This document shows positions 1-64,000 of a stretch of DNA of 64,000 nucleotides, piece after piece (within the stretch, counting starts at the first letter, position 1; each line of letters begins with the position of its first letter). Origin of the DNA: a virus. The stretch lies in IMG/VR virus record IMGVR_UViG_3300028416_000485. One strand, given 5' to 3'. A program made the position numbers and the translations under genes. The notes under the pieces are model-generated. The model saw only the letters and a program-made list of their open reading frames with translations, had not been told where the DNA came from and made no database searches.

Positions 1-1011
1 GCACTAGTAGATGCTGGGCTTTCTAATGGCGACGAAACAACTCGTGTAGCCATTGAAACACTTGTAACTACTAACATGGTTACAGTAGCAGGCGAAGTGA
101 AAAACTTTAATGTAGACAATATAAAGCAGATTATTCGTGATAAAGTCAAAGAAATCGGTTATGAACAGGAAGGGTTTCATTGGGATAACCTGCGTATCTA
201 CAATGAGATTCACTCACAAAGTGGAGATATTGCGCTAGGCACAGATGACTTTGGTGCAGGAGATCAAGGCTTGATGTTCGGATATGCCTGTAATCATACA
301 CCCAGTATGATGCCAGCACCTATCCATTATAGTCATGAGATACTAAAGAACTTGAAAAGCAAACGTGGAGCTATACTAGGACCAGATGCTAAAAGTCAAG
401 TAAGCGTAGAGTACTATGGTGCTAGACGTGACGGTGTGATCAAACGTATTGATCAAGTTGTGATAAGTACACAGCACACAGAAGGCAACGTAGAAGAAGC
501 AAGGCATCTTTGTAAACTTGCCGCAATGGAAGAATTAGGAGACTTAGTCGATGAAAGAACTACATGGCATCTTAACCCTACTGGAAATTTCGTTATTGGT
601 GGTCCTGACGGTGATGCAGGTGTTACTGGGCGGAAAATTATTGTTGATACTTATGGGGGTTTTGCTCCTCATGGTGGCGGTGCGTTTAGTGGCAAAGATC
701 CAACAAAAGTCGACAGAAGTGCCGCCTACATGGCACGATGGCTCGCCAAGAATGTAGTAGCAGACAGTATGGCAGACTGGTGTAATATCCAGTTAAGCTA
801 CGCTATCGGTGTTAAAGAACCTACAAGTATCTATGTTGATTCAAACGGACACAATGCTAGTATTGCTAGGTTTATTGAACGTGAGATTGATTTAACTCCA
901 AAAGGAATCATTGACAGATTCAATTTATTCAAGTATAATAAGTATAGCGAAAACTGTACATATGGACACTTTGGTGACAAAGATGTACCATGGGAGGATA
1001 TTGGATGGTAA
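1..1011 (+). CDS. metK: S-adenosylmethionine synthetase, 5'-truncated by the window
   Basis: GAGDQGLMFGYAC, PDAKSQVS, NPTGNFVIGGPDGDAGVTGRKIIVDTYGG, GGGAFSGKDPTKVDRSAAY, YGHFG; frame is open from base 1 (ALVDAGLSNGDETTRVAIETLVTTNM). Confidence 0.97.
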   Translation, partial: ALVDAGLSNGDETTRVAIETLVTTNMVTVAGEVKNFNVDNIKQIIRDKVKEIGYEQEGFHWDNLRIYNEIHSQSGDIALGTDDFGAGDQGLMFGYACNHTPSMMPAPIHYSHEILKNLKSKRGAILGPDAKSQVSVEYYGARRDGVIKRIDQVVISTQHTEGNVEEARHLCKLAAMEELGDLVDERTTWHLNPTGNFVIGGPDGDAGVTGRKIIVDTYGGFAPHGGGAFSGKDPTKVDRSAAYMARWLAKNVVADSMADWCNIQLSYAIGVKEPTSIYVDSNGHNASIARFIEREIDLTPKGIIDRFNLFKYNKYSENCTYGHFGDKDVPWEDIGW

Positions 1012-1562
1012 AAAAATATTACAGCTGGAATGATGTTCATGATACAGCTACTAGCATAGCAATGCAAATGTATAAAGACAACTGGCGTCCTGATTATATT
1101 GTAGGTTTAAATAGAGGTGGATTACCGCTAAGTGTTATACTAAGTCATCTAACTGATTGTAACCATTATGCATTAGATGTAAGACTGCGAGATGGCAGTG
1201 GGCAAGGTCCTGAAAGTAACTGTTGGATGGCAGAAGATGCATTCGGATATGTGTCAGAGTTAGACCGTGACGGCATTATGGAAAATGTAAAAAGCGATTC
1301 AAATGCAAAGAAAAACATTCTCATTGTAGATGACATCAACGATACTGGTGCTACGTTTAACTGGATCAAACAAGACTGGCAAAGTAGTTGTTTGCCTGAT
1401 GATCCTAACTGGAATACTATATGGGGACAGAATGTTCGCTTTGCTGTAATGACTGAAAACTTGAGCAGCGGATTTGGCGAAGTACAGTATCACTGGGACG
1501 AAGTTAATAAGGTAGAAGAAGATGTATGGTTAGTATATCCATACGAAAAACAAGGAAGATAA
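1005..1562 (+). CDS. Type I phosphoribosyltransferase (xanthine/hypoxanthine PRT-like)
   Basis: IVGLNRGGL, PRPP-binding motif ILIVDDINDTGATF, C-terminal WLVYPYE; ATG 1005 follows GGAGG. Confidence 0.85.
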   Translation: MVKKYYSWNDVHDTATSIAMQMYKDNWRPDYIVGLNRGGLPLSVILSHLTDCNHYALDVRLRDGSGQGPESNCWMAEDAFGYVSELDRDGIMENVKSDSNAKKNILIVDDINDTGATFNWIKQDWQSSCLPDDPNWNTIWGQNVRFAVMTENLSSGFGEVQYHWDEVNKVEEDVWLVYPYEKQGR

Positions 1563-1563
1563 G

Positions 1564-1695
1564 ATGAGTTGCGGTTGCGGAAGATCGCCAACAGGTAGAT
1601 GTATTGGTTGGCATAGTTTGACAGAAAGCGAATATCGTGTTAAACTAGAAGAGTATAACAAAAGACAAGCATTAAAGGAGAAAAAAGATGCGTGA
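1564..1695 (+). CDS. 43-aa CDGSH-like (3Cys-1His) metal-binding mini-protein, absent from the ORF track
   Basis: Manual translation MSCGCGRSPTGRCIGWHSLTESEYRVKLEEYNKRQALKEKKDA*; it fills the gap between two genes exactly. Confidence 0.7.
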   Translation: MSCGCGRSPTGRCIGWHSLTESEYRVKLEEYNKRQALKEKKDA

Positions 1696-1888
1696 ACAAC
1701 TAGTTAAGGCAGCTCGTATGCATGCCGAAGGAGAGCTTGAAAGAGCAAAAACAAACATCTTGGTGTATATGCATCAGAGTGTTGGCATTGGTGAACACAG
1801 CGATATTGTTGAAGCTATTCAAGAAGAACTTGATAAAATGGCTGCGGCAACTGATCGTATTGAAATGCTAAATGAACATTTTGGTTGA
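1688..1888 (+). CDS. Conserved phage hypothetical protein (GIGEHSDI motif)
   Basis: AAGGAG SD; 66-aa helical protein resembling small marine myovirus proteins. Confidence 0.75.
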   Translation: MREQLVKAARMHAEGELERAKTNILVYMHQSVGIGEHSDIVEAIQEELDKMAAATDRIEMLNEHFG

Positions 1889-1913
1889 CAAAAACCTAAA
1901 TACATTATATTAT
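1885..1913 (+). promoter_or_regulatory. Sigma70-type promoter for folE-queE
   Basis: TTGACA(1885-1890)-17 bp-TATTAT(1908-1913). Confidence 0.7.
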
Positions 1914-1917
1914 AAAA

Positions 1918-1945
1918 TATAGACATCCTCGTCTATAACTCGGAG
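1918..1945 (+). promoter_or_regulatory. 5' leader hairpin upstream of folE (possible pseudoknot with the SD)
   Basis: TATAGAC-ATCCTC-GTCTATA 7-bp stem, followed by ACTCGGAG. Confidence 0.4.
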
Positions 1946-1951
1946 AAACAA

Positions 1952-2683
1952 ATGGAAGATAAAAATATTGGACTTGACACTGATACTGTGGCTACAGTGA
2001 AAGTAAGTGAAGTCGTACGTGAAAGACTAAGAAAAAACAATGTACGTTTTTTTGCTAATGATAATATCAGCGAACATATTAGTGAGTTTGAATTACAAGA
2101 GATTCAGAACGAACTAACATACAAGTTTCAAGATGTACTGGAAACATTGATTATTGATACAGACAATGATCCTAACAGCGAAGGCACTGCAAAGCGTCTT
2201 GCTAAAATGTATATCAATGAGCTTATGAGTGGTAGATACTTTGCTCAGCCAAAGGCTACTGCATTCCCCAATCACGATGAAGATCGTTATGAAGGAATGT
2301 TGGTAGTACGTAGCGAACTAAAAAGTGTATGTTCGCATCACCATCAGCCAGTAGCTGGTATTGCGTACATTGGTATTATTGCAGCAGACAAACTGATTGG
2401 ACTAAGCAAATACACACGTATTGCACAATGGTGTGCTAGACGTGGCACACTACAAGAAGAACTGGCTGGTGATATTGCAAAGCAAATACAAAAAGCCACA
2501 GGTGCAGAACACTTAGGTGTTTACATTCAAGCAACACACGGTTGTTGTGAGAATAGAGGCATTATGGCACATAGTAGTTTAACACAAACAAGTGTGCTAA
2601 AAGGTGCATTTAAAACCGATCCTGGTACAAAGAAAGAATTCTTTGACAACATCAAACTCCAACAGGAGTTTGCACCAAGATGA
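1952..2683 (+). CDS. folE: GTP cyclohydrolase I
   Basis: TAKRLAKMY, SVCSHHHQP, LIGLSKYTRI, ARRGTLQEEL, QATHGCCENRG. Confidence 0.95.
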   Translation: MEDKNIGLDTDTVATVKVSEVVRERLRKNNVRFFANDNISEHISEFELQEIQNELTYKFQDVLETLIIDTDNDPNSEGTAKRLAKMYINELMSGRYFAQPKATAFPNHDEDRYEGMLVVRSELKSVCSHHHQPVAGIAYIGIIAADKLIGLSKYTRIAQWCARRGTLQEELAGDIAKQIQKATGAEHLGVYIQATHGCCENRGIMAHSSLTQTSVLKGAFKTDPGTKKEFFDNIKLQQEFAPR

Positions 2684-3636
2684 TAGCACCAGTATTTGAA
2701 AAAGGTTATCCTGACTATGAAGCAGTTAATAGAAAGACATCTATGAAACTAAGATATTCAGAAGCATTTTATAGTGTGCAAGGCGAAGGCAAGTTTGTAG
2801 GAGTACCCAGTGTATTCCTACGCACCTTCGGTTGTAACTTTCGTTGTATGAACTTTGGCTTAAAGAACGAGCCAATGCGTGATGTAAAACAAAAAGCAGG
2901 CATTATTCATAATGCCGAAGTACAAGGATTACTTGACGCAGGTGTACATGAAACAACTAAAGAGTTTACAGACCTGCCTATTATCCACACAGGTTGCGAT
3001 ACATATGCAAGTATCTATCCAGAGTTTAAACACTTTAATCGACAAGCAACTGTAGATGAAGTAGTTGAGCATTTACTTTCACTTACTCCTAACGGTAAGT
3101 GGGTACAAGACAATGGTCAAGATGTACACTTGATCATGACAGGCGGTGAACCGTTGTTAGCGTGGCAACGGCTTTACGTAGAGCTGTTTGAACATCCACG
3201 TATGCAGGATTTAAGGAACATCACATTTGAAACAAATACTACACAACATTTACACGACGATCTCTACAACTATCTCAACGACAGCGACAGACTTACAGTC
3301 ACTTGGAGTTGTTCCCCAAAACTTAGTGTCTCAGGAGAACCTTGGGAAACTGCTATCAAGCCTGATGTTGCTCGTGAGTATACTCGGGTTGACGGTAGCG
3401 AACTTTATCTTAAGTTTGTTGTGGCTACTGAAGACGACTTTATCGAAGTTAAAAGAGCTGTTAGTGCTTACCAAGATGCCGGGGTACAATGTCCAGTATA
3501 TCTTATGCCAATGGGTGGACGCAGTGAAGAATACACCCTCAATGTTAAAGACGTTGCTGAAGCGTGTATGGCAGAAGGATGGCGATTCACTCCAAGACTC
3601 CACATTAGCCTATTCGGAAATGCCTGGGGAACTTAG
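2680..3636 (+). CDS. queE: 7-carboxy-7-deazaguanine synthase (radical SAM) with a split Cys motif; alternative start 2743
   Basis: EAFYSVQGEGKFVGVPSVFLRTFGCNFRC...GCDT, MTGGEPLL, FETN, SCSPKL, RFTPRLH; adjacent to folE. Confidence 0.9.
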   Translation: MIAPVFEKGYPDYEAVNRKTSMKLRYSEAFYSVQGEGKFVGVPSVFLRTFGCNFRCMNFGLKNEPMRDVKQKAGIIHNAEVQGLLDAGVHETTKEFTDLPIIHTGCDTYASIYPEFKHFNRQATVDEVVEHLLSLTPNGKWVQDNGQDVHLIMTGGEPLLAWQRLYVELFEHPRMQDLRNITFETNTTQHLHDDLYNYLNDSDRLTVTWSCSPKLSVSGEPWETAIKPDVAREYTRVDGSELYLKFVVATEDDFIEVKRAVSAYQDAGVQCPVYLMPMGGRSEEYTLNVKDVAEACMAEGWRFTPRLHISLFGNAWGT

Positions 3637-3711
3637 ACAATATAAAAACGCACAACACGAAAAGGCTATGAAGGCGCCTATCGATCAAGACGCACTTAGA
3701 AAGGCAGGACT

Positions 3712-4116
3712 ATGAAACAATGGCTTAAAAAAGTATCAGGTATAGAAGCAAAAGAAAAAGAACTTGCTGAACAAAAGGCTGCACTAGAAGCTGAATCTGA
3801 TAAAAAACTAAAAATTAAAGATCCGAAGGCATATGCTACTAAAAAGAAAGAACCTTGGGTTAATGTTCTTGATATGAAAGTCAATGAAGATAATATACGT
3901 AATGGCTTTTTTGAACTTGATTGGAACAAATACTTTATTGAAGAACTTTTAACAGCAGGTTATGGCAGCGAGGGTGATGTTGAAGAAGAAATTGTAGACC
4001 GATGGTTCAAAGATATAGTTTATAATATGCTTCAAGAAGAAGGGCAAGATACCAATCGAGGTGCAGGTTATATTAATGTTGTGCCAATTGATAAAGGTAA
4101 AAGCGAAGTATCGTAA
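3712..4116 (+). CDS. Conserved phage hypothetical protein
   Basis: 134-aa ORF with KKKEPWV...GFFELDWN...IVDRWF motif; in operon. Confidence 0.7.
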   Translation: MKQWLKKVSGIEAKEKELAEQKAALEAESDKKLKIKDPKAYATKKKEPWVNVLDMKVNEDNIRNGFFELDWNKYFIEELLTAGYGSEGDVEEEIVDRWFKDIVYNMLQEEGQDTNRGAGYINVVPIDKGKSEVS

Positions 4117-4119
4117 TGG

Positions 4120-4148
4120 TTGACAACTCGTACAAAATCGTATACAAT
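4120..4148 (+). promoter_or_regulatory. Sigma70-type promoter for the RNase H gene, overlapped by TCGTA repeats
   Basis: TTGACA(4120-4125)-17 bp-TACAAT(4143-4148). Confidence 0.75.
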
Positions 4149-4180
4149 CGTACATATACAAACCATATAGAGGTAAACTA

Positions 4181-5167
4181 ATGGCAACTTATATTCTTGT
4201 AGATACAGCTAACACATTCTTTCGTGCAAGACACGTAGTACGTGGCGATGTAGATACTAAACTTGGCATGGCACTACACATTACACTTAACAGTGTAAAG
4301 AAAGCATGGACTGACTTTAAGGCAGATCATGTTGTGTTTTGTTTAGAAGGTCGTAGTTGGCGCAAAGATTACTATGAGCCTTACAAGCGCAACCGCAAAG
4401 AACATCGAGATGCACTTACTCCTGCACAGCAAGAAGAAGATACATTATTTTGGGAAATCTTTGACGAGTTCAAAGACTTTGTTGGTAGCAAGACTAACTG
4501 TACAGTAATGCAAAATCCTGTACTAGAAGCAGATGATCTTATTGCAGGTTGGGTACAAGCACATCCTAATGACAATCATGTTATTATCTCTACAGACGGT
4601 GACTTTGCACAACTTATTGCACCTAACTGTAGACAGTACAACGGGGTAAGTAATACTACTATTACAGTAGAAGGATACTTTGATGACAAAGGCAAGCCCG
4701 TGTGCGATAAGAAGACAGGAGAACCTAAGCCTGCTCCACACCCTGAATTCATGTTGTTTGAAAAGTGTATGCGTGGCGACACTAGTGACAATGTGTTTAG
4801 CGCCTATCCAGGTGTTAGAAAAAAAGGTACAAAAAACAAAGTTGGACTGATTGAAGCATTTGACGACAAACAAACAAAAGGCTTTAGTTGGAACAACATG
4901 ATGCTACAACGTTGGACTGACCACGAAGGTGTAGAGCATCGTGTGCTTGATGATTACACACGCAATGTTGTACTATGTGATTTGACTGCACAACCCGAGC
5001 ATATTAGACAAGAGATAGATAACACTATTGCACAACATGCAGTACCCAAAGACGTTAAGCAAGTAGGTATGCGTCTTATGAAGTTCTGTGCTAAGTGGGA
5101 TATGCAACGTATTGCAGACCAGGCAGCAAGTTATGCAGACCCATTACAAGCGAGATATCCACAATGA
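4181..5167 (+). CDS. rnh: T4-type RNase H / 5'-3' exonuclease (FEN family)
   Basis: ILVDTAN, SWRKDYYEPYKRNR, LEADDLIA, ISTDGDFAQL, MRGDTSDNV; GAGG SD. Confidence 0.88.
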   Translation: MATYILVDTANTFFRARHVVRGDVDTKLGMALHITLNSVKKAWTDFKADHVVFCLEGRSWRKDYYEPYKRNRKEHRDALTPAQQEEDTLFWEIFDEFKDFVGSKTNCTVMQNPVLEADDLIAGWVQAHPNDNHVIISTDGDFAQLIAPNCRQYNGVSNTTITVEGYFDDKGKPVCDKKTGEPKPAPHPEFMLFEKCMRGDTSDNVFSAYPGVRKKGTKNKVGLIEAFDDKQTKGFSWNNMMLQRWTDHEGVEHRVLDDYTRNVVLCDLTAQPEHIRQEIDNTIAQHAVPKDVKQVGMRLMKFCAKWDMQRIADQAASYADPLQARYPQ

Positions 5168-5637
5168 GCATGAAAGCTAAACCTGTACTAGAAAATAAAT
5201 TTTGGATTGTTGAAGAAGAAGGAATGCGAGTTGGTACTCTTTCAAAAAACGATGACGGATTTGTTGTTAGTCAAAAAGGTTCTGTTAAGTTTTATAAAAG
5301 TGAAAACCAGTTGAAAAAAACATTTGGTAAGAACTTTTTAATTGCAAATATTAAAAACAAAAAATCACTTTCAAGTAAAGAAGTACACGGATATCCAACA
5401 CGTACTACTCCTTACAATAGTATGTATGACATCAAACATAAACTACCATTGTTTACTAAAAGTAAAAAATCTAAAAGTGTATATTGTGCCGGTTACTATC
5501 TTGTTAAGTTTAATGTTAACTGGCTTAAAAGTTACTGTCCAAAGCTAATTACTATTGAACGTAACGAATACTCAGGTCCGTATAAAACTGAGCTAGAAAT
5601 GAAAGTAGCACTAAGTAATGTCAACAGAGCCAATTAA
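5164..5637 (+). CDS. Phage hypothetical protein
   Basis: ORF with ATGA coupling to rnh; LPLFTK...YCAGYY...CPKLIT motif. Confidence 0.65.
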   Translation: MSMKAKPVLENKFWIVEEEGMRVGTLSKNDDGFVVSQKGSVKFYKSENQLKKTFGKNFLIANIKNKKSLSSKEVHGYPTRTTPYNSMYDIKHKLPLFTKSKKSKSVYCAGYYLVKFNVNWLKSYCPKLITIERNEYSGPYKTELEMKVALSNVNRAN

Positions 5638-5860
5638 TACAATGCCTATACAGCAACTAATCCAAATGGTTAAAGTTGCTGAACAAAGTAAAGCAAGAGA
5701 AGTTAGACTCGATATAAATCAAGCAAAAATACTAGCACTTACATTAGGCGAAGTTATGGCAAGACTGCATGGAGATTTAGAAAAAATCATTGATAGCAAA
5801 CTTGAAAAGCTCAATGATGATCAAGTTATTGAAGTAAACATGGACTCTGGGGCTTGGTAA
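5618..5860 (+). CDS. Phage hypothetical protein
   Basis: 80-aa ORF in operon. Confidence 0.6.
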   Translation: MSTEPINTMPIQQLIQMVKVAEQSKAREVRLDINQAKILALTLGEVMARLHGDLEKIIDSKLEKLNDDQVIEVNMDSGAW

Positions 5861-5863
5861 AAA

Positions 5864-5871
5864 GATAAATA
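5864..5871 (+). promoter_or_regulatory. T4-like late promoter
   Basis: Intergenic GATAAATA about 30 nt before an AAGGA SD and ATG 5900. Confidence 0.5.
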
Positions 5872-5899
5872 TATGCGTAGTTAATAAAGGACACGCATT

Positions 5900-6187
5900 A
5901 TGAGTAGACCAAAACCAGTTGTTAGACTTGAATATACCAATAAAGTTACCTATAAATGTGAACAGATTTTAGATGCAGAAGCTATTTGGGCAGTTTTTTA
6001 TCAAGACAAACCATTTAACTTAAAAAGTTCAAATGCATTAACCAACTATCCTGGTCCTAAATACAAAAAAACTAGTTTCTCAAATCCTGGACATGCACAT
6101 AATCTAGCCAAAAAACTAAACTCTACATTTAACTGTAATGACTTTTCGGTATATATGTTATCCGAAGGTGAGAAGTTGTTTGACTGA
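5900..6187 (+). CDS. Conserved phage hypothetical protein
   Basis: MSRPKP...YPGPKYKKTSFSNPGHAHNLAKKLN; AAGGA SD. Confidence 0.7.
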   Translation: MSRPKPVVRLEYTNKVTYKCEQILDAEAIWAVFYQDKPFNLKSSNALTNYPGPKYKKTSFSNPGHAHNLAKKLNSTFNCNDFSVYMLSEGEKLFD

Positions 6188-6566
6188 TAAAGTTACCTAT
6201 ACCAAACTTTTTTTAAAAGAACTTGAAAAAAGTTATAATGATATAAATGTAAAAGAATACATGCCATTATGGTGGCAGAATACACGAACCAAAGGCAATG
6301 GCGGACTAAGACTTACTGAAGAAGGATTTGATGTTATCAATCAAATTGGTATTACTACATACGATATACCGTATCCAAGAGATATTCCTTTAACTACACA
6401 GATTATAATACATCTTGATAAGTTTATAACTTGTCCATATTATCTTACAAATCGAAGCATAACGGTTACAGACGAACGTAAAGCAATAGAGCTTGGTCTG
6501 TTTAGTGGCGACTTGCGTAAGTATGGACTTACTAAAGCTATGAACAGAAGTAAAGATGCGAATTGA
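6180..6566 (+). CDS. Phage hypothetical protein (likely TTG start at 6180)
   Basis: ORF 6138-6566; TTG 6180 follows AAGGTG; GGLRLTEEG motif. Confidence 0.6.
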   Translation: MTDKVTYTKLFLKELEKSYNDINVKEYMPLWWQNTRTKGNGGLRLTEEGFDVINQIGITTYDIPYPRDIPLTTQIIIHLDKFITCPYYLTNRSITVTDERKAIELGLFSGDLRKYGLTKAMNRSKDAN

Positions 6567-6786
6567 TCTACACGGCTTGCATATTCATATAGGATGGCAA
6601 CATTTTAATCAACAAATAGAAGAAGCATATCTTAGCGGATACAAAAAATGTCATGTAGTTACCGGACAAGGTGCTATGATGCGTGAAATACACACGTGGG
6701 CAAGCAATCATTCACGAATTAGAGAATGTGTTCAAACCAAACATAATCCTGGAAGTTTTAGTATAAAGTTGAAAAAAAGAGGTTGA
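6556..6786 (+). CDS. Stand-alone Smr/MutS2 C-terminal domain endonuclease
   Basis: IDLHGL, HVVTGQG and NPGS are the Smr-domain motifs. Confidence 0.8.
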   Translation: MRIDLHGLHIHIGWQHFNQQIEEAYLSGYKKCHVVTGQGAMMREIHTWASNHSRIRECVQTKHNPGSFSIKLKKRG

Positions 6787-6819
6787 CTTCTGTAGTACTT
6801 GTGTTATATTAAGTGTATA
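6783..6819 (+). promoter_or_regulatory. Early sigma70-type promoter
   Basis: TTGACT-16 bp-TATATT with TGn extension, followed by AAGTGTATA. Confidence 0.6.
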
Positions 6820-6844
6820 GGGCAAATACACAAAGGGCAATACA

Positions 6845-7228
6845 ATGTACGATTATAGCGACGATATCATCTCCGATCTTCACAAAGACGCACGTGGGTT
6901 CCGTCCTGGTGAATACTTCTGGGAGGAATGGACACAATCTCCAGCTAATACTAAACAGCGTATTTGGGATATGTTGTGCGACGAACTAGAGCGCAACAAC
7001 ATTGCCGAAAAGGCTGCTGAAGAGCAGGCTATTGTTAGTTTCCGCAAAAGTGTAGCAGGTGTTATGAAGGTTGCTAACTGCAACTGGAAATCTGCACTGC
7101 GGCACCTAGCTGTTGCTGAAGACTGCAACATCGAAGAAAACAGTCAAGAGTTTGATTACTTTCTTTGGTTGCAAGGCATTGGTTATAGCGATCGAAAAAA
7201 TATCGCAAAACTTTACTTTAAAGGTTGA
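6845..7228 (+). CDS. Phage early hypothetical protein (SDLHKDARGFRP family)
   Basis: N-terminal SDLHKDARGFRP motif recurrent in myovirus early genes; own promoter. Confidence 0.7.
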   Translation: MYDYSDDIISDLHKDARGFRPGEYFWEEWTQSPANTKQRIWDMLCDELERNNIAEKAAEEQAIVSFRKSVAGVMKVANCNWKSALRHLAVAEDCNIEENSQEFDYFLWLQGIGYSDRKNIAKLYFKG

Positions 7229-7261
7229 CACTAATAGCAGTTAATGCTATTGTACTGTATA
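7225..7261 (+). promoter_or_regulatory. Early sigma70-type promoter
   Basis: TTGACA(7225-7230)-17 bp-TATTGT(7248-7253) with TGn, followed by ACTGTATA. Confidence 0.65.
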
Positions 7262-7293
7262 GGCACTGAAAACAAATCTAAAAGGAATATAAA

Positions 7294-8379
7294 ATGTCAG
7301 ACGTAATTCGCACAGTTTCTCCAAGTAAAGCAAAAAACGCTCTTCGTCATGCAATGCATAAAAAGCGTCCTGTTTTTCTTTGGGGTCCTCCGGGTATTGG
7401 TAAATCCGATATCGTAGAACAAGTTACTAAAACTTTTTCTAACTCTCATCTTATTGATATTCGATTGAGTCTTTGGGATCCAACCGATATTAAAGGCATT
7501 CCGTATTTTGACAGCAACAATGTTAAAATGGCATGGGGTGCACCAAGTGAACTGCCAGATGAAGAAATGGCAGCACAATATGATAATATTGTACTTTTCT
7601 TAGACGAAATGAACTCAGCGGCACCTGCTGTACAAGCGGCTGCATATCAGTTGATTTTGAATCGTCGTGTAGGTACATACAAACTACCAGACAATGTTAT
7701 TATTGTTGCGGCAGGTAACCGTGAAAGCGACAAGGGTGTTACATATCGTATGCCAGCACCATTGGCTAACCGCTTTATTCACCTAGAACTTGCTGTTAAC
7801 TTTGATGACTGGTTCAACTGGTCAGTAGACAATAATCAACACAAAGATGTTGTAGGTTACTTGACGTTTGCAAAAAAAGACTTGTATGATTTTGATCCAA
7901 AGTCAGCAAGCCGGTCATTTGCAACACCACGTAGTTGGTCATTTGTAAGCGAATTGCTCGAAGACGAACTTGACGAAAGTACTACTACTGATTTGGTTGC
8001 AGGTACAGTAGGCGAAGGTCTTGCTGTTAAGTTTATGGCACACCGTAAGGTTGCCTCAAGTATGCCAAACCCAACAGATATTCTTGCAGGTAAAGTAAAG
8101 GAGTTAAAAACTAAAGAAATCAGTGCCATGTATTCCTTGACTGTTTCGCTCTGTTATGAACTCAAAGAATCATCTGATAAAAATGACAAAAAGTTTGATG
8201 ATAAAGTCAATAACTTCCTACGCTTTGCAATGGATAACTTTGACACAGAACTGGTTGTTATGGGTATTAAACTTGCTCTTACGCAATATGCACTTCCTAT
8301 CGATCCAGACGAAGTAGAATGCTTTGATGAATTCCACAATCGCTTTGGTAAGTATATTAAGGCAGCGCAACAAGTTTAA
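7294..8379 (+). CDS. MoxR-like AAA+ ATPase
   Basis: Walker A GPPGIGKS, Walker B LFLDEMN, VAAGN, PLANRF, ATPRSW. Confidence 0.9.
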   Translation: MSDVIRTVSPSKAKNALRHAMHKKRPVFLWGPPGIGKSDIVEQVTKTFSNSHLIDIRLSLWDPTDIKGIPYFDSNNVKMAWGAPSELPDEEMAAQYDNIVLFLDEMNSAAPAVQAAAYQLILNRRVGTYKLPDNVIIVAAGNRESDKGVTYRMPAPLANRFIHLELAVNFDDWFNWSVDNNQHKDVVGYLTFAKKDLYDFDPKSASRSFATPRSWSFVSELLEDELDESTTTDLVAGTVGEGLAVKFMAHRKVASSMPNPTDILAGKVKELKTKEISAMYSLTVSLCYELKESSDKNDKKFDDKVNNFLRFAMDNFDTELVVMGIKLALTQYALPIDPDEVECFDEFHNRFGKYIKAAQQV

Positions 8380-8387
8380 GTTGGTAC

Positions 8388-8422
8388 ATAATGGACAGCT
8401 TCGGCTGTCCATTATTCTATTT
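8388..8422 (+). terminator. Intrinsic terminator with C(UUCG)G tetraloop
   Basis: Perfect 12-bp stem ATAATGGACAGC-TTCG-GCTGTCCATTAT followed by TCTATTT. Confidence 0.8.
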
Positions 8423-8427
8423 AAAGG

Positions 8428-8464
8428 TTGACAATAATAGTAAATATGTTATATTAACTGTATA
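8428..8464 (+). promoter_or_regulatory. Early sigma70-type promoter
   Basis: TTGACA(8428-8433)-16 bp-TATATT with TGn, followed by AACTGTATA. Confidence 0.65.
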
Positions 8465-8484
8465 ACACTTATAAGAGGTTAGAC

Positions 8485-9780
8485 ATGGCTACTAAAGATA
8501 CACAAACTAAACTTAAAAACTGGGAGCCGAATCCAGATATTACTCCAGAAGAACTGGAGGAAATGCGTGTAGAAGTTCTTGATCGTATTATTATTGCTCG
8601 AGTTGGACTATTATTGCGTCACCCATTTTTTGGTAATATGGCAACACGTTTACGTATTCAGGCAGCAGACGAATGGTTAGGTACTGCCGCAGTAGACGGT
8701 CGTAACCTATACTTTAATACACAGTTCTTTAATGCAATGAATAACAAAGAAATTGAATTTGTTATTGCACACGAAATACTTCACTGTGTGTTTGATCACT
8801 TGGGTCGACGTGATGATCGTAATCCAATGTTGTATAATATTGCAGCCGACTATATTGTTAATAATCTTCTAGTACGTGATCGTATTGGTACTATTCCAAG
8901 TATTGTAAGTTGTTATCAAGACTTCAAATACGAAGGTTGGATTAGTGAAGAAGTATATGACGATCTATTTGAAGAAGCCAAAAAGAATGGTGAAGATTAT
9001 CTTAAACAACTAGGCGAAATGTTAGATGAACATTTAGACTTAGAAGGCGAAGATGGTGAGGAAGGTGAAGCTGGTAAAGATGGAAAAGGCGGTAAAGGTC
9101 GTCCTAAGTACAGCAAAGCAGAAATGGATCAGATTCGAGACGAAGTAAAAGAAGCTATGATTAATGCGGCACAAACTGCTGGTGCAGGAAATACACCTGC
9201 AGGTGTTGCACGTATGATCAAAGAACTTACTGAGCCTAAGATGAACTGGCGTGAACTTATTCGTCAGCAAATCCAAAGTACTATTAAAAGTGATTTTACA
9301 TTTAGCCGTCCATCACGCAAAGGTTGGCATACGGGTGCTATATTGCCCGGTATGGACTTTCAAGATACAATCGATCTATGCATTTGTATTGATATGTCTG
9401 GTAGTATTGGTAACTCACAGGCAGCAGATTTCTTAGGTGAAATACAAGGCATTATGGAAGAGTTCAAAGACTATAAGATCAAACTATGGTGCTTTGATAC
9501 TAAAGTATATAATGAACAAGACTTTAGTGCAGATAATGGAGAAAATCTATGTGACTATGAAATACTTGGTGGCGGTGGCACTGATTTTATGGTTAACTGG
9601 ACATATATGAAAGAAAATGATATTCAGCCTAAGAAGTTTTTAATGTTCACAGACGGTTATGCATGGGATAGCTGGGGCGACGAAGACTATTGCGAGACAG
9701 TGTTTATTATTCATTCGCACCATGATAAAAACTTGCAAGCGCCGTTTGGTGTAACAGCACATTATGACGAGGCTGCATGA
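8485..9780 (+). CDS. HExxH metallopeptidase-like plus VWA domain protein (DUF2201-type), partner of the AAA+ ATPase
   Basis: TAAVDG, IAHEILH, NIAADY; MIDAS motifs IDMSGS, GGGGTDF, FTDGY. Confidence 0.88.
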   Translation: MATKDTQTKLKNWEPNPDITPEELEEMRVEVLDRIIIARVGLLLRHPFFGNMATRLRIQAADEWLGTAAVDGRNLYFNTQFFNAMNNKEIEFVIAHEILHCVFDHLGRRDDRNPMLYNIAADYIVNNLLVRDRIGTIPSIVSCYQDFKYEGWISEEVYDDLFEEAKKNGEDYLKQLGEMLDEHLDLEGEDGEEGEAGKDGKGGKGRPKYSKAEMDQIRDEVKEAMINAAQTAGAGNTPAGVARMIKELTEPKMNWRELIRQQIQSTIKSDFTFSRPSRKGWHTGAILPGMDFQDTIDLCICIDMSGSIGNSQAADFLGEIQGIMEEFKDYKIKLWCFDTKVYNEQDFSADNGENLCDYEILGGGGTDFMVNWTYMKENDIQPKKFLMFTDGYAWDSWGDEDYCETVFIIHSHHDKNLQAPFGVTAHYDEAA

Positions 9781-10055
9781 AACTAAAAGACCCTAATCCA
9801 CTCGATGTATTAAATATAAGGAGGGTAGATTTTTGCCCTCCTCATTTTGCTACAATAAGTATTCCACGTAGATATAACTTAGATCAAGCAATATGCGATT
9901 GGATTATTAGCAATCTAACTGGCAGATATTTTTTTGGTAACTCTGTACAGTTAGACGAACAAAAGAATCTTGTACATCAACATTATGTTGGATTTGAAAG
10001 CTCAAAAGAACTAAGTTTCTTTATGTTGGCTTGTCCACATTTGAAGTACAACTAA
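9777..10055 (+). CDS. Phage hypothetical protein
   Basis: ATGA overlap with the upstream gene; 92 aa. Confidence 0.6.
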   Translation: MKLKDPNPLDVLNIRRVDFCPPHFATISIPRRYNLDQAICDWIISNLTGRYFFGNSVQLDEQKNLVHQHYVGFESSKELSFFMLACPHLKYN

Positions 10056-10064
10056 AACAGTGGT

Positions 10065-10072
10065 TATAAATA
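10065..10072 (+). promoter_or_regulatory. T4 late promoter consensus
   Basis: Intergenic TATAAATA before an AAGGAG SD. Confidence 0.65.
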
Positions 10073-10092
10073 AATTATACAAGGAGTAAAAT

Positions 10093-10332
10093 ATGACCGA
10101 AAATACACAAGCAAATGAATTAAATATTCAAGATTTAGCATTAGCAAGAGCCGTTATTGAACTTGCAACAGAGCGTGGTACATTTAAAGCTAATGAAATG
10201 GCTAATGTAGGTGCGTTATATAATAAACTAGATGCTTTCTTGAAAGAAGTAGAAGCACAAGCTAAGGCAGCAAAAGAAGGTGCCGAAGCAGCAATGACTG
10301 AACCAACACAGGAGGGTGAAGATGGCGCTTAA
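10093..10332 (+). CDS. Phage hypothetical protein
   Basis: AAGGAG SD; ERGTFKANEM motif. Confidence 0.7.
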   Translation: MTENTQANELNIQDLALARAVIELATERGTFKANEMANVGALYNKLDAFLKEVEAQAKAAKEGAEAAMTEPTQEGEDGA

Positions 10333-10966
10333 ACACGTAGGCAGAGTAGCTGCCAATAGACGCAAAGTAATCGTAGCATACCGAGTTATACCAGGTGATC
10401 CTGATAACTGCTTGGTTGTACAGACAGAAAATCTTAGTGCAGACGAACATGACAGCTTAATTAGAGTTGTTGAATCAGCAGCTGGACAGGAAGCATATGA
10501 GTTTGCAGAAGCAATGGCTCGTGCATACTTGCCTGATGGTCGTAATATGTTGGCAGGATTTCAACAGACTGGAAAACTAAGAAAAGTTTTAACTAGCGAT
10601 ATCGAAATGACTCCAAATGGTAATACTAATATTTCACTTAGTGACTTGAATAGTACTATTGCAGAACAACAAGGTGTTACAGTAAACGATTTAGCACTAA
10701 AAGGTCCTGGCGGTAAAACAGCAGAACAGCCTGCAAATCAAACAGAAGAGACTGTAGATCCTGCTCAAATGTACAGTGCCGATGCTGTTGCTCCACAAGC
10801 TGACAGTGTACTTGACGATGCAGCACTTGCTGCACAATTTCGTTCACAAGCAGATGCTTTATACAAAGAAGCAAAAGCATTACGAGATCAAGCCGAAGAA
10901 CTAGTTCCAACTATTAAGAAGAAAGCAAAGGTATCAGCAAAGAAAACTGAGACCAGTGACGGATAA
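10322..10966 (+). CDS. Phage hypothetical protein
   Basis: GGAGG SD before ATG 10322; C-terminal coiled coil. Confidence 0.7.
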   Translation: MALKHVGRVAANRRKVIVAYRVIPGDPDNCLVVQTENLSADEHDSLIRVVESAAGQEAYEFAEAMARAYLPDGRNMLAGFQQTGKLRKVLTSDIEMTPNGNTNISLSDLNSTIAEQQGVTVNDLALKGPGGKTAEQPANQTEETVDPAQMYSADAVAPQADSVLDDAALAAQFRSQADALYKEAKALRDQAEELVPTIKKKAKVSAKKTETSDG

Positions 10967-11249
10967 AAGCAAAGACGAGTATTGGGAAGAAATACTAAAT
11001 GATATTGATATGGATTTTATTCCATTAGAATATATCAACACTGTTATTGTTGGATTTGTTGATGGTAAGGAATGGGAAATTGATATTAAAAAGACCAAAC
11101 AAAGTACTGACGATGTTGATTCTATACTAGAAGAGTTTTTTACAGAATATGATGATACAATTGATAAAGTTGACTTTAGATTAGATACTGAACGTCTAAA
11201 GAAAGACATTCAAAAAAGAACAACACGCTTTCTTAAAGTAAACAAGTAA
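10956..11249 (+). CDS. Acidic phage hypothetical protein
   Basis: 97-aa GTG-start ORF, coupled to the upstream gene. Confidence 0.6.
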   Translation: MTDKSKDEYWEEILNDIDMDFIPLEYINTVIVGFVDGKEWEIDIKKTKQSTDDVDSILEEFFTEYDDTIDKVDFRLDTERLKKDIQKRTTRFLKVNK

Positions 11250-11252
11250 ACA

Positions 11253-11299
11253 AAAGGCTATTGCAACTGTATTTTTAATACAAAGTTGCAGTAGCCTTT
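11253..11299. terminator. Long imperfect hairpin, probable terminator
   Basis: AAAGGCTATTGCAACT-GTATT-TTT-AATAC-AA-AGTTGCAGTAGCCTTT. Confidence 0.6.
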
Positions 11300-11329
11300 G
11301 CCTTTTAAAAATAGTTTCTGTGTAGATAT

Positions 11330-11337
11330 GATAAATA
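11330..11337 (+). promoter_or_regulatory. T4-like late promoter for tail genes
   Basis: GATAAATA upstream of an AGGAGA SD. Confidence 0.6.
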
Positions 11338-11367
11338 TATAAAACAGTACACCTAGGAGACTTTAAT

Positions 11368-13017
11368 ATGGCTTTAAAGCTAAGACGCGGAACAGAAGCA
11401 AACAGGACAAGTATTACGCCAGCTGAAGGCGAAATAATATATGTCACCGATACTAAAAAAATATACGTTGGCGATGGAACTACACCCGGTGGTGTATTAC
11501 AGGGCGGCAGCGGTGGTGGCGGCAGCTTAACAGGCATTACTGATAATGCTACAGCATCAGTTTTAACGCTTAGTGATGCAAATATCAGTATTGATGTTGA
11601 TTTAAGTATTACCGGACAAGAGATTGTCGGCGATGGCGATATTAATATATCTGGAGATGTTACAGCAAGCGGTGCAGGTACTGGCATAATAACCGCTAAT
11701 AGTTTTGTTGGTAATGTTACAGGTAATGTTACAGGTAATGCAGTAGGTGCGCACACAGGTACTTTTGATGGAGACATGACTGGTAGTGTGTTTTCTGACG
11801 ATTCGACTATAATAGTCGACGGCAATACTCGTACATTACACGGAAACTTACAAGATGTTAATAAGATAACTTATGATACTTCGTTAAATGTAAGTCACGG
11901 AACATCTGGATCAATAGGCACTACAAACTTTTCAAATACCGAAGAAGCTCAGTATTTAAAAATTAGAAGAACTGATGCAGGTACGGCAAGTGATCAAAAT
12001 ATTGGATTAATAGGTTTTGATCAAATAGACGATACTGGTACAAAAACATATGTATCATTTGCTGCATGGCATTCAGGATTGTATCTTGGTACATCATCAA
12101 GTGGATCGTACGCGGCAACTAACTATGTAGGATTTGCCGATGGTAATATGGCTATTGGTGATTATACTCCAGCAGCAGGTTTAAGACTTGATGTAAGAGG
12201 TAATGTAAAAGCAACAGGCTTTATACAAACAGGATCTTTTACAACAGCAGAACGTGACGCACTAACTGGTGCAAACGGTATGATGATCTACAATACAACA
12301 AATAGTAGATTCCAAATATATGAAGCTGGCAACTGGTTAAATATGCGTGAAGTATCTAGTGGTGGCGGTGGCGGAAGTACTGACAACTATTCACATTGGA
12401 ATGTCACAGCAGACGATAGTACATTAAGAGTTGTTAATGGTCAAGAAACTATTGGTATACTTGGTGGTACCGGTATTACGACAGCAAGTGATGCAGAAGG
12501 CAACATAACTATTACTGGTACAGTAGAAGATTTTACTGATTTAGGTGTAACACCAACTACACTAGCAGGTTACGGAATAACAGATGCTGCAACTAGTGCG
12601 CAAGGTGCATTAGCAGATAGTGCTGTACAGCCAGCAACATTAGGTAGCTTTACATTTACTGGTACTACATTAGACTCAAGTGATTCGAGTGGAGTTGTAG
12701 TAACACCAGCAGCTACATTTAGCAGTGATGTTACAGTTGAAAACGATTTAATTGTTACAAACAAAATTATTGCCGATACTATAGAAGTTGAAAACATCAT
12801 TACTAATGCTAGTGGAACACCAGAAATATCAAGTGACACTGACATTATACTTGCTGCCGGTACAAGGGTAGAAGTATCAAGTAGTCCGTTTAAACTAGCA
12901 AGTTTTACAACCACTGAACGTGATGCTTTGAGTGCCGAAAACGGTGATATGATTTACAATACTACACTAAACAAATTCCAGGGATATGAAAACGGTGCTT
13001 GGGCCAGCTTAATCTAA
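11368..13017 (+). CDS. Tail fibre / virion structural protein (Mtd N-terminal-like domain)
   Basis: LKLRRGT...PAEGE...YVGDGTTPGG N-terminus; G/T/S-rich; GNVTGNVTG repeats; PTTLAGYGITDA; two TTxERDAL..NG.MIYNTT modules. Confidence 0.8.
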   Translation: MALKLRRGTEANRTSITPAEGEIIYVTDTKKIYVGDGTTPGGVLQGGSGGGGSLTGITDNATASVLTLSDANISIDVDLSITGQEIVGDGDINISGDVTASGAGTGIITANSFVGNVTGNVTGNAVGAHTGTFDGDMTGSVFSDDSTIIVDGNTRTLHGNLQDVNKITYDTSLNVSHGTSGSIGTTNFSNTEEAQYLKIRRTDAGTASDQNIGLIGFDQIDDTGTKTYVSFAAWHSGLYLGTSSSGSYAATNYVGFADGNMAIGDYTPAAGLRLDVRGNVKATGFIQTGSFTTAERDALTGANGMMIYNTTNSRFQIYEAGNWLNMREVSSGGGGGSTDNYSHWNVTADDSTLRVVNGQETIGILGGTGITTASDAEGNITITGTVEDFTDLGVTPTTLAGYGITDAATSAQGALADSAVQPATLGSFTFTGTTLDSSDSSGVVVTPAATFSSDVTVENDLIVTNKIIADTIEVENIITNASGTPEISSDTDIILAAGTRVEVSSSPFKLASFTTTERDALSAENGDMIYNTTLNKFQGYENGAWASLI

Positions 13018-13028
13018 GGACTAAAAAT

Positions 13029-15452
13029 ATGAGTGAACAATATTATTCTCTAGGAACAAATACAGCAGAGCAATGGCAAGAACTACATGCAGAACTTATT
13101 GCAGACGGAAACACATACGCTAGTGTTCCAAGTAGAGAAGTTACTGTAGAAGACGAAAAAGAACATAGTGCTACTAGAGGAAGTTATCTACTTACTGATG
13201 CAGAAGCAACTGCACTAAAAGACGACCCTCGTGTAAAATTTATTAATATTGATTACTCGAAGTATCCTGAAACATATAAAGCACCTGCAGACGAACTTCA
13301 TGCAAGTGCTAGTCCAAAAAACTTTAATAGATACACAAATACAGTTAAAGTTTACAAAGAGATGGAAACTTCTAACACACTACCTGGTACACCCGGTGCA
13401 GCAGATATCAACAGAACCAACTGGGGGACATTAAGAGCTAGTACACTAGTTGATCCATGGATCGAGGGCGGTGACGCAGATAGCGTTGTAAAAACAAGTA
13501 AAATACCTCAGTGGGGTGATGGCAAGCATGTTGATGTTATTGTAGCAGATGATGGTGCTGGTTGGCTTGGACACCCTGAGTTTAATAGAGATACCGAAGG
13601 TGAGAAACCAAACGGATACACAGGTGGTAATCTACTACCTGGAAATGGTAGCTGTGATGTATTAGATTTATGTTTAGATGCACCATTATACTTAGATCCA
13701 GATTATTTTCTTCCTTTACCTGCATCTTACAGTAGATCAGTATTTGCTAGTCCTTCTGAAGGTGGTAGTTATACATTAAACACTGGACAAGATCGTACTG
13801 GAAGCGGTGGCGGTCCTGATTATCCTATAACTATTTACGTAGGCGATACTCTCAGAATAACCAACACAAGTCCAGAAGGTAATCATCCGTTATATATTAA
13901 AATTACACAAACTTCTGGTACAGGAGATCAAGCGCCAAATACTACCGGACAGGGTGCAGTAAACAACGGAACTGTTACTTTTTCACCAACCGAAGCAGGA
14001 ACATATTATTATCAATGTAGTACTCATGTAAATATGAGTGGAACTATTAATGTCCAAATGGGCGACAGAATTGAACAAAGATGGGACGGAACTACTGTAC
14101 CTATCGAAAGTTTTGCAAGAGGATGGTGGACTAATTCAAATAATAGAAGTAGTGTGTTTAGAGCAAAGTTTCCAAGTGCTGGCGTTGTATCGTTTATTAC
14201 AAGCAACTATACACGAGCATACTGCAACGGTACCAACACAACACAGAGCAGTGTAGGAGAGCACTGTACACCCTGTATGGCGCTTACATACGGTAGAACA
14301 CAAGGTTGGGCATACAACGCTAACAAATGGGTTTTAAACTTGTATGGCACATATGGCAGTGACATCGAGCCTGGTTTTGACATGCAAAAAATCTTTCATA
14401 ATGTAAAACCTATAAATCCTGCATATGGCACACAAGATCCAACTGTGAGTTCAAATAGTTGGGGATACAGAGCTGTTAAGTCACCAGGGGGCACTGAAGC
14501 TTCTACACTTTATCATCATTTTAGAGGTGGTGCTGCAACAGCATACACAACAGAAACTGGTATAAGTTGGCTAAGCCACATGGGAACACAAGGCGATGGT
14601 GGACGTTGGAAAGGCGAAATGAAAACTAATTCTATGACAACAGCATTAGACGAATTGATCGACAGCGGCGTTATATTTGTATGTGCTGCTGGTAATAGTA
14701 ATCAAAAACAAACCAACTGGGGGCATCCAGACTTTGATAACTATATCGCACAAAACAATACCGATACCTTAGAACAAAGTAGCTTTGAAGAGTTTGGTAT
14801 TGAAGTTACAGGTACTACCAATAGACGTGGATTTCCACAACAAGGTGGTAAAACTGTTGACGGAGTAACTGGCGAGGTCACATACAAAACGATCAACATC
14901 GGTGCACTAGACGATGATCATTCCACAGGAACTGCTAAAGAACGAAAAGTTGGATACAGTGACAGAGGCAACGGAATAGACTTGTATGCACCAGCAGATG
15001 GAATATTAGCAGCAAACCGTAGTTATGTTCCAGAAGGTGATTATCCTGCTACGTATGCTGGGTTTACTGGCAACAGTGGAAGTGGTGCTGGTGTTCCTGA
15101 AGATACAGGATTTAGTGGCACTAGTGCAGCATGTCCGTGTGCAGCAGGATTTATTTCTACATTGGTGCAGTTTAATAGAGACTGGACATATGCAGATATC
15201 AAGACATATCTTTCTAATATGCCAGGGCAAACCACTGCCAACTTCTATTACGGAACCGAATCAACAGGTTTAAATGATGCTAACTGGACTGATTATACTA
15301 GTATAGAAACTAGCGAAGCGCCAAAGGTTATATACCAAGATGCAACACAGTTTAAACAAACAGTGTTTCCAAAGCGTAAGAGTAGTATGAAGTCAGGCTT
15401 GCGCACTAGCGGTGTACAAATAAACTATATTCAAAAATGGGATAGAGGTTGA
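13029..15452 (+). CDS. Subtilisin-like (S8) serine protease with an inserted cupredoxin domain, probably virion-associated
   Basis: Asp VIVADDG, His GEHCT, oxyanion AAGN, Ser FSGTSAACP; insert HPLYI...GTYYYQCSTHVNMSGTINV. Confidence 0.8.
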   Translation: MSEQYYSLGTNTAEQWQELHAELIADGNTYASVPSREVTVEDEKEHSATRGSYLLTDAEATALKDDPRVKFINIDYSKYPETYKAPADELHASASPKNFNRYTNTVKVYKEMETSNTLPGTPGAADINRTNWGTLRASTLVDPWIEGGDADSVVKTSKIPQWGDGKHVDVIVADDGAGWLGHPEFNRDTEGEKPNGYTGGNLLPGNGSCDVLDLCLDAPLYLDPDYFLPLPASYSRSVFASPSEGGSYTLNTGQDRTGSGGGPDYPITIYVGDTLRITNTSPEGNHPLYIKITQTSGTGDQAPNTTGQGAVNNGTVTFSPTEAGTYYYQCSTHVNMSGTINVQMGDRIEQRWDGTTVPIESFARGWWTNSNNRSSVFRAKFPSAGVVSFITSNYTRAYCNGTNTTQSSVGEHCTPCMALTYGRTQGWAYNANKWVLNLYGTYGSDIEPGFDMQKIFHNVKPINPAYGTQDPTVSSNSWGYRAVKSPGGTEASTLYHHFRGGAATAYTTETGISWLSHMGTQGDGGRWKGEMKTNSMTTALDELIDSGVIFVCAAGNSNQKQTNWGHPDFDNYIAQNNTDTLEQSSFEEFGIEVTGTTNRRGFPQQGGKTVDGVTGEVTYKTINIGALDDDHSTGTAKERKVGYSDRGNGIDLYAPADGILAANRSYVPEGDYPATYAGFTGNSGSGAGVPEDTGFSGTSAACPCAAGFISTLVQFNRDWTYADIKTYLSNMPGQTTANFYYGTESTGLNDANWTDYTSIETSEAPKVIYQDATQFKQTVFPKRKSSMKSGLRTSGVQINYIQKWDRG

Positions 15453-15477
15453 CATTTTTTCTATATAATAATATAAT
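15449..15477 (+). promoter_or_regulatory. Consensus sigma70 promoter, probably leaderless
   Basis: TTGACA-17 bp-TATAAT, ATG 6 nt later, no SD. Confidence 0.8.
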
Positions 15478-15483
15478 AGTGTT

Positions 15484-16371
15484 ATGTTTGAATATACAAA
15501 AAATAATCATGTAGATTGTGGATTTACATGCGACAACGACTTTTATTTTAATCACGGAACTGTAAGTTCGTATGGATCGTGGAGAGATGAATGCAAATCT
15601 ACAGCACAGCAACTTTATGATTTACATGGTGACAAACTTGTTTTATTATTAAGTGGCGGGCTTGATAGTGAAGTAATGCTGCATAGTTTTATTTCATGTG
15701 GTATAACTCCTAGAGTAGCTATATTTAGATATGAGCGTAACCTTAACTTACACGATATAAACTATGCATTAAGATTATGTGCAGCCAGAGGTATTTCTCC
15801 TGATATTATTGATATCAATGTAGAAGACTTTTATAAAACACAGCTAATAGATTTTGCACAAGTCACACGTTGTAGTAGTCCTCAACTAAACTTATATTAT
15901 CACTGTGCCAATCGTTTGGATGGTATACCTGTATTTGGTGGTGGTGAAAACTACTTGATACGACAAATAGGAAAAAAGCCTGTATACGATTGCGAAGAAG
16001 CTAGAGTTACTACATTATATACATATTTCCGAGATATACAAAGAGAATGTATTCCTAGTTTTTTCCAATACACACCAGAAACTATGATAAGTTATTTACA
16101 AAAAGAAAGTGTATATCGTTGGGTAGAAACAGCTTTCAAAGATAGATATATAAACAGTAAAAAGATTAAACCAAGTATTATTGCTGAAGATTTTGATGTT
16201 GAGCCTAGAGGCAAACTTACCGGCTTTGAACTAATGATGGATTTAGATAAAGAATACAGAGACAAACTATTAGCATTAAACTTAGGTGATAACGGCGAGC
16301 AACTAATACCGTTTGAAGAATATATTCCAATGTTTGGTGTAGAGCTATTAAGACCTATAAAATATGAATAA
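15484..16371 (+). CDS. PP-loop (N-type ATP pyrophosphatase) family protein
   Basis: LLLSGGLDSE motif near the N-terminus; lacks the QueC C-terminal Cys cluster. Confidence 0.6.
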   Translation: MFEYTKNNHVDCGFTCDNDFYFNHGTVSSYGSWRDECKSTAQQLYDLHGDKLVLLLSGGLDSEVMLHSFISCGITPRVAIFRYERNLNLHDINYALRLCAARGISPDIIDINVEDFYKTQLIDFAQVTRCSSPQLNLYYHCANRLDGIPVFGGGENYLIRQIGKKPVYDCEEARVTTLYTYFRDIQRECIPSFFQYTPETMISYLQKESVYRWVETAFKDRYINSKKIKPSIIAEDFDVEPRGKLTGFELMMDLDKEYRDKLLALNLGDNGEQLIPFEEYIPMFGVELLRPIKYE

Positions 16372-16903
16372 ACACAATCTCATTGAATATTTAAATACAC
16401 ACGAAATAAGTTTGGGACTTAGTAGTGATACTAATGAGTTGCGCTTCATTAGTGATACAGTTGGTTATGGTAAGTTTGCTACTCGAGATATCAAAGAAGG
16501 AGATATCATTTATCGTGTAGGTGGTATGTGGTTAACTGAAAAAGAAAGATCTGCATACAAACAAGATTACTTTCATTTAGTAAACAGTGCATGGCACTTT
16601 CAAGGTGGATTGAAATACTGGCTCAATGGTTGCCACAATCATAGTTGCAACCCTACAGCATACGTTCAAGAAAACTTAATCATTGCATTGCGTGACATTA
16701 ATGTAGACGAACAGATAACTGTAGATTATGCCGGGTTTATTGATCACGATTATACTATCATTGATAAATGCTGCTGTGGTGCAGAACAATGTCGAAAACA
16801 TATAACTGGCAAGGATTGGTTAGTACACAACCTACCCGAAGTATACAACTATCGGGTTAGTGGTACTATTTTGACAAAGTGGCTACAAGATCAAAAAATC
16901 TAG
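16364..16903 (+). CDS. SET-domain protein-lysine methyltransferase with post-SET Cys motif
   Basis: GYGKFATRDIKEGD, NHSCNP, ALRDINVDEQITVDY, CCCGAEQCRKHI. Confidence 0.88.
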   Translation: MNKHNLIEYLNTHEISLGLSSDTNELRFISDTVGYGKFATRDIKEGDIIYRVGGMWLTEKERSAYKQDYFHLVNSAWHFQGGLKYWLNGCHNHSCNPTAYVQENLIIALRDINVDEQITVDYAGFIDHDYTIIDKCCCGAEQCRKHITGKDWLVHNLPEVYNYRVSGTILTKWLQDQKI

Positions 16904-17921
16904 TATAATCATTATGATCAGCAATAAACATAGGCAAAAATAATAGTGTGTTATTTGCTTGACGTATAAGATATCCTTGTTTTTGTAGTTCTCTACGTAT
17001 GTATATTCCGTTTTCAACATGAATACCAAACACTAATCCTTTGTTTGTATAATCTAAGTTATGCTCATTTAACTGTTTGCAAAATGCATTTTGCAAATCT
17101 ATCAATTGATATTTCATGTCTTCGACTTGTTTTATAGTTTGTAATAGTGCATAACTGCCTTGTGGATGGCCACTCATTGTATATCCATGCGAAAATACTC
17201 TATCTGTATTTTTAATATAACTTCCAATATCAGCGTTTACCATTGTAGCACTTAGAGGAAATATTCCATTGGTTAATCCTTTACTAGCAATAAGTATATC
17301 TGGCTTGTAATCAAAACTATAATCGCCTCGTCCTAATGCAGTAACAGTTTCATCAAATATAATACAAAAATCATACTGCTGCTTTAAATCAAATAGTTGC
17401 TGCAATGTTTGTTTATCAAACTCTATAACACCATTAGTAATCATTATAGGCTCTATAATAACTGCTGCTGTGTTGCTGTTTACAGCGTCTAACAGCGCCG
17501 TGTAGCTGTCATACACACTTGCTTGAGTGTTTGTACCATGATAGCCTACACTGTATGCTAAAATGTCTGTTTTACCTGTATAATATTTTGCAATGTATAT
17601 AGAAGTGTCTATAGCATCACTTCCGCTGTGTCCAAAAAACACTCTATCATAACCAAACCATTTACATATTTGTTCAGCAGCAAGTTCTGTTGATTCAGTG
17701 CTACTCCAAAAATGCGTTGGGTAATAATGCAGATCAGTTGTAGGAGTATACATTGGATTATTGTATCCAAAGTTTACATTCCATAATCCACTATTACAAT
17801 CGATATATGTCTTATCGTCAGCGTTTGTTACAGTATCATTTTTTCCCGAAACAAAAACTTCTGGATTTGTAAATCTACTATGGTTTGAATAAGAAAATAT
17901 TTGTCTAGACATTAAACTCAT
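16866..17921 (-). CDS. Class III PLP aminotransferase (omega-amine/putrescine type)
   Basis: DCNSGLWNVNFGY, SGSDAID, FDETVTALGRG, PDILIASKGL, HGYTMSGHP. Confidence 0.88.
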   Translation of the reverse strand: MSLMSRQIFSYSNHSRFTNPEVFVSGKNDTVTNADDKTYIDCNSGLWNVNFGYNNPMYTPTTDLHYYPTHFWSSTESTELAAEQICKWFGYDRVFFGHSGSDAIDTSIYIAKYYTGKTDILAYSVGYHGTNTQASVYDSYTALLDAVNSNTAAVIIEPIMITNGVIEFDKQTLQQLFDLKQQYDFCIIFDETVTALGRGDYSFDYKPDILIASKGLTNGIFPLSATMVNADIGSYIKNTDRVFSHGYTMSGHPQGSYALLQTIKQVEDMKYQLIDLQNAFCKQLNEHNLDYTNKGLVFGIHVENGIYIRRELQKQGYLIRQANNTLLFLPMFIADHNDYTRFFDLVATLSK

Positions 17922-18528
17922 CTACTGTATATTCAACACAATCTGCTATTAAAAAGACACTTTCATCTTGTTCAGTAATAATACTATGTGTAAATTTTGG
18001 ATCAAAAAGAAAAGCATCGCCTTCTTTTAAACTTAAATTATTTCCGTTATAACACCAATCTGTATGTGTAGTTTCTTTACTTATACACTGAACATAACGA
18101 ATTGGACTATCTTTATCTACGTGCATTGGCAACTTATGAGGTCCTTTATGAATACTGTACCACAAATACTTAAAATTGTATTTTGTACAAGTATTAACAT
18201 ATTTTTTATTATTTGCAATATCAAGATCAAAGCTATGTATTTTTACACTATTGTATAAATCATTGTATATAACATTTCCAGTTTTATCCATATATATAGT
18301 TGTACTACCAACAGGCTGCTGCATACACCAATTTTCCATTTTCCATTCATTGTTAAATGTTGTCTGTGTTTCAATTACACTATTGATTGGATTATATAAA
18401 TTTATAATAATCCAATCGTTGATTACATGTCCAAGATCGGAATATAAGTGCTGGTTTATTTGTTTTTTATATAACTTTTTAAAATACCTAGTATCAAATA
18501 AAGGATCTATAAACTTTATATTATTCAT
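17905..18528 (-). CDS. Putative 2OG-Fe(II) oxygenase / cupin (AspH-like)
   Basis: LPMHVD (HxD) and distal FTHS in a beta-rich C-terminus. Confidence 0.55.
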   Translation of the reverse strand: MNNIKFIDPLFDTRYFKKLYKKQINQHLYSDLGHVINDWIIINLYNPINSVIETQTTFNNEWKMENWCMQQPVGSTTIYMDKTGNVIYNDLYNSVKIHSFDLDIANNKKYVNTCTKYNFKYLWYSIHKGPHKLPMHVDKDSPIRYVQCISKETTHTDWCYNGNNLSLKEGDAFLFDPKFTHSIITEQDESVFLIADCVEYTVDEFNV

Positions 18529-20291
18529 AGTTTAATAGGTACCTGATTATTTCGCTGATCTCCGTCTGTTGGATACATCCAACTGGTGTTGTACGTTATA
18601 TTTCCTGTGAGATCATTATGTTTTATTAAGCCAAGGTGGTACTTACCTATCCATTCAATGTTTGACTTGTATACATAATCAGGTACTATTCCAGAACATA
18701 ATGCGTCTGTAGCTTCATGATGTGTTAATCCAAAGCTACGAAGTCTTGGATATGCCCAAAAACTTACATTGTAGTCAGCATGTCTTTCAAATTGTGTGCG
18801 GGGATGATTTTCCATTATACTCTCCCACCTTAACGCAATTTCTTTAGCTTTAGGTAAATCCATAGTGCCGTGTCTCCAATAGTATTCAGGATCCCATCTT
18901 ACTTCATGTATTCCAAATTTATCAGACTTGTCACTAAACGCATTACTTGTGCGGCCGCCGGCATCTGATACAAAAAGTATTTCGTATTGCGCTTTATCGA
19001 TAACTTGTTGTTTAACTAACCAATCAGCAGTATCCATTAGACTTTCTTCAGTTTCGCCAGGAAGCCCTACTATAAAACTAGTAAGTATAAAGATTTCGTC
19101 TCCTGCTTTTTCGCGAATCCACTCTAGTATTCCTTTAATTTTTTCAGGGTCTAATCCTTTACCGGCAACTTTTGCTGCTGTATGATTAAAAGTTTCAACG
19201 CCTAAGAACATACCTCTACATCCCATGTCTAGCATTTTATCTAACATTTGTGGAAACTTATGGAACATATCCGGTCTGGTATACGCAATCCATTCGATCT
19301 TAAACGGCAAGCTACTAATAACATCATGCATCATATTAATTTTTGCCATACTGTCGTTTACTGTATCATCAGTAAGTTGATATCCAGTTGTTCCAAAATG
19401 CTCATAGTTATAAAGTAGTTCTCTTCTTAAACATTCAGCACTTTTAATAACTGTTCCACTATGATCATAGAAACAGAACTTACATCCAAATCTACAACCT
19501 TTTGATATTTCTAAAGGAAGCCATTCGCCTGTTTGTACACTATCTTGCGGTATCCATTTTGTTTGTGTAACTATTGCGCCTTTGCCAGCTAGTGCAGGTT
19601 CATTAATAAATGTTACATTATCTTTTATACGCATTTGAGAAGGGTCTAGCTCGCCATTTAAAAAATCAACCATTGTTCTTTCACTGTACCCATGGAACGC
19701 ATAATCAATATACTCTTTCATTGCCTCGGGCAAAGACTTATTTACTTTTCCTGTTACAAAGTGCTGTTTATATATTGTATCTACTAATGCGCCACCGATT
19801 ATTATTTTTGCGTTTGGGGCCCGACGTTTTAATTCCTTAAACCATTCGCAACATTCTTCATGACTAAAATGCCATAAATTAAATTTTCCTTGAGTAGGAT
19901 TAAAAGGATTATTTAAAAACGTTAAACTTAAAGCAACATACTCAGTATCTGGTGTTACTAACTGTTCAAAGAAATCAAAGAAATTATCTAGTTTAGTAAA
20001 ATAATCAAAAACTATTGCTTCGTATTTTGTATGTTCTCTAATATTACTAGCTACAGTATACGGTCCCATGTATCTAGTCCAGAAGTTGTACTTACTACTA
20101 CCTAAATATTTGCCACCTACATAGTTGGTATTTTTAACTGATATTTCTAATCCGTATTCACTATTAACATCTTCAAAAGCAGATTTGTACATGTCAGTAC
20201 GTTCATCCTCTTCGAGAAAGTGCGATCTAAACTTTGTACCACCTGTACCTCTTACATCATAGATATCGCTTAAAATTATTATCCTACTCAT
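18525..20291 (-). CDS. Cobalamin-binding-domain radical SAM enzyme
   Basis: N-terminal B12-type domain (GPYTVAS...KIIIGGA), EISKGCRFGCKFC, LTDDTVN, FLGVET, FIVGLPGET. Confidence 0.85.
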   Translation of the reverse strand: MSRIIILSDIYDVRGTGGTKFRSHFLEEDERTDMYKSAFEDVNSEYGLEISVKNTNYVGGKYLGSSKYNFWTRYMGPYTVASNIREHTKYEAIVFDYFTKLDNFFDFFEQLVTPDTEYVALSLTFLNNPFNPTQGKFNLWHFSHEECCEWFKELKRRAPNAKIIIGGALVDTIYKQHFVTGKVNKSLPEAMKEYIDYAFHGYSERTMVDFLNGELDPSQMRIKDNVTFINEPALAGKGAIVTQTKWIPQDSVQTGEWLPLEISKGCRFGCKFCFYDHSGTVIKSAECLRRELLYNYEHFGTTGYQLTDDTVNDSMAKINMMHDVISSLPFKIEWIAYTRPDMFHKFPQMLDKMLDMGCRGMFLGVETFNHTAAKVAGKGLDPEKIKGILEWIREKAGDEIFILTSFIVGLPGETEESLMDTADWLVKQQVIDKAQYEILFVSDAGGRTSNAFSDKSDKFGIHEVRWDPEYYWRHGTMDLPKAKEIALRWESIMENHPRTQFERHADYNVSFWAYPRLRSFGLTHHEATDALCSGIVPDYVYKSNIEWIGKYHLGLIKHNDLTGNITYNTSWMYPTDGDQRNNQVPIKL

Positions 20292-21811
20292 AATAAGTTG
20301 TTTTTCCTTAAATATTCATTTGCTAGTTTTTTATAGTTAGAAGCGTGTTGTCTAATCCATGTTGTATTATTTTTATCTGCACGAATGATCTCACTGTGTG
20401 TAAATCTTAGATTACTAGCACGACTGTATCCTAAGTAAGATGTCATAATGCGTTTTTGCCATGCGGATCCTTGTTGTGCTTGTTCAATAATATTTATCAA
20501 GTCTGACTTTGTCATATCGCCGTTTTGCCAATCTTCAACATATATACCATTAGCGTTTTTTTCAAGTGTAACCGTATATCCGTATTTTTCAGGATTGCGT
20601 TGTATTCTACTATAATCAATAGTATATTCTTTGTTAGGATCATATCCACCAATATATAGAGGAGTTATCTCCCAAGCATCAAGCCATGGCTGTGTACTAA
20701 TCCAATCTACTAGTTCAATACAACTAGACTTTGTTTCTCCTGGCAATCCTAGTATAAATCCACTGCCTTGTACTATACTATCGCCCCATACACTTTTACA
20801 TTGTTCTAACGCACTTTCAATAATATGACGTTTGGTTACTTTGCCTATAAGAGGTCCTACATGATCTGTAACTGTTTCTATTCCCCATTGTATACTGCGA
20901 CAGCCACTTTCTTGTATCATACTAATCATTTCAGGCTTTTGGTATAACAAGTCAAGTCTACCAAAACCACTCCATGTAATATCAAACGGTAGGTCAGTAA
21001 ATACATTGTGTATTAGACTCATCTTTCTCATGTTTTCGTTGAGCTGATAATCAGTAATCATGTAGTGATGTGTACCAAAACGTTCATAGTTTTCTATTAG
21101 TACATCTCGCAAATGTGTTTTGTCTAAGGTCCAGCTGTTTACTGCTTTTTTAGGGTAGTCACAAAAGGCACAGTTAAAAGGACAACCTCTACTGATTTCT
21201 AATGGTAGTGCTTCATGTGGAAATATATAATCATCGTCTGTCCAGTGTATTTTACTGTACCTAAACTCTTGCTCTGTCATACTACCATAATCAAGTTCTG
21301 ACTTAACAAAGTTAGTTTCAGGAAACTGTTCCATTAATCCCAACACACTTTTATCTGCCATACCTCCTACCCATAAGTCTACCATAGGATACTTCTTTTG
21401 TAGAGCACGTTTTTGTGCAACCTTTTGGCCACCTACAACTATCTTGATGTTAGGGTATTTGGCTTTTGCAATATCAAACCATTTAGTAACTTCTTCTGGA
21501 GAAAAAGGAAAATACACATTCCACATATTACTTTTGCGTGTTCTACTATCTGCACTCCAATGTGTTTCCCAATCTTCTGGCATTAGTGTACTAAAATGTG
21601 TACTACTAAATCCTAAAAACTTTGTTTGATTGCTTACGTATAAATCTACTGCACGTTGAAAACGTTCTTCTGTAAAGTGACTAAAAAAGTCTATAACTTT
21701 AACTTTGTATCCTGATTCACGTAGTCTGCTGGCAACTGTATAGGCGCCAGCATCTCTGCCCCAGCCTATGCTACCATTGCATTCTGTAAATAGCACTACA
21801 TCATAACTCAT
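20288..21811 (-). CDS. Cobalamin-binding-domain radical SAM enzyme
   Basis: GAYTVASRLRESGYKVKVIDF, KIVVGG, EISRGCPFNCAFC, WGIET, FILGLPGET. Confidence 0.87.
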   Translation of the reverse strand: MSYDVVLFTECNGSIGWGRDAGAYTVASRLRESGYKVKVIDFFSHFTEERFQRAVDLYVSNQTKFLGFSSTHFSTLMPEDWETHWSADSRTRKSNMWNVYFPFSPEEVTKWFDIAKAKYPNIKIVVGGQKVAQKRALQKKYPMVDLWVGGMADKSVLGLMEQFPETNFVKSELDYGSMTEQEFRYSKIHWTDDDYIFPHEALPLEISRGCPFNCAFCDYPKKAVNSWTLDKTHLRDVLIENYERFGTHHYMITDYQLNENMRKMSLIHNVFTDLPFDITWSGFGRLDLLYQKPEMISMIQESGCRSIQWGIETVTDHVGPLIGKVTKRHIIESALEQCKSVWGDSIVQGSGFILGLPGETKSSCIELVDWISTQPWLDAWEITPLYIGGYDPNKEYTIDYSRIQRNPEKYGYTVTLEKNANGIYVEDWQNGDMTKSDLINIIEQAQQGSAWQKRIMTSYLGYSRASNLRFTHSEIIRADKNNTTWIRQHASNYKKLANEYLRKNNLL

Positions 21812-22251
21812 ATTTCTTTAATCACATAACAATTTTGTTCGCTAGTTTCAGTTTCAAAAAACTTGCTTGTTTGTTCAAAGCCAGCATTCAAATAAGTCTT
21901 TAATGCAACCTTTCGTGGTAGGCTCCAACAATATTTTCTGTTTTCGTTTTTGGCTAAATTTACAGTATATTCTAACAAATGTTTACCAATATTATTGTAT
22001 CGATATTCAGGCATTACATATAATCCTCTGCTTCTGTAATGCACTCTACTTGTTGAATGACCGCTGTTTACACCTACTATCTTGTCATCAAGAATATAAC
22101 CAAAAAACGTAGGTTTATAGTTTTTATAAATGTTATCATATGATGTATCTTTATAACGCATATTACTCATAGGTAATATATTATTTCGGTTGGGCCATAA
22201 AAACTCTTGCCAAACTTGATAAACTTCATCGTATGATAGTTCTTTAATCAA
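21808..22251 (-). CDS. GNAT family acetyltransferase
   Basis: Motif A RGLYVMPEYRYNNIGKHLL; motif B ALKTYLNAGF. Confidence 0.8.
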   Translation of the reverse strand: MIKELSYDEVYQVWQEFLWPNRNNILPMSNMRYKDTSYDNIYKNYKPTFFGYILDDKIVGVNSGHSTSRVHYRSRGLYVMPEYRYNNIGKHLLEYTVNLAKNENRKYCWSLPRKVALKTYLNAGFEQTSKFFETETSEQNCYVIKEI

Positions 22252-23225
22252 TACTGATCTCCTACAACAATATGCTTGGGTACAAGATATTGATATATTT
22301 TAAAAAAACTTTGATTGAATGTATTGCCGCTAGAAGCCATTCCGCTGTGTGGCATTTCAACTGGCACAGTTAATGGTTTGTTTACAAAGATAGTTCCCCA
22401 ACGTGCATGTTCAACTACATAACGTTTGGTTGCTAAATCTTTGGTATATAAATGCAATCCTAATCTATTATGAAGTTGGTTTATTTGTTTTACAAGATCT
22501 TTGATATTTGTATATGTACTTACTGTTGCTGTTGGAGAAAAGTGATCAATATCATTGCACTCTCCTAAAGTAACACCGTCGATTGCCATTACAGTATCAA
22601 GTAGTTCTTCAACAACAAAAATATGTTTAGGTGCTGTGCAATCTGCTCCAAGATTGTACTTAACACTCCATTCAAGATTTTCTAATATAAATGCCGAATT
22701 ACCATCGTTAACAACTGCTATACTTGCTCCGCCTACATCTGCATTTACATCATGATGGTTTGATTTAAAATAATCTGCTGTTTTCTTGCTGCCTGTTATA
22801 TCAACAAAGTCATAATCTTTTAAGTTTATATTGTTGACTATTTTTACACTATTGTATTTGTTTTTCCAGTTATCTAATATCCAAGGCAAGGCACCTACAT
22901 TACCATCATTTAGTTTAATATCAATAGTGCATCCAGCTGCTAGTGCCGGCGCTATTTTCCATAATGCTATAACCAATGGATAGTTCCACGGAACAACACC
23001 TAAACAGTGTCCTTTTGATTCCCATCTCATACTACTAGTACATGTCTTAAAGTATTCATATTCAGGCACAGCTATTAGGTTTCGAGCTGCACCAGCATAA
23101 TATCTACAAATATCAACACTAATATTAACAAGTGCAGTTGGTTCAAGTTGTAGTATTTTTTGTTGGTTATCTTCTATAAACTGTGCTAGGCTCAGAAGAA
23201 TTGATTGCTTGTCTTGAGGTTTCAT
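22248..23225 (-). CDS. Minimal aldehyde dehydrogenase, PatD/YdcW (4-aminobutanal dehydrogenase)-like
   Basis: YYAGAAR, PWNYPL...WKIAPALAAG, ITGS, YNLGADCTA (catalytic Cys), EMPHSG; only 325 aa. Confidence 0.75.
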   Translation of the reverse strand: MKPQDKQSILLSLAQFIEDNQQKILQLEPTALVNISVDICRYYAGAARNLIAVPEYEYFKTCTSSMRWESKGHCLGVVPWNYPLVIALWKIAPALAAGCTIDIKLNDGNVGALPWILDNWKNKYNSVKIVNNINLKDYDFVDITGSKKTADYFKSNHHDVNADVGGASIAVVNDGNSAFILENLEWSVKYNLGADCTAPKHIFVVEELLDTVMAIDGVTLGECNDIDHFSPTATVSTYTNIKDLVKQINQLHNRLGLHLYTKDLATKRYVVEHARWGTIFVNKPLTVPVEMPHSGMASSGNTFNQSFFKIYQYLVPKHIVVGDQY

Positions 23226-23236
23226 ATCTTATTGTA

Positions 23237-23899
23237 TTATAGAAAAACAGATTTGTCAAGTATTTCAAATCGTAAACTTAATCCTATTTTATAATCACAA
23301 TCCATACGACCTGTGCAATGTAGTCTATTGCTAGGAAATATAAGAACATTTCCTGGTTTGTAATCATATGCAGTACCAGTTAACCCATAAAATTGTTCTT
23401 CATTACGGTAATCATATTTTAATATTTCATACATGTCATCAGAAATAGGCTGGTCAGTACAACCAACTACAGTTGGGTCTTTATATGGAAAATCACGTTT
23501 TTTATTGAGATTAAAATCTTGTTCAGGTTTCCATATATCACCTAACCATGTTGCACCACTGTAATCTGTACAATATTGATCAAACACAACAAACTTTTGT
23601 TCTATATTATTACTTACATAAAGTGGAATTAAAACATTGTAACTATTTTTATTATTTCCGCTATCTACGTGTGTAAAGTAAGGAAAACTATGCTTGTAAA
23701 AGTTGTCACCTAAGTTTTTATCAACCGGTATATATTTTTTTAAAATAGGTTCGAGTATATGCTGTATGTGACTCCAGGGTTGACCTATTTTGATCATGCC
23801 CATTGTATCATAATGCAAACTTGTATTACTATTGAAGAAATCAAGAAGATTGTCTATCACTTGATTAGACAATAATGATTTATATATTTTAACTGTCAT
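23237..23899 (-). CDS. Putative 2OG-Fe(II) oxygenase
   Basis: YFTHVD ... PGNVLIFPSNRLHC ... KIGLSLR. Confidence 0.6.
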   Translation of the reverse strand: MTVKIYKSLLSNQVIDNLLDFFNSNTSLHYDTMGMIKIGQPWSHIQHILEPILKKYIPVDKNLGDNFYKHSFPYFTHVDSGNNKNSYNVLIPLYVSNNIEQKFVVFDQYCTDYSGATWLGDIWKPEQDFNLNKKRDFPYKDPTVVGCTDQPISDDMYEILKYDYRNEEQFYGLTGTAYDYKPGNVLIFPSNRLHCTGRMDCDYKIGLSLRFEILDKSVFL

Positions 23900-23902
23900 A
23901 TA

Positions 23903-24553
23903 TTAGTTTATGAAGTTTACTTGTATCTCTTGTTTAGATTTGGTTGGAAAAACAAACTCAGGTTTTGTGTGATGCTCTCTACGTGGTCTTGTTTCGTCTT
24001 TGATTCCTATACCCATTAATAGCTTGATTGGATTTTTAGCACCAACTACAGTTGCAACCTCATCTGCGTCAAAACATGCACAACAACCAGTACCGTAGTT
24101 TAACATACTAGAAATAAGATTTGCGTAGCCTGCTGCAATACCAATAGCCATATGTGCATCTTTTTCTAAACTTTTCTTTTGAGCAGCCGTTAGTTTACCA
24201 TCATCATATGCCCACATTTCGTCATTTCTGTGTACCGTATCAGTAGTATGTCTGCTCATATAATCTTCAACTTCAAATGCCAACACTAAGTTTGCCAATA
24301 CCTGACTGTTAGTTTCGTTCTTTCCTGTTTCATAGTTTAAAAACCCTGAAGTGTTATCATGAATATTTTCAATAACTTGTCTATTAGTGATTGCATGTAC
24401 TTTATAAAAAGAAATATTTTGTTTACTAGGACAGTTTGTCACACTATGTATTATTAAATCAATATCATCTTTTGGAATCTGTTTTTGTAAATCCCAGTTA
24501 CGCTGACAATGTTGACTTCTAATGATTGCTTTTTTTACTTCTGTATGATCCAT
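23903..24553 (-). CDS. Nitroreductase-family flavoprotein
   Basis: IIRSQHCQRNW, CPSKQN, AIGIAAG...GTGCCACF, LLMGIG. Confidence 0.75.
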   Translation of the reverse strand: MDHTEVKKAIIRSQHCQRNWDLQKQIPKDDIDLIIHSVTNCPSKQNISFYKVHAITNRQVIENIHDNTSGFLNYETGKNETNSQVLANLVLAFEVEDYMSRHTTDTVHRNDEMWAYDDGKLTAAQKKSLEKDAHMAIGIAAGYANLISSMLNYGTGCCACFDADEVATVVGAKNPIKLLMGIGIKDETRPRREHHTKPEFVFPTKSKQEIQVNFIN

Positions 24554-24572
24554 AAATATTTTCTCCTCAATG

Positions 24573-24580
24573 TATTTATG
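24573..24580 (-). promoter_or_regulatory. Late-type promoter before the nitroreductase gene
   Basis: CATAAATA on the minus strand, then a GAGGAG SD. Confidence 0.45.
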
Positions 24581-25070
24581 ACAATATTATACTAACTGCA
24601 TTGTCTACTGTGATATACTCTGTAGTGGACATATTAGGATACTTTTGTAATATGCGTTCAGTTCCTACATATCCAAAATGAGTATATTTTAAATTTAAGG
24701 TTGTGTCCAGCTTAATCAGATCATTGTGCAATATACGTAATGATTTTTTTTGTATTTGGTATTCTAGTAAATGTTCGTAGTTTTTTAATATAGTTTCATC
24801 CTCAGCTACATTACTACCAACATTAATTATTGTTTTGTTAGTATCTTTAAATGCATGGAACAAATCTAATAACATATAAGTTTGTCCAAACCCATCATGT
24901 GCATTGTTTATAAAAACATCAACGTCATTGCATTGTTTAATAATACGTTTTCTGTCAATACGGTTATTAATGTCATAGCTAGTACTTTTACTAAATCCAA
25001 TAAAGTTTACAACTGATTCAGATATAGCTTTTCCTATACCCGATGTATGTCCTGTTATTGCGTATTTCAT
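24576..25070 (-). CDS. Truncated short-chain dehydrogenase/reductase
   Basis: ITGHTSGIGKAI, FINNA, INVGS, YxxxK (YQIQK); 164 aa. Confidence 0.75.
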   Translation of the reverse strand: MKYAITGHTSGIGKAISESVVNFIGFSKSTSYDINNRIDRKRIIKQCNDVDVFINNAHDGFGQTYMLLDLFHAFKDTNKTIINVGSNVAEDETILKNYEHLLEYQIQKKSLRILHNDLIKLDTTLNLKYTHFGYVGTERILQKYPNMSTTEYITVDNAVSIILS

Positions 25071-25639
25071 TTATCACCTAGTATTGTAACTACTAGATGA
25101 AATCTTTCATCTGTACTACCGTTAAATGCAGTATGAGGAACAACTGTATTTGTCCAATACCATTGATTTTGTTTTAGATGTTTACTTTCGTTTTCGATTA
25201 CCATATAACATCCGTCTTGTGTTTTCATCGGATAATGTAATCTAGGAGTATCATCGTTATGCCAAGTTAAACAAGTTTTAGGTCTAGAATTCATTATGCG
25301 AATCCTACCTACGTTGTATTTTTTGGTTATGCTGTTATATACATCTTCAAATAACGAATCTTTAAACCCTGTACAAAGTATTTCAAAGCTATCTTCTTTT
25401 AAAGGAACTTTTCTAGGAGGTACTACTAGTGTTCCTTGTTTGTTTGTATAAGAGCTATCCCAATCTAAAAATAAACTTCCTCTTCCTGTCAAACAGTTTG
25501 ACGGATCGGCTTTGGTTGCATTTAAACAAATCTGATCGTTGCCTGTATCAGACCACCATATCTTTTTTTCGTCAAGTAATCTTAAAAACTCTGTGTATAA
25601 ATCATATACTGGAAGATCGTCGAGTTCAATAAAATTCAT
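25067..25639 (-). CDS. Aspartyl/asparaginyl beta-hydroxylase-like 2OG-Fe(II) oxygenase
   Basis: GRIRIM, LTWHND, RLHYP, HTAFNG...RFHLV. Confidence 0.75.
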   Translation of the reverse strand: MNFIELDDLPVYDLYTEFLRLLDEKKIWWSDTGNDQICLNATKADPSNCLTGRGSLFLDWDSSYTNKQGTLVVPPRKVPLKEDSFEILCTGFKDSLFEDVYNSITKKYNVGRIRIMNSRPKTCLTWHNDDTPRLHYPMKTQDGCYMVIENESKHLKQNQWYWTNTVVPHTAFNGSTDERFHLVVTILGDK

Positions 25640-26361
25640 TTACTTTCCTTTGTTGTCCATAATATTATACTTTTTTTATTTTTAGTACCAGAACTTAAAT
25701 AAGAATCACTACAATGAAATCTACATTGATGCCAAATCATAAGACTATTTTTTTTCCAATCTATTATTTTTTCAATACTCATTCCTTCAAAAAAACTATA
25801 ATCTTCGTGTTGATTTAAATAGCGATCATAATATTCTTTTGTAATAGTAGTTTCATTTATAAAACCTTTTGAGTTTTTTATTGTGTTAGGCTTTAAAAAT
25901 CCTGTAAAAATATGACGTCTGTATTCCCAATCTTGATCAGGAAAATAATATTGATCAAACGTTATGGTTGATGCTGTTCCCCATTTGTTATCTTCACTTA
26001 TAACATCTAAAGGAATACATAATGTTGCATAGGGTAATGCATTTTCCCTAACATCTGATAAGTTATGGTCAGTGTGTGTTGGAACAGGATTTCCTTGAGT
26101 GTTTGAAACTACCGACAAGTATACATTATGTTTTCCTATTATATCTTCTATACGTTTGTTAAGTAGAGCATAAAGGTTACTTTCGTAATATTTAAACTTA
26201 GTATATTGTTGTCCTGAATGTACAACAGGATCGTTTTCTTCAAGCTCGATTGCCGTAGTTTTTATTTTGTCAAACTCACTGTTACTAAAAAAGTTTTCAA
26301 ATGCCTTAGAAGGAAACATTGTTTTATTTTGAGATTTCATTAGTTCTTTAGAATAATACAT
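25636..26361 (-). CDS. Putative 2OG-Fe(II) oxygenase (start uncertain; ORF open to 26388)
   Basis: PTHTD, LCIPL, FDQY, WHQCRFHCS; resembles 23237-23899. Confidence 0.55.
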   Translation of the reverse strand: MYYSKELMKSQNKTMFPSKAFENFFSNSEFDKIKTTAIELEENDPVVHSGQQYTKFKYYESNLYALLNKRIEDIIGKHNVYLSVVSNTQGNPVPTHTDHNLSDVRENALPYATLCIPLDVISEDNKWGTASTITFDQYYFPDQDWEYRRHIFTGFLKPNTIKNSKGFINETTITKEYYDRYLNQHEDYSFFEGMSIEKIIDWKKNSLMIWHQCRFHCSDSYLSSGTKNKKSIILWTTKESK

Positions 26362-26362
26362 T

Positions 26363-27787
26363 TTAGATTTCCTGCAACTGGCATTCAATATATTTATTTA
26401 CAAACTGTTTTGTATTATTTAATAATGTTTCACGGGGAACATCTATTTCCTTTACATTAACTAAATCTCTCATATCACATCTTAAAGTTGTACTAAACTC
26501 TCCTATTCGAAATCCAGAAACTTTTTTATATTTAAAAGACTTGTCATTTATTTCGATTGCTGCTTGTTGTAGCTCAGTATGTACTAAATTTCCGTTAACC
26601 CAGTTAACAAGGTTGTCTTCTGTAAACTCATATCCATATTTTTCATAGTTTTTTTCAAACTCGCTTACAAACTGTACTCCGTTTTCTGCGTTAATAGGAT
26701 TAATATATAATGCCCAATGCCACCAGCAACTCATATCGTTGTCTATTAACCATTGTAAATCTTTTTCTTCTTGTTCTCTATTCCAACCAGGAAGACCTAC
26801 AATCATTCCCATCCACCAGTTTGTTTTATCTTTCCATTTTTCTTTTAGTTCTAACAAAAAGTCTTTGGCATATTTTCCATTCCAGCCTTTACCGATAGCT
26901 TTTGCACCTTGTTCTTGGAATGTTTCGATACCAAAAAATGCACTACGCAATCCTGATTCCGGTAACAAATCTATCATTTCAGGATACGAAGCTAATAAAT
27001 CTATTCTAATATAAGCTACATATTCTAACTCAAATGGCAAAGACTTACTAATACGATGAATCATTTGTACTTTATCTAGACTTTCGTTAAATGTATCATC
27101 ACTAAAATAATATTTTGTAGTGCCAAACTGTTCATAATTCTGTAATAGCTCTGTACGGATATCTTCTTCTCGCCTTATGTTAGTTCCTTTTTTTCTACCA
27201 ATCAAAGGAAACTGACAAAACTTACATTTAAATATACATCCTCTACTTATCTCAATACTTAACGTTTCATAAGGCTGAATAGCATCACTGTCATGATATT
27301 TTCTTGTAAAGTTTTGTATATTAAACAGTGGGCGTACTTCTATTTTGTTAGATAATCTATCTAACATTGCAAGTGTTTCGTCTTCAGCAAACTGATATAT
27401 ACGAATCCAGTCGTCATCTTCTAATAAAGGAGATGCTGCGTTGGATCCGCCGAGTATCCATTTAATATTAGGATTTGTTTTTTGAAAAGTTTTCTTTAAA
27501 TATTTTACCCATTTTGGACAATGAATTCCGCCTATAGTTAATCCATTATGTGTAACTAGATCAATATTCCAAAAAGTAGTACTTATTCCAAATGCAAGTG
27601 TATCGTCATCAATATGTTTATTTGCAATTTCTTCTAAAATATTAGGACTAATTTTAAAACAAAAATCTATTACTTTTACAGTATAACCAAAGGAACGTAG
27701 CCAGGAAGCAAGTTGATACTGGCCGCCTGAACGTACGGCATATGTCGCTGGTTCTTCCATACCTGCAAAAATAATAAAGTTGGCCAT
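26363..27787 (-). CDS. Cobalamin-binding-domain radical SAM enzyme
   Basis: GQYQLASWLRSFGYTVKVIDF, WILGG, EISRGCIFKCKFC, FSDDTFN, FGIET, MIVGLPG. Confidence 0.87.
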   Translation of the reverse strand: MANFIIFAGMEEPATYAVRSGGQYQLASWLRSFGYTVKVIDFCFKISPNILEEIANKHIDDDTLAFGISTTFWNIDLVTHNGLTIGGIHCPKWVKYLKKTFQKTNPNIKWILGGSNAASPLLEDDDWIRIYQFAEDETLAMLDRLSNKIEVRPLFNIQNFTRKYHDSDAIQPYETLSIEISRGCIFKCKFCQFPLIGRKKGTNIRREEDIRTELLQNYEQFGTTKYYFSDDTFNESLDKVQMIHRISKSLPFELEYVAYIRIDLLASYPEMIDLLPESGLRSAFFGIETFQEQGAKAIGKGWNGKYAKDFLLELKEKWKDKTNWWMGMIVGLPGWNREQEEKDLQWLIDNDMSCWWHWALYINPINAENGVQFVSEFEKNYEKYGYEFTEDNLVNWVNGNLVHTELQQAAIEINDKSFKYKKVSGFRIGEFSTTLRCDMRDLVNVKEIDVPRETLLNNTKQFVNKYIECQLQEI

Positions 27788-28899
27788 TATACCTTTCTCT
27801 TTGGTATCTTACTATCGGCACTACTAACACAACTGCCTGTAACACAAGGCATAGCTTTGTCAAACAGTTTAAAGCCTGTTTCGATATTGCCTAGCGGAGC
27901 ATCATGGCAACTATAACTACGCTTTACACTACCATCAGGTTCACGTATAATAATACCTTGATAGCCTGCGTTGCAACTCCATCCTTTAAAGTTATTGAAG
28001 TTAAAAGCATTAAATCTTTCTGCTTGATCCATATACCATGCTTCACCTTTGGAATCTCTAAATTCTACTTGCATATGCCAAGGCACACTAGCATCAGGCA
28101 TGTACATCATATCTTTAGGTATATCAAAACTAGGACTCGGCCGGCCTGACCACTTGCGTTTACTTTCTGTATATGCACGTTGTGGCATACCATTGTGCAA
28201 ACGTTTTAGGTCCTCCGGTTTGTATCCATCAACCACCCTACTAGCAGTAGGGTCTGATTGCGGTTTGAGTGTAACGTTGATTCCTTGCTCATGGAAGAAC
28301 AAGGCGTTTTCCCAATCTCTTTCAAACCAGTCTGGAACCATAACCATATTGATTGTAACTTGAACATCGTGCTCCTGACAGAAGATTAGTTTATCTGCAA
28401 AGTCTTGCATCTTCTCAACTGTATTTAAGTGTTCTGTGTGTAAACTTGCAGTAATACTGGCACGGTGGAATGGCTTGACTGCTTCTACATACTTTTCAAA
28501 CCATGCCATGTTGCGACTACAGTTAGATGTCATATGTACACTGGTGTAGTTGGTGTTGTCTACGTCATCAGCCAGATGCTGTAGAATGTCCAAGTAGCCA
28601 GGATGGAAAGTAGGCTCACCCCCACTAAGACTAAAATGATAACTATTAAATCCGTTTTCACGTGCTTGCCTCTTTATTTCATCTATGGTCCGTAAGCATA
28701 GTTCTGTAGGACGGTGGTCTTTACGGTCACTGCGGGCGTAAGGCCAGCAGTAGGAGCATTTGTAGTTGCAGAACCGTCCAAGTAACCAGCTGACAGTAAA
28801 TATATCGCGATACAACAAAGTGCGTTGGCCAACGCTGACAATGTCGTCGAAAGGTATCTTAGTAAAATCATAGTTGGACCATTTTAAATCTTCATTCAT
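27787..28899 (-). CDS. Radical SAM enzyme with C-terminal Cys-rich auxiliary domain
   Basis: CNYKCSYC, SGGEPT, FKGWSCNAG...SC...C...C. Confidence 0.88.
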   Translation of the reverse strand: MNEDLKWSNYDFTKIPFDDIVSVGQRTLLYRDIFTVSWLLGRFCNYKCSYCWPYARSDRKDHRPTELCLRTIDEIKRQARENGFNSYHFSLSGGEPTFHPGYLDILQHLADDVDNTNYTSVHMTSNCSRNMAWFEKYVEAVKPFHRASITASLHTEHLNTVEKMQDFADKLIFCQEHDVQVTINMVMVPDWFERDWENALFFHEQGINVTLKPQSDPTASRVVDGYKPEDLKRLHNGMPQRAYTESKRKWSGRPSPSFDIPKDMMYMPDASVPWHMQVEFRDSKGEAWYMDQAERFNAFNFNNFKGWSCNAGYQGIIIREPDGSVKRSYSCHDAPLGNIETGFKLFDKAMPCVTGSCVSSADSKIPKRKV

Positions 28900-28905
28900 A
28901 CTTGT

Positions 28906-28934
28906 ATTATAACATTCCTATTTACGTGTGTCAA
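28906..28934 (-). promoter_or_regulatory. Consensus sigma70 promoter, probably leaderless
   Basis: Minus strand TTGACA(28934-28929)-17 bp-TATAAT(28911-28906)-6 nt-ATG, with TGn. Confidence 0.8.
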
Positions 28935-29517
28935 TCTGATATTTTATATTAGGAGTATTTTGATGTATAGGATTTAGTTTTAAGCACAGTTCTTCTTCTT
29001 CAAACGGATTTGGAATAGTGAGTGTGTCTTTAGGATAGGCGTGTTGGCCTACTGGTAAAATCACTCGCAGCGTGGTATTGTCTTTTCCAGTGATACGTGT
29101 ACCAAGACTATTAGGATCTTCGATGCATTGACAAAAACTAGTTAGAAATCCATTAGACTGAAGTAAGTATGTTAATGACATTAGTGCCATTCCTATTTCT
29201 ACAGGAGCAATATATGGTTCAGGATCTAAGCGATGTGTAAAACAAACTAATACTGGTGCAAGAACTTGACTATTAAACTTAGCGTTACGAATAGATTGTT
29301 CTCTCGGCGTAGATCCATACATAATATCTTTTCTCAGTTCTCTATCACTCCAGTCAAGAATATCTATTCGATACGGAAACTGGTGTTGTTTGCTGGGCAT
29401 ATTAGAAGAAAATAGTTCTATTACAGTTTTGAAGGCATCCATATCAAAATCTTTGGTAAGATCAAAGTTAAATGTAGATCGTCTGTTAATATATCTTTTA
29501 TTGAAAGTATTGCCCAT
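28918..29517 (-). CDS. Nitroreductase-family protein
   Basis: INRRSTFNF, MPSKQ, SQVLAP, EIGMAL...TSFCQC, LPVG; similar to 23903-24553. Confidence 0.6.
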   Translation of the reverse strand: MGNTFNKRYINRRSTFNFDLTKDFDMDAFKTVIELFSSNMPSKQHQFPYRIDILDWSDRELRKDIMYGSTPREQSIRNAKFNSQVLAPVLVCFTHRLDPEPYIAPVEIGMALMSLTYLLQSNGFLTSFCQCIEDPNSLGTRITGKDNTTLRVILPVGQHAYPKDTLTIPNPFEEEELCLKLNPIHQNTPNIKYQIDTRK

Positions 29518-29539
29518 AGTTATTCCTTACTTAAAAATA

Positions 29540-29550
29540 TATTTATTTAG
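29540..29550 (-). promoter_or_regulatory. Late-type promoter before the nitroreductase gene
   Basis: CTAAATAAATA on the minus strand, then an AAGGA SD. Confidence 0.4.
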
Positions 29551-29552
29551 TT

Positions 29553-30728
29553 TTAATCAATATTATTTTCAAATACTACTTTATCAACATGTGAATATAA
29601 AACATCTTGGAAGTTTTCTTTGTATGCACTTTTAGGAGCACACAGTCCACAGCTACAAGTTTGCTTTGGACATATTATAGTAGGCATAGTACCAGTTTCT
29701 AACTTTTGTTTTAAGTCTGCAATAATCTTATGGCCTTCACTTATTTTTCCTATCGATCCCCTAGTTTGATCAAACTTTGCTTGACAAGTTTGATGATGAA
29801 ACACACTATCTGTTTGTTGTTCTAGATGCAGGAAGAACCAGTTAACACTGCAATGCCATCCTTTAAAATCTCTAAAATCCACAAAGGTGCTTTTACGACT
29901 ATTTCCTTTTGAACTTAAACACATTTCTCTTTGACCGCAACAAGGTCTACCAATTTCGTATCCTGCTTTTTTTGTTTCTTCTTTGGGTTTTTCTTTTTTA
30001 ACTTTTGGTGTAGTATCAACTTTGTCATTATTTAAGCTGGCATTTTTATACTTCCAATAGTTTTTCATGTAGTCTAACTGATCGTCAGTATACTGATGAG
30101 CCATAGCACTTGCACTACCCGGTTCTTCGCCAATAATACGAGGAACATATTTAATGCCATTATCATGTAGGAAATCGCAAAGTTCTTTGCATTCATCAAA
30201 ATATGCTGCATGAAACATAACATTTACGTTTAATGTAAACTCATAAGAAGGTCCGTCATTATGAAACTGTAGTATTCTATCTTTTACTTGTTGTTTGAGT
30301 TTACTATCGCTTTCACTATGATAACTTACTGTTGCGTGACGAAAGTTTTCCATAACTGCCTTGCCCATTTTTTCACTCATGGCACCGTTTGTAGTTAATG
30401 AAAATACAGCGCCCCACCGATCTGCATATTTTTTTTCATACTCTTCTTTTAAATATTTTGCAAACGGAATAAAGTGCGGATTTACTGTAGGTTCGCCACC
30501 TGTAAAACTTATAGCTGCATGTTTGTGTTCTCTATATAACATATATACATCCATATATTCAAACAAAAAGTTTATATTTGCTTTTAGTTCGTCTAATGTA
30601 GCGTGTTTACTAAAGTTGTCATGACGATGGGCCGGACAATAACTACAGTCGTAGTTACAACGGCGGCCTAAGTCCCATGTTACTTGAAAGTTCTTGCCCG
30701 TAAGTAAATCTATTGTATCAAAACTCAT
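29553..30728 (-). CDS. Radical SAM enzyme with Cys-rich C-terminal domain (close paralog of 39632-40786)
   Basis: CNYDCSYC, TGGEPT, GRPCCG, FKGWHC, HQTC, CPKQTCSCGLCAPK. Confidence 0.9.
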   Translation of the reverse strand: MSFDTIDLLTGKNFQVTWDLGRRCNYDCSYCPAHRHDNFSKHATLDELKANINFLFEYMDVYMLYREHKHAAISFTGGEPTVNPHFIPFAKYLKEEYEKKYADRWGAVFSLTTNGAMSEKMGKAVMENFRHATVSYHSESDSKLKQQVKDRILQFHNDGPSYEFTLNVNVMFHAAYFDECKELCDFLHDNGIKYVPRIIGEEPGSASAMAHQYTDDQLDYMKNYWKYKNASLNNDKVDTTPKVKKEKPKEETKKAGYEIGRPCCGQREMCLSSKGNSRKSTFVDFRDFKGWHCSVNWFFLHLEQQTDSVFHHQTCQAKFDQTRGSIGKISEGHKIIADLKQKLETGTMPTIICPKQTCSCGLCAPKSAYKENFQDVLYSHVDKVVFENNID

Positions 30729-32038
30729 TTAAAATGTCCTTTAAACATTGGCTCGACGTCTAGTAGTGACTCGTTTCTCATTTTATCTAAGGACTTTGTA
30801 TAGGTAACAAAATAATCCCAATATTCTTCATAATAACTTTCACTATTCATATATTTTACAATACCATTTCGTATATGTTTTGCAGAACGTAATACATAGT
30901 CTGGATACTTGTTATCTTCTACCCATTGTACAAACTCATTAAAATTATTAGTAGCAATAACTTTTAACTCCGGTGGTAGTACTCGAATATTCAAATGTTC
31001 AGGATTATGTGCAACATGATGACTAACTATTGGCTTACTTTTGGTTCCACTTATTCTTTTAAAGTTACTTTCTTGCAGTTTCCATTTCATAAAGTCAACC
31101 ATGTGAAACACATTATATGCTGTAACTGTAAATGCAAACCAACTCTGTATGTTCTCAGGCATACTATCTAGTGTAGTTAGGTTTTTATGCAACTTGTCCC
31201 ATTTTGCAGGATATCGCTGGTATTCTAATACCTTGCCCATGCCGTCTATACTTGCACCTACTCGTACATGCTTAAACTTTTCCCATAACTTCATTACCCT
31301 AGGAGGTAACGTACTCATATTAGTATTATATTCTACTGTCATATTTTTAGCAGCATCAACATTTATACATTTTTGCAAAAACTCATAATGTCTTTCAATA
31401 AGCATAGGCTCGCCGCCAGCAAAATACACATGCTCAATATTATGTACATTTGCTTCTAACTGTTGCCAAAAACTTTCGTTGTTAGGCCAATCAAAATCAC
31501 TAGCACAAAGTTTGCCATTTATGTTTTCTATTGTAACTTCGCCACTAGTATCACTAAACGTATTTTTACCTGTTAGTTTAATCCAATCCTCAAACCACGC
31601 ATTACTGTCACTTGGTCCACACATACGGCATTTAAGATTACAAAAGTTGCCAAATCGCAAATCATAATATATTACTGGAGTTTTTTCTATATCAATACTA
31701 CCATCAGGAGCTGTATCTTTTAAAGCATCAATAATACTATATTTCCATTGTACATTTTCGTATTGTCTTCTACTTGTTAGTCCGTTATCTTCTTCTCGTT
31801 GACAGCGCCCGCACTCTTCGCTCCAGTTACCATGTAGCATATTAGAACGTATATTTTTCATTAAATCTGCATTACGTGCTTCTTGTAAGTTATCAACTCC
31901 TGAGTTATATGCTATGCCATCTGATTTGCGTATTACACCTTTATTTTTTGTTACATTAGCCTGACAACATACTCTGAGATCGCCATTGGACCGGACAGCT
32001 TGGAATATCCAAGGAATGGGACAAAATGTGTTTGTCAT
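30725..32038 (-). CDS. N-terminal twitch-domain radical SAM enzyme
   Basis: FCPIPW...RVCC...CGRC; CNLKCRMC; FAGGEP; YNTN; SIDG. Confidence 0.9.
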   Translation of the reverse strand: MTNTFCPIPWIFQAVRSNGDLRVCCQANVTKNKGVIRKSDGIAYNSGVDNLQEARNADLMKNIRSNMLHGNWSEECGRCQREEDNGLTSRRQYENVQWKYSIIDALKDTAPDGSIDIEKTPVIYYDLRFGNFCNLKCRMCGPSDSNAWFEDWIKLTGKNTFSDTSGEVTIENINGKLCASDFDWPNNESFWQQLEANVHNIEHVYFAGGEPMLIERHYEFLQKCINVDAAKNMTVEYNTNMSTLPPRVMKLWEKFKHVRVGASIDGMGKVLEYQRYPAKWDKLHKNLTTLDSMPENIQSWFAFTVTAYNVFHMVDFMKWKLQESNFKRISGTKSKPIVSHHVAHNPEHLNIRVLPPELKVIATNNFNEFVQWVEDNKYPDYVLRSAKHIRNGIVKYMNSESYYEEYWDYFVTYTKSLDKMRNESLLDVEPMFKGHFK

Positions 32039-32688
32039 AATATGTTCCTATCAGTTAACTGATCTTTAATCCAGTTAGCTTCCCATTGGTTTCCTTCTGT
32101 ACCAAAATGTTCGCCGTCATCAACTACATATTTGTAAAACTGCTTTTCACCTAACTCAGTGAACACACTAGGAATATGAGATTCATATGATCTTCTATGA
32201 TGGAAATAAAAATCTACATTATTTTTTACATAGTTTATGTAAACACGATGATCTAAATCAACTTGATCGTCGCACAATCTTTTGTAATATTCTACTCCAA
32301 ACTTGTGTTTTTTGCGATCAGAATCTAAAAACTTGTTTGAAAGTATTGTTCCTGTATTAATACGGTCGACAAACTTGCCATAATCTTCCTCTAGGCAATA
32401 ATAGTTGTCATATTTTTGATACATTATTTCTTTAAACTTATGAGGTTTCCACCATGTAAATCTTCCAGGACTTGTGACTTGAAAAAGTTTTACATCAAAA
32501 GTTTTATCTTGCATTACTTGTTCTAATAAATGAGTATGATATGTTATAGCAGTTCCAGCTGCTGCAAAGTTATAAAATTTATGCTGAGGATACATCTTAC
32601 TTAACCAAACTACCCAGTTATCAAAAACTTCTGATTTTACTCCTTGAGTCCAGCTACAACCAAATACTGCAATATTTTTAGACTTCAT
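32035..32688 (-). CDS. SGNH/GDSL-like hydrolase or acyltransferase
   Basis: Block I AVFGCSWT, NFAAAG, block V DGEHF; likely start 32688. Confidence 0.6.
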   Translation of the reverse strand: MKSKNIAVFGCSWTQGVKSEVFDNWVVWLSKMYPQHKFYNFAAAGTAITYHTHLLEQVMQDKTFDVKLFQVTSPGRFTWWKPHKFKEIMYQKYDNYYCLEEDYGKFVDRINTGTILSNKFLDSDRKKHKFGVEYYKRLCDDQVDLDHRVYINYVKNNVDFYFHHRRSYESHIPSVFTELGEKQFYKYVVDDGEHFGTEGNQWEANWIKDQLTDRNIL

Positions 32689-33862
32689 ATTTTTTAAACT
32701 CCGGTAATACATCATACAGATTTTGACCACGACTTTGGTCTAGTTGTTTACTATAATAATAGAATTTTTCTAGTTTGTCAACCCAGTTCTCAGCATTCAT
32801 GTAGTCAATAACTCCTTGGACTTTATCTATATGTGTGTAGTTAGATAATGTTTTTGTAACTTGTGCTTTTAGTTCCTGAGGTAATACTCTTATATTTAAC
32901 TCCTCAGGATGATTTAATATATTTAGATAAATTTTATGTCCAAACGGTTCTGCCCAATCTAAAAACTCATGCAATCGTGTTATGTTGTACATCTGTACTG
33001 TGCAATGTATTTCATTTACTACGTTATCCAACTGTCGTACTTTTAAAAAGTTTTCTTCAACTTTATTCCAGTTACTAGGATAACGAATATATCTATCCAA
33101 ATCTCCTATTGCATCAATACTTACATTACATTTTATTGCTTTAAATTCTTTCCATTTTTCTAATAGATAGTTTGGAATATTTGTTAGATTAGTGTTATAT
33201 TTTATTTTTACTTTTTTTGCACGGCCCGACTCTATTATTTTATCAAGTATAAATTCATGATCTTTAATAATAGTAGGTTCGCCGCCTGTAAGGTATACTT
33301 CTTCGATAGTTGGCAAAAAGGCATCAATATTTCTTTCATACTGTGTATACCGATACCAGGGCCAGGTTTCGCCACCAAGTCTTTTCATTTCGTCATCAGG
33401 TAAAGGATCATTAACCAAATGCCATTCATCTAACCATTGATTACTAGCATAAGGATTGCACATACGACATTTGAGATTGCACATATTTCCTAATCTAATA
33501 TCTGCATATACTATGTTTAGTTCGGGGGTTTCTGTATATTCTTTATCTTCTAGCCACCTATCCATCCATGACTGACGTAAACTTTTTATACCAGAGTCTT
33601 CTTCTTTCCAACAACGTGAACACATTTCCGGACGTTCGCCAGCTAACATTTGTTTACGTAGATTTACATAATCTGGGCTATTCCAAACTTTGTCAAGTGG
33701 CACCTTGCCCATTTTATAAGGTTTGCCAGTTTCAGGATCTTTGATGAAGTTTTTTCCAGGAGTACTGTTGCAGCAAGGACGAAAGTTTCCACTTGCATTA
33801 GTAGCAATGTGCATCCACGGAAGATTGCAAAATGTTTCTGATGGTGGTGATATCTTACTCAT
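32678..33862 (-). CDS. N-terminal twitch-domain radical SAM enzyme
   Basis: FCNLPW...RPCC...CSRC; CNLKCRMC; LTGGEP; YNTN; YIRYP. Confidence 0.9.
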   Translation of the reverse strand: MSKISPPSETFCNLPWMHIATNASGNFRPCCNSTPGKNFIKDPETGKPYKMGKVPLDKVWNSPDYVNLRKQMLAGERPEMCSRCWKEEDSGIKSLRQSWMDRWLEDKEYTETPELNIVYADIRLGNMCNLKCRMCNPYASNQWLDEWHLVNDPLPDDEMKRLGGETWPWYRYTQYERNIDAFLPTIEEVYLTGGEPTIIKDHEFILDKIIESGRAKKVKIKYNTNLTNIPNYLLEKWKEFKAIKCNVSIDAIGDLDRYIRYPSNWNKVEENFLKVRQLDNVVNEIHCTVQMYNITRLHEFLDWAEPFGHKIYLNILNHPEELNIRVLPQELKAQVTKTLSNYTHIDKVQGVIDYMNAENWVDKLEKFYYYSKQLDQSRGQNLYDVLPEFKKYEV

Positions 33863-34628
33863 CTGAGTTTATTCCAAGTTTGTTGATTAAATGAGTTGCT
33901 AATAACTCATGTGTGTATTCTTTAAAATGTCCTTGCGGATATATGTCTTTTTTATTATTAGTTCGTTTACTATAGTCGTCAAGTGTTGTTGTGTTAAATC
34001 GTAAATCTTTTAGTGCAACGCCCGGCTTATAAGTGTTGGTGGTATTTACTACATCTATCATATGCACTTTAGGATACATTGTCTTTATCATATGATATAT
34101 TCCTGCATTTGCTGCGCTCCAAAAGTAATCGCAAGGCCCGTCTAACAACATCATTTTGTGTAGTTGTTGTAAATGTTTTTGTTTGTGTGTTTTCATCCAG
34201 TTGAGATTGCGGTTGCCGTCCCAACGTTCTTCGTCAAACATAAATCTGTAAATGTGTGTATAACCAACAAATACAATATCATTGTCCCAGTCTATATGCT
34301 TTTCACGAACAACACTTAGCTCGTGTAAGGCTCTATCAGCACCTGATCCTCGTATTGCATGATTACACAGTTCGTATCCTAGTGACTCTGCAACTTTTCC
34401 TGCATATGACAAATGCTTTTCTTCTTGTAGTAGATCTGTAGTTTTATACAATTCGTCAAGCAAATCTGCCCAGTCATTTCTTACTCTACCAAGGTGTTTG
34501 TCGGGCACTTCCCAAATGTTTGTTGTGCCTGCATTTTCCAGCATCCATTTATCAGGATCTACATATTTAGACACTCCTAGTTCTGTTCCTAGTGTGTGAC
34601 TACAACCAAACGCCCAAACTCTACTCAT
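33855..34628 (-). CDS. SGNH/GDSL-like protein
   Basis: WAFGCSHT, NHAIRGSG, QGHF. Confidence 0.55.
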   Translation of the reverse strand: MSRVWAFGCSHTLGTELGVSKYVDPDKWMLENAGTTNIWEVPDKHLGRVRNDWADLLDELYKTTDLLQEEKHLSYAGKVAESLGYELCNHAIRGSGADRALHELSVVREKHIDWDNDIVFVGYTHIYRFMFDEERWDGNRNLNWMKTHKQKHLQQLHKMMLLDGPCDYFWSAANAGIYHMIKTMYPKVHMIDVVNTTNTYKPGVALKDLRFNTTTLDDYSKRTNNKKDIYPQGHFKEYTHELLATHLINKLGINSDE

Positions 34629-35829
34629 AATATAAATCCTTTAAATAATCAAATTCTGTGTAGTAATCAAACAAACATTTGTTATTAACTTTATCCTGTG
34701 CTCGCATCCATTTAACAAATGTGTGATCAAATTCTGCGTTTACAGGTTTGTCTAGCCATTTTATTATTTTTTCTACACTCTGTGTTGCATGGTGTACTAG
34801 TCTGTTAGATGCATGTTGTTTTGTATATTCTAATCCTATATGACAGCGTTCTCTTATTACGTCTTTGAGATTATCTGGTAAGTTACAAATATCCATTACT
34901 CCAGGGTATTGTACAAAACTAACGTGCAATCTACTGTCTAGTTCTGTCCAAAACTTTAACACTTCATCTATCTTAACAGCATTAAGTACATTTACAGTAC
35001 AAGTAGCATGTAAGTCTAGTTGCTTGTTTTCTATTTGAGTCGACATCTGTGTTTTTACAGTGTTCCAGTTTTCTACAAGTTTATCTAAGTTGCCACCTTC
35101 ACGCAAGTATTCGTATGTGCTAGGATCTGAATCTACACTTACTCTACATATAACTCTTTTGTACAATGGCCAATGTTCTAATACATTGTTTAGATAGTGC
35201 AAGTTTGTACTATATTCAAGTGTGATATTTTGTGCATATGGCTTTAATACTTCCAACATTTCATGATGCATCGGGTGCATCAACGGTTCGCCGCCTGTTA
35301 TACGTATCATGTTTAAGTTAGGTGCAAAACTTTTAAGTTGTTGCATAGTATCTTCGGGCAACTGATTGATGCTAAAGTTTAAGCTACCACTTGAAATATC
35401 TTTTGCAACTTCATAAAATTCAGGATCTTTTTTACATTGCGTAACCCACTGACTACTAAACTTAGGACTGCAATGCCTGCATTTCATATTACACAAGTTT
35501 CCAAACCTAAACTCCATATCTCTTGGAAAGGGCGGTATTGTTAAATCTTCTACATCTTCGAGTGCTTCAACTTGTTCTGAATAATCCTCAAGCATTGTTA
35601 ATCTAGTGCTTTTGATTCCTGCTTCTTCCATTTGCCAACAACTTTTACATCCTTCAGGCTTTTCACCTGCAAGATGCTGTCGACGAAACTCTTGCCAGTT
35701 GTCGCTGTACCAAATATCCGTTAGATTAGTTGTAGTATAATCACCTAACTTTTCGTGACAACGCCAGCAAGCGGTTGCTGTTTTGTTTGGCTTTATATTC
35801 ATATGTATAAATGGCATAACACACTGCAT
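34621..35829 (-). CDS. N-terminal twitch-domain radical SAM enzyme
   Basis: QCVMPF...AC...CKSC; CNMKCRHC; ITGGEP; YSTN; likely start 35829. Confidence 0.88.
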   Translation of the reverse strand: MQCVMPFIHMNIKPNKTATACWRCHEKLGDYTTTNLTDIWYSDNWQEFRRQHLAGEKPEGCKSCWQMEEAGIKSTRLTMLEDYSEQVEALEDVEDLTIPPFPRDMEFRFGNLCNMKCRHCSPKFSSQWVTQCKKDPEFYEVAKDISSGSLNFSINQLPEDTMQQLKSFAPNLNMIRITGGEPLMHPMHHEMLEVLKPYAQNITLEYSTNLHYLNNVLEHWPLYKRVICRVSVDSDPSTYEYLREGGNLDKLVENWNTVKTQMSTQIENKQLDLHATCTVNVLNAVKIDEVLKFWTELDSRLHVSFVQYPGVMDICNLPDNLKDVIRERCHIGLEYTKQHASNRLVHHATQSVEKIIKWLDKPVNAEFDHTFVKWMRAQDKVNNKCLFDYYTEFDYLKDLYYE

Positions 35830-35836
35830 ACTGTAC

Positions 35837-36949
35837 TTACCGTATATAATGTGCGTACATTTCAGAGATGAGCGTCTCCAAATCAACACCTCTATGCTGT
35901 TTCATATACTCAGCTTGTGTCCAAAACTTTTCTATTATTTTATCACTTGGAGTGTACATATAGTTTTCTTCTATATCCTTGATAATATTTTTTAGATCGC
36001 CTTGCTCTGGGTCTTCGGCTTGTTTTAGTTCTTCAACAATCTGTTCGAGCTTGCTAGGCTGTATTAAGTTTACCCTATACTCTTCTGGAAATCTTACAGG
36101 AGTATAAACCATATAATCAAATAAATATCCTTGTTCGTTAATAAACTTTGGTATTTGATGTATATTAAAAGATGTTACTGTCATAGTGTTAATGATTGTA
36201 AATCCTTTATCCTTATATTGCTTGAGATTTTCTTCGATTACATTCCATTCGCTTCTTGGACGTTGATAATGCAATACATCTTCTTGCCCGTCAATTGACG
36301 TTAGAAAATGCACAGTGTCAAAAGTTTTTAAGAAATCGGTTACTTCGTTGTCATATATACTACCGTTTGTTCTATATTGTATTTTTACATCTTTTGAAAG
36401 TTTACTCAAAAAGTCTAAATTTTTCTTTTTATGCAACAACGGTTCTCCGCCGGTGATTTGTACATGACGTAAGTTCGTCATTTGTGGTAGCAAATCTAAC
36501 AGTTGTGTATCATAAAAATCGTTTATTTCCGAAAGAGGCGTACTCCAGTTTTGTTCTTTTGCGATCAAATGACTCGATCCTGCGCCGCACATCACGCATT
36601 TAAAGTTACACAAGTTACTAAACTTAATATACAATGCTTCAACATCAGACGGATCAAATACTTCTTTAACAATACCTTTGTTATTAAATTCTCTAATACT
36701 ACGCAATCGAGGAGTGTCTATACCTAGCTTTTCTTTTGATACACACATTTTACACAACTCTGGAGTAATACCATTTACAGCATCTTTGCGCATTTGTTTT
36801 AGTGTATCGCCGTTTATAAGATCTTTTCCATTATGAATTAATACATGATTTTTAGGATCTAACTTATCAACATGACAACAAGGCATTACCGACCTTGATG
36901 GATTTTCTGAAATATTAATGCCGCCTGCTAGCCAACCACACTTAAACAT
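35837..36949 (-). CDS. N-terminal twitch-domain radical SAM enzyme
   Basis: KC...MPCC...CKMC; CNFKCVMC; ITGGEP; RTNG; SIDG. Confidence 0.87.
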   Translation of the reverse strand: MFKCGWLAGGINISENPSRSVMPCCHVDKLDPKNHVLIHNGKDLINGDTLKQMRKDAVNGITPELCKMCVSKEKLGIDTPRLRSIREFNNKGIVKEVFDPSDVEALYIKFSNLCNFKCVMCGAGSSHLIAKEQNWSTPLSEINDFYDTQLLDLLPQMTNLRHVQITGGEPLLHKKKNLDFLSKLSKDVKIQYRTNGSIYDNEVTDFLKTFDTVHFLTSIDGQEDVLHYQRPRSEWNVIEENLKQYKDKGFTIINTMTVTSFNIHQIPKFINEQGYLFDYMVYTPVRFPEEYRVNLIQPSKLEQIVEELKQAEDPEQGDLKNIIKDIEENYMYTPSDKIIEKFWTQAEYMKQHRGVDLETLISEMYAHYIR

Positions 36950-37956
36950 CACACACCACACTTTGCTGTGCAAATACCTAGCAAACTATTTTTAAATGAA
37001 TGTGGCAAATCTTTTTTAAAAAAGTCATGATTTACAATATCTTTAAACGAATGCTTATGTAAGTTATTAAAATCTTTGCCATACAACTCGATTTTTTCGT
37101 CGAGCCATTCAAAATTGCCACGCCATCTGCTGCCTGTATGAAAACTTAAATAGCAACAAGGCCATACTTCACCCATCTGGTTTACTTGTAAATTTTTTTC
37201 TTGCTGCCACGGACATGCACTTTTTATTTTTACTAGTTGTTTCTTCTGTTCTGCATTACCAATATATTCTACAGCAGATCGCATAATATCTACTTCTTTA
37301 GCAGTAGGTGCAGTAATTGTGCCTGCAGGAAATTCTTTATATTCGTCTGCTTTATTTTCTGTAAAATAACTACGATTTAGTGTAAATGAACAAAACCCTA
37401 AACGTTTAGCCATATCACTTGCTTCTTTTAACTGATGTTTGTTATGATCAAATACTATCATTCTCCATCGTGCATCGGCGCCATGGTCCATAAATGTTTT
37501 TGCATTAGCCATTACCTGATTAAAGTCGACTCCACGGCGATAGATATGATTAGTATCTTCTAACCCGTCGATACTAAACACAACTTCCGAGTCGTTAAAC
37601 AACTGGTACACTTTTGCAAGATCTATCCAAAATTGTGTATTCCTAGCTCCACCGTTTGTATGTATTGCTAGTTTTATTTTAGGATGTATTTCATGTAGAT
37701 AGTATAACATATCAACGATTTCTGGATGACTTGTAAAATCTCCATAGTTTCCATTAAAAGTTATGAGATGCATATTACTATGTTTAGCAAAGTTACAAAC
37801 TTCTTTCCATATAGACCAAGACATATGCTGCAATTTTAATCTTGGATTTACGGGGCCGCCATTAATATTACGAATACATGAAGGACAAAAACTATTACAG
37901 TAACTTGTTACATCTATTTGTATTTGATAAACATCGGTATCATTAATTGTTTGCAT
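36949..37956 (-). CDS. Radical SAM enzyme with C-terminal SPASM/twitch domain
   Basis: CNSFCPSC, GNYGD, HTNGG, FSIDGLEDTNHIYR, C...GEVWPCC...C...C. Confidence 0.88.
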   Translation of the reverse strand: MQTINDTDVYQIQIDVTSYCNSFCPSCIRNINGGPVNPRLKLQHMSWSIWKEVCNFAKHSNMHLITFNGNYGDFTSHPEIVDMLYYLHEIHPKIKLAIHTNGGARNTQFWIDLAKVYQLFNDSEVVFSIDGLEDTNHIYRRGVDFNQVMANAKTFMDHGADARWRMIVFDHNKHQLKEASDMAKRLGFCSFTLNRSYFTENKADEYKEFPAGTITAPTAKEVDIMRSAVEYIGNAEQKKQLVKIKSACPWQQEKNLQVNQMGEVWPCCYLSFHTGSRWRGNFEWLDEKIELYGKDFNNLHKHSFKDIVNHDFFKKDLPHSFKNSLLGICTAKCGV

Positions 37957-39101
37957 TAAAATAACTCCGGTGTTATTAGGTGTTCTAACTTGTTCCAAAG
38001 CTCGCTGTTTTTATCCATCCAGTGTTCCTTGCGTAGCTTATTTAACTGTGCATCATTTCTTAAAAACAATCCAAAGTTTCCTGGTTGTTTAATCTCGTGT
38101 ACAAGTTGTGCAAATATTTTACGATATAACACACTATAGTTTTTTTCAATATTTTGCAAGTATTCTAAAATCCAAGGTTTTACATCTTCGTGCAAGTTAC
38201 GTGGTTGCATCCACTCCGGTCCATCAACAACCACACATTCATGATACAACTCTTGTTCTATACAAAAATCTAATATTTCATGCACTTTGTTTATATTGTA
38301 TATACTAAATGCACTGTGTACATTTATATGTTTAAAATGCTGTTTGTACCAAGCAAGATTGTTGTAAACTGTGTTCCAGTTACTATCTTTACGAAGAAAC
38401 TCATTAAGCTCTCCGTAACTATCAATACTTAAATCAATATGTACTTTTTTACACTGTTGTAATAGTTCAACCAGTTGTTTGTTTGGTAATATACTTACAT
38501 TTGTTACTAGCAATATAGTCAACTGGCTAAGATTGCACTTGTTGAGTACTTTGATTAGTTTGTCTTGTTCCATCATCGGCTCGCCGCCGAGCACTTTTAT
38601 AAATCTTAAATCAGATAAATCATAATGGTTAACAATAGTGTTGTCTGTGATAATGCCTTTTGGTATTTTCCATCCAAGTTTTTTAGCATCACTGTACCAA
38701 TGTGTACTAAGTTCCGGCATACACATTCTACATTTATTATTACACACATTACTAAGAGCTAGATCGATATTTGTAAGTTTTTTTATCTTTCCTCTGCCTT
38801 CTTCTTCTGTGGGTAATCCAAAATCTCCTATAAGTCCGGCATTAATGTCAGTACGCATACTCCTAGCACTACTTTTTTCATCATCATAACATTTTTTACA
38901 GCCATGAACATACTCATCTTTGGACATTTTTTGTCTAAGATAGTTCATATATTCGTGATTGAACGGATCAGGATGTGCTACATTTAAATCGTCTGGAACT
39001 TCTTCTTCTCTAAACACACAACAAGGTCGTATTTGTCCATCAGGACGCATAGCCATGTGATGAAATGGCAATGCACATGCATATTTTGGTACACTAGGCA
39101 T
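37956..39101 (-). CDS. N-terminal twitch-domain radical SAM enzyme
   Basis: ACALPF...RPCC...CKKC; CNNKCRMC; LGGEP; SIDS. Confidence 0.88.
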   Translation of the reverse strand: MPSVPKYACALPFHHMAMRPDGQIRPCCVFREEEVPDDLNVAHPDPFNHEYMNYLRQKMSKDEYVHGCKKCYDDEKSSARSMRTDINAGLIGDFGLPTEEEGRGKIKKLTNIDLALSNVCNNKCRMCMPELSTHWYSDAKKLGWKIPKGIITDNTIVNHYDLSDLRFIKVLGGEPMMEQDKLIKVLNKCNLSQLTILLVTNVSILPNKQLVELLQQCKKVHIDLSIDSYGELNEFLRKDSNWNTVYNNLAWYKQHFKHINVHSAFSIYNINKVHEILDFCIEQELYHECVVVDGPEWMQPRNLHEDVKPWILEYLQNIEKNYSVLYRKIFAQLVHEIKQPGNFGLFLRNDAQLNKLRKEHWMDKNSELWNKLEHLITPELF

Positions 39102-39648
39102 ACCATTTCTCTGATTGCATTGGATCAATACTTAGTTCGTTGATGTTCAAATGACTAGGCTGATCTACCATCCATTTGACATATTCAGCAGCTAGATTGA
39201 TATCCATAGTTTTTCTATCTGGGTGTTTTTCTTGATTATTGTCTAGTGTTCCAAAACTAATATAGCTTATTTTAGGACCACTTGCCCATACACCTGTAAG
39301 TCCTAACGTATTACTATAATCACGCAATGCTTTCTTTTCAGCATTGTATAACCATGCTCCGCCTTTTTTAACTCTATCAGTAGTGCTGCCTATGTTGATA
39401 ATATGGCATTGATGATTTTCAAGTGTGCATTTTTTATAGACAATATCAAGTAAACTAGTTTGATTGAATCTAAACAAAGCACTACAGTTAATAAACACAT
39501 CATGTGCTAGTACTGCTTCTGCACAGCGTTCCATGTCTAGTTTTTTACCAAAATCGTAGCCAGTACTTCTACTAATAAACTCTGCATCAGGATAAATCTT
39601 TGCTAATGCTCCAGCTACACCGGTGTCTTTGTTACCCGTTATGATCAT
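39094..39648 (-). CDS. Truncated short-chain dehydrogenase/reductase
   Basis: ITGNKDTGVAGAL, FINCS, INIGS, YNAEK (YxxxK); 184 aa. Confidence 0.75.
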   Translation of the reverse strand: MIITGNKDTGVAGALAKIYPDAEFISRSTGYDFGKKLDMERCAEAVLAHDVFINCSALFRFNQTSLLDIVYKKCTLENHQCHIINIGSTTDRVKKGGAWLYNAEKKALRDYSNTLGLTGVWASGPKISYISFGTLDNNQEKHPDRKTMDINLAAEYVKWMVDQPSHLNINELSIDPMQSEKWYA

Positions 39649-40786
39649 CTAATACTCCTATATCTATGTGGTTGTTTAGCACGTTTAATAGTTTATCTGT
39701 TTGCATACTCTTAGGAGCACATAGACCGCAACCACATGTCTGTTTTGGACAAACAATAGTAGGCATAGTACCAGATTGCATTTGTTTTCTTAAATCGTCA
39801 ACTAACTTTTTACCTTCACTTATTTTTCCTATTGCGCCTCTTGTGCCATTAAACTTTGCTTGACAGGTTTGATGATGAAACACTTGATCGGTTTGCTGTT
39901 CTAAGTGTAAGAAAAACCAGTTAACACTACACTTCCATCCTTTAAACTCTCTAAAATCTACAAATGTACTCTTACGTTTTTCTGTACCGTTGTGAAGCAT
40001 CATATCTCTACTGCCGCAACAAGGACGTCCTATACTACTTCCTAGTTTTTTTGCATTTTTTACAACATCACCTACTGCACTACTAGCATACAATGCATCA
40101 TTCTTTTGTTTCCAATAGTTTTTCATCCACGCAAGTTGTTCTTCATTATATTGATGAGCAAAGCTAGGTTTGCTATCAGGCTCTTCGCCGATAACCCGCG
40201 GAACAAAATCAACACCGTGTTGCAGTAAAAACTCACATAGTTCTTTACACTCGTCAAAATATTCTGCATGAAACATAACATTTACACTAACTGTACACCC
40301 ATACATATCGCCCTGATAGTGTAGTTGTAGTATTCTGTCTTTTACTTGTTGTTTGAGTTTACTATCACTTTCACTGTGATAGCTAATAGTGGCATGACAA
40401 AAGTTTTCCATTATTGCTTGGCCCATTTTTTCACTAAATGCACCATTGCTTGTAAGGGCAAAATCAGCTTCCCACTTGTCTTGATATTTTGCTTCGTATG
40501 CTTCTTTTAAATATTTTGCAAACGGAATAAAGTGCGGATTTACCGTAGGTTCGCCGCCTGTAAATCCTACATTTGCTTCCTTGAAGTTACGATGTTCCAT
40601 GTACACGTCAATGTATTCAAACAAGAAATCTACGTTGGCTTTTAGTTCATCTAACGTAGCATGTTTACTAAAGTTGTCATGTCTGTGTATTGGGCAATAA
40701 CTACAGTCATAGTTGCACCGTCTTCCAAGATCCCATGTCACTTGAAACAACTTTCCAGTTAACAAATCAATAGTATCAAAACTCAT
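39632..40786 (-). CDS. Radical SAM enzyme with Cys-rich C-terminal domain (close paralog of 29553-30728)
   Basis: CNYDCSYC, TGGEPT, GRPCCG, FKGWKC, CPKQTCGCGLCAPK. Confidence 0.9.
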   Translation of the reverse strand: MSFDTIDLLTGKLFQVTWDLGRRCNYDCSYCPIHRHDNFSKHATLDELKANVDFLFEYIDVYMEHRNFKEANVGFTGGEPTVNPHFIPFAKYLKEAYEAKYQDKWEADFALTSNGAFSEKMGQAIMENFCHATISYHSESDSKLKQQVKDRILQLHYQGDMYGCTVSVNVMFHAEYFDECKELCEFLLQHGVDFVPRVIGEEPDSKPSFAHQYNEEQLAWMKNYWKQKNDALYASSAVGDVVKNAKKLGSSIGRPCCGSRDMMLHNGTEKRKSTFVDFREFKGWKCSVNWFFLHLEQQTDQVFHHQTCQAKFNGTRGAIGKISEGKKLVDDLRKQMQSGTMPTIVCPKQTCGCGLCAPKSMQTDKLLNVLNNHIDIGVLDDHNG

Positions 40787-41600
40787 TTATTTCCTCAATG
40801 ACAGATTTTACTTGCTTATCTGCCCAATCTCTTTCTTCGCACCACCAGCACTGTTTACATTCTGGAATATACATTCCTGCATTATAATCTCTAAAATGGC
40901 CGCATGCCTCTTTTATACTTTCCATATGATTTATATCACCTTCACAACTACGTGTTGTGTCATACAAATCTAAAATATTTCGTATATGATACTGTGCTAC
41001 AATCCAGTCTTTTTTTACAAATCTAAAAGGATGTACAAACGTTGATTTTACTTTACCGCTGTAAAACCACACGTCGGACGTTACGCCATCCTCTGCATCT
41101 TTGTCTCTATTGGTCATGCGGTCTTCACGCAAATCGTCTGGGTTTTTACTAGTAGCATTGTACACTGCATCTAGTTTATATTCCCAAGCAGCAAACTTAT
41201 TGTAACTTCCTACTATGATCTGATCGCCACTTTTGCCGTTGATACTTGCTCCTATTACACCGTGTTCTATTTCAGGTGGAATATATGTTGTATATCTATT
41301 CTCAATAATATATGGAAACATATCTTTTAGTTTGTTGAATACTTGTAAACTAATATATCCTTGCCATGGTCTTGTTTCCCAACAACGTTGATATGTAATC
41401 ACATCTACTTTTGTATCTAGATTATTACGTTGTATGATTGTACACAACAGATATGTCAGCAATGCACTATCAGCACCACCTGAAAGATTGATGCCAATAC
41501 GCTGCCATCTTGTATCAAAAGGAATAGTCAACTTACTAAAAGTTGTAAGCAGTATGTCATTTGAAATATTTTTGTATAAAGAATTGTTTGTATTAAACAT
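40776..41600 (-). CDS. QueC-like PP-loop ATPase with C-terminal Zn site
   Basis: INLSGGADS; TRSCE...CKQCWWCEER. Confidence 0.7.
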   Translation of the reverse strand: MFNTNNSLYKNISNDILLTTFSKLTIPFDTRWQRIGINLSGGADSALLTYLLCTIIQRNNLDTKVDVITYQRCWETRPWQGYISLQVFNKLKDMFPYIIENRYTTYIPPEIEHGVIGASINGKSGDQIIVGSYNKFAAWEYKLDAVYNATSKNPDDLREDRMTNRDKDAEDGVTSDVWFYSGKVKSTFVHPFRFVKKDWIVAQYHIRNILDLYDTTRSCEGDINHMESIKEACGHFRDYNAGMYIPECKQCWWCEERDWADKQVKSVIEEINEF

Positions 41601-42927
41601 TTCGTATAACTTCTCCGTTTACAAACTTGTAGTTTTTAATATGTTGATTAAAATCTTGCTTCCATATTTTATCTGTTTTTTCAATATACTTCATAAAAGC
41701 AGTCCAATCAGATTTTTTTGCATCGTAGTTTAAAATGTATTTTCTTATATATTCTAAACCTGCTACTGCACTATTGATATCTTGCCACATATCGTAAGGC
41801 TGTTCTATTCCTACTTGGAAGTGACTTTTTAATATCCTAGACGACTCTATGTTCTCTCTTCTTTTTTTATCTACACCAAATATAGCATTACGTGTTTCTT
41901 CGATATCGTTTAATACCGAACTTCTATGTTTCAATAACATTACACTTGGATTTAGATAATCAGGTGTATACACTATACTAACATTGATATAGTTAATGTC
42001 AAGTTCTAAAAAACTAAGCATCGCATCTTTTATTTCCATAAGTTGATATGTTCCTGTAGTGTAAACTATATTAATCTCGCAATGATTATTGTCAGCTTGT
42101 TTAAAATGATTTATATTTTCTTTTAGCTTTTGCCAATCGCCTTGTCTAAAGTAAGGATATAATCTAGGACCAGCATCTACGCTTATTTGAATGTTTACAT
42201 CACCAAACAAGTTTAATAACCTACTTAACTCAACTGCATCAAAATCTGCATTAAAGTTACTATGGAAAATGATTTTCATATTTTCAGCATTAGGATGTTC
42301 AGATAGTTTGCTGAGTGTTGGAAAGAACTGTTTTTGATACAACACTTCGCCGCCGGCAAAATCTACTCTTTCGAGGTTTGGAAAGTTGGTGTTGAGATCT
42401 TCGACTATTTCTAAAGCACGAGCTGTACTAATACTTATAGTATAATCATCATCTGCATCTTGTCGATGCATTTGTCCAGTTAGCTGTATTAGATTGTGTT
42501 TATAATCTTCATCGTCAGGTGTGTATTTTTTTAGCTTGGACATCCAGCCGCTGCTGAATACTTGACTACAATGCAAACAGCTCATATTACAACTATGGCT
42601 AAAACGCATCTCGATTGTTTTTAATCCTTCAAATGCTGTTTCTCCGGTTTCGTTATTATAATATTGCAAATCAACATCTTGCTCTTGACGCATACTCTTG
42701 CCTGCGTTTGCTTGTTCAACATGTTCACACATATTGCAGCCTTTGCACCAAGTTCCACTCATTAGTTTTTTACGATGATTTTTAAAGTTTTCATTATTAA
42801 AAAACTTGCTTGGTAGGTACTCATCATCAAGCATTTGAAACTTTTCGTGTTGTGTAGGACAACTCGTTGCAAATCCATTTTTAAAGTTGATTCCGCCTAC
42901 AGCATAATAACAATCTAAACTAGCCAA
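41593..42927 (-). CDS. N-terminal twitch-domain radical SAM enzyme (divergent)
   Basis: DCYY...TSCP...CNMC; CNMSCLHC; FAGGEV; HSN; SVDA. Confidence 0.85.
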   Translation of the reverse strand: MASLDCYYAVGGINFKNGFATSCPTQHEKFQMLDDEYLPSKFFNNENFKNHRKKLMSGTWCKGCNMCEHVEQANAGKSMRQEQDVDLQYYNNETGETAFEGLKTIEMRFSHSCNMSCLHCSQVFSSGWMSKLKKYTPDDEDYKHNLIQLTGQMHRQDADDDYTISISTARALEIVEDLNTNFPNLERVDFAGGEVLYQKQFFPTLSKLSEHPNAENMKIIFHSNFNADFDAVELSRLLNLFGDVNIQISVDAGPRLYPYFRQGDWQKLKENINHFKQADNNHCEINIVYTTGTYQLMEIKDAMLSFLELDINYINVSIVYTPDYLNPSVMLLKHRSSVLNDIEETRNAIFGVDKKRRENIESSRILKSHFQVGIEQPYDMWQDINSAVAGLEYIRKYILNYDAKKSDWTAFMKYIEKTDKIWKQDFNQHIKNYKFVNGEVIRNV

Positions 42928-43801
42928 AGATTTTCTCCCATAAACTTTGTTTTTGTTTTGGTATATCTAATAAAAATCCGCTGACATTGTCCTTTCCCCA
43001 TTGTTTTTCCTGACAGAAAAAACAAGTTCCGCATTCTGGAGGATATTTAGTTTTGTAATCTTCTTTAATATCAACTATGCCAGCTTCACAACTTCGTGTT
43101 AACTTTAATAAATCATCTAACTTATAGTTAACATACTGTGCCATTGTATAGTTTTTTCTTAGAAGCCCAAAAGGATTAATACAAGATCCTGTAATAACCC
43201 AATCCCAGTTATCCTTAACAACTTTTTCATTTCGAAATTCAGGTGCTTGATTGTTATCCAAAGGAGGATTCATAGTGGTTCCGCTGTATACCCATTCGTA
43301 GTTATAAGATTTTATTAAATATTCTTGATAACCGTGTGTTATTAACACATCGCATTTTGCCATTGGTGGCAATGTCAAGTTGGGTAGATTTAGATTTTTT
43401 AAAGGCACTGTTTCAAATTCGTGTGGCAAGAATCCCCAATGCTGCATACCAATGATATTTGGAAACTGTTTTTTTAAATATTTAAAAGCATCTTCTGCCA
43501 TTGGTTTTAGCCAAGGCTTTTGTTCCCAGAAACGTACCATTGTGTATACATCTATTTTTGTTTTGAGTTTTTCTCTTTTAATAAGTGTACACAACATGTA
43601 AAGTAACAGACTGCTGTCGGCACCTCCACTAAATGCTACTAATATTTTTTTTGCATGTTTATCAAGATGTATAGGCAGGTTGTTTATTCTATAAACAGTG
43701 GGATATCTTCGAGTATAGTTCTTTTTTTCAAACTGATCGACAAAATTTCGTTTTTTATAATGTAGTTCTAAATAGTCTAAGTACTTAGTATCATCCATCA
43801 A
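42920..43801 (-). CDS. QueC-like PP-loop ATPase with C-terminal Zn site
   Basis: VAFSGGADS; TRSCE...CGTCFFCQEK; paralog of 40776-41600. Confidence 0.7.
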   Translation of the reverse strand: MMDDTKYLDYLELHYKKRNFVDQFEKKNYTRRYPTVYRINNLPIHLDKHAKKILVAFSGGADSSLLLYMLCTLIKREKLKTKIDVYTMVRFWEQKPWLKPMAEDAFKYLKKQFPNIIGMQHWGFLPHEFETVPLKNLNLPNLTLPPMAKCDVLITHGYQEYLIKSYNYEWVYSGTTMNPPLDNNQAPEFRNEKVVKDNWDWVITGSCINPFGLLRKNYTMAQYVNYKLDDLLKLTRSCEAGIVDIKEDYKTKYPPECGTCFFCQEKQWGKDNVSGFLLDIPKQKQSLWEKIFG

Positions 43802-45188
43802 AAATATCTTTCATCTCAGGAAATGTTTCAGCAAAGGTAATACCACGTTGTTTGTCGCATAGGTTTATAAACTCTTGCATTTCCGGCAAGCGTCTACTCC
43901 AGTCCTCTGATTCCATAAACTGTAGCATACCGTTAAGACGTTTAATACCATAAGGAGCGGCGTCAAACATTGCTTTGGTTACTTTACCTTTGTGCCAACT
44001 AGGAATACCTAGTTCCCAGTTTTCTTCCCACCATGGATAAAACTCTTCATACTTTTTACGTACTTCTGCTTTAAACCATTCTGGCAGCACTTTAACATTC
44101 AAGTGCGGAGGATGGTAAACAAAGTGGTAGTTTACTCCGCCTGCGCCAAAGGGCCACATGTTGATCTTTTTAAATCTTTTCTCTAGTTTCCACTTGATAA
44201 AATCTGGTATGTAGTATATGTTTAGTGCTTGTACTGCACATGCTACAGTTATTTCTACATTGTTACTGGTTTCGTTATCTAATATATGAAATACTTCTTC
44301 CTGACGTTTCCATTCACTTGGATAACGAATATAATCATTCATTTCATGTATGCTATCTATCGAATAGTGGAAGCGCACCAGTTTGAATTCTCGCCATAGA
44401 TCAAATAAATCTTCTCTCCATTCGACTCCATTACTGTTATAACGTAGTTCGAGATCTTTTGCATAGCCCATTTTAATCGCATGTTCAAGTATTTCATAAT
44501 GTTCCTCAATGATAAGACTTTCGCCGCCGGCAAAGTATATTTGTTGCATACTTGGCATTTGTTCGTAAAACTGTTTCCAAAATACTGGATTTTGTTTATG
44601 CCAGTTGTAGCTACTGCCGTTTGTACTGCCTTTGTCTTGCCACTGCATTGTTTCTTTGAGTGACTCATTCTTAACACCTGGAAAGATTGCCTTGTAATCT
44701 TTGATCCAACCACTACTATCGTGTGGTGAACACATTACACATGCCAACTGACACTTGGTGCCGAAGCGTAAGTCAATGTATGCTAGGTTAGGAGGCACTT
44801 CGCCGTCTTCTGTTGTATCGGCTATCAGTTTGTCAACATCAGTACGCTGGCTCCAGTATGCTGTTTCCCACATACGTTTACTATTGTGTCCTGCTGCTTC
44901 TTCTCTATAGCACTTCAAACAACTAGGAGGCTTTTCACCGTTCATCATTTGCTTGCGTACATTTTTCATGTATTCACTATTCCAAGCAGTTTGAAAATCA
45001 GTCACGTTTAAGTTGTTTGGCTTTCCGTCATCGGTTTTAAGAATACCAACTTGTCCGCCATGTTCTTTATCGTTGGTGGCGCCTACACTACTAGCGTTTG
45101 CTGTACAGCATACTCGCATACTACCATCTGGTCTTGTACTAAGGTGTACCCATGGAAGGATACAAAATGTGTCACTTACTTTGCTCAT
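43791..45188 (-). CDS. N-terminal twitch-domain radical SAM enzyme
   Basis: FCILPW...RVCC...CLKC; CQLACVMC; FAGGES; YNSNG; YIRYP. Confidence 0.9.
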   Translation of the reverse strand: MSKVSDTFCILPWVHLSTRPDGSMRVCCTANASSVGATNDKEHGGQVGILKTDDGKPNNLNVTDFQTAWNSEYMKNVRKQMMNGEKPPSCLKCYREEAAGHNSKRMWETAYWSQRTDVDKLIADTTEDGEVPPNLAYIDLRFGTKCQLACVMCSPHDSSGWIKDYKAIFPGVKNESLKETMQWQDKGSTNGSSYNWHKQNPVFWKQFYEQMPSMQQIYFAGGESLIIEEHYEILEHAIKMGYAKDLELRYNSNGVEWREDLFDLWREFKLVRFHYSIDSIHEMNDYIRYPSEWKRQEEVFHILDNETSNNVEITVACAVQALNIYYIPDFIKWKLEKRFKKINMWPFGAGGVNYHFVYHPPHLNVKVLPEWFKAEVRKKYEEFYPWWEENWELGIPSWHKGKVTKAMFDAAPYGIKRLNGMLQFMESEDWSRRLPEMQEFINLCDKQRGITFAETFPEMKDIFDG

Positions 45189-46249
45189 ACTGTACTTATA
45201 CCTTTATCTGCGTAGTTTATTTCATTATGATATGCTTTATTTTTTGCACATGTTCTAATACATCTACTAAGATGTAATGGATGACTTGGTTGCCAACTTG
45301 CTGTTAATAGATCTTTATACCAAGGATGTTGCATTACTTCTTCCTTGGTGTGTAACAGTAAACTATTCCACCCAGGTTCAAATCTGTTTAGTTTCTGCAT
45401 TATACCTTCTCTGTTTTTAAATGCACTATCCCATAAAAAACAACACGGCCACATAGTCTGATCACTTGCTATAAATATTTCACCTTCGTGGATATACTTA
45501 CATATAATACTATCAACTACTTCTTTAGTTTTTTTGGCATCAGCTTTATGAGATTTATACTCAGTAATAAACTTATCTAAATCTTTCATTATATCTTTTT
45601 TACTATGCTCTTTACTTCCTGTAGTTGTAATAACTTTTTGTTCCGTTTGTTTTTTAGTTTTTATTTTTGCAACCCAATCGTGATAACTATTACGCATTCC
45701 AGTACGTGTAGCAAAATCAAATCCTAGTACTGCGGCATGTGCTCTAGCAGTAACTAACTCTTGCTCATTGTGATCAAAAATAATATAAATCCATGTAGCA
45801 TGACGTTCTGGTGCTGCTTCAGAAAATGCTATAATATTGCGTTCTACAACACTCCATTTGGTGTTTACTCTATATATGTGATTGGTGTTTTTGTGTCCGT
45901 CAATACAAAAATGTATATGCAACTTTCCAATATACATTGATGCAAGTTCGCCTAGTTGTTTCCACCACGCTGCATTATTATATCCACCATTGGTACTATA
46001 TTCACAATAAGCACCTTGACTAAGAAGGTACTCTGTCATAGCCAAACAATCAGGATTGGTAATAGGATCTCCAAGCACACCACAAAACTTGAACTCTACT
46101 CCATTGTAATCTGCAGGTGGAAATATTCGCTGCAGATCTTGCAGTGAAAAACTGTTTATTCTCAGCAAATCACTATTAAGTGTTCTAGCACAACCCGGAC
46201 AAGCTGCATTACAATCACTGGTTATTTCTAGTTCAACTTTTTTAATCAT
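45185..46249 (-). CDS. Radical SAM enzyme with C-terminal SPASM/twitch domain
   Basis: CNAACPGC, CGVLGDP, STNGG, IDGHKNTNHIYR, MWPCC...CIRTC. Confidence 0.88.
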   Translation of the reverse strand: MIKKVELEITSDCNAACPGCARTLNSDLLRINSFSLQDLQRIFPPADYNGVEFKFCGVLGDPITNPDCLAMTEYLLSQGAYCEYSTNGGYNNAAWWKQLGELASMYIGKLHIHFCIDGHKNTNHIYRVNTKWSVVERNIIAFSEAAPERHATWIYIIFDHNEQELVTARAHAAVLGFDFATRTGMRNSYHDWVAKIKTKKQTEQKVITTTGSKEHSKKDIMKDLDKFITEYKSHKADAKKTKEVVDSIICKYIHEGEIFIASDQTMWPCCFLWDSAFKNREGIMQKLNRFEPGWNSLLLHTKEEVMQHPWYKDLLTASWQPSHPLHLSRCIRTCAKNKAYHNEINYADKGISTV

Positions 46250-47421
46250 ATTAGTTCTGCTAACTCTGGAAAGGTTTCTACAAAGTTAGTATTCCTTTTT
46301 TGGTCCCACATCTCTATTGTTTTTTTAAAGTTACGGTGAAGATTAGGATTATCATCACGTATATTTAGATAATCAAATAATCGATGATTTTTTTGTAGTT
46401 TGTATAACTTTGAATTTGCAAACATCATTTGCTGATCATTTAGTAGCACCGGAGTGTATGCTGTTGGCCCGTGCCATGGTAACAAAATCCAATTGTCCAT
46501 ATCAATATCATTGTCAATATACCATTCTTCTAGTGTATCTATAGTTAGTGCATTAAACAAACTATAACTTGTTTGTACGTGTACTTTTGCAACTTGTTTT
46601 ATTCTGTTGTAGTTTTTTAACCATTTTTCTTCTACCAGCGGATATCTAATATATGTACCACGCTTGCCAAAATGATCATGACTAAATGTGATATCAAAAT
46701 TTGTAAACTTTGACAGATAATCATTTACAATATCTTTGCCTTTGTATGTACTTACACTGCCATTTGTATGCGATGTAATGTGTATGTCAAATATTTTGTT
46801 ATCAATCAATACATCAAATAGTTTGTAGTATTGTTCTTGCATAAAGGGCTCACCTCCGTTACAATGTATTGATTGTATTGTATCCGCATGTTCTAAAATG
46901 TATTCAATAATAGGATCTATATTATTACTCCATTCGCTGGATACATTAGTATGTCGTATATCTAAATCTCTTTGTATTTCTATATCAGTATAGTTTTTTG
47001 CCCATGTACTACTAAGTTCAGATTCGCATCCTAGACATGCAAAGTTACAGTTATTACTTACAAGTAAATCAACAAAAATAGGTTTTTGTTCTGATAAATC
47101 AGCACTCATTACCTGTTTACTATAATGCATTGCCTTGTATGCATTTTCATTTGAAAACATTTGTACATTATGTATGCTGCCGGTTTGATTATAAAACTTG
47201 CTGCAAGACTGGCAACTATTTTTAGGATAGTTTCCTTCTAAAAAATCCTGGCGAGTAAGTTTTGCAGATTTGCTGTTGTAAACATTTTCAATAGAACTGT
47301 AGTTATAGTTGCCAAAACTACTAGTAGATGCGCAACACGGTTTTACAATACCATCTCTTCCAAAATATATTTGGTTAAACGGTGCATAACAAAATGTTTT
47401 ATTTTTCCAATACGGCGTCAT
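46246..47421 (-). CDS. N-terminal twitch-domain radical SAM enzyme
   Basis: FCYAPF...KPCC...CQSC; CNFACLGC; NGGEP; HTNG; YIRYP. Confidence 0.88.
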   Translation of the reverse strand: MTPYWKNKTFCYAPFNQIYFGRDGIVKPCCASTSSFGNYNYSSIENVYNSKSAKLTRQDFLEGNYPKNSCQSCSKFYNQTGSIHNVQMFSNENAYKAMHYSKQVMSADLSEQKPIFVDLLVSNNCNFACLGCESELSSTWAKNYTDIEIQRDLDIRHTNVSSEWSNNIDPIIEYILEHADTIQSIHCNGGEPFMQEQYYKLFDVLIDNKIFDIHITSHTNGSVSTYKGKDIVNDYLSKFTNFDITFSHDHFGKRGTYIRYPLVEEKWLKNYNRIKQVAKVHVQTSYSLFNALTIDTLEEWYIDNDIDMDNWILLPWHGPTAYTPVLLNDQQMMFANSKLYKLQKNHRLFDYLNIRDDNPNLHRNFKKTIEMWDQKRNTNFVETFPELAELI

Positions 47422-48497
47422 TTAAACTGCTCTGCAAATGGGTCAAACTCTTTGCCACATTTCATGCTGCATACTTTTAGTTTTCCATCAGCTATACTTT
47501 TCTTATCCCAACTATTTTGTATATTATCAAAAATGCCTGTTTCAAATACTGCACGTAATCCATGTTTTTTAGCACTAATAGCATCTTTGCCTCCAGCTGC
47601 ATCAACAAAATCCCATACTTGTTCTTGCTTAGGATCTTTGTGCCACCATTTGTACATACGTCCAGCAGTCCAACAACACGGCATAGCAAGTCCTTCTGCT
47701 GTAATAAACAAGTTGCCTTCGTCTTTTACTTTACAATGTATAGCAGCACGATCATAATAAGTATCCATACTTCCGTGTTTTTCTTTTACTTTGTCGTATG
47801 TTTCGAGTGCCTTGTTTAAATACTTGGCATCAGGTTTTTTAAGTTTGGCAGTTTGTTCACCTTTGCGATTTACTGCTTGATGTGATTCTTTCTTTTCACT
47901 TTGTGCTGTTACAAATCTGCCAGTTTTCTTCTTAACAAATCTTTCGCATCCCCATGTATTTGCAAGTGCTTCAGCTTCTTCAACTTGGTGTTGATTGTGT
48001 TCAAAAATTAAAAAGTCCCAACGTGCTCTGCCACCTGCTGCAATAAACGCTCGCATGTTGCGTTCTACATTATCCCATACAACGCCTTGACGATACAGGT
48101 GATTAGTATCCCTTAAACCATCAACACTAAAAATAACAGCACCCATCCGGCCAATAACATTAGCCAACTCACTCCACCATTCAACACTTTTTGCTCCTGC
48201 ATTTGTATTCATACTGAGCCACATTTTATCATTGTGTTCACGGAAGTACTTGAATATTTCTAGTGTATCTCGTGCTACAATAGGATCGCCCAAGTTACCG
48301 CACATATACATAGTGTTCAGTTGTGCAATAAACTCTGGTTCAAAGATGCGTTTACAATCATCTAGTGTAAGTTCGCTCAAATCAATATGCGGATTTAATG
48401 CTCCGCCGTTTTGATTTCTATCACACATAGGGCAACTGGCTTGACAGTTTTGTGTGTTTTCTAAATGTATTGTTTTTATATTTTCGTACTTATACAT
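47418..48497 (-). CDS. Radical SAM enzyme with C-terminal SPASM/twitch domain
   Basis: CQASCPMC, CGNLGDP, FSVDGLRDTNHLYR, AMPCC...CSMKC. Confidence 0.9.
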   Translation of the reverse strand: MYKYENIKTIHLENTQNCQASCPMCDRNQNGGALNPHIDLSELTLDDCKRIFEPEFIAQLNTMYMCGNLGDPIVARDTLEIFKYFREHNDKMWLSMNTNAGAKSVEWWSELANVIGRMGAVIFSVDGLRDTNHLYRQGVVWDNVERNMRAFIAAGGRARWDFLIFEHNQHQVEEAEALANTWGCERFVKKKTGRFVTAQSEKKESHQAVNRKGEQTAKLKKPDAKYLNKALETYDKVKEKHGSMDTYYDRAAIHCKVKDEGNLFITAEGLAMPCCWTAGRMYKWWHKDPKQEQVWDFVDAAGGKDAISAKKHGLRAVFETGIFDNIQNSWDKKSIADGKLKVCSMKCGKEFDPFAEQFK

Positions 48498-48714
48498 CCA
48501 TTATCAACTTTACATCTTTACCAGGACCAACCTTACTGGGTAGGTCGCCATACTGTTCAACATACCATTCAATAACAGCCTTGTACCAGTTTTGACTGTT
48601 GTGATGTGCTTTCTTATTAAACTGCCAAATATTATTGTTAGTTGCTTGTATTGTACTTAGAGCTCTTGCACTTTCTTTTTGTAGCTCACGTACACTTAAA
48701 TCACTTATATCCAA
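48490..48714 (-). CDS. Small hypothetical protein
   Basis: 74-aa ORF overlapping both neighbours in the operon. Confidence 0.65.
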   Translation of the reverse strand: MDISDLSVRELQKESARALSTIQATNNNIWQFNKKAHHNSQNWYKAVIEWYVEQYGDLPSKVGPGKDVKLIMDV

Positions 48715-49744
48715 TTCGCATAAACCTTTTGTATTTTTCTAGTTCTAGTTCGCCACTGTACAGCTCTTCGCCGAGATATACTTGTTTTGTAAAACTTTCA
48801 AGTGTTTCATGACAGTTAACATGTTCGTTGATTTCAAAATAGTTATTACTTTGCATTATTACTAAACTTCCGTATGTTATGCTGTCATACCAACTATCAA
48901 AGTTATTTATATGTTCGCAACTTGTGTTAATAACAGTATCTGGTACTGTCCACAATCTCTGAGTTGTACCGTCTGTTTTGTTTACATCGTATATATGTTC
49001 GTCAAATCTTATTTCGTGTATGTCTTCAGTGCTGGCTTTAAATTTCCAGTTATCAGTAACCCAAGGTTTGTTAAATATTTCGGCTATTTTCCAAACATCT
49101 GGATCTACATCAAAACTCCGAATAAAATCTATTTTTATATCACTTTCAAATAACATAGTAGCAAGAGTAGCATACCACCCTGCACATAAAAATACTTTAC
49201 CTAGTTCAACATTACATTTTTTAAGCTCATCTACTAGCCAAAGTTTACTTTGTAGCTGTCCTCTACTAAAACAATCTTCGTCTATTTGAACATTATTAGT
49301 CTCAAAGTTTTTAAATGCATCAACAAAATGTGTACTATCTCTATCTTTTAAGAGTCTAAGTATACTCCATATATTGTCATCCATCGTAGCTTTTCTTAAA
49401 TCTTCGTTGCCTACTAATCTAAAAATACTATGCATGTTGTCGTCGACGACTGCTTTTCTTAAATCATCGTTTCCTGGCAGTAATCTAAATAAACTATGTA
49501 AGTTTTTTTCTAAGACTGCCTTGCGTAAGTCTTCAGCTTCACCAATTATACGTTTGTTATCTATACAACGAAAAATACTATGAATGTTTTTCGTTAAAAT
49601 AGCACTACGCAAATCTTCATCTGATGTAAACTCTAATATAGCACTTATATCATTATCAATGTATACACGGCGTAAGTTTTCAAAATATTCATCTTGCGGA
49701 TTTAGTATTTCAAATCTGTCTAAAAGTTTATATATTTCCATCAA
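48701..49744 (-). CDS. Class I SAM-dependent methyltransferase-like protein with N-terminal helical repeats
   Basis: FSRGQLQSKLWL, FLCAGWY, RSFDVD, VINTSCEH; four DLRxA...N.HS.FRL repeats. Confidence 0.6.
   Translation of the reverse strand: MMEIYKLLDRFEILNPQDEYFENLRRVYIDNDISAILEFTSDEDLRSAILTKNIHSIFRCIDNKRIIGEAEDLRKAVLEKNLHSLFRLLPGNDDLRKAVVDDNMHSIFRLVGNEDLRKATMDDNIWSILRLLKDRDSTHFVDAFKNFETNNVQIDEDCFSRGQLQSKLWLVDELKKCNVELGKVFLCAGWYATLATMLFESDIKIDFIRSFDVDPDVWKIAEIFNKPWVTDNWKFKASTEDIHEIRFDEHIYDVNKTDGTTQRLWTVPDTVINTSCEHINNFDSWYDSITYGSLVIMQSNNYFEINEHVNCHETLESFTKQVYLGEELYSGELELEKYKRFMRIGYK
49350..49682 (-). repeat. Intragenic ~21-28-aa tandem repeats (4 clear, 1 degenerate); approximate limits
   Basis: EDLRSAILTKNIHSIFRCI / EDLRKAVLEKNLHSLFRLL / DDLRKAVVDDNMHSIFRLV / EDLRKATMDDNIWSILRLL. 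Confidence 0.8.
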
Positions 49745-51374
49745 ACTTTTCCTTTAACCAATCAAAATCATTGATAGCTTTTAATGCTTGGCTATCACCT
49801 TTGTTGCGAGTGCCGTAAGCTGTGCCTGCTTTGGCTCCTTGCAGTGCATCCTTTCCAAACGGAGTATCGGGTATCATATGCATACACCAAGTCCTCAAAC
49901 GTTCATTAGTTTCTTGACTTTTTTGTCTATCAATAATCTTACTCGATAGTTTTGCACATTCTCTAAATGCACTTTTCCACGCATTAAACGCATCAGTGTT
50001 AAATGCTGTAATATTTGAAACACTTGGCATAGCTACAAACTTATCACTAATACTTGTGGTCATATCAGGCTTACTAATATCCATGTTAAGTGTTTCGTGT
50101 CTTGGAAATAACTTAATACCGCCATACCCATAAACTAATCCGTTTACTGGATTTTTACTACGCCATACATGCACATGATTATATTGCCAAGCTGGAACTT
50201 GCCAATCAAAGTTAAAATCGTCAACAACTACAGCATCGCCATCAACTATATAAAGCATAGGTGTATTGCATACCTTTGCTGCTTCGATATGTGCCTGATG
50301 TATTCCTTTGACACCATGTACTCTATGTATTACTCTATCTGGAAATCTAGTTTTTAGATTTTCAAAGTTTTCATCTGCATTTGGTTCTTGATAACTAATA
50401 AAAACAATATCGTAAGGGTTAGGTGTACTTGCTTGTATATCTACTTCTTTTTTGTTAGCAATAAATTTAAAGTGCCATTCACGTTTACTGATTTTAGCAT
50501 ATTTACTGCAAAGTATAATACCATCATGAAACTTGCCATTTAGAAATACATGATTAATACGTCTATCAAAACTATTAGAATGTTCAAAATAATCATCAAA
50601 CATAAAATCTTTACAAACTGTTACCGTTGGGGGAATAATATAAAACATTTCAGTTGTACTAGTTTCTAATGCGTTTATATATTCTTCATATGTATCAACA
50701 ACATTAAATATATTGTACTTACCAGCAACACTTGTAACTATATCGTGTTCTTTTCGATTTACAGGAAATCTATATTCTACTTCTCGTTTACTTAACGGAA
50801 CGTGTTTGCTGCATAAAAATAAACCATTGTACAAATCTTCGCCGTCTACTTGATGTATAAATGCATGGTTTTGTTTTCTATCAATCTGTTCGTGATGTGA
50901 TATGTAGAACGTGTCAACAAACTCTGTATCAATACTAATATTAGCAGTACTCATCCAAAACATATCAGTTGTGCTAGTTTCTAATGCGTTTAAGTATTCT
51001 TTATATGTATCAATGTTGAATATATCATACGGAGCAGGCACACTTGCTTGTATATCTACTTCTTTTTTGTTAACAAAAAATCTATGCTGCAACTCTCTGT
51101 CTGATATTGTTGCATTTTTAGGTATTAGCGAAACACCATCATAAAACTCATTATTTTTAAATACATGAACATAATCAGTGCTCCATGCATCTGGTTCGTA
51201 ATCAAAGTTAAAATCATTGTTTATTACAATGTCAGGCCACACTACCCAGAACATTTTTGTAATACAAATACGCTTTGCATCTTCAAGAGTATCTGCATTT
51301 TTTAAAAGAGGAAATCTTTGTTTTACAGAGTTCCACTGTTTGTTTTTTTCGCCAATAAAGATTATATCATACAT
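49728..51374 (-). CDS. GT-A glycosyltransferase with three extra N-terminal partial GT-A modules
   Basis: C-terminal YDIVFISYQEPNA...HGVKGIHQAH...IVDGD...YGYGGIK...AWKSAFREC; upstream modules repeat YDI..., T.MFW, H.F.N, KKEVDIQAS. Confidence 0.75.
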   Translation of the reverse strand: MYDIIFIGEKNKQWNSVKQRFPLLKNADTLEDAKRICITKMFWVVWPDIVINNDFNFDYEPDAWSTDYVHVFKNNEFYDGVSLIPKNATISDRELQHRFFVNKKEVDIQASVPAPYDIFNIDTYKEYLNALETSTTDMFWMSTANISIDTEFVDTFYISHHEQIDRKQNHAFIHQVDGEDLYNGLFLCSKHVPLSKREVEYRFPVNRKEHDIVTSVAGKYNIFNVVDTYEEYINALETSTTEMFYIIPPTVTVCKDFMFDDYFEHSNSFDRRINHVFLNGKFHDGIILCSKYAKISKREWHFKFIANKKEVDIQASTPNPYDIVFISYQEPNADENFENLKTRFPDRVIHRVHGVKGIHQAHIEAAKVCNTPMLYIVDGDAVVVDDFNFDWQVPAWQYNHVHVWRSKNPVNGLVYGYGGIKLFPRHETLNMDISKPDMTTSISDKFVAMPSVSNITAFNTDAFNAWKSAFRECAKLSSKIIDRQKSQETNERLRTWCMHMIPDTPFGKDALQGAKAGTAYGTRNKGDSQALKAINDFDWLKEKFDGNI

Positions 51375-51381
51375 ATAACTA

Positions 51382-51410
51382 GTTATAACATATTTTAATC
51401 AACAAGTCAA
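51382..51410 (-). promoter_or_regulatory. Sigma70-type promoter heading the large minus-strand operon, probably leaderless
   Basis: TTGACT(51410-51405)-17 bp-TATAAC with TGn, 7 nt to ATG, no SD. Confidence 0.6.
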
Positions 51411-51421
51411 GAACAGAATGT

Positions 51422-51429
51422 GATAAATA
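51422..51429 (+). promoter_or_regulatory. T4-like late promoter
   Basis: GATAAATA upstream of a GAGGA SD and ATG 51453. Confidence 0.6.
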
Positions 51430-51452
51430 CTAGAGAAGAGGAACCAACAAAA

Positions 51453-52868
51453 ATGACCGATTTTATACCAGGTGAAGCATACCGACTAGATATTATTACA
51501 GCAGACGAAACAGTTATTGTTGATAGCTGGCAGGGACAGATTAAAGCCAGTGTTGTTGATGTTGACGGTATTATATTAGTTGATGTTGAAACTGGAAACT
51601 TGTATGGTTCTTTGATTGGAACCATTGAAGATACAGAAGGTAATACTATTTTATCTTCCACAGGCAATCTAACTGGTAGTGTTACTGGTAGTGTATACGA
51701 CGACAACGAGGGGTTAGCATTTGATGGTGATACTGGATTGGTTATTGCTGATGTTGTCGGAAACATTGTAGATAGCAATGGCGAAGCTATTGTTAATACT
51801 GGAGCAAGATCTATTAATGCCGACAGTATTACTGGATCGTTTTACGGTGAGCTTACAGGAAGTATAACTGCTGATAGTGTAATATACGGTACATTTAACG
51901 GTGACTTTAATGGTACTAGCTACGGAGATTTTTTCGGTGATACTACAGGTACACATACTGGTGAAGTAATAGGCGGAGTAACTGGAGACGTAACAGGCAA
52001 TGTTACAGGAAATCTTACTGGAGAGTTACTTGCTATACAGCCAGGCGATGATATTGCTACACGACTAACTGGACACAACAATACTGGTGGATACGATCAA
52101 TGGGAGTTTTACGGTGGACTTGCTCATCCTGTTTATCCTGAAGATGATGCAGTTGCAAGAGGTCCTATAGTTAATATTGGAGCAACTAGAGCTGACACAG
52201 AAGTAAGAGCCAACTTAAATCATTACGATGGCACACCGGTAATGAGATTGTCCCTGGAAAGCTCGCCAACTTACAAAGCTGATTTTATGGGAAGACTTGT
52301 TGGAGCAGTTGCATATGACACACAAGGCGAAGATGGATTTATTAATATTGTATCAGGTTCAAGCAATGGAACACTTATTAGTGGTGTAAATGATAAGGTA
52401 AACATTGGTAATGAAAATGACGAAGTAAATATTATTGCTGATAGTTTAAGTATACAAACTGACTCGATTGACTCTCTTGCACACAGAGGCGAAGGCAATT
52501 CTAAAACATCATTATTAAACAATGACGAACTATTAAGTATCGAAAGCTGGGGATACAACGGTACTGAATACAAACGTGGTGGGCTTTTTGGATTTAAAGT
52601 TGACGGGACACCGGCTGCAACTGGAAATACTATGCCGTCAAGTTTTGGTATACAACTAAGTTCAGCGTCTAATACACATGTTACAAATACAGAAAATAGA
52701 CTAGAGTTCAACAACAAGGGCGTATTAGAAGTTCCAGTATTTAAAGCTAGAGGTACTACATTTGCTGACAGAGATAGTATGACAGCAGAAGCAGGTATGA
52801 TATTGTTTAACACTAGTAATAACAAGTTCCAAGGATATACCGGAACAACATGGGTTGACTTACACTAA
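51453..52868 (+). CDS. Tail fibre / virion structural protein, related to 11368-13017
   Basis: GxxxG repeats (GDVTGNVTGNLTG); C-terminal DRDSMTAEAGMILFNTSNNKFQGY...W module. Confidence 0.72.
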   Translation: MTDFIPGEAYRLDIITADETVIVDSWQGQIKASVVDVDGIILVDVETGNLYGSLIGTIEDTEGNTILSSTGNLTGSVTGSVYDDNEGLAFDGDTGLVIADVVGNIVDSNGEAIVNTGARSINADSITGSFYGELTGSITADSVIYGTFNGDFNGTSYGDFFGDTTGTHTGEVIGGVTGDVTGNVTGNLTGELLAIQPGDDIATRLTGHNNTGGYDQWEFYGGLAHPVYPEDDAVARGPIVNIGATRADTEVRANLNHYDGTPVMRLSLESSPTYKADFMGRLVGAVAYDTQGEDGFINIVSGSSNGTLISGVNDKVNIGNENDEVNIIADSLSIQTDSIDSLAHRGEGNSKTSLLNNDELLSIESWGYNGTEYKRGGLFGFKVDGTPAATGNTMPSSFGIQLSSASNTHVTNTENRLEFNNKGVLEVPVFKARGTTFADRDSMTAEAGMILFNTSNNKFQGYTGTTWVDLH

Positions 52869-52883
52869 AAAATATGCTATAAT
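52855..52883 (+). promoter_or_regulatory. Sigma70-type promoter
   Basis: TTGACT-17 bp-TATAAT with TGn. Confidence 0.75.
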
Positions 52884-52920
52884 GATAACATATTAAAAAG
52901 TCTTCAAAGGAGAGTAAAGT

Positions 52921-53139
52921 ATGTTATTTGATTGGAAACATTTAAAAAAAGCAAATACTAACTATTTTACACATTGTTTTATAGCAATATGTTATAGTTT
53001 TTTGGGACTTGGTATTTTTATAATGGGCATATTACACGCATTTTTTCCTTTTATGTTTGGATTTACACCTTACAAGATTGCTAAAAAAATCACCGACGGT
53101 ACTGAAAAAAACTTTCCTGCTTGTATCAACGAGAAATAA
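52921..53139 (+). CDS. Small membrane protein (DUF6356-like)
   Basis: HL....NYFTH...hydrophobic helix...LHAFFPFMF; AAGGAG SD. Confidence 0.6.
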   Translation: MLFDWKHLKKANTNYFTHCFIAICYSFLGLGIFIMGILHAFFPFMFGFTPYKIAKKITDGTEKNFPACINEK

Positions 53140-54201
53140 ATGAAAATTTTTATAGACGGTGAACAAATATCCGAACAATGGATAAGCGATTACACACTAA
53201 GTAATCCTGTGAATTGTTACAGTAACAACCCAGACTGGGAACAGAACGTTCTTAAACTATTACACAACTGGTATTGGCAAAATGGATATAGCTATGGCTA
53301 TAGAGGTGATCAGTTTCTTAATCTAAGTACTAGCGGTACAACTGGATTTCCGCAGGACATTGGACATACCAAAGAAACCATAGAACAAGTTGTAGATGCA
53401 AATATTAAAACACTAGGGTTAGATAAAAATAGTAAAATACTCAGTTACTATTCTCCTCGCGGTATTGCGTTTAGTGTGCTAAGTGTATACCTTGCATTAA
53501 AACTAGATTGCGAACTATACATCGAAACATTCAAAGGCATTGACTATGTAAATCGTGTACACGAAATACGTCCGACACATACATTATTATTACCCAATGT
53601 TTGGAAAGTATTACACAAACACGATAGATGGAAGACACTAGATTATAGTAGTTTAGAAACTGTTATTACAGGAAGTGATTTTACACCAACAGGTATGCTG
53701 GACGAGCTACGTGAGCATAATCCAGGAAAAGTATACAATGTATACGGTAGTACTGAAGTACCTCCTATGGTGTTGTACAGCGAAGAAGAAAATACATATA
53801 CTATAGATAGTATTACTCCGGGTGCAGAAGTTGATATTGTAAACGGGCAGATTGCTTGCAAATGGAGTAGTCAATCTAACATATGGATTAGTGGTGACTG
53901 TGTTAACGGTGACAGAAATAGATTTACAATTAACGGACGCAAACACAATATGTTTAAACAAAATACTATCAGAGTATACCCTGAACAAATAGAAAAAGCG
54001 GCCGTTGCAGCTGGTGCAGAACTTGCATTATGCCAACAAATTAAAAATCAGTGTATATTATATTATACAGGCAATATAAAAGATATGGCAAATTTTGTAG
54101 AACAACATCGATATATTCCAAGATTTAGACTTCGGGCAGTAGATAAAATAGAAGTAGATAATAATCTAAAAAAGATTATAAGGACGCAAACATTTGTATA
54201 A
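53140..54201 (+). CDS. Minimal adenylate-forming (AMP-binding, acyl-CoA ligase-like) enzyme
   Basis: A3 STSGTTGFP, A5 YGSTE, A7 SGD, A8 GRKHNMFK...VYPEQIE, A10-like LKKIIR. Confidence 0.8.
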   Translation: MKIFIDGEQISEQWISDYTLSNPVNCYSNNPDWEQNVLKLLHNWYWQNGYSYGYRGDQFLNLSTSGTTGFPQDIGHTKETIEQVVDANIKTLGLDKNSKILSYYSPRGIAFSVLSVYLALKLDCELYIETFKGIDYVNRVHEIRPTHTLLLPNVWKVLHKHDRWKTLDYSSLETVITGSDFTPTGMLDELREHNPGKVYNVYGSTEVPPMVLYSEEENTYTIDSITPGAEVDIVNGQIACKWSSQSNIWISGDCVNGDRNRFTINGRKHNMFKQNTIRVYPEQIEKAAVAAGAELALCQQIKNQCILYYTGNIKDMANFVEQHRYIPRFRLRAVDKIEVDNNLKKIIRTQTFV

Positions 54202-54808
54202 ACTAGAAATGTATAATGGTACACAAGATCTAACAGATTTTTATAAAGGTGCTGCTGCTAAAGGGTTTTATAACAATCATAATAAAACTGTGTTAATAGA
54301 TTATATTAACAAACACGAAAATGCAAACTTATTTTTATTATACTATGGAGATAATATTGTAGGCACTAGTGTGAGCCATAGTTTGCAACAGTTAGGCATA
54401 CTAGGAAAAAATGCACATAGAATAAGTGCTAGAACATGTGTATTAAATGATATAGTTGACGGGGAACGTGCCCATGCTGTACACAACTATCGACACTCTC
54501 CTATGAATCATTGGACTAGTCAAATGCTTACGCCTGTGTGTATGCACTATGTTGGATTAGAAAATCCTCAATATATTAGTACAAATACATTAGAAACTGG
54601 AAGTCAAAGTAAAGTACATCGCATATGGTCAAAGATTATGCACAACCAAGGATATTTAAAAGATCCTATAGAGTTAGAGTACAAAGGAACATTTCAAACA
54701 TTTTGGAAAGTTGACGTTGATTTTTATATGAAAAAACTAGAAGAAAATATGTGGCCTGAAACTAAACAAGCACTAGACGTATTTCTTACAAAGTTCAAAA
54801 AAGTCTGA
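54194..54808 (+). CDS. Hypothetical protein, possibly GNAT fold
   Basis: LFLLYYGDNIVGTSVSH...HRISARTCV beta pattern; coupled to the ligase gene. Confidence 0.45.
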   Translation: MYKLEMYNGTQDLTDFYKGAAAKGFYNNHNKTVLIDYINKHENANLFLLYYGDNIVGTSVSHSLQQLGILGKNAHRISARTCVLNDIVDGERAHAVHNYRHSPMNHWTSQMLTPVCMHYVGLENPQYISTNTLETGSQSKVHRIWSKIMHNQGYLKDPIELEYKGTFQTFWKVDVDFYMKKLEENMWPETKQALDVFLTKFKKV

Positions 54809-56146
54809 CATCTCTGGAAACACTTGTTCGTGATCAACATTACGTCTACGCCCTTGTTCTTCAAAGAAGTTGTGGAAGTCTCTACGTCCTTGAATAACTT
54901 TATCTAGTGGATATTCTGTAGATTCCATGTAATCAACTACACGACGAAACTTTTCATACTCGATAGTGCTAAATGCATCCTTGCGATTATCATCTGTGTT
55001 CTCTTTGATAAACTGCAAATGGTCGTGCATATAACTCATGTAGTTTTTAGGCAGGATATTGATATCATACTGTAGAGGTTCTTTGAGATGCGGAGTATCA
55101 AACCCTAGTCGTTGCCATCTGTGCGTTTCTACATCATTGTATTTTTTACGCCATTCAAGAATCTTTTCAAGCAATGTGCGGAATGTAGTGACACTGAAAA
55201 TATTAAATGTAATCATAATAACCATTGGTGCTTCACAGTTGCGCATAAAGTAATCTAAGTTGCGTTCAAACACTTCAATGTCTAACCCATCACGAATATA
55301 CTCTGCACGTTTGCCCCAAGTGTCAATACTTGTAAACATTTTAAAACGTCTAATCTTGTTGTTTGTCAACAAGTCATTCACACGGTTTGTAAACTTTTCC
55401 AACTGCTTTGGCTTGCCACCTAAGTTGCTGTTGCAGTTTAGTTCTAACTCTGGTTTAGGATCTGCATCCAGCATATCAAACAACTTGTATGTGCTTTGTT
55501 GTATTGTAGGCTCACCGCCTGTAATACGCAAAATATGCAAGTCCTTACTAAGCTCTGGCCACCATTTCCAAAATGCATCTAAATACGGATTGCTTTGTTC
55601 TTCAAATATTTCAAACCAGTCAATATCGCATCTGTGATTCTTTACGTTTGTATAAGGACCGTGTTGCTTGATCTCTTGATGATATCTACTGCTGGCTTTT
55701 GGATGACAATATCCACAACGGAAGTTGCACTCATTACCAAACGAAACTTCCAAGTATTCTGGATTAACATCAAACTCAGCACCGCCTTCTTTGACAGCTT
55801 TCAAGCGTTCTTTGAAAAAGATAGTTTGATTGCGTTGTTTTCTATCACTAACATAGTCTTTGCCCATTGCTTCAATCTTCCAGCAATAGTTGCATCCACT
55901 AGGTTGTTCACCTTTCATCATAGCAGCACGTTCTGCTTTCTTTTGTGCTGTATTGTGTATAGCACTAGGATTCTCTAATAGCGGTGCTGCGTCAATCTTG
56001 TGAGGAGCAGGATGATAACAACTATGTGTTTCACCTGTCTGAAAATAGATGTTTGCATGATACCACTTGGCAAAGCAAAACGTAGGAGATATTTCCTGCG
56101 TAATCTTATCGATACGCTTGATTTCTTCGCTTTCGCTGCGTTCCAT
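54773..56146 (-). CDS. N-terminal twitch-domain radical SAM enzyme
   Basis: FCFAKW...HSCYHP...CNYC; CNFRCGYC; ITGGEP; SIDT; YIRDG. Confidence 0.9.
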   Translation of the reverse strand: MERSESEEIKRIDKITQEISPTFCFAKWYHANIYFQTGETHSCYHPAPHKIDAAPLLENPSAIHNTAQKKAERAAMMKGEQPSGCNYCWKIEAMGKDYVSDRKQRNQTIFFKERLKAVKEGGAEFDVNPEYLEVSFGNECNFRCGYCHPKASSRYHQEIKQHGPYTNVKNHRCDIDWFEIFEEQSNPYLDAFWKWWPELSKDLHILRITGGEPTIQQSTYKLFDMLDADPKPELELNCNSNLGGKPKQLEKFTNRVNDLLTNNKIRRFKMFTSIDTWGKRAEYIRDGLDIEVFERNLDYFMRNCEAPMVIMITFNIFSVTTFRTLLEKILEWRKKYNDVETHRWQRLGFDTPHLKEPLQYDINILPKNYMSYMHDHLQFIKENTDDNRKDAFSTIEYEKFRRVVDYMESTEYPLDKVIQGRRDFHNFFEEQGRRRNVDHEQVFPEMSDFFELCKKYV

Positions 56147-57069
56147 TATTGTTCTCTATCTAAGAATTGTTTGCTGTTATCACGTGCCGGATTTTTGTAT
56201 ACTGTTTTAAAAAATAGACTTTGATTTCCATCAAGTGGTTCAGCAGCAATAGGCAACTCAAGTTCGTCTATCAGTGAATACCCAAGTCCAACAGTTTCTA
56301 TTTCCATATGGTCTTCATCCATATCTTTGCTATCCCAATACTCATTGAGCCAATCAAAATCACGTACATTTACAAAGTCCCAGTCTGTACACATTGTCTT
56401 GTACAATCCTTCTCGTGCGCCGTAGATAGCCCAACGGCCGTTCTCAACATCTGCACCAATCATTAGCCAGATGTACAAACGGTGCAAGTTCTTCCAGTGA
56501 TTTTTATGAAAGTCCTCTACACTAACACGCATGCCTTGATCCAGTGCCATTTTAACACCTTCTCTAAATCCAGCACGCCATGCTTGATGCGGTGTAGCAT
56601 TATTCATAATAGTACTGTATGTACCATTCATTTGTATGTACTGTGTATCCCAACAGAAATCTACTTGTGCATGTGGATTATCGTTGGGTGCATTTTCGTG
56701 TGTACGCATGTTTAATACATGTTGTTTGGGCCAGCACTTAATGCCGCCATTTCCGTATGTAAGATTATTGATACTATTAAGTGCAGTCCAACTAATAACT
56801 TTATTAGTCAAATCTGTATTTTCATCAAAGTCCATTGTTTGCGACAAAAACTTTTCATCAATAATATTGTCGCCGTCTATTGTAATAAACCTATCAGTAG
56901 TTGATTTGTTAGCGGCTGCTTTGTGTGCGCTATCACTGCCTTTTACACCATGCACACGCTCTGCCCACGGAACTTTCTTACACAAGTCTGCATAGTTTTG
57001 TTCTGCATTAGGCTCGTCGTATGACAAATATATAATATCGCAATCAATAACTCTAAATGTGTTAGCCAT
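56146..57069 (-). CDS. GT-A fold glycosyltransferase
   Basis: YLSYDEPNA, HGVKGSDSAH, DxD (TIDGD), YGNGGIKCW, AWRAGFREG; homologous to the last module of 49728-51374. Confidence 0.75.
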   Translation of the reverse strand: MANTFRVIDCDIIYLSYDEPNAEQNYADLCKKVPWAERVHGVKGSDSAHKAAANKSTTDRFITIDGDNIIDEKFLSQTMDFDENTDLTNKVISWTALNSINNLTYGNGGIKCWPKQHVLNMRTHENAPNDNPHAQVDFCWDTQYIQMNGTYSTIMNNATPHQAWRAGFREGVKMALDQGMRVSVEDFHKNHWKNLHRLYIWLMIGADVENGRWAIYGAREGLYKTMCTDWDFVNVRDFDWLNEYWDSKDMDEDHMEIETVGLGYSLIDELELPIAAEPLDGNQSLFFKTVYKNPARDNSKQFLDREQ

Positions 57070-57604
57070 TTATTTCCTCATAATGATAAGTATCAAACCT
57101 ACGCATAGTATATACTGAAACTTCTTCGTTGTCAAACTCAAAATCATTTTCAAACGCTACTTCATCTCCGTTATTAAAACGTATTAATCGATACAATACA
57201 TTTGGGTCATCTTTTTTTGTTATACTAAAGTAGTAGTTTGAAAGATCGATTGTAACTTTTTTATCATTTAAATCTTCTATAAAACCAGGATCAGCAGATA
57301 TTTTCCAAACATGTTTTACATTATCTTTAGTTAATACTATTTGTTTGTTATTAGGTACAGTTCTAGGAATCTGATATAGAAAACACCACATCAGCTTGTC
57401 CTCGTCGACTTGTGTCTGGTTTTTAATATAATATTTTTTATCTATAAAATCATATTCAACCTTGTAGTCTAATAAACTCCAATGTCCTTCTATAAACTTC
57501 TTAACATCTTCAAAGTCGCACTCAAGAAACTTAAATCTGTCATCAGATTCTTTTGAGATTTTATAAATATTTCCATCGTCATCAAAACATACAAATCGTT
57601 TCAT
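57062..57604 (-). CDS. Phage hypothetical protein
   Basis: 180-aa ORF in operon. Confidence 0.6.
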   Translation of the reverse strand: MKRFVCFDDDGNIYKISKESDDRFKFLECDFEDVKKFIEGHWSLLDYKVEYDFIDKKYYIKNQTQVDEDKLMWCFLYQIPRTVPNNKQIVLTKDNVKHVWKISADPGFIEDLNDKKVTIDLSNYYFSITKKDDPNVLYRLIRFNNGDEVAFENDFEFDNEEVSVYTMRRFDTYHYEEING

Positions 57605-57605
57605 A

Positions 57606-58448
57606 TTATATTCCTAAACATTTTTCATATTTTTTCATTAAACTATTATTTAAGAAATCTTTTTCAGTGTAATGAAAAATGCCCGATTGCTGATGATTTC
57701 CTATTTTTAGCCTCATATCACTGTCAAAATAAACACCAACTCTATCTTGCCAACGATATGCAAAGTTAATGTCCCAACCTTGAATCTTTGGTTTCATATG
57801 TGTAAATGTAGGATTCTTAACTTTATTGTTTGTAATCAAATGTTCAATGTCCATTATTTTACAAGCAACTGCTGCGCTAACATCCATGCTTGGACGCAAT
57901 GCAAACTTTTTTCCAGAACTAGCTGATTTATAAAACTGTTCCCAGTTGTTTGTTATCATTTCAAGCCAAGTATAAAACTCATGTGCTAAGTCAGATTTCT
58001 TAAACCAATGGAGACCACTATACAAGTTTGGAAGATTGTATTTTTTGAACGCTTTACGATAATAGTTGTCATCTACTAGTTCTCCACGGTATGTATACAC
58101 ATTGCTAGTGTAAAATAAATCATAGTTTCTTAAGAAATCAAACCAACTACTAATGTCTTCAAGTATTAACATATCTGTATCTATCACCGCAGTTTCGTTA
58201 TACGGAATAGCATGATATATTTTCCAACGATTGCTGATTTTCCAATCTTCATCCTTGGCATGATCTCCCCACGGTATTTCAACGATATGATCAAACAAAT
58301 GTTTGTATTTTGTAGGCACACTTTCATTAGTGATAAGACAAATACTAACATCTTTGTTTGTAGCATGAATACTCATTGCTGCTAAACATGCTTGTCTAAC
58401 ATAATCAAAACCACTGTTTTGTGCCAGCATTGTAAAGTTATTGGTCAA
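57606..58448 (-). CDS. GT8-like glycosyltransferase
   Basis: ACLAAMSI, FDHIVEI, PYNETAVIDTDML (DxD), FTHMKP. Confidence 0.7.
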   Translation of the reverse strand: MTNNFTMLAQNSGFDYVRQACLAAMSIHATNKDVSICLITNESVPTKYKHLFDHIVEIPWGDHAKDEDWKISNRWKIYHAIPYNETAVIDTDMLILEDISSWFDFLRNYDLFYTSNVYTYRGELVDDNYYRKAFKKYNLPNLYSGLHWFKKSDLAHEFYTWLEMITNNWEQFYKSASSGKKFALRPSMDVSAAVACKIMDIEHLITNNKVKNPTFTHMKPKIQGWDINFAYRWQDRVGVYFDSDMRLKIGNHQQSGIFHYTEKDFLNNSLMKKYEKCLGI

Positions 58449-59259
58449 TAATTCTCTCCAAACTAAACTTGTTCATCACATGACAGTTACTACCTTTGAG
58501 ATTTACAGCAGTGTATTCTCCAAGTCTTTTATTTTTTTGTACTAGTATTTTTATTTCATCGTCTTTAATCCCAACAGCTACGTCTTTGTCTGTTGCATAA
58601 AACTTTGTTCCTGGCAAACTTCCAACAAAGTTTCCTGTTTGATATCCATTCATAATATGTACTGCAATACTAAAAGCAAAATCGTTTCTATATACACTTG
58701 TTTTAAACTGATACATATTACGATAGTGTATATAGTTTTCTTCAATGTGCTTGATCAAATCAAAGAACATTTTGTTTTCATCTGTTTTTCTAAAAAAGAT
58801 TACAGTAGCCCAATAAAAATCTACACTAGTATCACTTACTTTTTCAAACTCGGGTACTATTCTATGCATTCCAACATGAGTAGCATCCTTGTATAGCAAA
58901 AGATCTTTTTGCTGTACAAAGCAGTTGTTTAGTAAATCATTGCTAATGATATAATCAGTATCCATTACAATAGTAGAATCGTAAGGAGTTAACTCATATG
59001 CAGATGCTCTGTTTTTATTATTAAACTTTAATGTTTTATCACTAAAATCGCCATCGGCATATCGTTTACTAGTACTATTTTTAGTCATGTCATCGGAGTG
59101 AATAACATAATCAAATACATCAGATTCGATATCTATATCTGTAACAATCGAAGTGGGCAAGTCCATATACTTGCGTATGCGTTTAGCAAGGAAAATAGCT
59201 TGCTTTACATAATCAACTGATTTATTATTACTTGCGAATAACAATACACCCTTTGTCAT
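58438..59259 (-). CDS. GT8-like glycosyltransferase, paralog of the downstream gene
   Basis: DYVKQA, FDYVI, TPYDSTIVMDTDY (DxD), RNDFAFSIA, HVMNK. Confidence 0.7.
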   Translation of the reverse strand: MTKGVLLFASNNKSVDYVKQAIFLAKRIRKYMDLPTSIVTDIDIESDVFDYVIHSDDMTKNSTSKRYADGDFSDKTLKFNNKNRASAYELTPYDSTIVMDTDYIISNDLLNNCFVQQKDLLLYKDATHVGMHRIVPEFEKVSDTSVDFYWATVIFFRKTDENKMFFDLIKHIEENYIHYRNMYQFKTSVYRNDFAFSIAVHIMNGYQTGNFVGSLPGTKFYATDKDVAVGIKDDEIKILVQKNKRLGEYTAVNLKGSNCHVMNKFSLERIIDQ

Positions 59260-59603
59260 AAATCCATAATACTTTCAACTGTTCTATTTGTTTTTAACTT
59301 ATTATATTCAGTTAAGTATTTGTTTGTTGATTGCCAATACACATTTACGAGTTCATTGGCAAAATCTTGTAATACTTCTATTTCAATAGGTATACCACTA
59401 TCATCAACTAATATAGTTTCAGTTTGATGTAGTGCCAATAAACTTTGACAAAAACTTATAAGATCTTTTGTTACAGAAAACTGACCACCATTAAAATAAT
59501 AAACAAGATTATCGTGGTACTGTTCTTTTAACAAACGTTTTTGATTATTTAAAGTAATCATGTAATTGCTAAAATCTAATGCTTTTTCTAAGCGTTCGTC
59601 CAT
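59256..59603 (-). CDS. Phage hypothetical protein (possible tail assembly chaperone)
   Basis: AGGAGA SD; own promoter; 115 aa. Confidence 0.65.
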   Translation of the reverse strand: MDERLEKALDFSNYMITLNNQKRLLKEQYHDNLVYYFNGGQFSVTKDLISFCQSLLALHQTETILVDDSGIPIEIEVLQDFANELVNVYWQSTNKYLTEYNKLKTNRTVESIMDL

Positions 59604-59626
59604 AAATATCTCCTACTTGTAATAGT

Positions 59627-59655
59627 AGTATATATGCTTTAGACTACATTGTCAA
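59627..59655 (-). promoter_or_regulatory. Sigma70-type promoter for the glycosyltransferase operon
   Basis: TTGACA(59655-59650)-17 bp-TATACT(59632-59627). Confidence 0.75.
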
Positions 59656-59656
59656 G

Positions 59657-60766
59657 TTAAAAATCGGAATCTTTTGTTCCGGTTGGAGTAGGTAATGAGA
59701 TAGCATTGTAAGTAGTACTATCCCAAACAAAATCACTACTCGGAGTATAAGTGTATACTGTACTGTTGATTGTTGCTGTAACACTTTCGTCTACTAGCTG
59801 CCCTGCTGGTCCGCCTGGTTCTGCCTGGCCGCCTGTTCCAGAATCGCCATCGTCTAGTTCTATTTTAAACTTTAGTTGTGTTGCTGTATTAAATGCAGTA
59901 TTAGTACTTGCATAAATCCTAAAAAAGTTATCATCATAAATCTGTGCTACAGGTACATCTCCTGGATTACCTCCGGCTCTGCCGCCACCTTGTTTTTCAA
60001 AAATCTTTGTAGTTGGAGAACCAGTTGTAATACTTGCATTACTATAACCTGTTCCTGTGCCTGTTACTGAATCGCAACGCCAGGTATTTTGATTTACTCT
60101 ACCAAACCGTATTTGTCCAGCATCATTTAACACTTGTGCCCAGTCCCAATCTTTTGTATACTGAGTGCCTGTGGTTCCTCCACTTGCGTTTGATGCAAAA
60201 CGTATTTCTCCTCCAGATGCTAAGAAATATAAAAATGCTTGATGAGATCCAAAATCAACTGTAACTTCGTGCGATATAACTTTAACTGCGTCGGCCGATC
60301 CACCAAAACTTGTAGTACGAGAACTAGTTGTACTTGCTCCGCCTGTTGTTTCTAACGGATTTGGACCATCAAAACTACTAGTTGGAAAATCTGTAGATGT
60401 ATGATTAAATGCTAGAATAGTATTTGCTGTAGTAGTTAGGTCGGTAATATGTTGTTCAACAATTTGATCAACTCCTTGTTCAAAGTCAGTAGGATCAATA
60501 TCAGTTGCTAATGTGCCGGTTTGATGAACATGTGCCGCTTGTATATCCAACCATAAATCAAAGTATTGTTGCTCAGTTACTGTATCACTTACACCTGGTG
60601 TATTTCCGCCAACTACTGTATTACTACTAAAACTTCTACCATATCCGCTTGTACTTGTTAGTGGAGTTGTCAATGACCCATATTCAGTCCAAACAGATTG
60701 ATTGCCTACTCTTCCAGCTATTGATTCTCTAATATTATTATAGTTAAGAGCAGATATTGATGGCAT
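59657..60766 (-). CDS. Virion structural protein, paralog of 60814-61731
   Basis: T/S/G-rich; FLASGGEIRF, DW...AGQIRFGR, YDDNFFRI shared with its neighbour. Confidence 0.7.
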   Translation of the reverse strand: MPSISALNYNNIRESIAGRVGNQSVWTEYGSLTTPLTSTSGYGRSFSSNTVVGGNTPGVSDTVTEQQYFDLWLDIQAAHVHQTGTLATDIDPTDFEQGVDQIVEQHITDLTTTANTILAFNHTSTDFPTSSFDGPNPLETTGGASTTSSRTTSFGGSADAVKVISHEVTVDFGSHQAFLYFLASGGEIRFASNASGGTTGTQYTKDWDWAQVLNDAGQIRFGRVNQNTWRCDSVTGTGTGYSNASITTGSPTTKIFEKQGGGRAGGNPGDVPVAQIYDDNFFRIYASTNTAFNTATQLKFKIELDDGDSGTGGQAEPGGPAGQLVDESVTATINSTVYTYTPSSDFVWDSTTYNAISLPTPTGTKDSDF

Positions 60767-60784
60767 CTATGGTTCCTTTTTTAT

Positions 60785-60813
60785 AATGTAACATACTATA
60801 CATTGTATGTCAA
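60785..60813 (-). promoter_or_regulatory. Sigma70-type promoter
   Basis: TTGACA(60813-60808)-17 bp-TACATT with TGn. Confidence 0.55.
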
Positions 60814-61731
60814 TCATAAATCGCTTGTTTTTGCATACGACGGGGCTGGTGAACTTACATAAGAGCCCGATGCTCTAATATGCGAAACTGCACTAGTAAG
60901 AACTCCTGCAACATATTCATCTGCTCCTCCGGTGCCAACATCTAAATCATTAAATACAATATTAAAAGTAATATCAGTGTTATTTGATTCTAACTTTGCT
61001 TCAATATAATATTCGTTATCTGAATATCCGCCCGCAATGCTACCTGTTTTTCTATATATAGTTTGGTATGAAGTTGTTAAATCCTCATTGCCAATAGCAT
61101 AAGAAGTTCCTGATGGTTTTGTATTAGTAGTTACTGTTCTTCCAAATTTTATTTGGCCTGCATTAAATATAATATCATACCAGTCTTGATTTTTTTGTAG
61201 GTTAGTGTCAGCTGGAACATTATCAATATTGATTGACGAATCAAATCTAATTTCGCCACCAGCGTTAAAGAAACATCTGCGAGCTGCAATCGAAGAAAAA
61301 GATATCTGTACAGTATGATTAACTGATTGAGGCTGGGATGTTCCTCCCCAAGGCGATGTAGCTCCATCTCTTACACTATTAACTCCGCCTGATTCTATGT
61401 CAGCTTGATTGCCATTTAGAATAAATCTATCGTCTTCTAGTTCAACTATTAATATTTCATATGCATTATATAAAGCATCTTCTATTTCATTAGAAGTAGC
61501 AACTGTATTAATAGTAACTGGTGCAGTATTATTAATGTGTACATATACTTTTTCAAAGTCGGCAAACAATGTGTTCATGTCAGAAACTAATACTTCGTTT
61601 CCTTCGGCAACTGGATTACTCGATACAGTATTGTTGTATCCTTTATCACCAGACCCAACTCCTAATAATGCTGAAATTTTTCCTTGTAGTTCGTTGTATC
61701 TTGATTGTGAGATAATGTCGCCGACTGCCAT
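60814..61731 (-). CDS. Virion structural protein
   Basis: MAVGDII..., FFNAGGEIRF, AGQIKFGR, YSDNEYYI. Confidence 0.7.
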   Translation of the reverse strand: MAVGDIISQSRYNELQGKISALLGVGSGDKGYNNTVSSNPVAEGNEVLVSDMNTLFADFEKVYVHINNTAPVTINTVATSNEIEDALYNAYEILIVELEDDRFILNGNQADIESGGVNSVRDGATSPWGGTSQPQSVNHTVQISFSSIAARRCFFNAGGEIRFDSSINIDNVPADTNLQKNQDWYDIIFNAGQIKFGRTVTTNTKPSGTSYAIGNEDLTTSYQTIYRKTGSIAGGYSDNEYYIEAKLESNNTDITFNIVFNDLDVGTGGADEYVAGVLTSAVSHIRASGSYVSSPAPSYAKTSDL

Positions 61732-61750
61732 AACTTTTCCTTTTTAGTAT

Positions 61751-63286
61751 TTACACTTTTAAAACGCACTCAACCAACTTTTCTGAAGGATCGTCGCTTG
61801 ATTCTAATGCAATACCAACTAATGCTTTAGTAGCAGTTTGAGAAGCAACTCCGTCTTCCCATGCATACAATGCCATTCCTTTTTGAACTATGCCTGTGCA
61901 TCTTACTGGTACACGGCCCTTTAGTGCAATAGCTTGTCCGTCGATTTCTGAATTCATTAAGTAAGCTGGATTTTCACTGATAACACCTATTGCAAAATCG
62001 CTAGATTTTGCAGGTCTTGTTTCGGCACTAATATCTTGTGATTCTGTAAACTTAGCACTCGATACTGCCATTACTGTTCCAACTGGATGTGTTTCTTCTG
62101 TTGTATATTTTTCTGCAAGGTCAGCATAACGTGCTTTAGTTGCTGTACCATTGAATACTGTTGCAGTTAAGTTTCCACTACTATCTCTTGCTGCAATAGT
62201 GTTTACTCCTGCTGTAGTAGATGCGCTGCGGGCAGTACCACCTACATCAAGTGCATTGGCACTTGTTGCCGATCCGTTAAATGTAGTAGCATACATTGTA
62301 TTAAACTTTTCGGTTGCGCTACCAATGTTATACAGGTTTGTTGTTTCTGGATAAATTCCTTTATCAACTGATGCGTTTCTTATCGAAACAATGCCTACAG
62401 CTGATCCTGCTGCTGGTGCAGTTAATGCAAACAATATCTTGTTACTTGCGTTATTTTGATTTACAAGTCTTGGAACTGTGCCATCATTTACGTCTATTTT
62501 TAAATCGTTACTGTTACCAACTGTAAATCCAGCATCGCCCAATGCTAATGAATCAGTTGTTTTTAAATAATCACTAGCTAAAAAGCCGCCTAAACGTAAT
62601 GCATCATTTGCAGATCCCCAAATAATTGGTTCATTGTTAGCACCGGTAACCGGCTGGTCTAGCTCATTTTGTGTGATTCCTGTAGTACTATTAACTAAAG
62701 TAATACCTTTTTTGATTAAACTAAATCCGGTTAACGAAGGAACACCAGCTGCTTGTACGCCATTTAATGTAAATTCTTCTCCAGAAATTACATACACACT
62801 AACATCATTTATTAGAGCAACAATAATAGTTTTTTCAACTGACGGAACTGAGTTATCTGTAACATTAACACTAAGCATCTGTGTTGTTCCGCTGCCTGCA
62901 CTTTGAGGACCTACTAAGATAAATTCACCTGCTGCTGTTTTACCGTACAGTTGATTACTTGTACTGCTCCACCATAAGTCGCCTTCATCTAGTCCTGCTG
63001 GTTCTGAACTTGAAACTTCTGTGCCGCCTGCTGTTTTCCACGCACTACCAGTATAAAACTTTAGTTTAGTAGTTCCTGCGTCATACCATACCTGGCCATC
63101 TATAGCTTTAGCAGGAGCAGTAGTTCCTCTAAAGTTTTCTAGTAAATGAACTAAATTTTCGTTCTGTGCTTCGCCAAAACCACTATAGTTTTTACCAATA
63201 AGTTTTAGATCAGTTGTTTGATCTATTGTGCCGTCTTCAACGACTGTTATCTGTGTACCGTTATATCTATTTACAATATAGGCCAT
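61751..63286 (-). CDS. Tail fibre / baseplate-associated protein with C-terminal intramolecular-chaperone-like domain
   Basis: LIGKNYSGFGEAQNENLVHLLENF, GQVWYD, GDLWW; C-terminal YADLAEKY...GVISENPAYLMN...IALKGRVPV. Confidence 0.78.
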   Translation of the reverse strand: MAYIVNRYNGTQITVVEDGTIDQTTDLKLIGKNYSGFGEAQNENLVHLLENFRGTTAPAKAIDGQVWYDAGTTKLKFYTGSAWKTAGGTEVSSSEPAGLDEGDLWWSSTSNQLYGKTAAGEFILVGPQSAGSGTTQMLSVNVTDNSVPSVEKTIIVALINDVSVYVISGEEFTLNGVQAAGVPSLTGFSLIKKGITLVNSTTGITQNELDQPVTGANNEPIIWGSANDALRLGGFLASDYLKTTDSLALGDAGFTVGNSNDLKIDVNDGTVPRLVNQNNASNKILFALTAPAAGSAVGIVSIRNASVDKGIYPETTNLYNIGSATEKFNTMYATTFNGSATSANALDVGGTARSASTTAGVNTIAARDSSGNLTATVFNGTATKARYADLAEKYTTEETHPVGTVMAVSSAKFTESQDISAETRPAKSSDFAIGVISENPAYLMNSEIDGQAIALKGRVPVRCTGIVQKGMALYAWEDGVASQTATKALVGIALESSDDPSEKLVECVLKV

Positions 63287-63316
63287 TGTTGCTCCTCGTG
63301 CTTAGTGCTCTTATGT

Positions 63317-63324
63317 TATTTATC
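63317..63324 (-). promoter_or_regulatory. T4-like late promoter
   Basis: GATAAATA on the minus strand before a GAGGAG SD. Confidence 0.6.
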
Positions 63325-63325
63325 G

Positions 63326-64000
63326 TTAAAGTGCCGATGCTGCTATTGTGCTGCCATTGACATCCCATAATCCGCTGTTTATCTTCATAGTTATTATTAG
63401 TCTAGTTGCTGTTAGATTAACTGTTGCTGTAGGAGAGTTGATTGTAAAATCGCCTATAACATTAACGTTTTGTGTACCAGCACTGTCAACTGCTGTTAAC
63501 GATTTTACAACGCCGGTGTTAACATCAATCGGATCTGACGAGCCTGTATAATAGTAAGCATGTATTTTTGCTGTTTTGCCTTGTGTGTCAAAGGGCGCTA
63601 CTGGTATTGGATATAGTTCTGTTAATAATACAGCAATATTAGTAAGCAATCCATCGTCAGCCAAAGTATCACCATATGTTCCTGTTGCATATGTAGTACC
63701 AAGTCCAGTAACATCAACTCCCATAACAATAGTTGCTGATTGTATTTCGTCATCAACATATCTTTTAACTATTACATCTTGATCCGCACCTTCTGTTAAT
63801 AATACGTTGTCGGCTTTTCGACGTGGACTTACTGGAGTTTCTACATTTGTTATTTTTACTTTGTTTATTAAGTTTATACTACCAGTTGATGCAAACTCTA
63901 GATTATTAGTTGTTGTGATACGATCTTCAGTAAATGTCATTGTATCACTTTGCAGGTTGTTTCCTACTACTAATGTATTAAGTTGTCCGATTCCTGTTAG
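63326..64000 (-). CDS. Virion structural protein, 5' end beyond the window
   Basis: Frame is open to base 64000 (LTGIGQLNTLVVGNNLQSDT-MTF...); DVIVKRYVD tail-fibre-type motif; T/S-rich. Confidence 0.65.
   Translation of the reverse strand, partial: LTGIGQLNTLVVGNNLQSDTMTFTEDRITTTNNLEFASTGSINLINKVKITNVETPVSPRRKADNVLLTEGADQDVIVKRYVDDEIQSATIVMGVDVTGLGTTYATGTYGDTLADDGLLTNIAVLLTELYPIPVAPFDTQGKTAKIHAYYYTGSSDPIDVNTGVVKSLTAVDSAGTQNVNVIGDFTINSPTATVNLTATRLIITMKINSGLWDVNGSTIAASAL

Follow-up and report, generated by a model that had tools for sequence, protein, structure and literature searches.

A radical-SAM-rich gene island in the tail-fibre region of a marine jumbo myophage: a candidate pathway for glycan building and tailoring

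What would a phage make with an island of 44.1 kb, 22.7 kb of it radical-SAM genes, set in the region that encodes its tail fibres? The question is raised by positions 15484 to 59603 of a window of 64,000 nucleotides, the whole stretch analysed here, from the IMG/VR virus record IMGVR_UViG_3300028416_000485. The contig is that of a PA5oct-like myovirus of roughly 350 kb, and the objection that it might be a cellular gene cluster was not borne out; the phage is abundant and uncultured, and is present in hundreds of seawater assemblies. Within this marine jumbo myophage, the island occupies the hypervariable stretch of tail-fibre genes (the "host recognition" region). A first-pass annotation, made from the letters alone, had called the locus a candidate undescribed pathway, in which "undescribed" overstates the case: radical-SAM cassettes in the corresponding region of marine T4-like phages are mentioned in passing (PMC7029224), as is a T4-like genome with 12 radical-SAM genes (PMC5332604), and the main enzyme family is catalogued as NF033640. 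We suggest, tentatively and at a little under an even chance, that the enzymes of the island, soluble and cytoplasmic, build a glycan and then tailor it, its probable carrier being a protein of the fibre or virion.

The island was said to lie among tail genes, and this holds for its near surroundings. On the left, plus-strand genes g17 (fibre-like; Pfam Mtd_N, 48.9 bits) and g18 (817 aa, with a subtilase domain; Peptidase_S8, 48.4 bits) occupy 11368 to 15452; on the right, the minus-strand paralogs g64 and g65 and the tail-fibre protein g66 (PHROG match) occupy 59657 to 63286, and sister contigs place Collar-domain fibre genes just past the right end of the window. Inside the island, the plus-strand gene g55 (51420 to 52868) encodes a fibre-like protein with Gly/Thr/Ser repeats and no cysteine that shares its 41-aa C-terminus with g17. 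The description fails for the far left flank, which is metabolic and replicative: MetK and a purine phosphoribosyltransferase-like protein (76 to 1562, plus strand; S-AdoMet_synt domains, E 1e-56; Pribosyltran, with purine phosphoribosyltransferases as PDB matches) are likely to serve SAM supply and adenine salvage, and a separate module of FolE/QueE-like 7-deazaguanine genes lies 11 kb from the island.

As first described, most of the island is one coupled minus-strand run (16866 to 51374). Overlaps of 1 to 53 nt account for 27 of the 33 junctions between its 34 genes and gaps of at most 35 nt for five; the single sizeable gap, of 203 nt, contains a 74-aa ORF (48490 to 48714, minus strand), annotated as a gene in sister contigs. 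The first gene of the run, g54, diverges from g55 across 45 bp. A second minus-strand block, g63 to g58, follows the fibre-like genes g64 to g66 on the same strand, g63 (59256 to 59603) being the junction, and includes three GT-A genes and one N-twitch radical-SAM gene.

Exactly 18 ORFs, spanning 18525 to 56146 and all on the minus strand, contain CxxxCxxC, the number first reported, against a chance expectation of about 0.12 from the cysteine content of 20,725 residues. All 18 match Pfam Radical_SAM and 14 pass its gathering score; among those below it (g50, g51, g52 and g58), g51 and g58 nevertheless pass NF033640 (NCBIfam cut-off, 170 bits), and g50 and g52 are paralogs of g42 (blastp E 1e-27; about 1e-41 to 7e-41). 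Four old classes can be distinguished. Nine N-terminal-twitch proteins match NF033640: g36 (30725 to 32038; 378 bits), g38 (32678 to 33862; 387 bits, with Pfam N-terminal SPASM and Radical_SAM matches), g40 (34621 to 35889; 273 bits), g41 (35837 to 36973; 210 bits), g43 (37956 to 39128; 239 bits), g47 (41593 to 42927; 194.5 bits), g49 (43791 to 45188; 422 bits), g51 (46246 to 47421; 243 bits) and g58, last in the fibre-proximal block (54773 to 56146; 299.5 bits). They are mutually 21 to 33% identical, with the twitch cysteines, CxxxCxxC and GGE invariant. The C-terminal-SPASM class comprises g42 (36949 to 37998; Radical_SAM 35.7 bits, SPASM 29.7 bits at residues 262 to 347), g50 (45185 to 46249), also a paralog of g52, and g52 itself (47418 to 48497). 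Three short generic members are g33 (27787 to 28899; 55.9 bits), g35 (29553 to 30728; 42.2 bits) and g45 (39632 to 40786), g35 being a recent duplicate of g45 (69% identity). The B12 class consists of the paralogs g23 (18525 to 20291; 61.6 bits), g24 (20288 to 21811; 47.9 bits) and g32 (26363 to 27787; 62.8 bits); for g23 and g24 the best NCBIfam matches are all B12-binding families, at scores far under the cut-offs. The cofactor motifs of all 18 are intact. In trees the paralogs are not monophyletic, and g49 and g36 belong, with good support, to orthogroups that also contain genes of Bdellovibrionota and of distant phages. Homology picks no substrate class, because the closest solved relatives, all weak matches, differ in what they work on: SkfB (E 1e-10) on a peptide, GDGT-MAS on a lipid, BlsE on a nucleoside sugar, and viperin and MoaA on nucleotides.

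The accompanying enzymes bear out the earlier inventory unevenly. Pfam matches uphold a SET-domain methyltransferase (g20, 16364 to 16903, plus strand; 45.6 bits), a class III aminotransferase that ends the run (g21, 16866 to 17921; Aminotran_3, E 2e-40), a GNAT acetyltransferase (g25, 21808 to 22251; Acetyltransf_7, _1 and _10), a short aldehyde dehydrogenase of 325 aa (g26, 22248 to 23225; Aldedh, E 2e-32 in three stretches) and a short-form adenylating enzyme (g56, 53140 to 54201, plus strand; AMP-binding, 65.7 bits). The three PP-loop ATPases stand by their SGGxDS motifs, with weak HMM matches: g19 (15484 to 16371, plus strand; SGGLDS) and the minus-strand paralogs (E 7e-36 to each other) g46 (40776 to 41600) and g48 (42920 to 43801; ATP_bind_3, TilS and LarE), both with SGGADS. 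At 21.4 bits against the Pfam QueC cut-off of 22, g19 was rejected as a canonical QueC and is called QueC-like only. Four 2OG oxygenases had been proposed, and only g30 (25067 to 25639), of the Asp/Asn beta-hydroxylase cupin type, passes its HMM (Asp_Arg_Hydrox, 34.8 bits); g22 (17905 to 18528; weak Cupin_2 and Asp_Arg_Hydrox matches, HxD...H) is possibly of cupin/2OG type, g31 (25636 to 26388) has the HxD...H pattern only, and g27 (23237 to 23899) gives a weak Tet_JBP hint (E 0.018). One of two nitroreductases is retained (g28, 23903 to 24553; 34.3 bits). The two SDRs are short paralogs with weak matches, g29 (24576 to 25070; TGxxxGxG and YxxxK; E 7e-6 to g44) and g44 (39094 to 39648; adh_short), the latter with homologs in cellular N-twitch loci, and the two SGNH proteins are reduced to weak leads: g37 (32035 to 32730; DUF1574, 25.9 bits, under cut-off) and g39 (33855 to 34628), a conserved viral protein, 80% identical in the sister contig G002, whose GDSL lead comes from the atlas only. 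All genes from g21 to g44 are on the minus strand, including g34 (28918 to 29517), which matches no family. In a sister phage (353.6-kb contig) a carbamoyltransferase and TauD are present as well.

Could such enzymes make a small molecule that diffuses, or a modified nucleotide, for use against competitors or host defences? A chain terminator like that of viperin, a glycoside resembling an antibiotic, or a cofactor would be examples. The enzymes are all soluble, the aminotransferase, aldehyde dehydrogenase, nitroreductase, ligase and carbamoyltransferase resemble those of aminoglycoside and nucleoside antibiotic clusters, g33, g35 and g45 are weakly similar to viperin and MoaA, and the gene set is common to two kinds of predator on bacteria, phages and Bdellovibrionota. 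However, scores lie far under the cut-offs of all families, genes for export or self-resistance were not recognised, and a gene content that varies between strains is easier to reconcile with diversification of a surface than with one fixed metabolite; we think this improbable.

Returning to the glycan, its proposed assembly would depend on transferases at the right end. The C-terminal 190 aa of g53 (48701 to 49744, minus strand), following a helical, poorly predicted N-terminus, have the fold of a class I SAM-methyltransferase, as first annotated (AF2 pLDDT >88 at residues 160 to 347; Foldseek E 4e-6 to TehB, NodS and Coq5), and homologs occur in 14 of 78 fetched genome loci, one a probable phage contig. 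Of the four glycosyltransferases considered plausible, two are upheld by fold. In g54 (49728 to 51374, minus strand) two degenerate N-terminal part-repeats, visible in the translation, precede a GT-A domain that has a DGD motif, is 31% identical to g59 and weakly matches Glyco_tranf_2_3. A GT-A-fold nucleotide-sugar transferase is predicted for g59 (56146 to 57069, minus strand; AF2 pLDDT 88): its fold matches include B4GALNT1, a Leptospira glycosyltransferase, STIV A197 and SunS (VIA Z 10.4 to 9.2), its best Foldseek match is the capsid-glycosylating PBCV-1 A64R, and in its DGD motif D67 never varies, and D65 and G66 hardly ever do. Nucleotidyltransferases are also found among GT-A folds, which counts against a sugar-transfer reading of g59. 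The other two, the minus-strand paralogs g61 (57606 to 58448) and g62 (58438 to 59259), are probable GT8/nucleotide-diphospho-sugar transferases, known through atlas look-alikes so named (at 0.99), with Nucleotid_trans and Glyco_transf_8 in the nearest Pfam-bearing clusters. Nearby lie a 72-aa hydrophobic ORF (52921 to 53139, plus strand; DUF6356 in sister contigs) and, with no match, g57 (54194 to 54808, plus strand) and g60 (57062 to 57604, minus strand). Nucleotide-sugar synthesis genes were not recognised within the island, which also counts against the glycan reading.

Glycosyltransferases in the host-recognition cluster of pelagimyophages have been proposed to remodel host envelope glycans (PMC7029224), and the island, with its transferase genes and radical-SAM cassettes, is a region of the same kind. 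The LPS O-chain or capsule might thus be altered during infection, blocking superinfection or re-adsorption of progeny; the GT8-like look-alikes of g61 and g62 are in keeping with this, and Bdellovibrionota would apply the cluster to their own surface glycan. We nonetheless consider it quite unlikely, second among the alternatives: no island enzyme has a membrane-like segment, and the island has no polyprenyl-phosphate transferase, flippase, polymerase, ligase or Gtr-type protein, so that it could only feed modified nucleotide sugars to host machinery.

The transferases also bear on DNA hypermodification, in which bases would be oxidised, glycosylated or aminated and the adducts tailored against restriction. 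DNA glucosyltransferases are among the GT-A folds, and PP-loop QueC-like proteins, the Tet_JBP hint in g27 and the nearby FolE and QueE-like genes point the same way. Yet the g27 match reaches 14.7 bits where 34.9 would be needed, and G002 lacks g27; neither a DNA-modification hallmark nor a DNA-handling domain was found for the island, and among its proteins DpdA/TGT, kinase, hydroxymethylase and DNA-binding domains all went unrecognised. Since, moreover, the 7-deazaguanine module is separate and the core described below sits in ordinary Bdellovibrionota chromosomes, the DNA version of the first-pass proposal is disfavoured and is, of all the readings, the least probable.

That core comprises six genes (g53, g54/g59, g52, g49, g36 and g33) with clustered orthologs, about 41 to 66% identical, in chromosomes of predatory Bdellovibrionota and outside any phage context. 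Identity to these orthologs is about 65 to 67% for g33, 60 to 62% for g49, 47 to 50% for g36 (orthogroup support 98 to 99) and 46 to 48% for g52; those of g49 adjoin the GT-A/methyltransferase pair, which accompanies the radical-SAM core in phages and bacteria alike. NF033640 is present in 31 of 151 sampled Bdellovibrionota genomes; for two other phyla the figure is about 1%. Of 136 genes neighbouring cellular N-twitch clusters, more belong to GT2 than to any other family, which favours a glycan, although GT2 accounts for only 7 of them and most are unassigned to a family, which speaks against it; Asp_Arg_Hydrox, carbamoyltransferase, methyltransferase and QueC-like families come next.

These neighbourhoods weigh on the most plausible alternative, that the radical-SAM enzymes act on a ribosomal peptide or a structural protein of the phage, whose side chains they would cross-link, epimerise or methylate. 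Extra steps would be glycosylation, for which the S-glycosyltransferase SunS is a precedent, hydroxylation of Asp/Asn, methylation of Lys by the SET protein, and acylation. Peptide maturation is the best-known role of SPASM/twitch enzymes, SkfB is the closest solved relative, and weak NCBIfam matches extend to PapB, anSME and many RiPP maturases. AspH-type, SET, GNAT and AMP-binding enzymes lie in the island and a subtilase-domain protein on its flank, some N-twitch proteins carry fused TPR repeats, SunS is among the g59 fold matches, and the combination of B12-class enzymes, hydroxylase and methyltransferase is reminiscent of proteusin tailoring. Against this, no RiPP hallmark was found for the island or among the families listed for the 136 neighbours: Pfam scans recognised no RRE/PqqD domain, the commonest neighbour families include no C39 peptidase, ABC exporter, YcaO or LanB-type partner, and a cursory look beside cellular clusters revealed no conserved small-ORF family, the recurring short ORFs there probably being antisense reading frames. 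The conserved partners are instead a GT-A protein and a methyltransferase, and we regard peptide maturation as unlikely.

A glycan built and then tailored remains the best reading because of the soluble GT-A transferases, methyltransferase, SGNH-like proteins and sister carbamoyltransferase, the GT-A/methyltransferase pair that travels with the core, and the GT-A and N-twitch genes downstream of fibre genes. From this content and linkage we infer the substrate class, the acceptor and each reaction. Starting from nucleotide sugars, four GT-A-type transferases would put together a short glycan. Its acceptor would be soluble, most plausibly a protein of the fibre or of another part of the virion, for which chlorovirus capsid glycosylation may serve as a model; in Bdellovibrionota, which have no phage fibres, the acceptor must differ. 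Decoration of the glycan would fall to the class I methyltransferase, the acyl enzymes of SGNH-like and GNAT type, the amidating PP-loop enzymes, the aminotransferase, the dehydrogenase and the cupin oxygenases. The 18 radical-SAM enzymes, supplied with SAM by the flanking MetK, would work at unactivated carbons, each old paralog perhaps catalysing a step of its own by epimerisation, oxidation or deoxygenation, C-C or C-methyl chemistry or B12-dependent methylation.

Relative to G002 orthologs, dN/dS is 0.02 to 0.22, like that of core genes, with dS saturated (g33, 86% identical, has 0.02), and the island genes are under purifying selection. Gene content varies from strain to strain, and the periphery of the gene set is modular and variable. 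Counting against the glycan reading, the four N-twitch genes of Vibrio phage K566 do not adjoin fibre genes. The exact sequences of g39 and g60 recur in about 256 and 258 blocks of the collection, respectively.

A six-frame list of ORFs in the window, of which the island takes up 15484-59603, contains 67 credible genes. CxxxCxxC occurs in exactly 18 ORFs, each of them minus-strand and lying between 18525 and 56146, versus about 0.12 expected by chance from the Cys content. All 18 match the Pfam Radical_SAM model (PF04055), 14 of them above its gathering cut-off of 29.5 bits, so that the number of radical-SAM genes put forward in the first-pass annotation is borne out; the four below the cut-off are g50, g51, g52 and g58, of which g51 and g58 pass the NF033640 profile and g50 and g52 show clear paralogy to g42. 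Radical-SAM genes account for 22.7 of 44.1 kb. The 34-gene run from 51374 to 16866 had been described as translationally coupled and this is real, because 27 of its junctions overlap, five gaps are of 35 nt or less and the sole 203-nt gap is occupied by a 74-aa ORF. An Rfam scan of the window was empty, so the window is without a SAM or B12 riboswitch; a tRNA scan of the window was likewise empty, and the T4 late-promoter word TATAAATA shows no enrichment there (4 sites versus about 11 expected).

Sorting by BLASTP and NCBIfam divided the 18 enzymes into four groups. The largest comprises nine N-terminal-twitch (N-twitch) enzymes (g36, g38, g40, g41, g43, g47, g49, g51 and g58), which score 194-422 bits against NF033640 (N_Twi_rSAM, twitch domain-containing radical SAM protein; curated cut-off, 170 bits) and all share four Cys N-terminal to CxxxCxxC, together with CxxxCxxC itself and GGE; Pfam places SPASM at residues ~10-95 in g38, g40, g49 and g51. 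The name of the profile is only descriptive, no paper on a tested member was found in the literature, and the island differs in packing nine diverged members alongside nine radical-SAM enzymes from other classes. A class with C-terminal SPASM (C-SPASM) consists of g42, assigned by Pfam (PF13186, 29.7 bits, residues 262-347), and g50 and g52, assigned by paralogy only. Three short generic proteins (g33, g35 and g45) match viperin, PapB and anSME weakly. For the three B12-class enzymes (g23, g24 and g32) the best NCBIfam matches are all to cobalamin-dependent families, far under the cut-offs (top scores of 60-89 bits versus 360-750 for the B12 radical-SAM families), and the B12-binding domain PF02310 was matched by g24 only, at 22 bits versus a cut-off of 32.1. 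Recent tandem expansion was rejected as the origin of this array, since the nine N-twitch paralogs share only 21-33% mutual identity and paralogs each have orthologs in distant phages and bacteria; the exception is g35 (29553-30728) and g45 (39632-40786), which are 69% identical and represent the sole recent duplication among the 18 genes, a single copy in the syntenic sister phage contig G002 matching both. Long N-twitch proteins are built solely of tandem N-twitch units and TPR repeats, with no fusion indicative of a substrate, and the specificity of N-twitch enzymes probably resides in their C-terminal domain of about 100 residues.

The set of partner enzymes claimed by the first-pass annotation survived in part. 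A SET protein, a class III aminotransferase, a GNAT, an ALDH, the nitroreductase g28, the Asp/Asn beta-hydroxylase-type cupin g30 and an AMP-binding ligase are firm by Pfam, and the PP-loop motif SGGxDS is present in three proteins, g19, g46 and g48; the additional 2OG oxygenases, the SDR and SGNH proteins and the second nitroreductase amount to weak hints only. The aminotransferase (351 aa, 16866-17921), the ALDH (325 aa, 22248-23225) and the AMP-binding enzyme (353 aa, 53140-54201) cover their Pfam models partially and are clearly short, and may be streamlined or truncated forms. None of the island enzymes contains a membrane-like segment, the only hydrophobic product being that of a 72-aa ORF (DUF6356 in sister contigs). 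PDB sequence searches were empty for the g59 and g53 families, for g33, g52, g19 and g5, and for a 314-aa family that recurs beside cellular N-twitch clusters, and PHROGs gave no function for g53, g54, g59, g61, g62, g64 or g65. Structure comparison assigned folds to two conserved partners. The product of g59 and the C terminus of g54 belong to the same family, and the AlphaFold model of g59 (pLDDT 88) has a GT-A fold that aligns with B4GALNT1 (VIA Z 10.4, rmsd 3.0, 139 aligned), with many GT-A enzymes and nucleotidyltransferases among the further matches; the DxD of the family is a DGD motif with an invariant D67 and an almost invariant D65 and G66 (16 members; consensus VVDGDN). We regard g59 as a predicted sugar transferase with a fold that is common also to nucleotidyltransferases. 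Residues 160-347 of g53 adopt a class I methyltransferase fold, with Foldseek matches to TehB, NodS, Coq5 and RebM at E values of 4e-6 to 5e-5 and TM scores of up to 0.71 (normalised by target), and g61 and g62 are akin to GT8/nucleotide-sugar transferases in a language-model look-alike search only. In g54 (49728-51374) the stretch that leads up to and into the complete GT-A domain is also present, further towards the N terminus, as two degenerate copies, seen as recurring ...NKKE.DI.AS.P.PYDIF...ALETSTT... segments, and these look like remnants of internal duplication.

The N-twitch profile extends well beyond phages, with 8,049 clusters at 50% identity (E < 1e-30). A scan of prokaryotes, with one genome per species, returned 78 loci with about 195 N-twitch ORFs, overwhelmingly from Bdellovibrionota MAGs and in some cases on contigs of 0.8-3 Mb; a g33-like radical-SAM gene was present at 29 of these loci, a C-SPASM gene at 24, the g53 family at 14 and the GT-A family at 13. 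NF033640 is concentrated in Bdellovibrionota: matches above the cut-off were found in 31 of 151 genomes from the phylum of a Bdellovibrionales genome, with up to 16 copies in a genome of 1.9 Mb, versus about 1% of genomes in two other phyla (3 of 201 for the phylum of Poseidonocella and 3 of 201 for that of Reichenbachiella, the seed genome included in each case) and none of 14 control genomes. In the tree the window's nine N-twitch paralogs do not form one clade, and g49 and g36 each belong to supported orthogroups that also contain genes from Bdellovibrionota and from distant phages. Identity to cellular orthologs is about 66% for g33, 60-62% for g49, 47-50% for g36, 46-48% for g52, 39-45% for g59 and 40-44% for g53. 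Six core genes thus have orthologs in bacterial chromosomes and the conserved gene unit of the island is found again in cells, which makes the island an expanded form of an old, shared pathway. Two loci, a 108-kb contig in the MAG 'Gammaproteobacteria MED685' (g49-type protein, E 1e-254) and a 13-kb contig in the MAG 'Neisseriaceae' (g49-type protein, 74% identity), carry phage-type islands and are probably phage contigs binned into bacterial MAGs.

The closest solved relatives are all weak ones, namely SkfB, which acts on a peptide, GDGT-MAS, which acts on a lipid, BlsE, which acts on a nucleoside sugar, and viperin and MoaA; the substrate is not fixed by homology and context must decide. We tentatively favor, with slightly less than even credence, a cytoplasmic pathway in which a glycan would be assembled on a soluble acceptor and edited by the radical-SAM enzymes; the most plausible acceptor is a fibre or other virion protein. 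A glycan is suggested because the conserved partners are a GT-A enzyme and a methyltransferase; because GT2 is the commonest family among the 136 cellular N-twitch neighbours, followed by Asp_Arg_Hydrox, carbamoyltransferase, methyltransferase and QueC-like families; because a sister phage, on a 353.6-kb contig, adds a carbamoyltransferase; and because there are four GT-A-type genes, three of which lie, with one N-twitch gene, downstream of fibre genes and in the same orientation. The cytoplasm is suggested because all island enzymes are soluble. Genes for SAM synthetase (MetK) and a purine phosphoribosyltransferase-like protein at the left end of the window (76-1562) would support SAM turnover, and could supply SAM and salvage adenine for 18 SAM-consuming enzymes. 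The fibre-like genes g17 (Mtd_N, 11368-13017) and g55 (51420-52868) have only their last 41 residues in common, at 44% identity, and both products are Cys-free; g55 has Gly/Thr/Ser repeats, is divergent from the first gene of the long run at a distance of 45 bp, and is a candidate acceptor.

Capsid glycosylation in chloroviruses offers an analogy for a glycan on a virion protein (PMC9614988), and PBCV-1 A064R combines two glycosyltransferase domains with a methyltransferase domain (PMC9614988, PMC5408694). The likeness lies in GT-A enzymes that are encoded by the virus, soluble and cytoplasmic, and that have a methyltransferase as partner, and the glycosyltransferase domain of A64R is the best, and marginal, Foldseek match of g59 (E 1e-3, TM 0.3-0.5). 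To our knowledge, the chlorovirus glycosylation system operates without radical-SAM enzymes. The radical-SAM enzymes that tailor antibiotic sugars (BtrN, DesII, AprD4, NeoN, GenK and BlsE) resemble those of the island in having twitch or, on the island's side putatively, B12 auxiliary domains and in the chemistry at unactivated sugar carbons that the island enzymes may perform, and the BlsE and AprD4-family models match weakly; no island protein reaches the cut-off of any of these families, however, and the twitch is N terminal rather than C terminal in nine. Maturation of a peptide or protein is an unlikely alternative that draws on the auxiliary-cluster SPASM/twitch domains shared with RiPP maturases (SkfB, PapB, anSME-like enzymes and proteusin PoyB/C/D), SkfB being the closest solved sequence relative, but all scores are far under the family cut-offs, and neither the island nor the commonest families of the 136 cellular neighbours included a recognisable gene for a precursor peptide, RRE, leader-processing peptidase or exporter, small precursors being easily missed. 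Remodelling of the host envelope, as proposed for pelagimyophages (PMC7029224), appears less probable again, and a small-molecule product is decidedly improbable. The first-pass annotation had allowed for modification of DNA as well as of virion glycans. The window has possible parts of a 7-deazaguanine system, with FolE firm, g4 QueE-like by weak PDB matches and g19 QueC-like below the cut-off; QueD and DpdA were not recognised within the 64-kb window. DNA hypermodification is, in our judgment, very improbable, the separate FolE and QueE-like module at 1952-3636 speaking against it. The stretch 1952-4116 encodes FolE (GTP cyclohydrolase I), then a 318-aa QueE-like protein in which the cluster motif is interrupted by a long insert (C-x3-C ... 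CDT), then a 134-aa ORF, and looks like a preQ0-type 7-deazaguanine module; the QueE-like gene would be a 19th radical-SAM gene, outside the island and not caught by the CxxxCxxC search.

The source of the window is an abundant, cosmopolitan marine jumbo myophage of about 350 kb with PA5oct-like affinity. A close relative lies on a 353.6-kb contig, and proteins identical to g39 and g60 turn up in about 256 of the collection's sample blocks. No near-identical DNA was found among GenBank phages; relatives are present in IMG/VR. The RNase H is 48.5% identical to those of PA5oct-group Pseudomonas jumbo phages, g66 matches tail-fibre PHROGs, the island is flanked by fibre genes, and Collar-domain fibre genes lie immediately past the right end of the window. 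The sister contig G002 (117 kb) is syntenic over both flanks and encodes a baseplate hub/tail lysozyme; a Gp23 search that matched nothing anywhere had no match in this fragment either. On this evidence a cellular contig was rejected, and with it the possibility, raised in the first-pass annotation, that the genes form a cellular biosynthetic cluster. The 'moraphage' (PMC12619734) was considered and set aside as a different lineage, described in a paper without mention of radical SAM. The comparison with related phages that had been proposed found G002 collinear on both flanks and different in island gene content: its island is longer, with 22 Radical_SAM matches (21 above the cut-off), and lacks g19-g27, g31, g32, g34 and g44. 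In a strain with an identical g39 the left arm is different and includes TauD. The dN/dS values of orthologs shared with G002 (0.02-0.22, with dS saturated) are like those of flanking core genes. Thus, the center of the island is stable and constrained, and the periphery is exchanged cassette by cassette.

Radical-SAM genes have been mentioned in passing, without classes, partners or function, for a T4-like marine viral genome with 12 of them (PMC5332604) and for cassettes in the host recognition cluster of pelagimyophages, a hypervariable tail-fibre island located between VrlC and gp14 (PMC7029224). Those phages share with ours a marine, T4-like character, a hypervariable fibre and glycosyltransferase region, many radical-SAM genes and their cassette-wise gain and loss, fibre genes and cassette variability being the features of the host recognition cluster observed here; the difference lies in the larger PA5oct-like lineage and its 18 genes. 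The locus is accordingly less of a surprise than first held, similar arrays being widespread and mentioned in two papers; it is a large, well-preserved example of a widespread, unexplained system. New for the locus are the prevalence in Bdellovibrionota, the six-gene orthologous core, the argument from all-soluble enzymes and the fold assignments of two conserved partners. It is conceivable, and on balance doubtful, that the N-twitch family and its fixed partners (GT-A, methyltransferase, C-SPASM and g33-type enzymes) constitute an ancient uncharacterised pathway, common to jumbo phages and predatory Bdellovibrionota, that makes a new class of radical-edited glycan or glycoconjugate for the prey or host surface, with the 18-enzyme island as a diversifying library of new radical chemistry on carbohydrates. 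The reactions of radical-SAM enzymes are among the hardest in biology, and about 23 kb of one abundant ocean phage is devoted to 18 of them. With more than 8,000 NF033640 clusters at 50% identity in public data, the substrate, if solved, would open a large block of enzymology, and could account for the ways in which giant phages, and possibly predatory bacteria as well, diversify or shield what their prey meets. The question can be taken to the bench with the six-gene core and with cultured carriers, namely Vibrio phages K566, K567 and KVP40 and Ralstonia phage RsoM2USA.

Vibrio phage K566, a cultured, KVP40-like vibriophage and a tractable model system, has four N-twitch genes among unannotated genes at 161.5-168.3 kb of its record, three genes from one annotated PagP-like lipid A acylation protein. 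The stretch 7294-9780 of the window encodes a pair made up of a MoxR-type AAA ATPase and a DUF2201 metallopeptidase/VWA protein, and MoxR-type ATPases occur twice among the neighbours of cellular N-twitch clusters.
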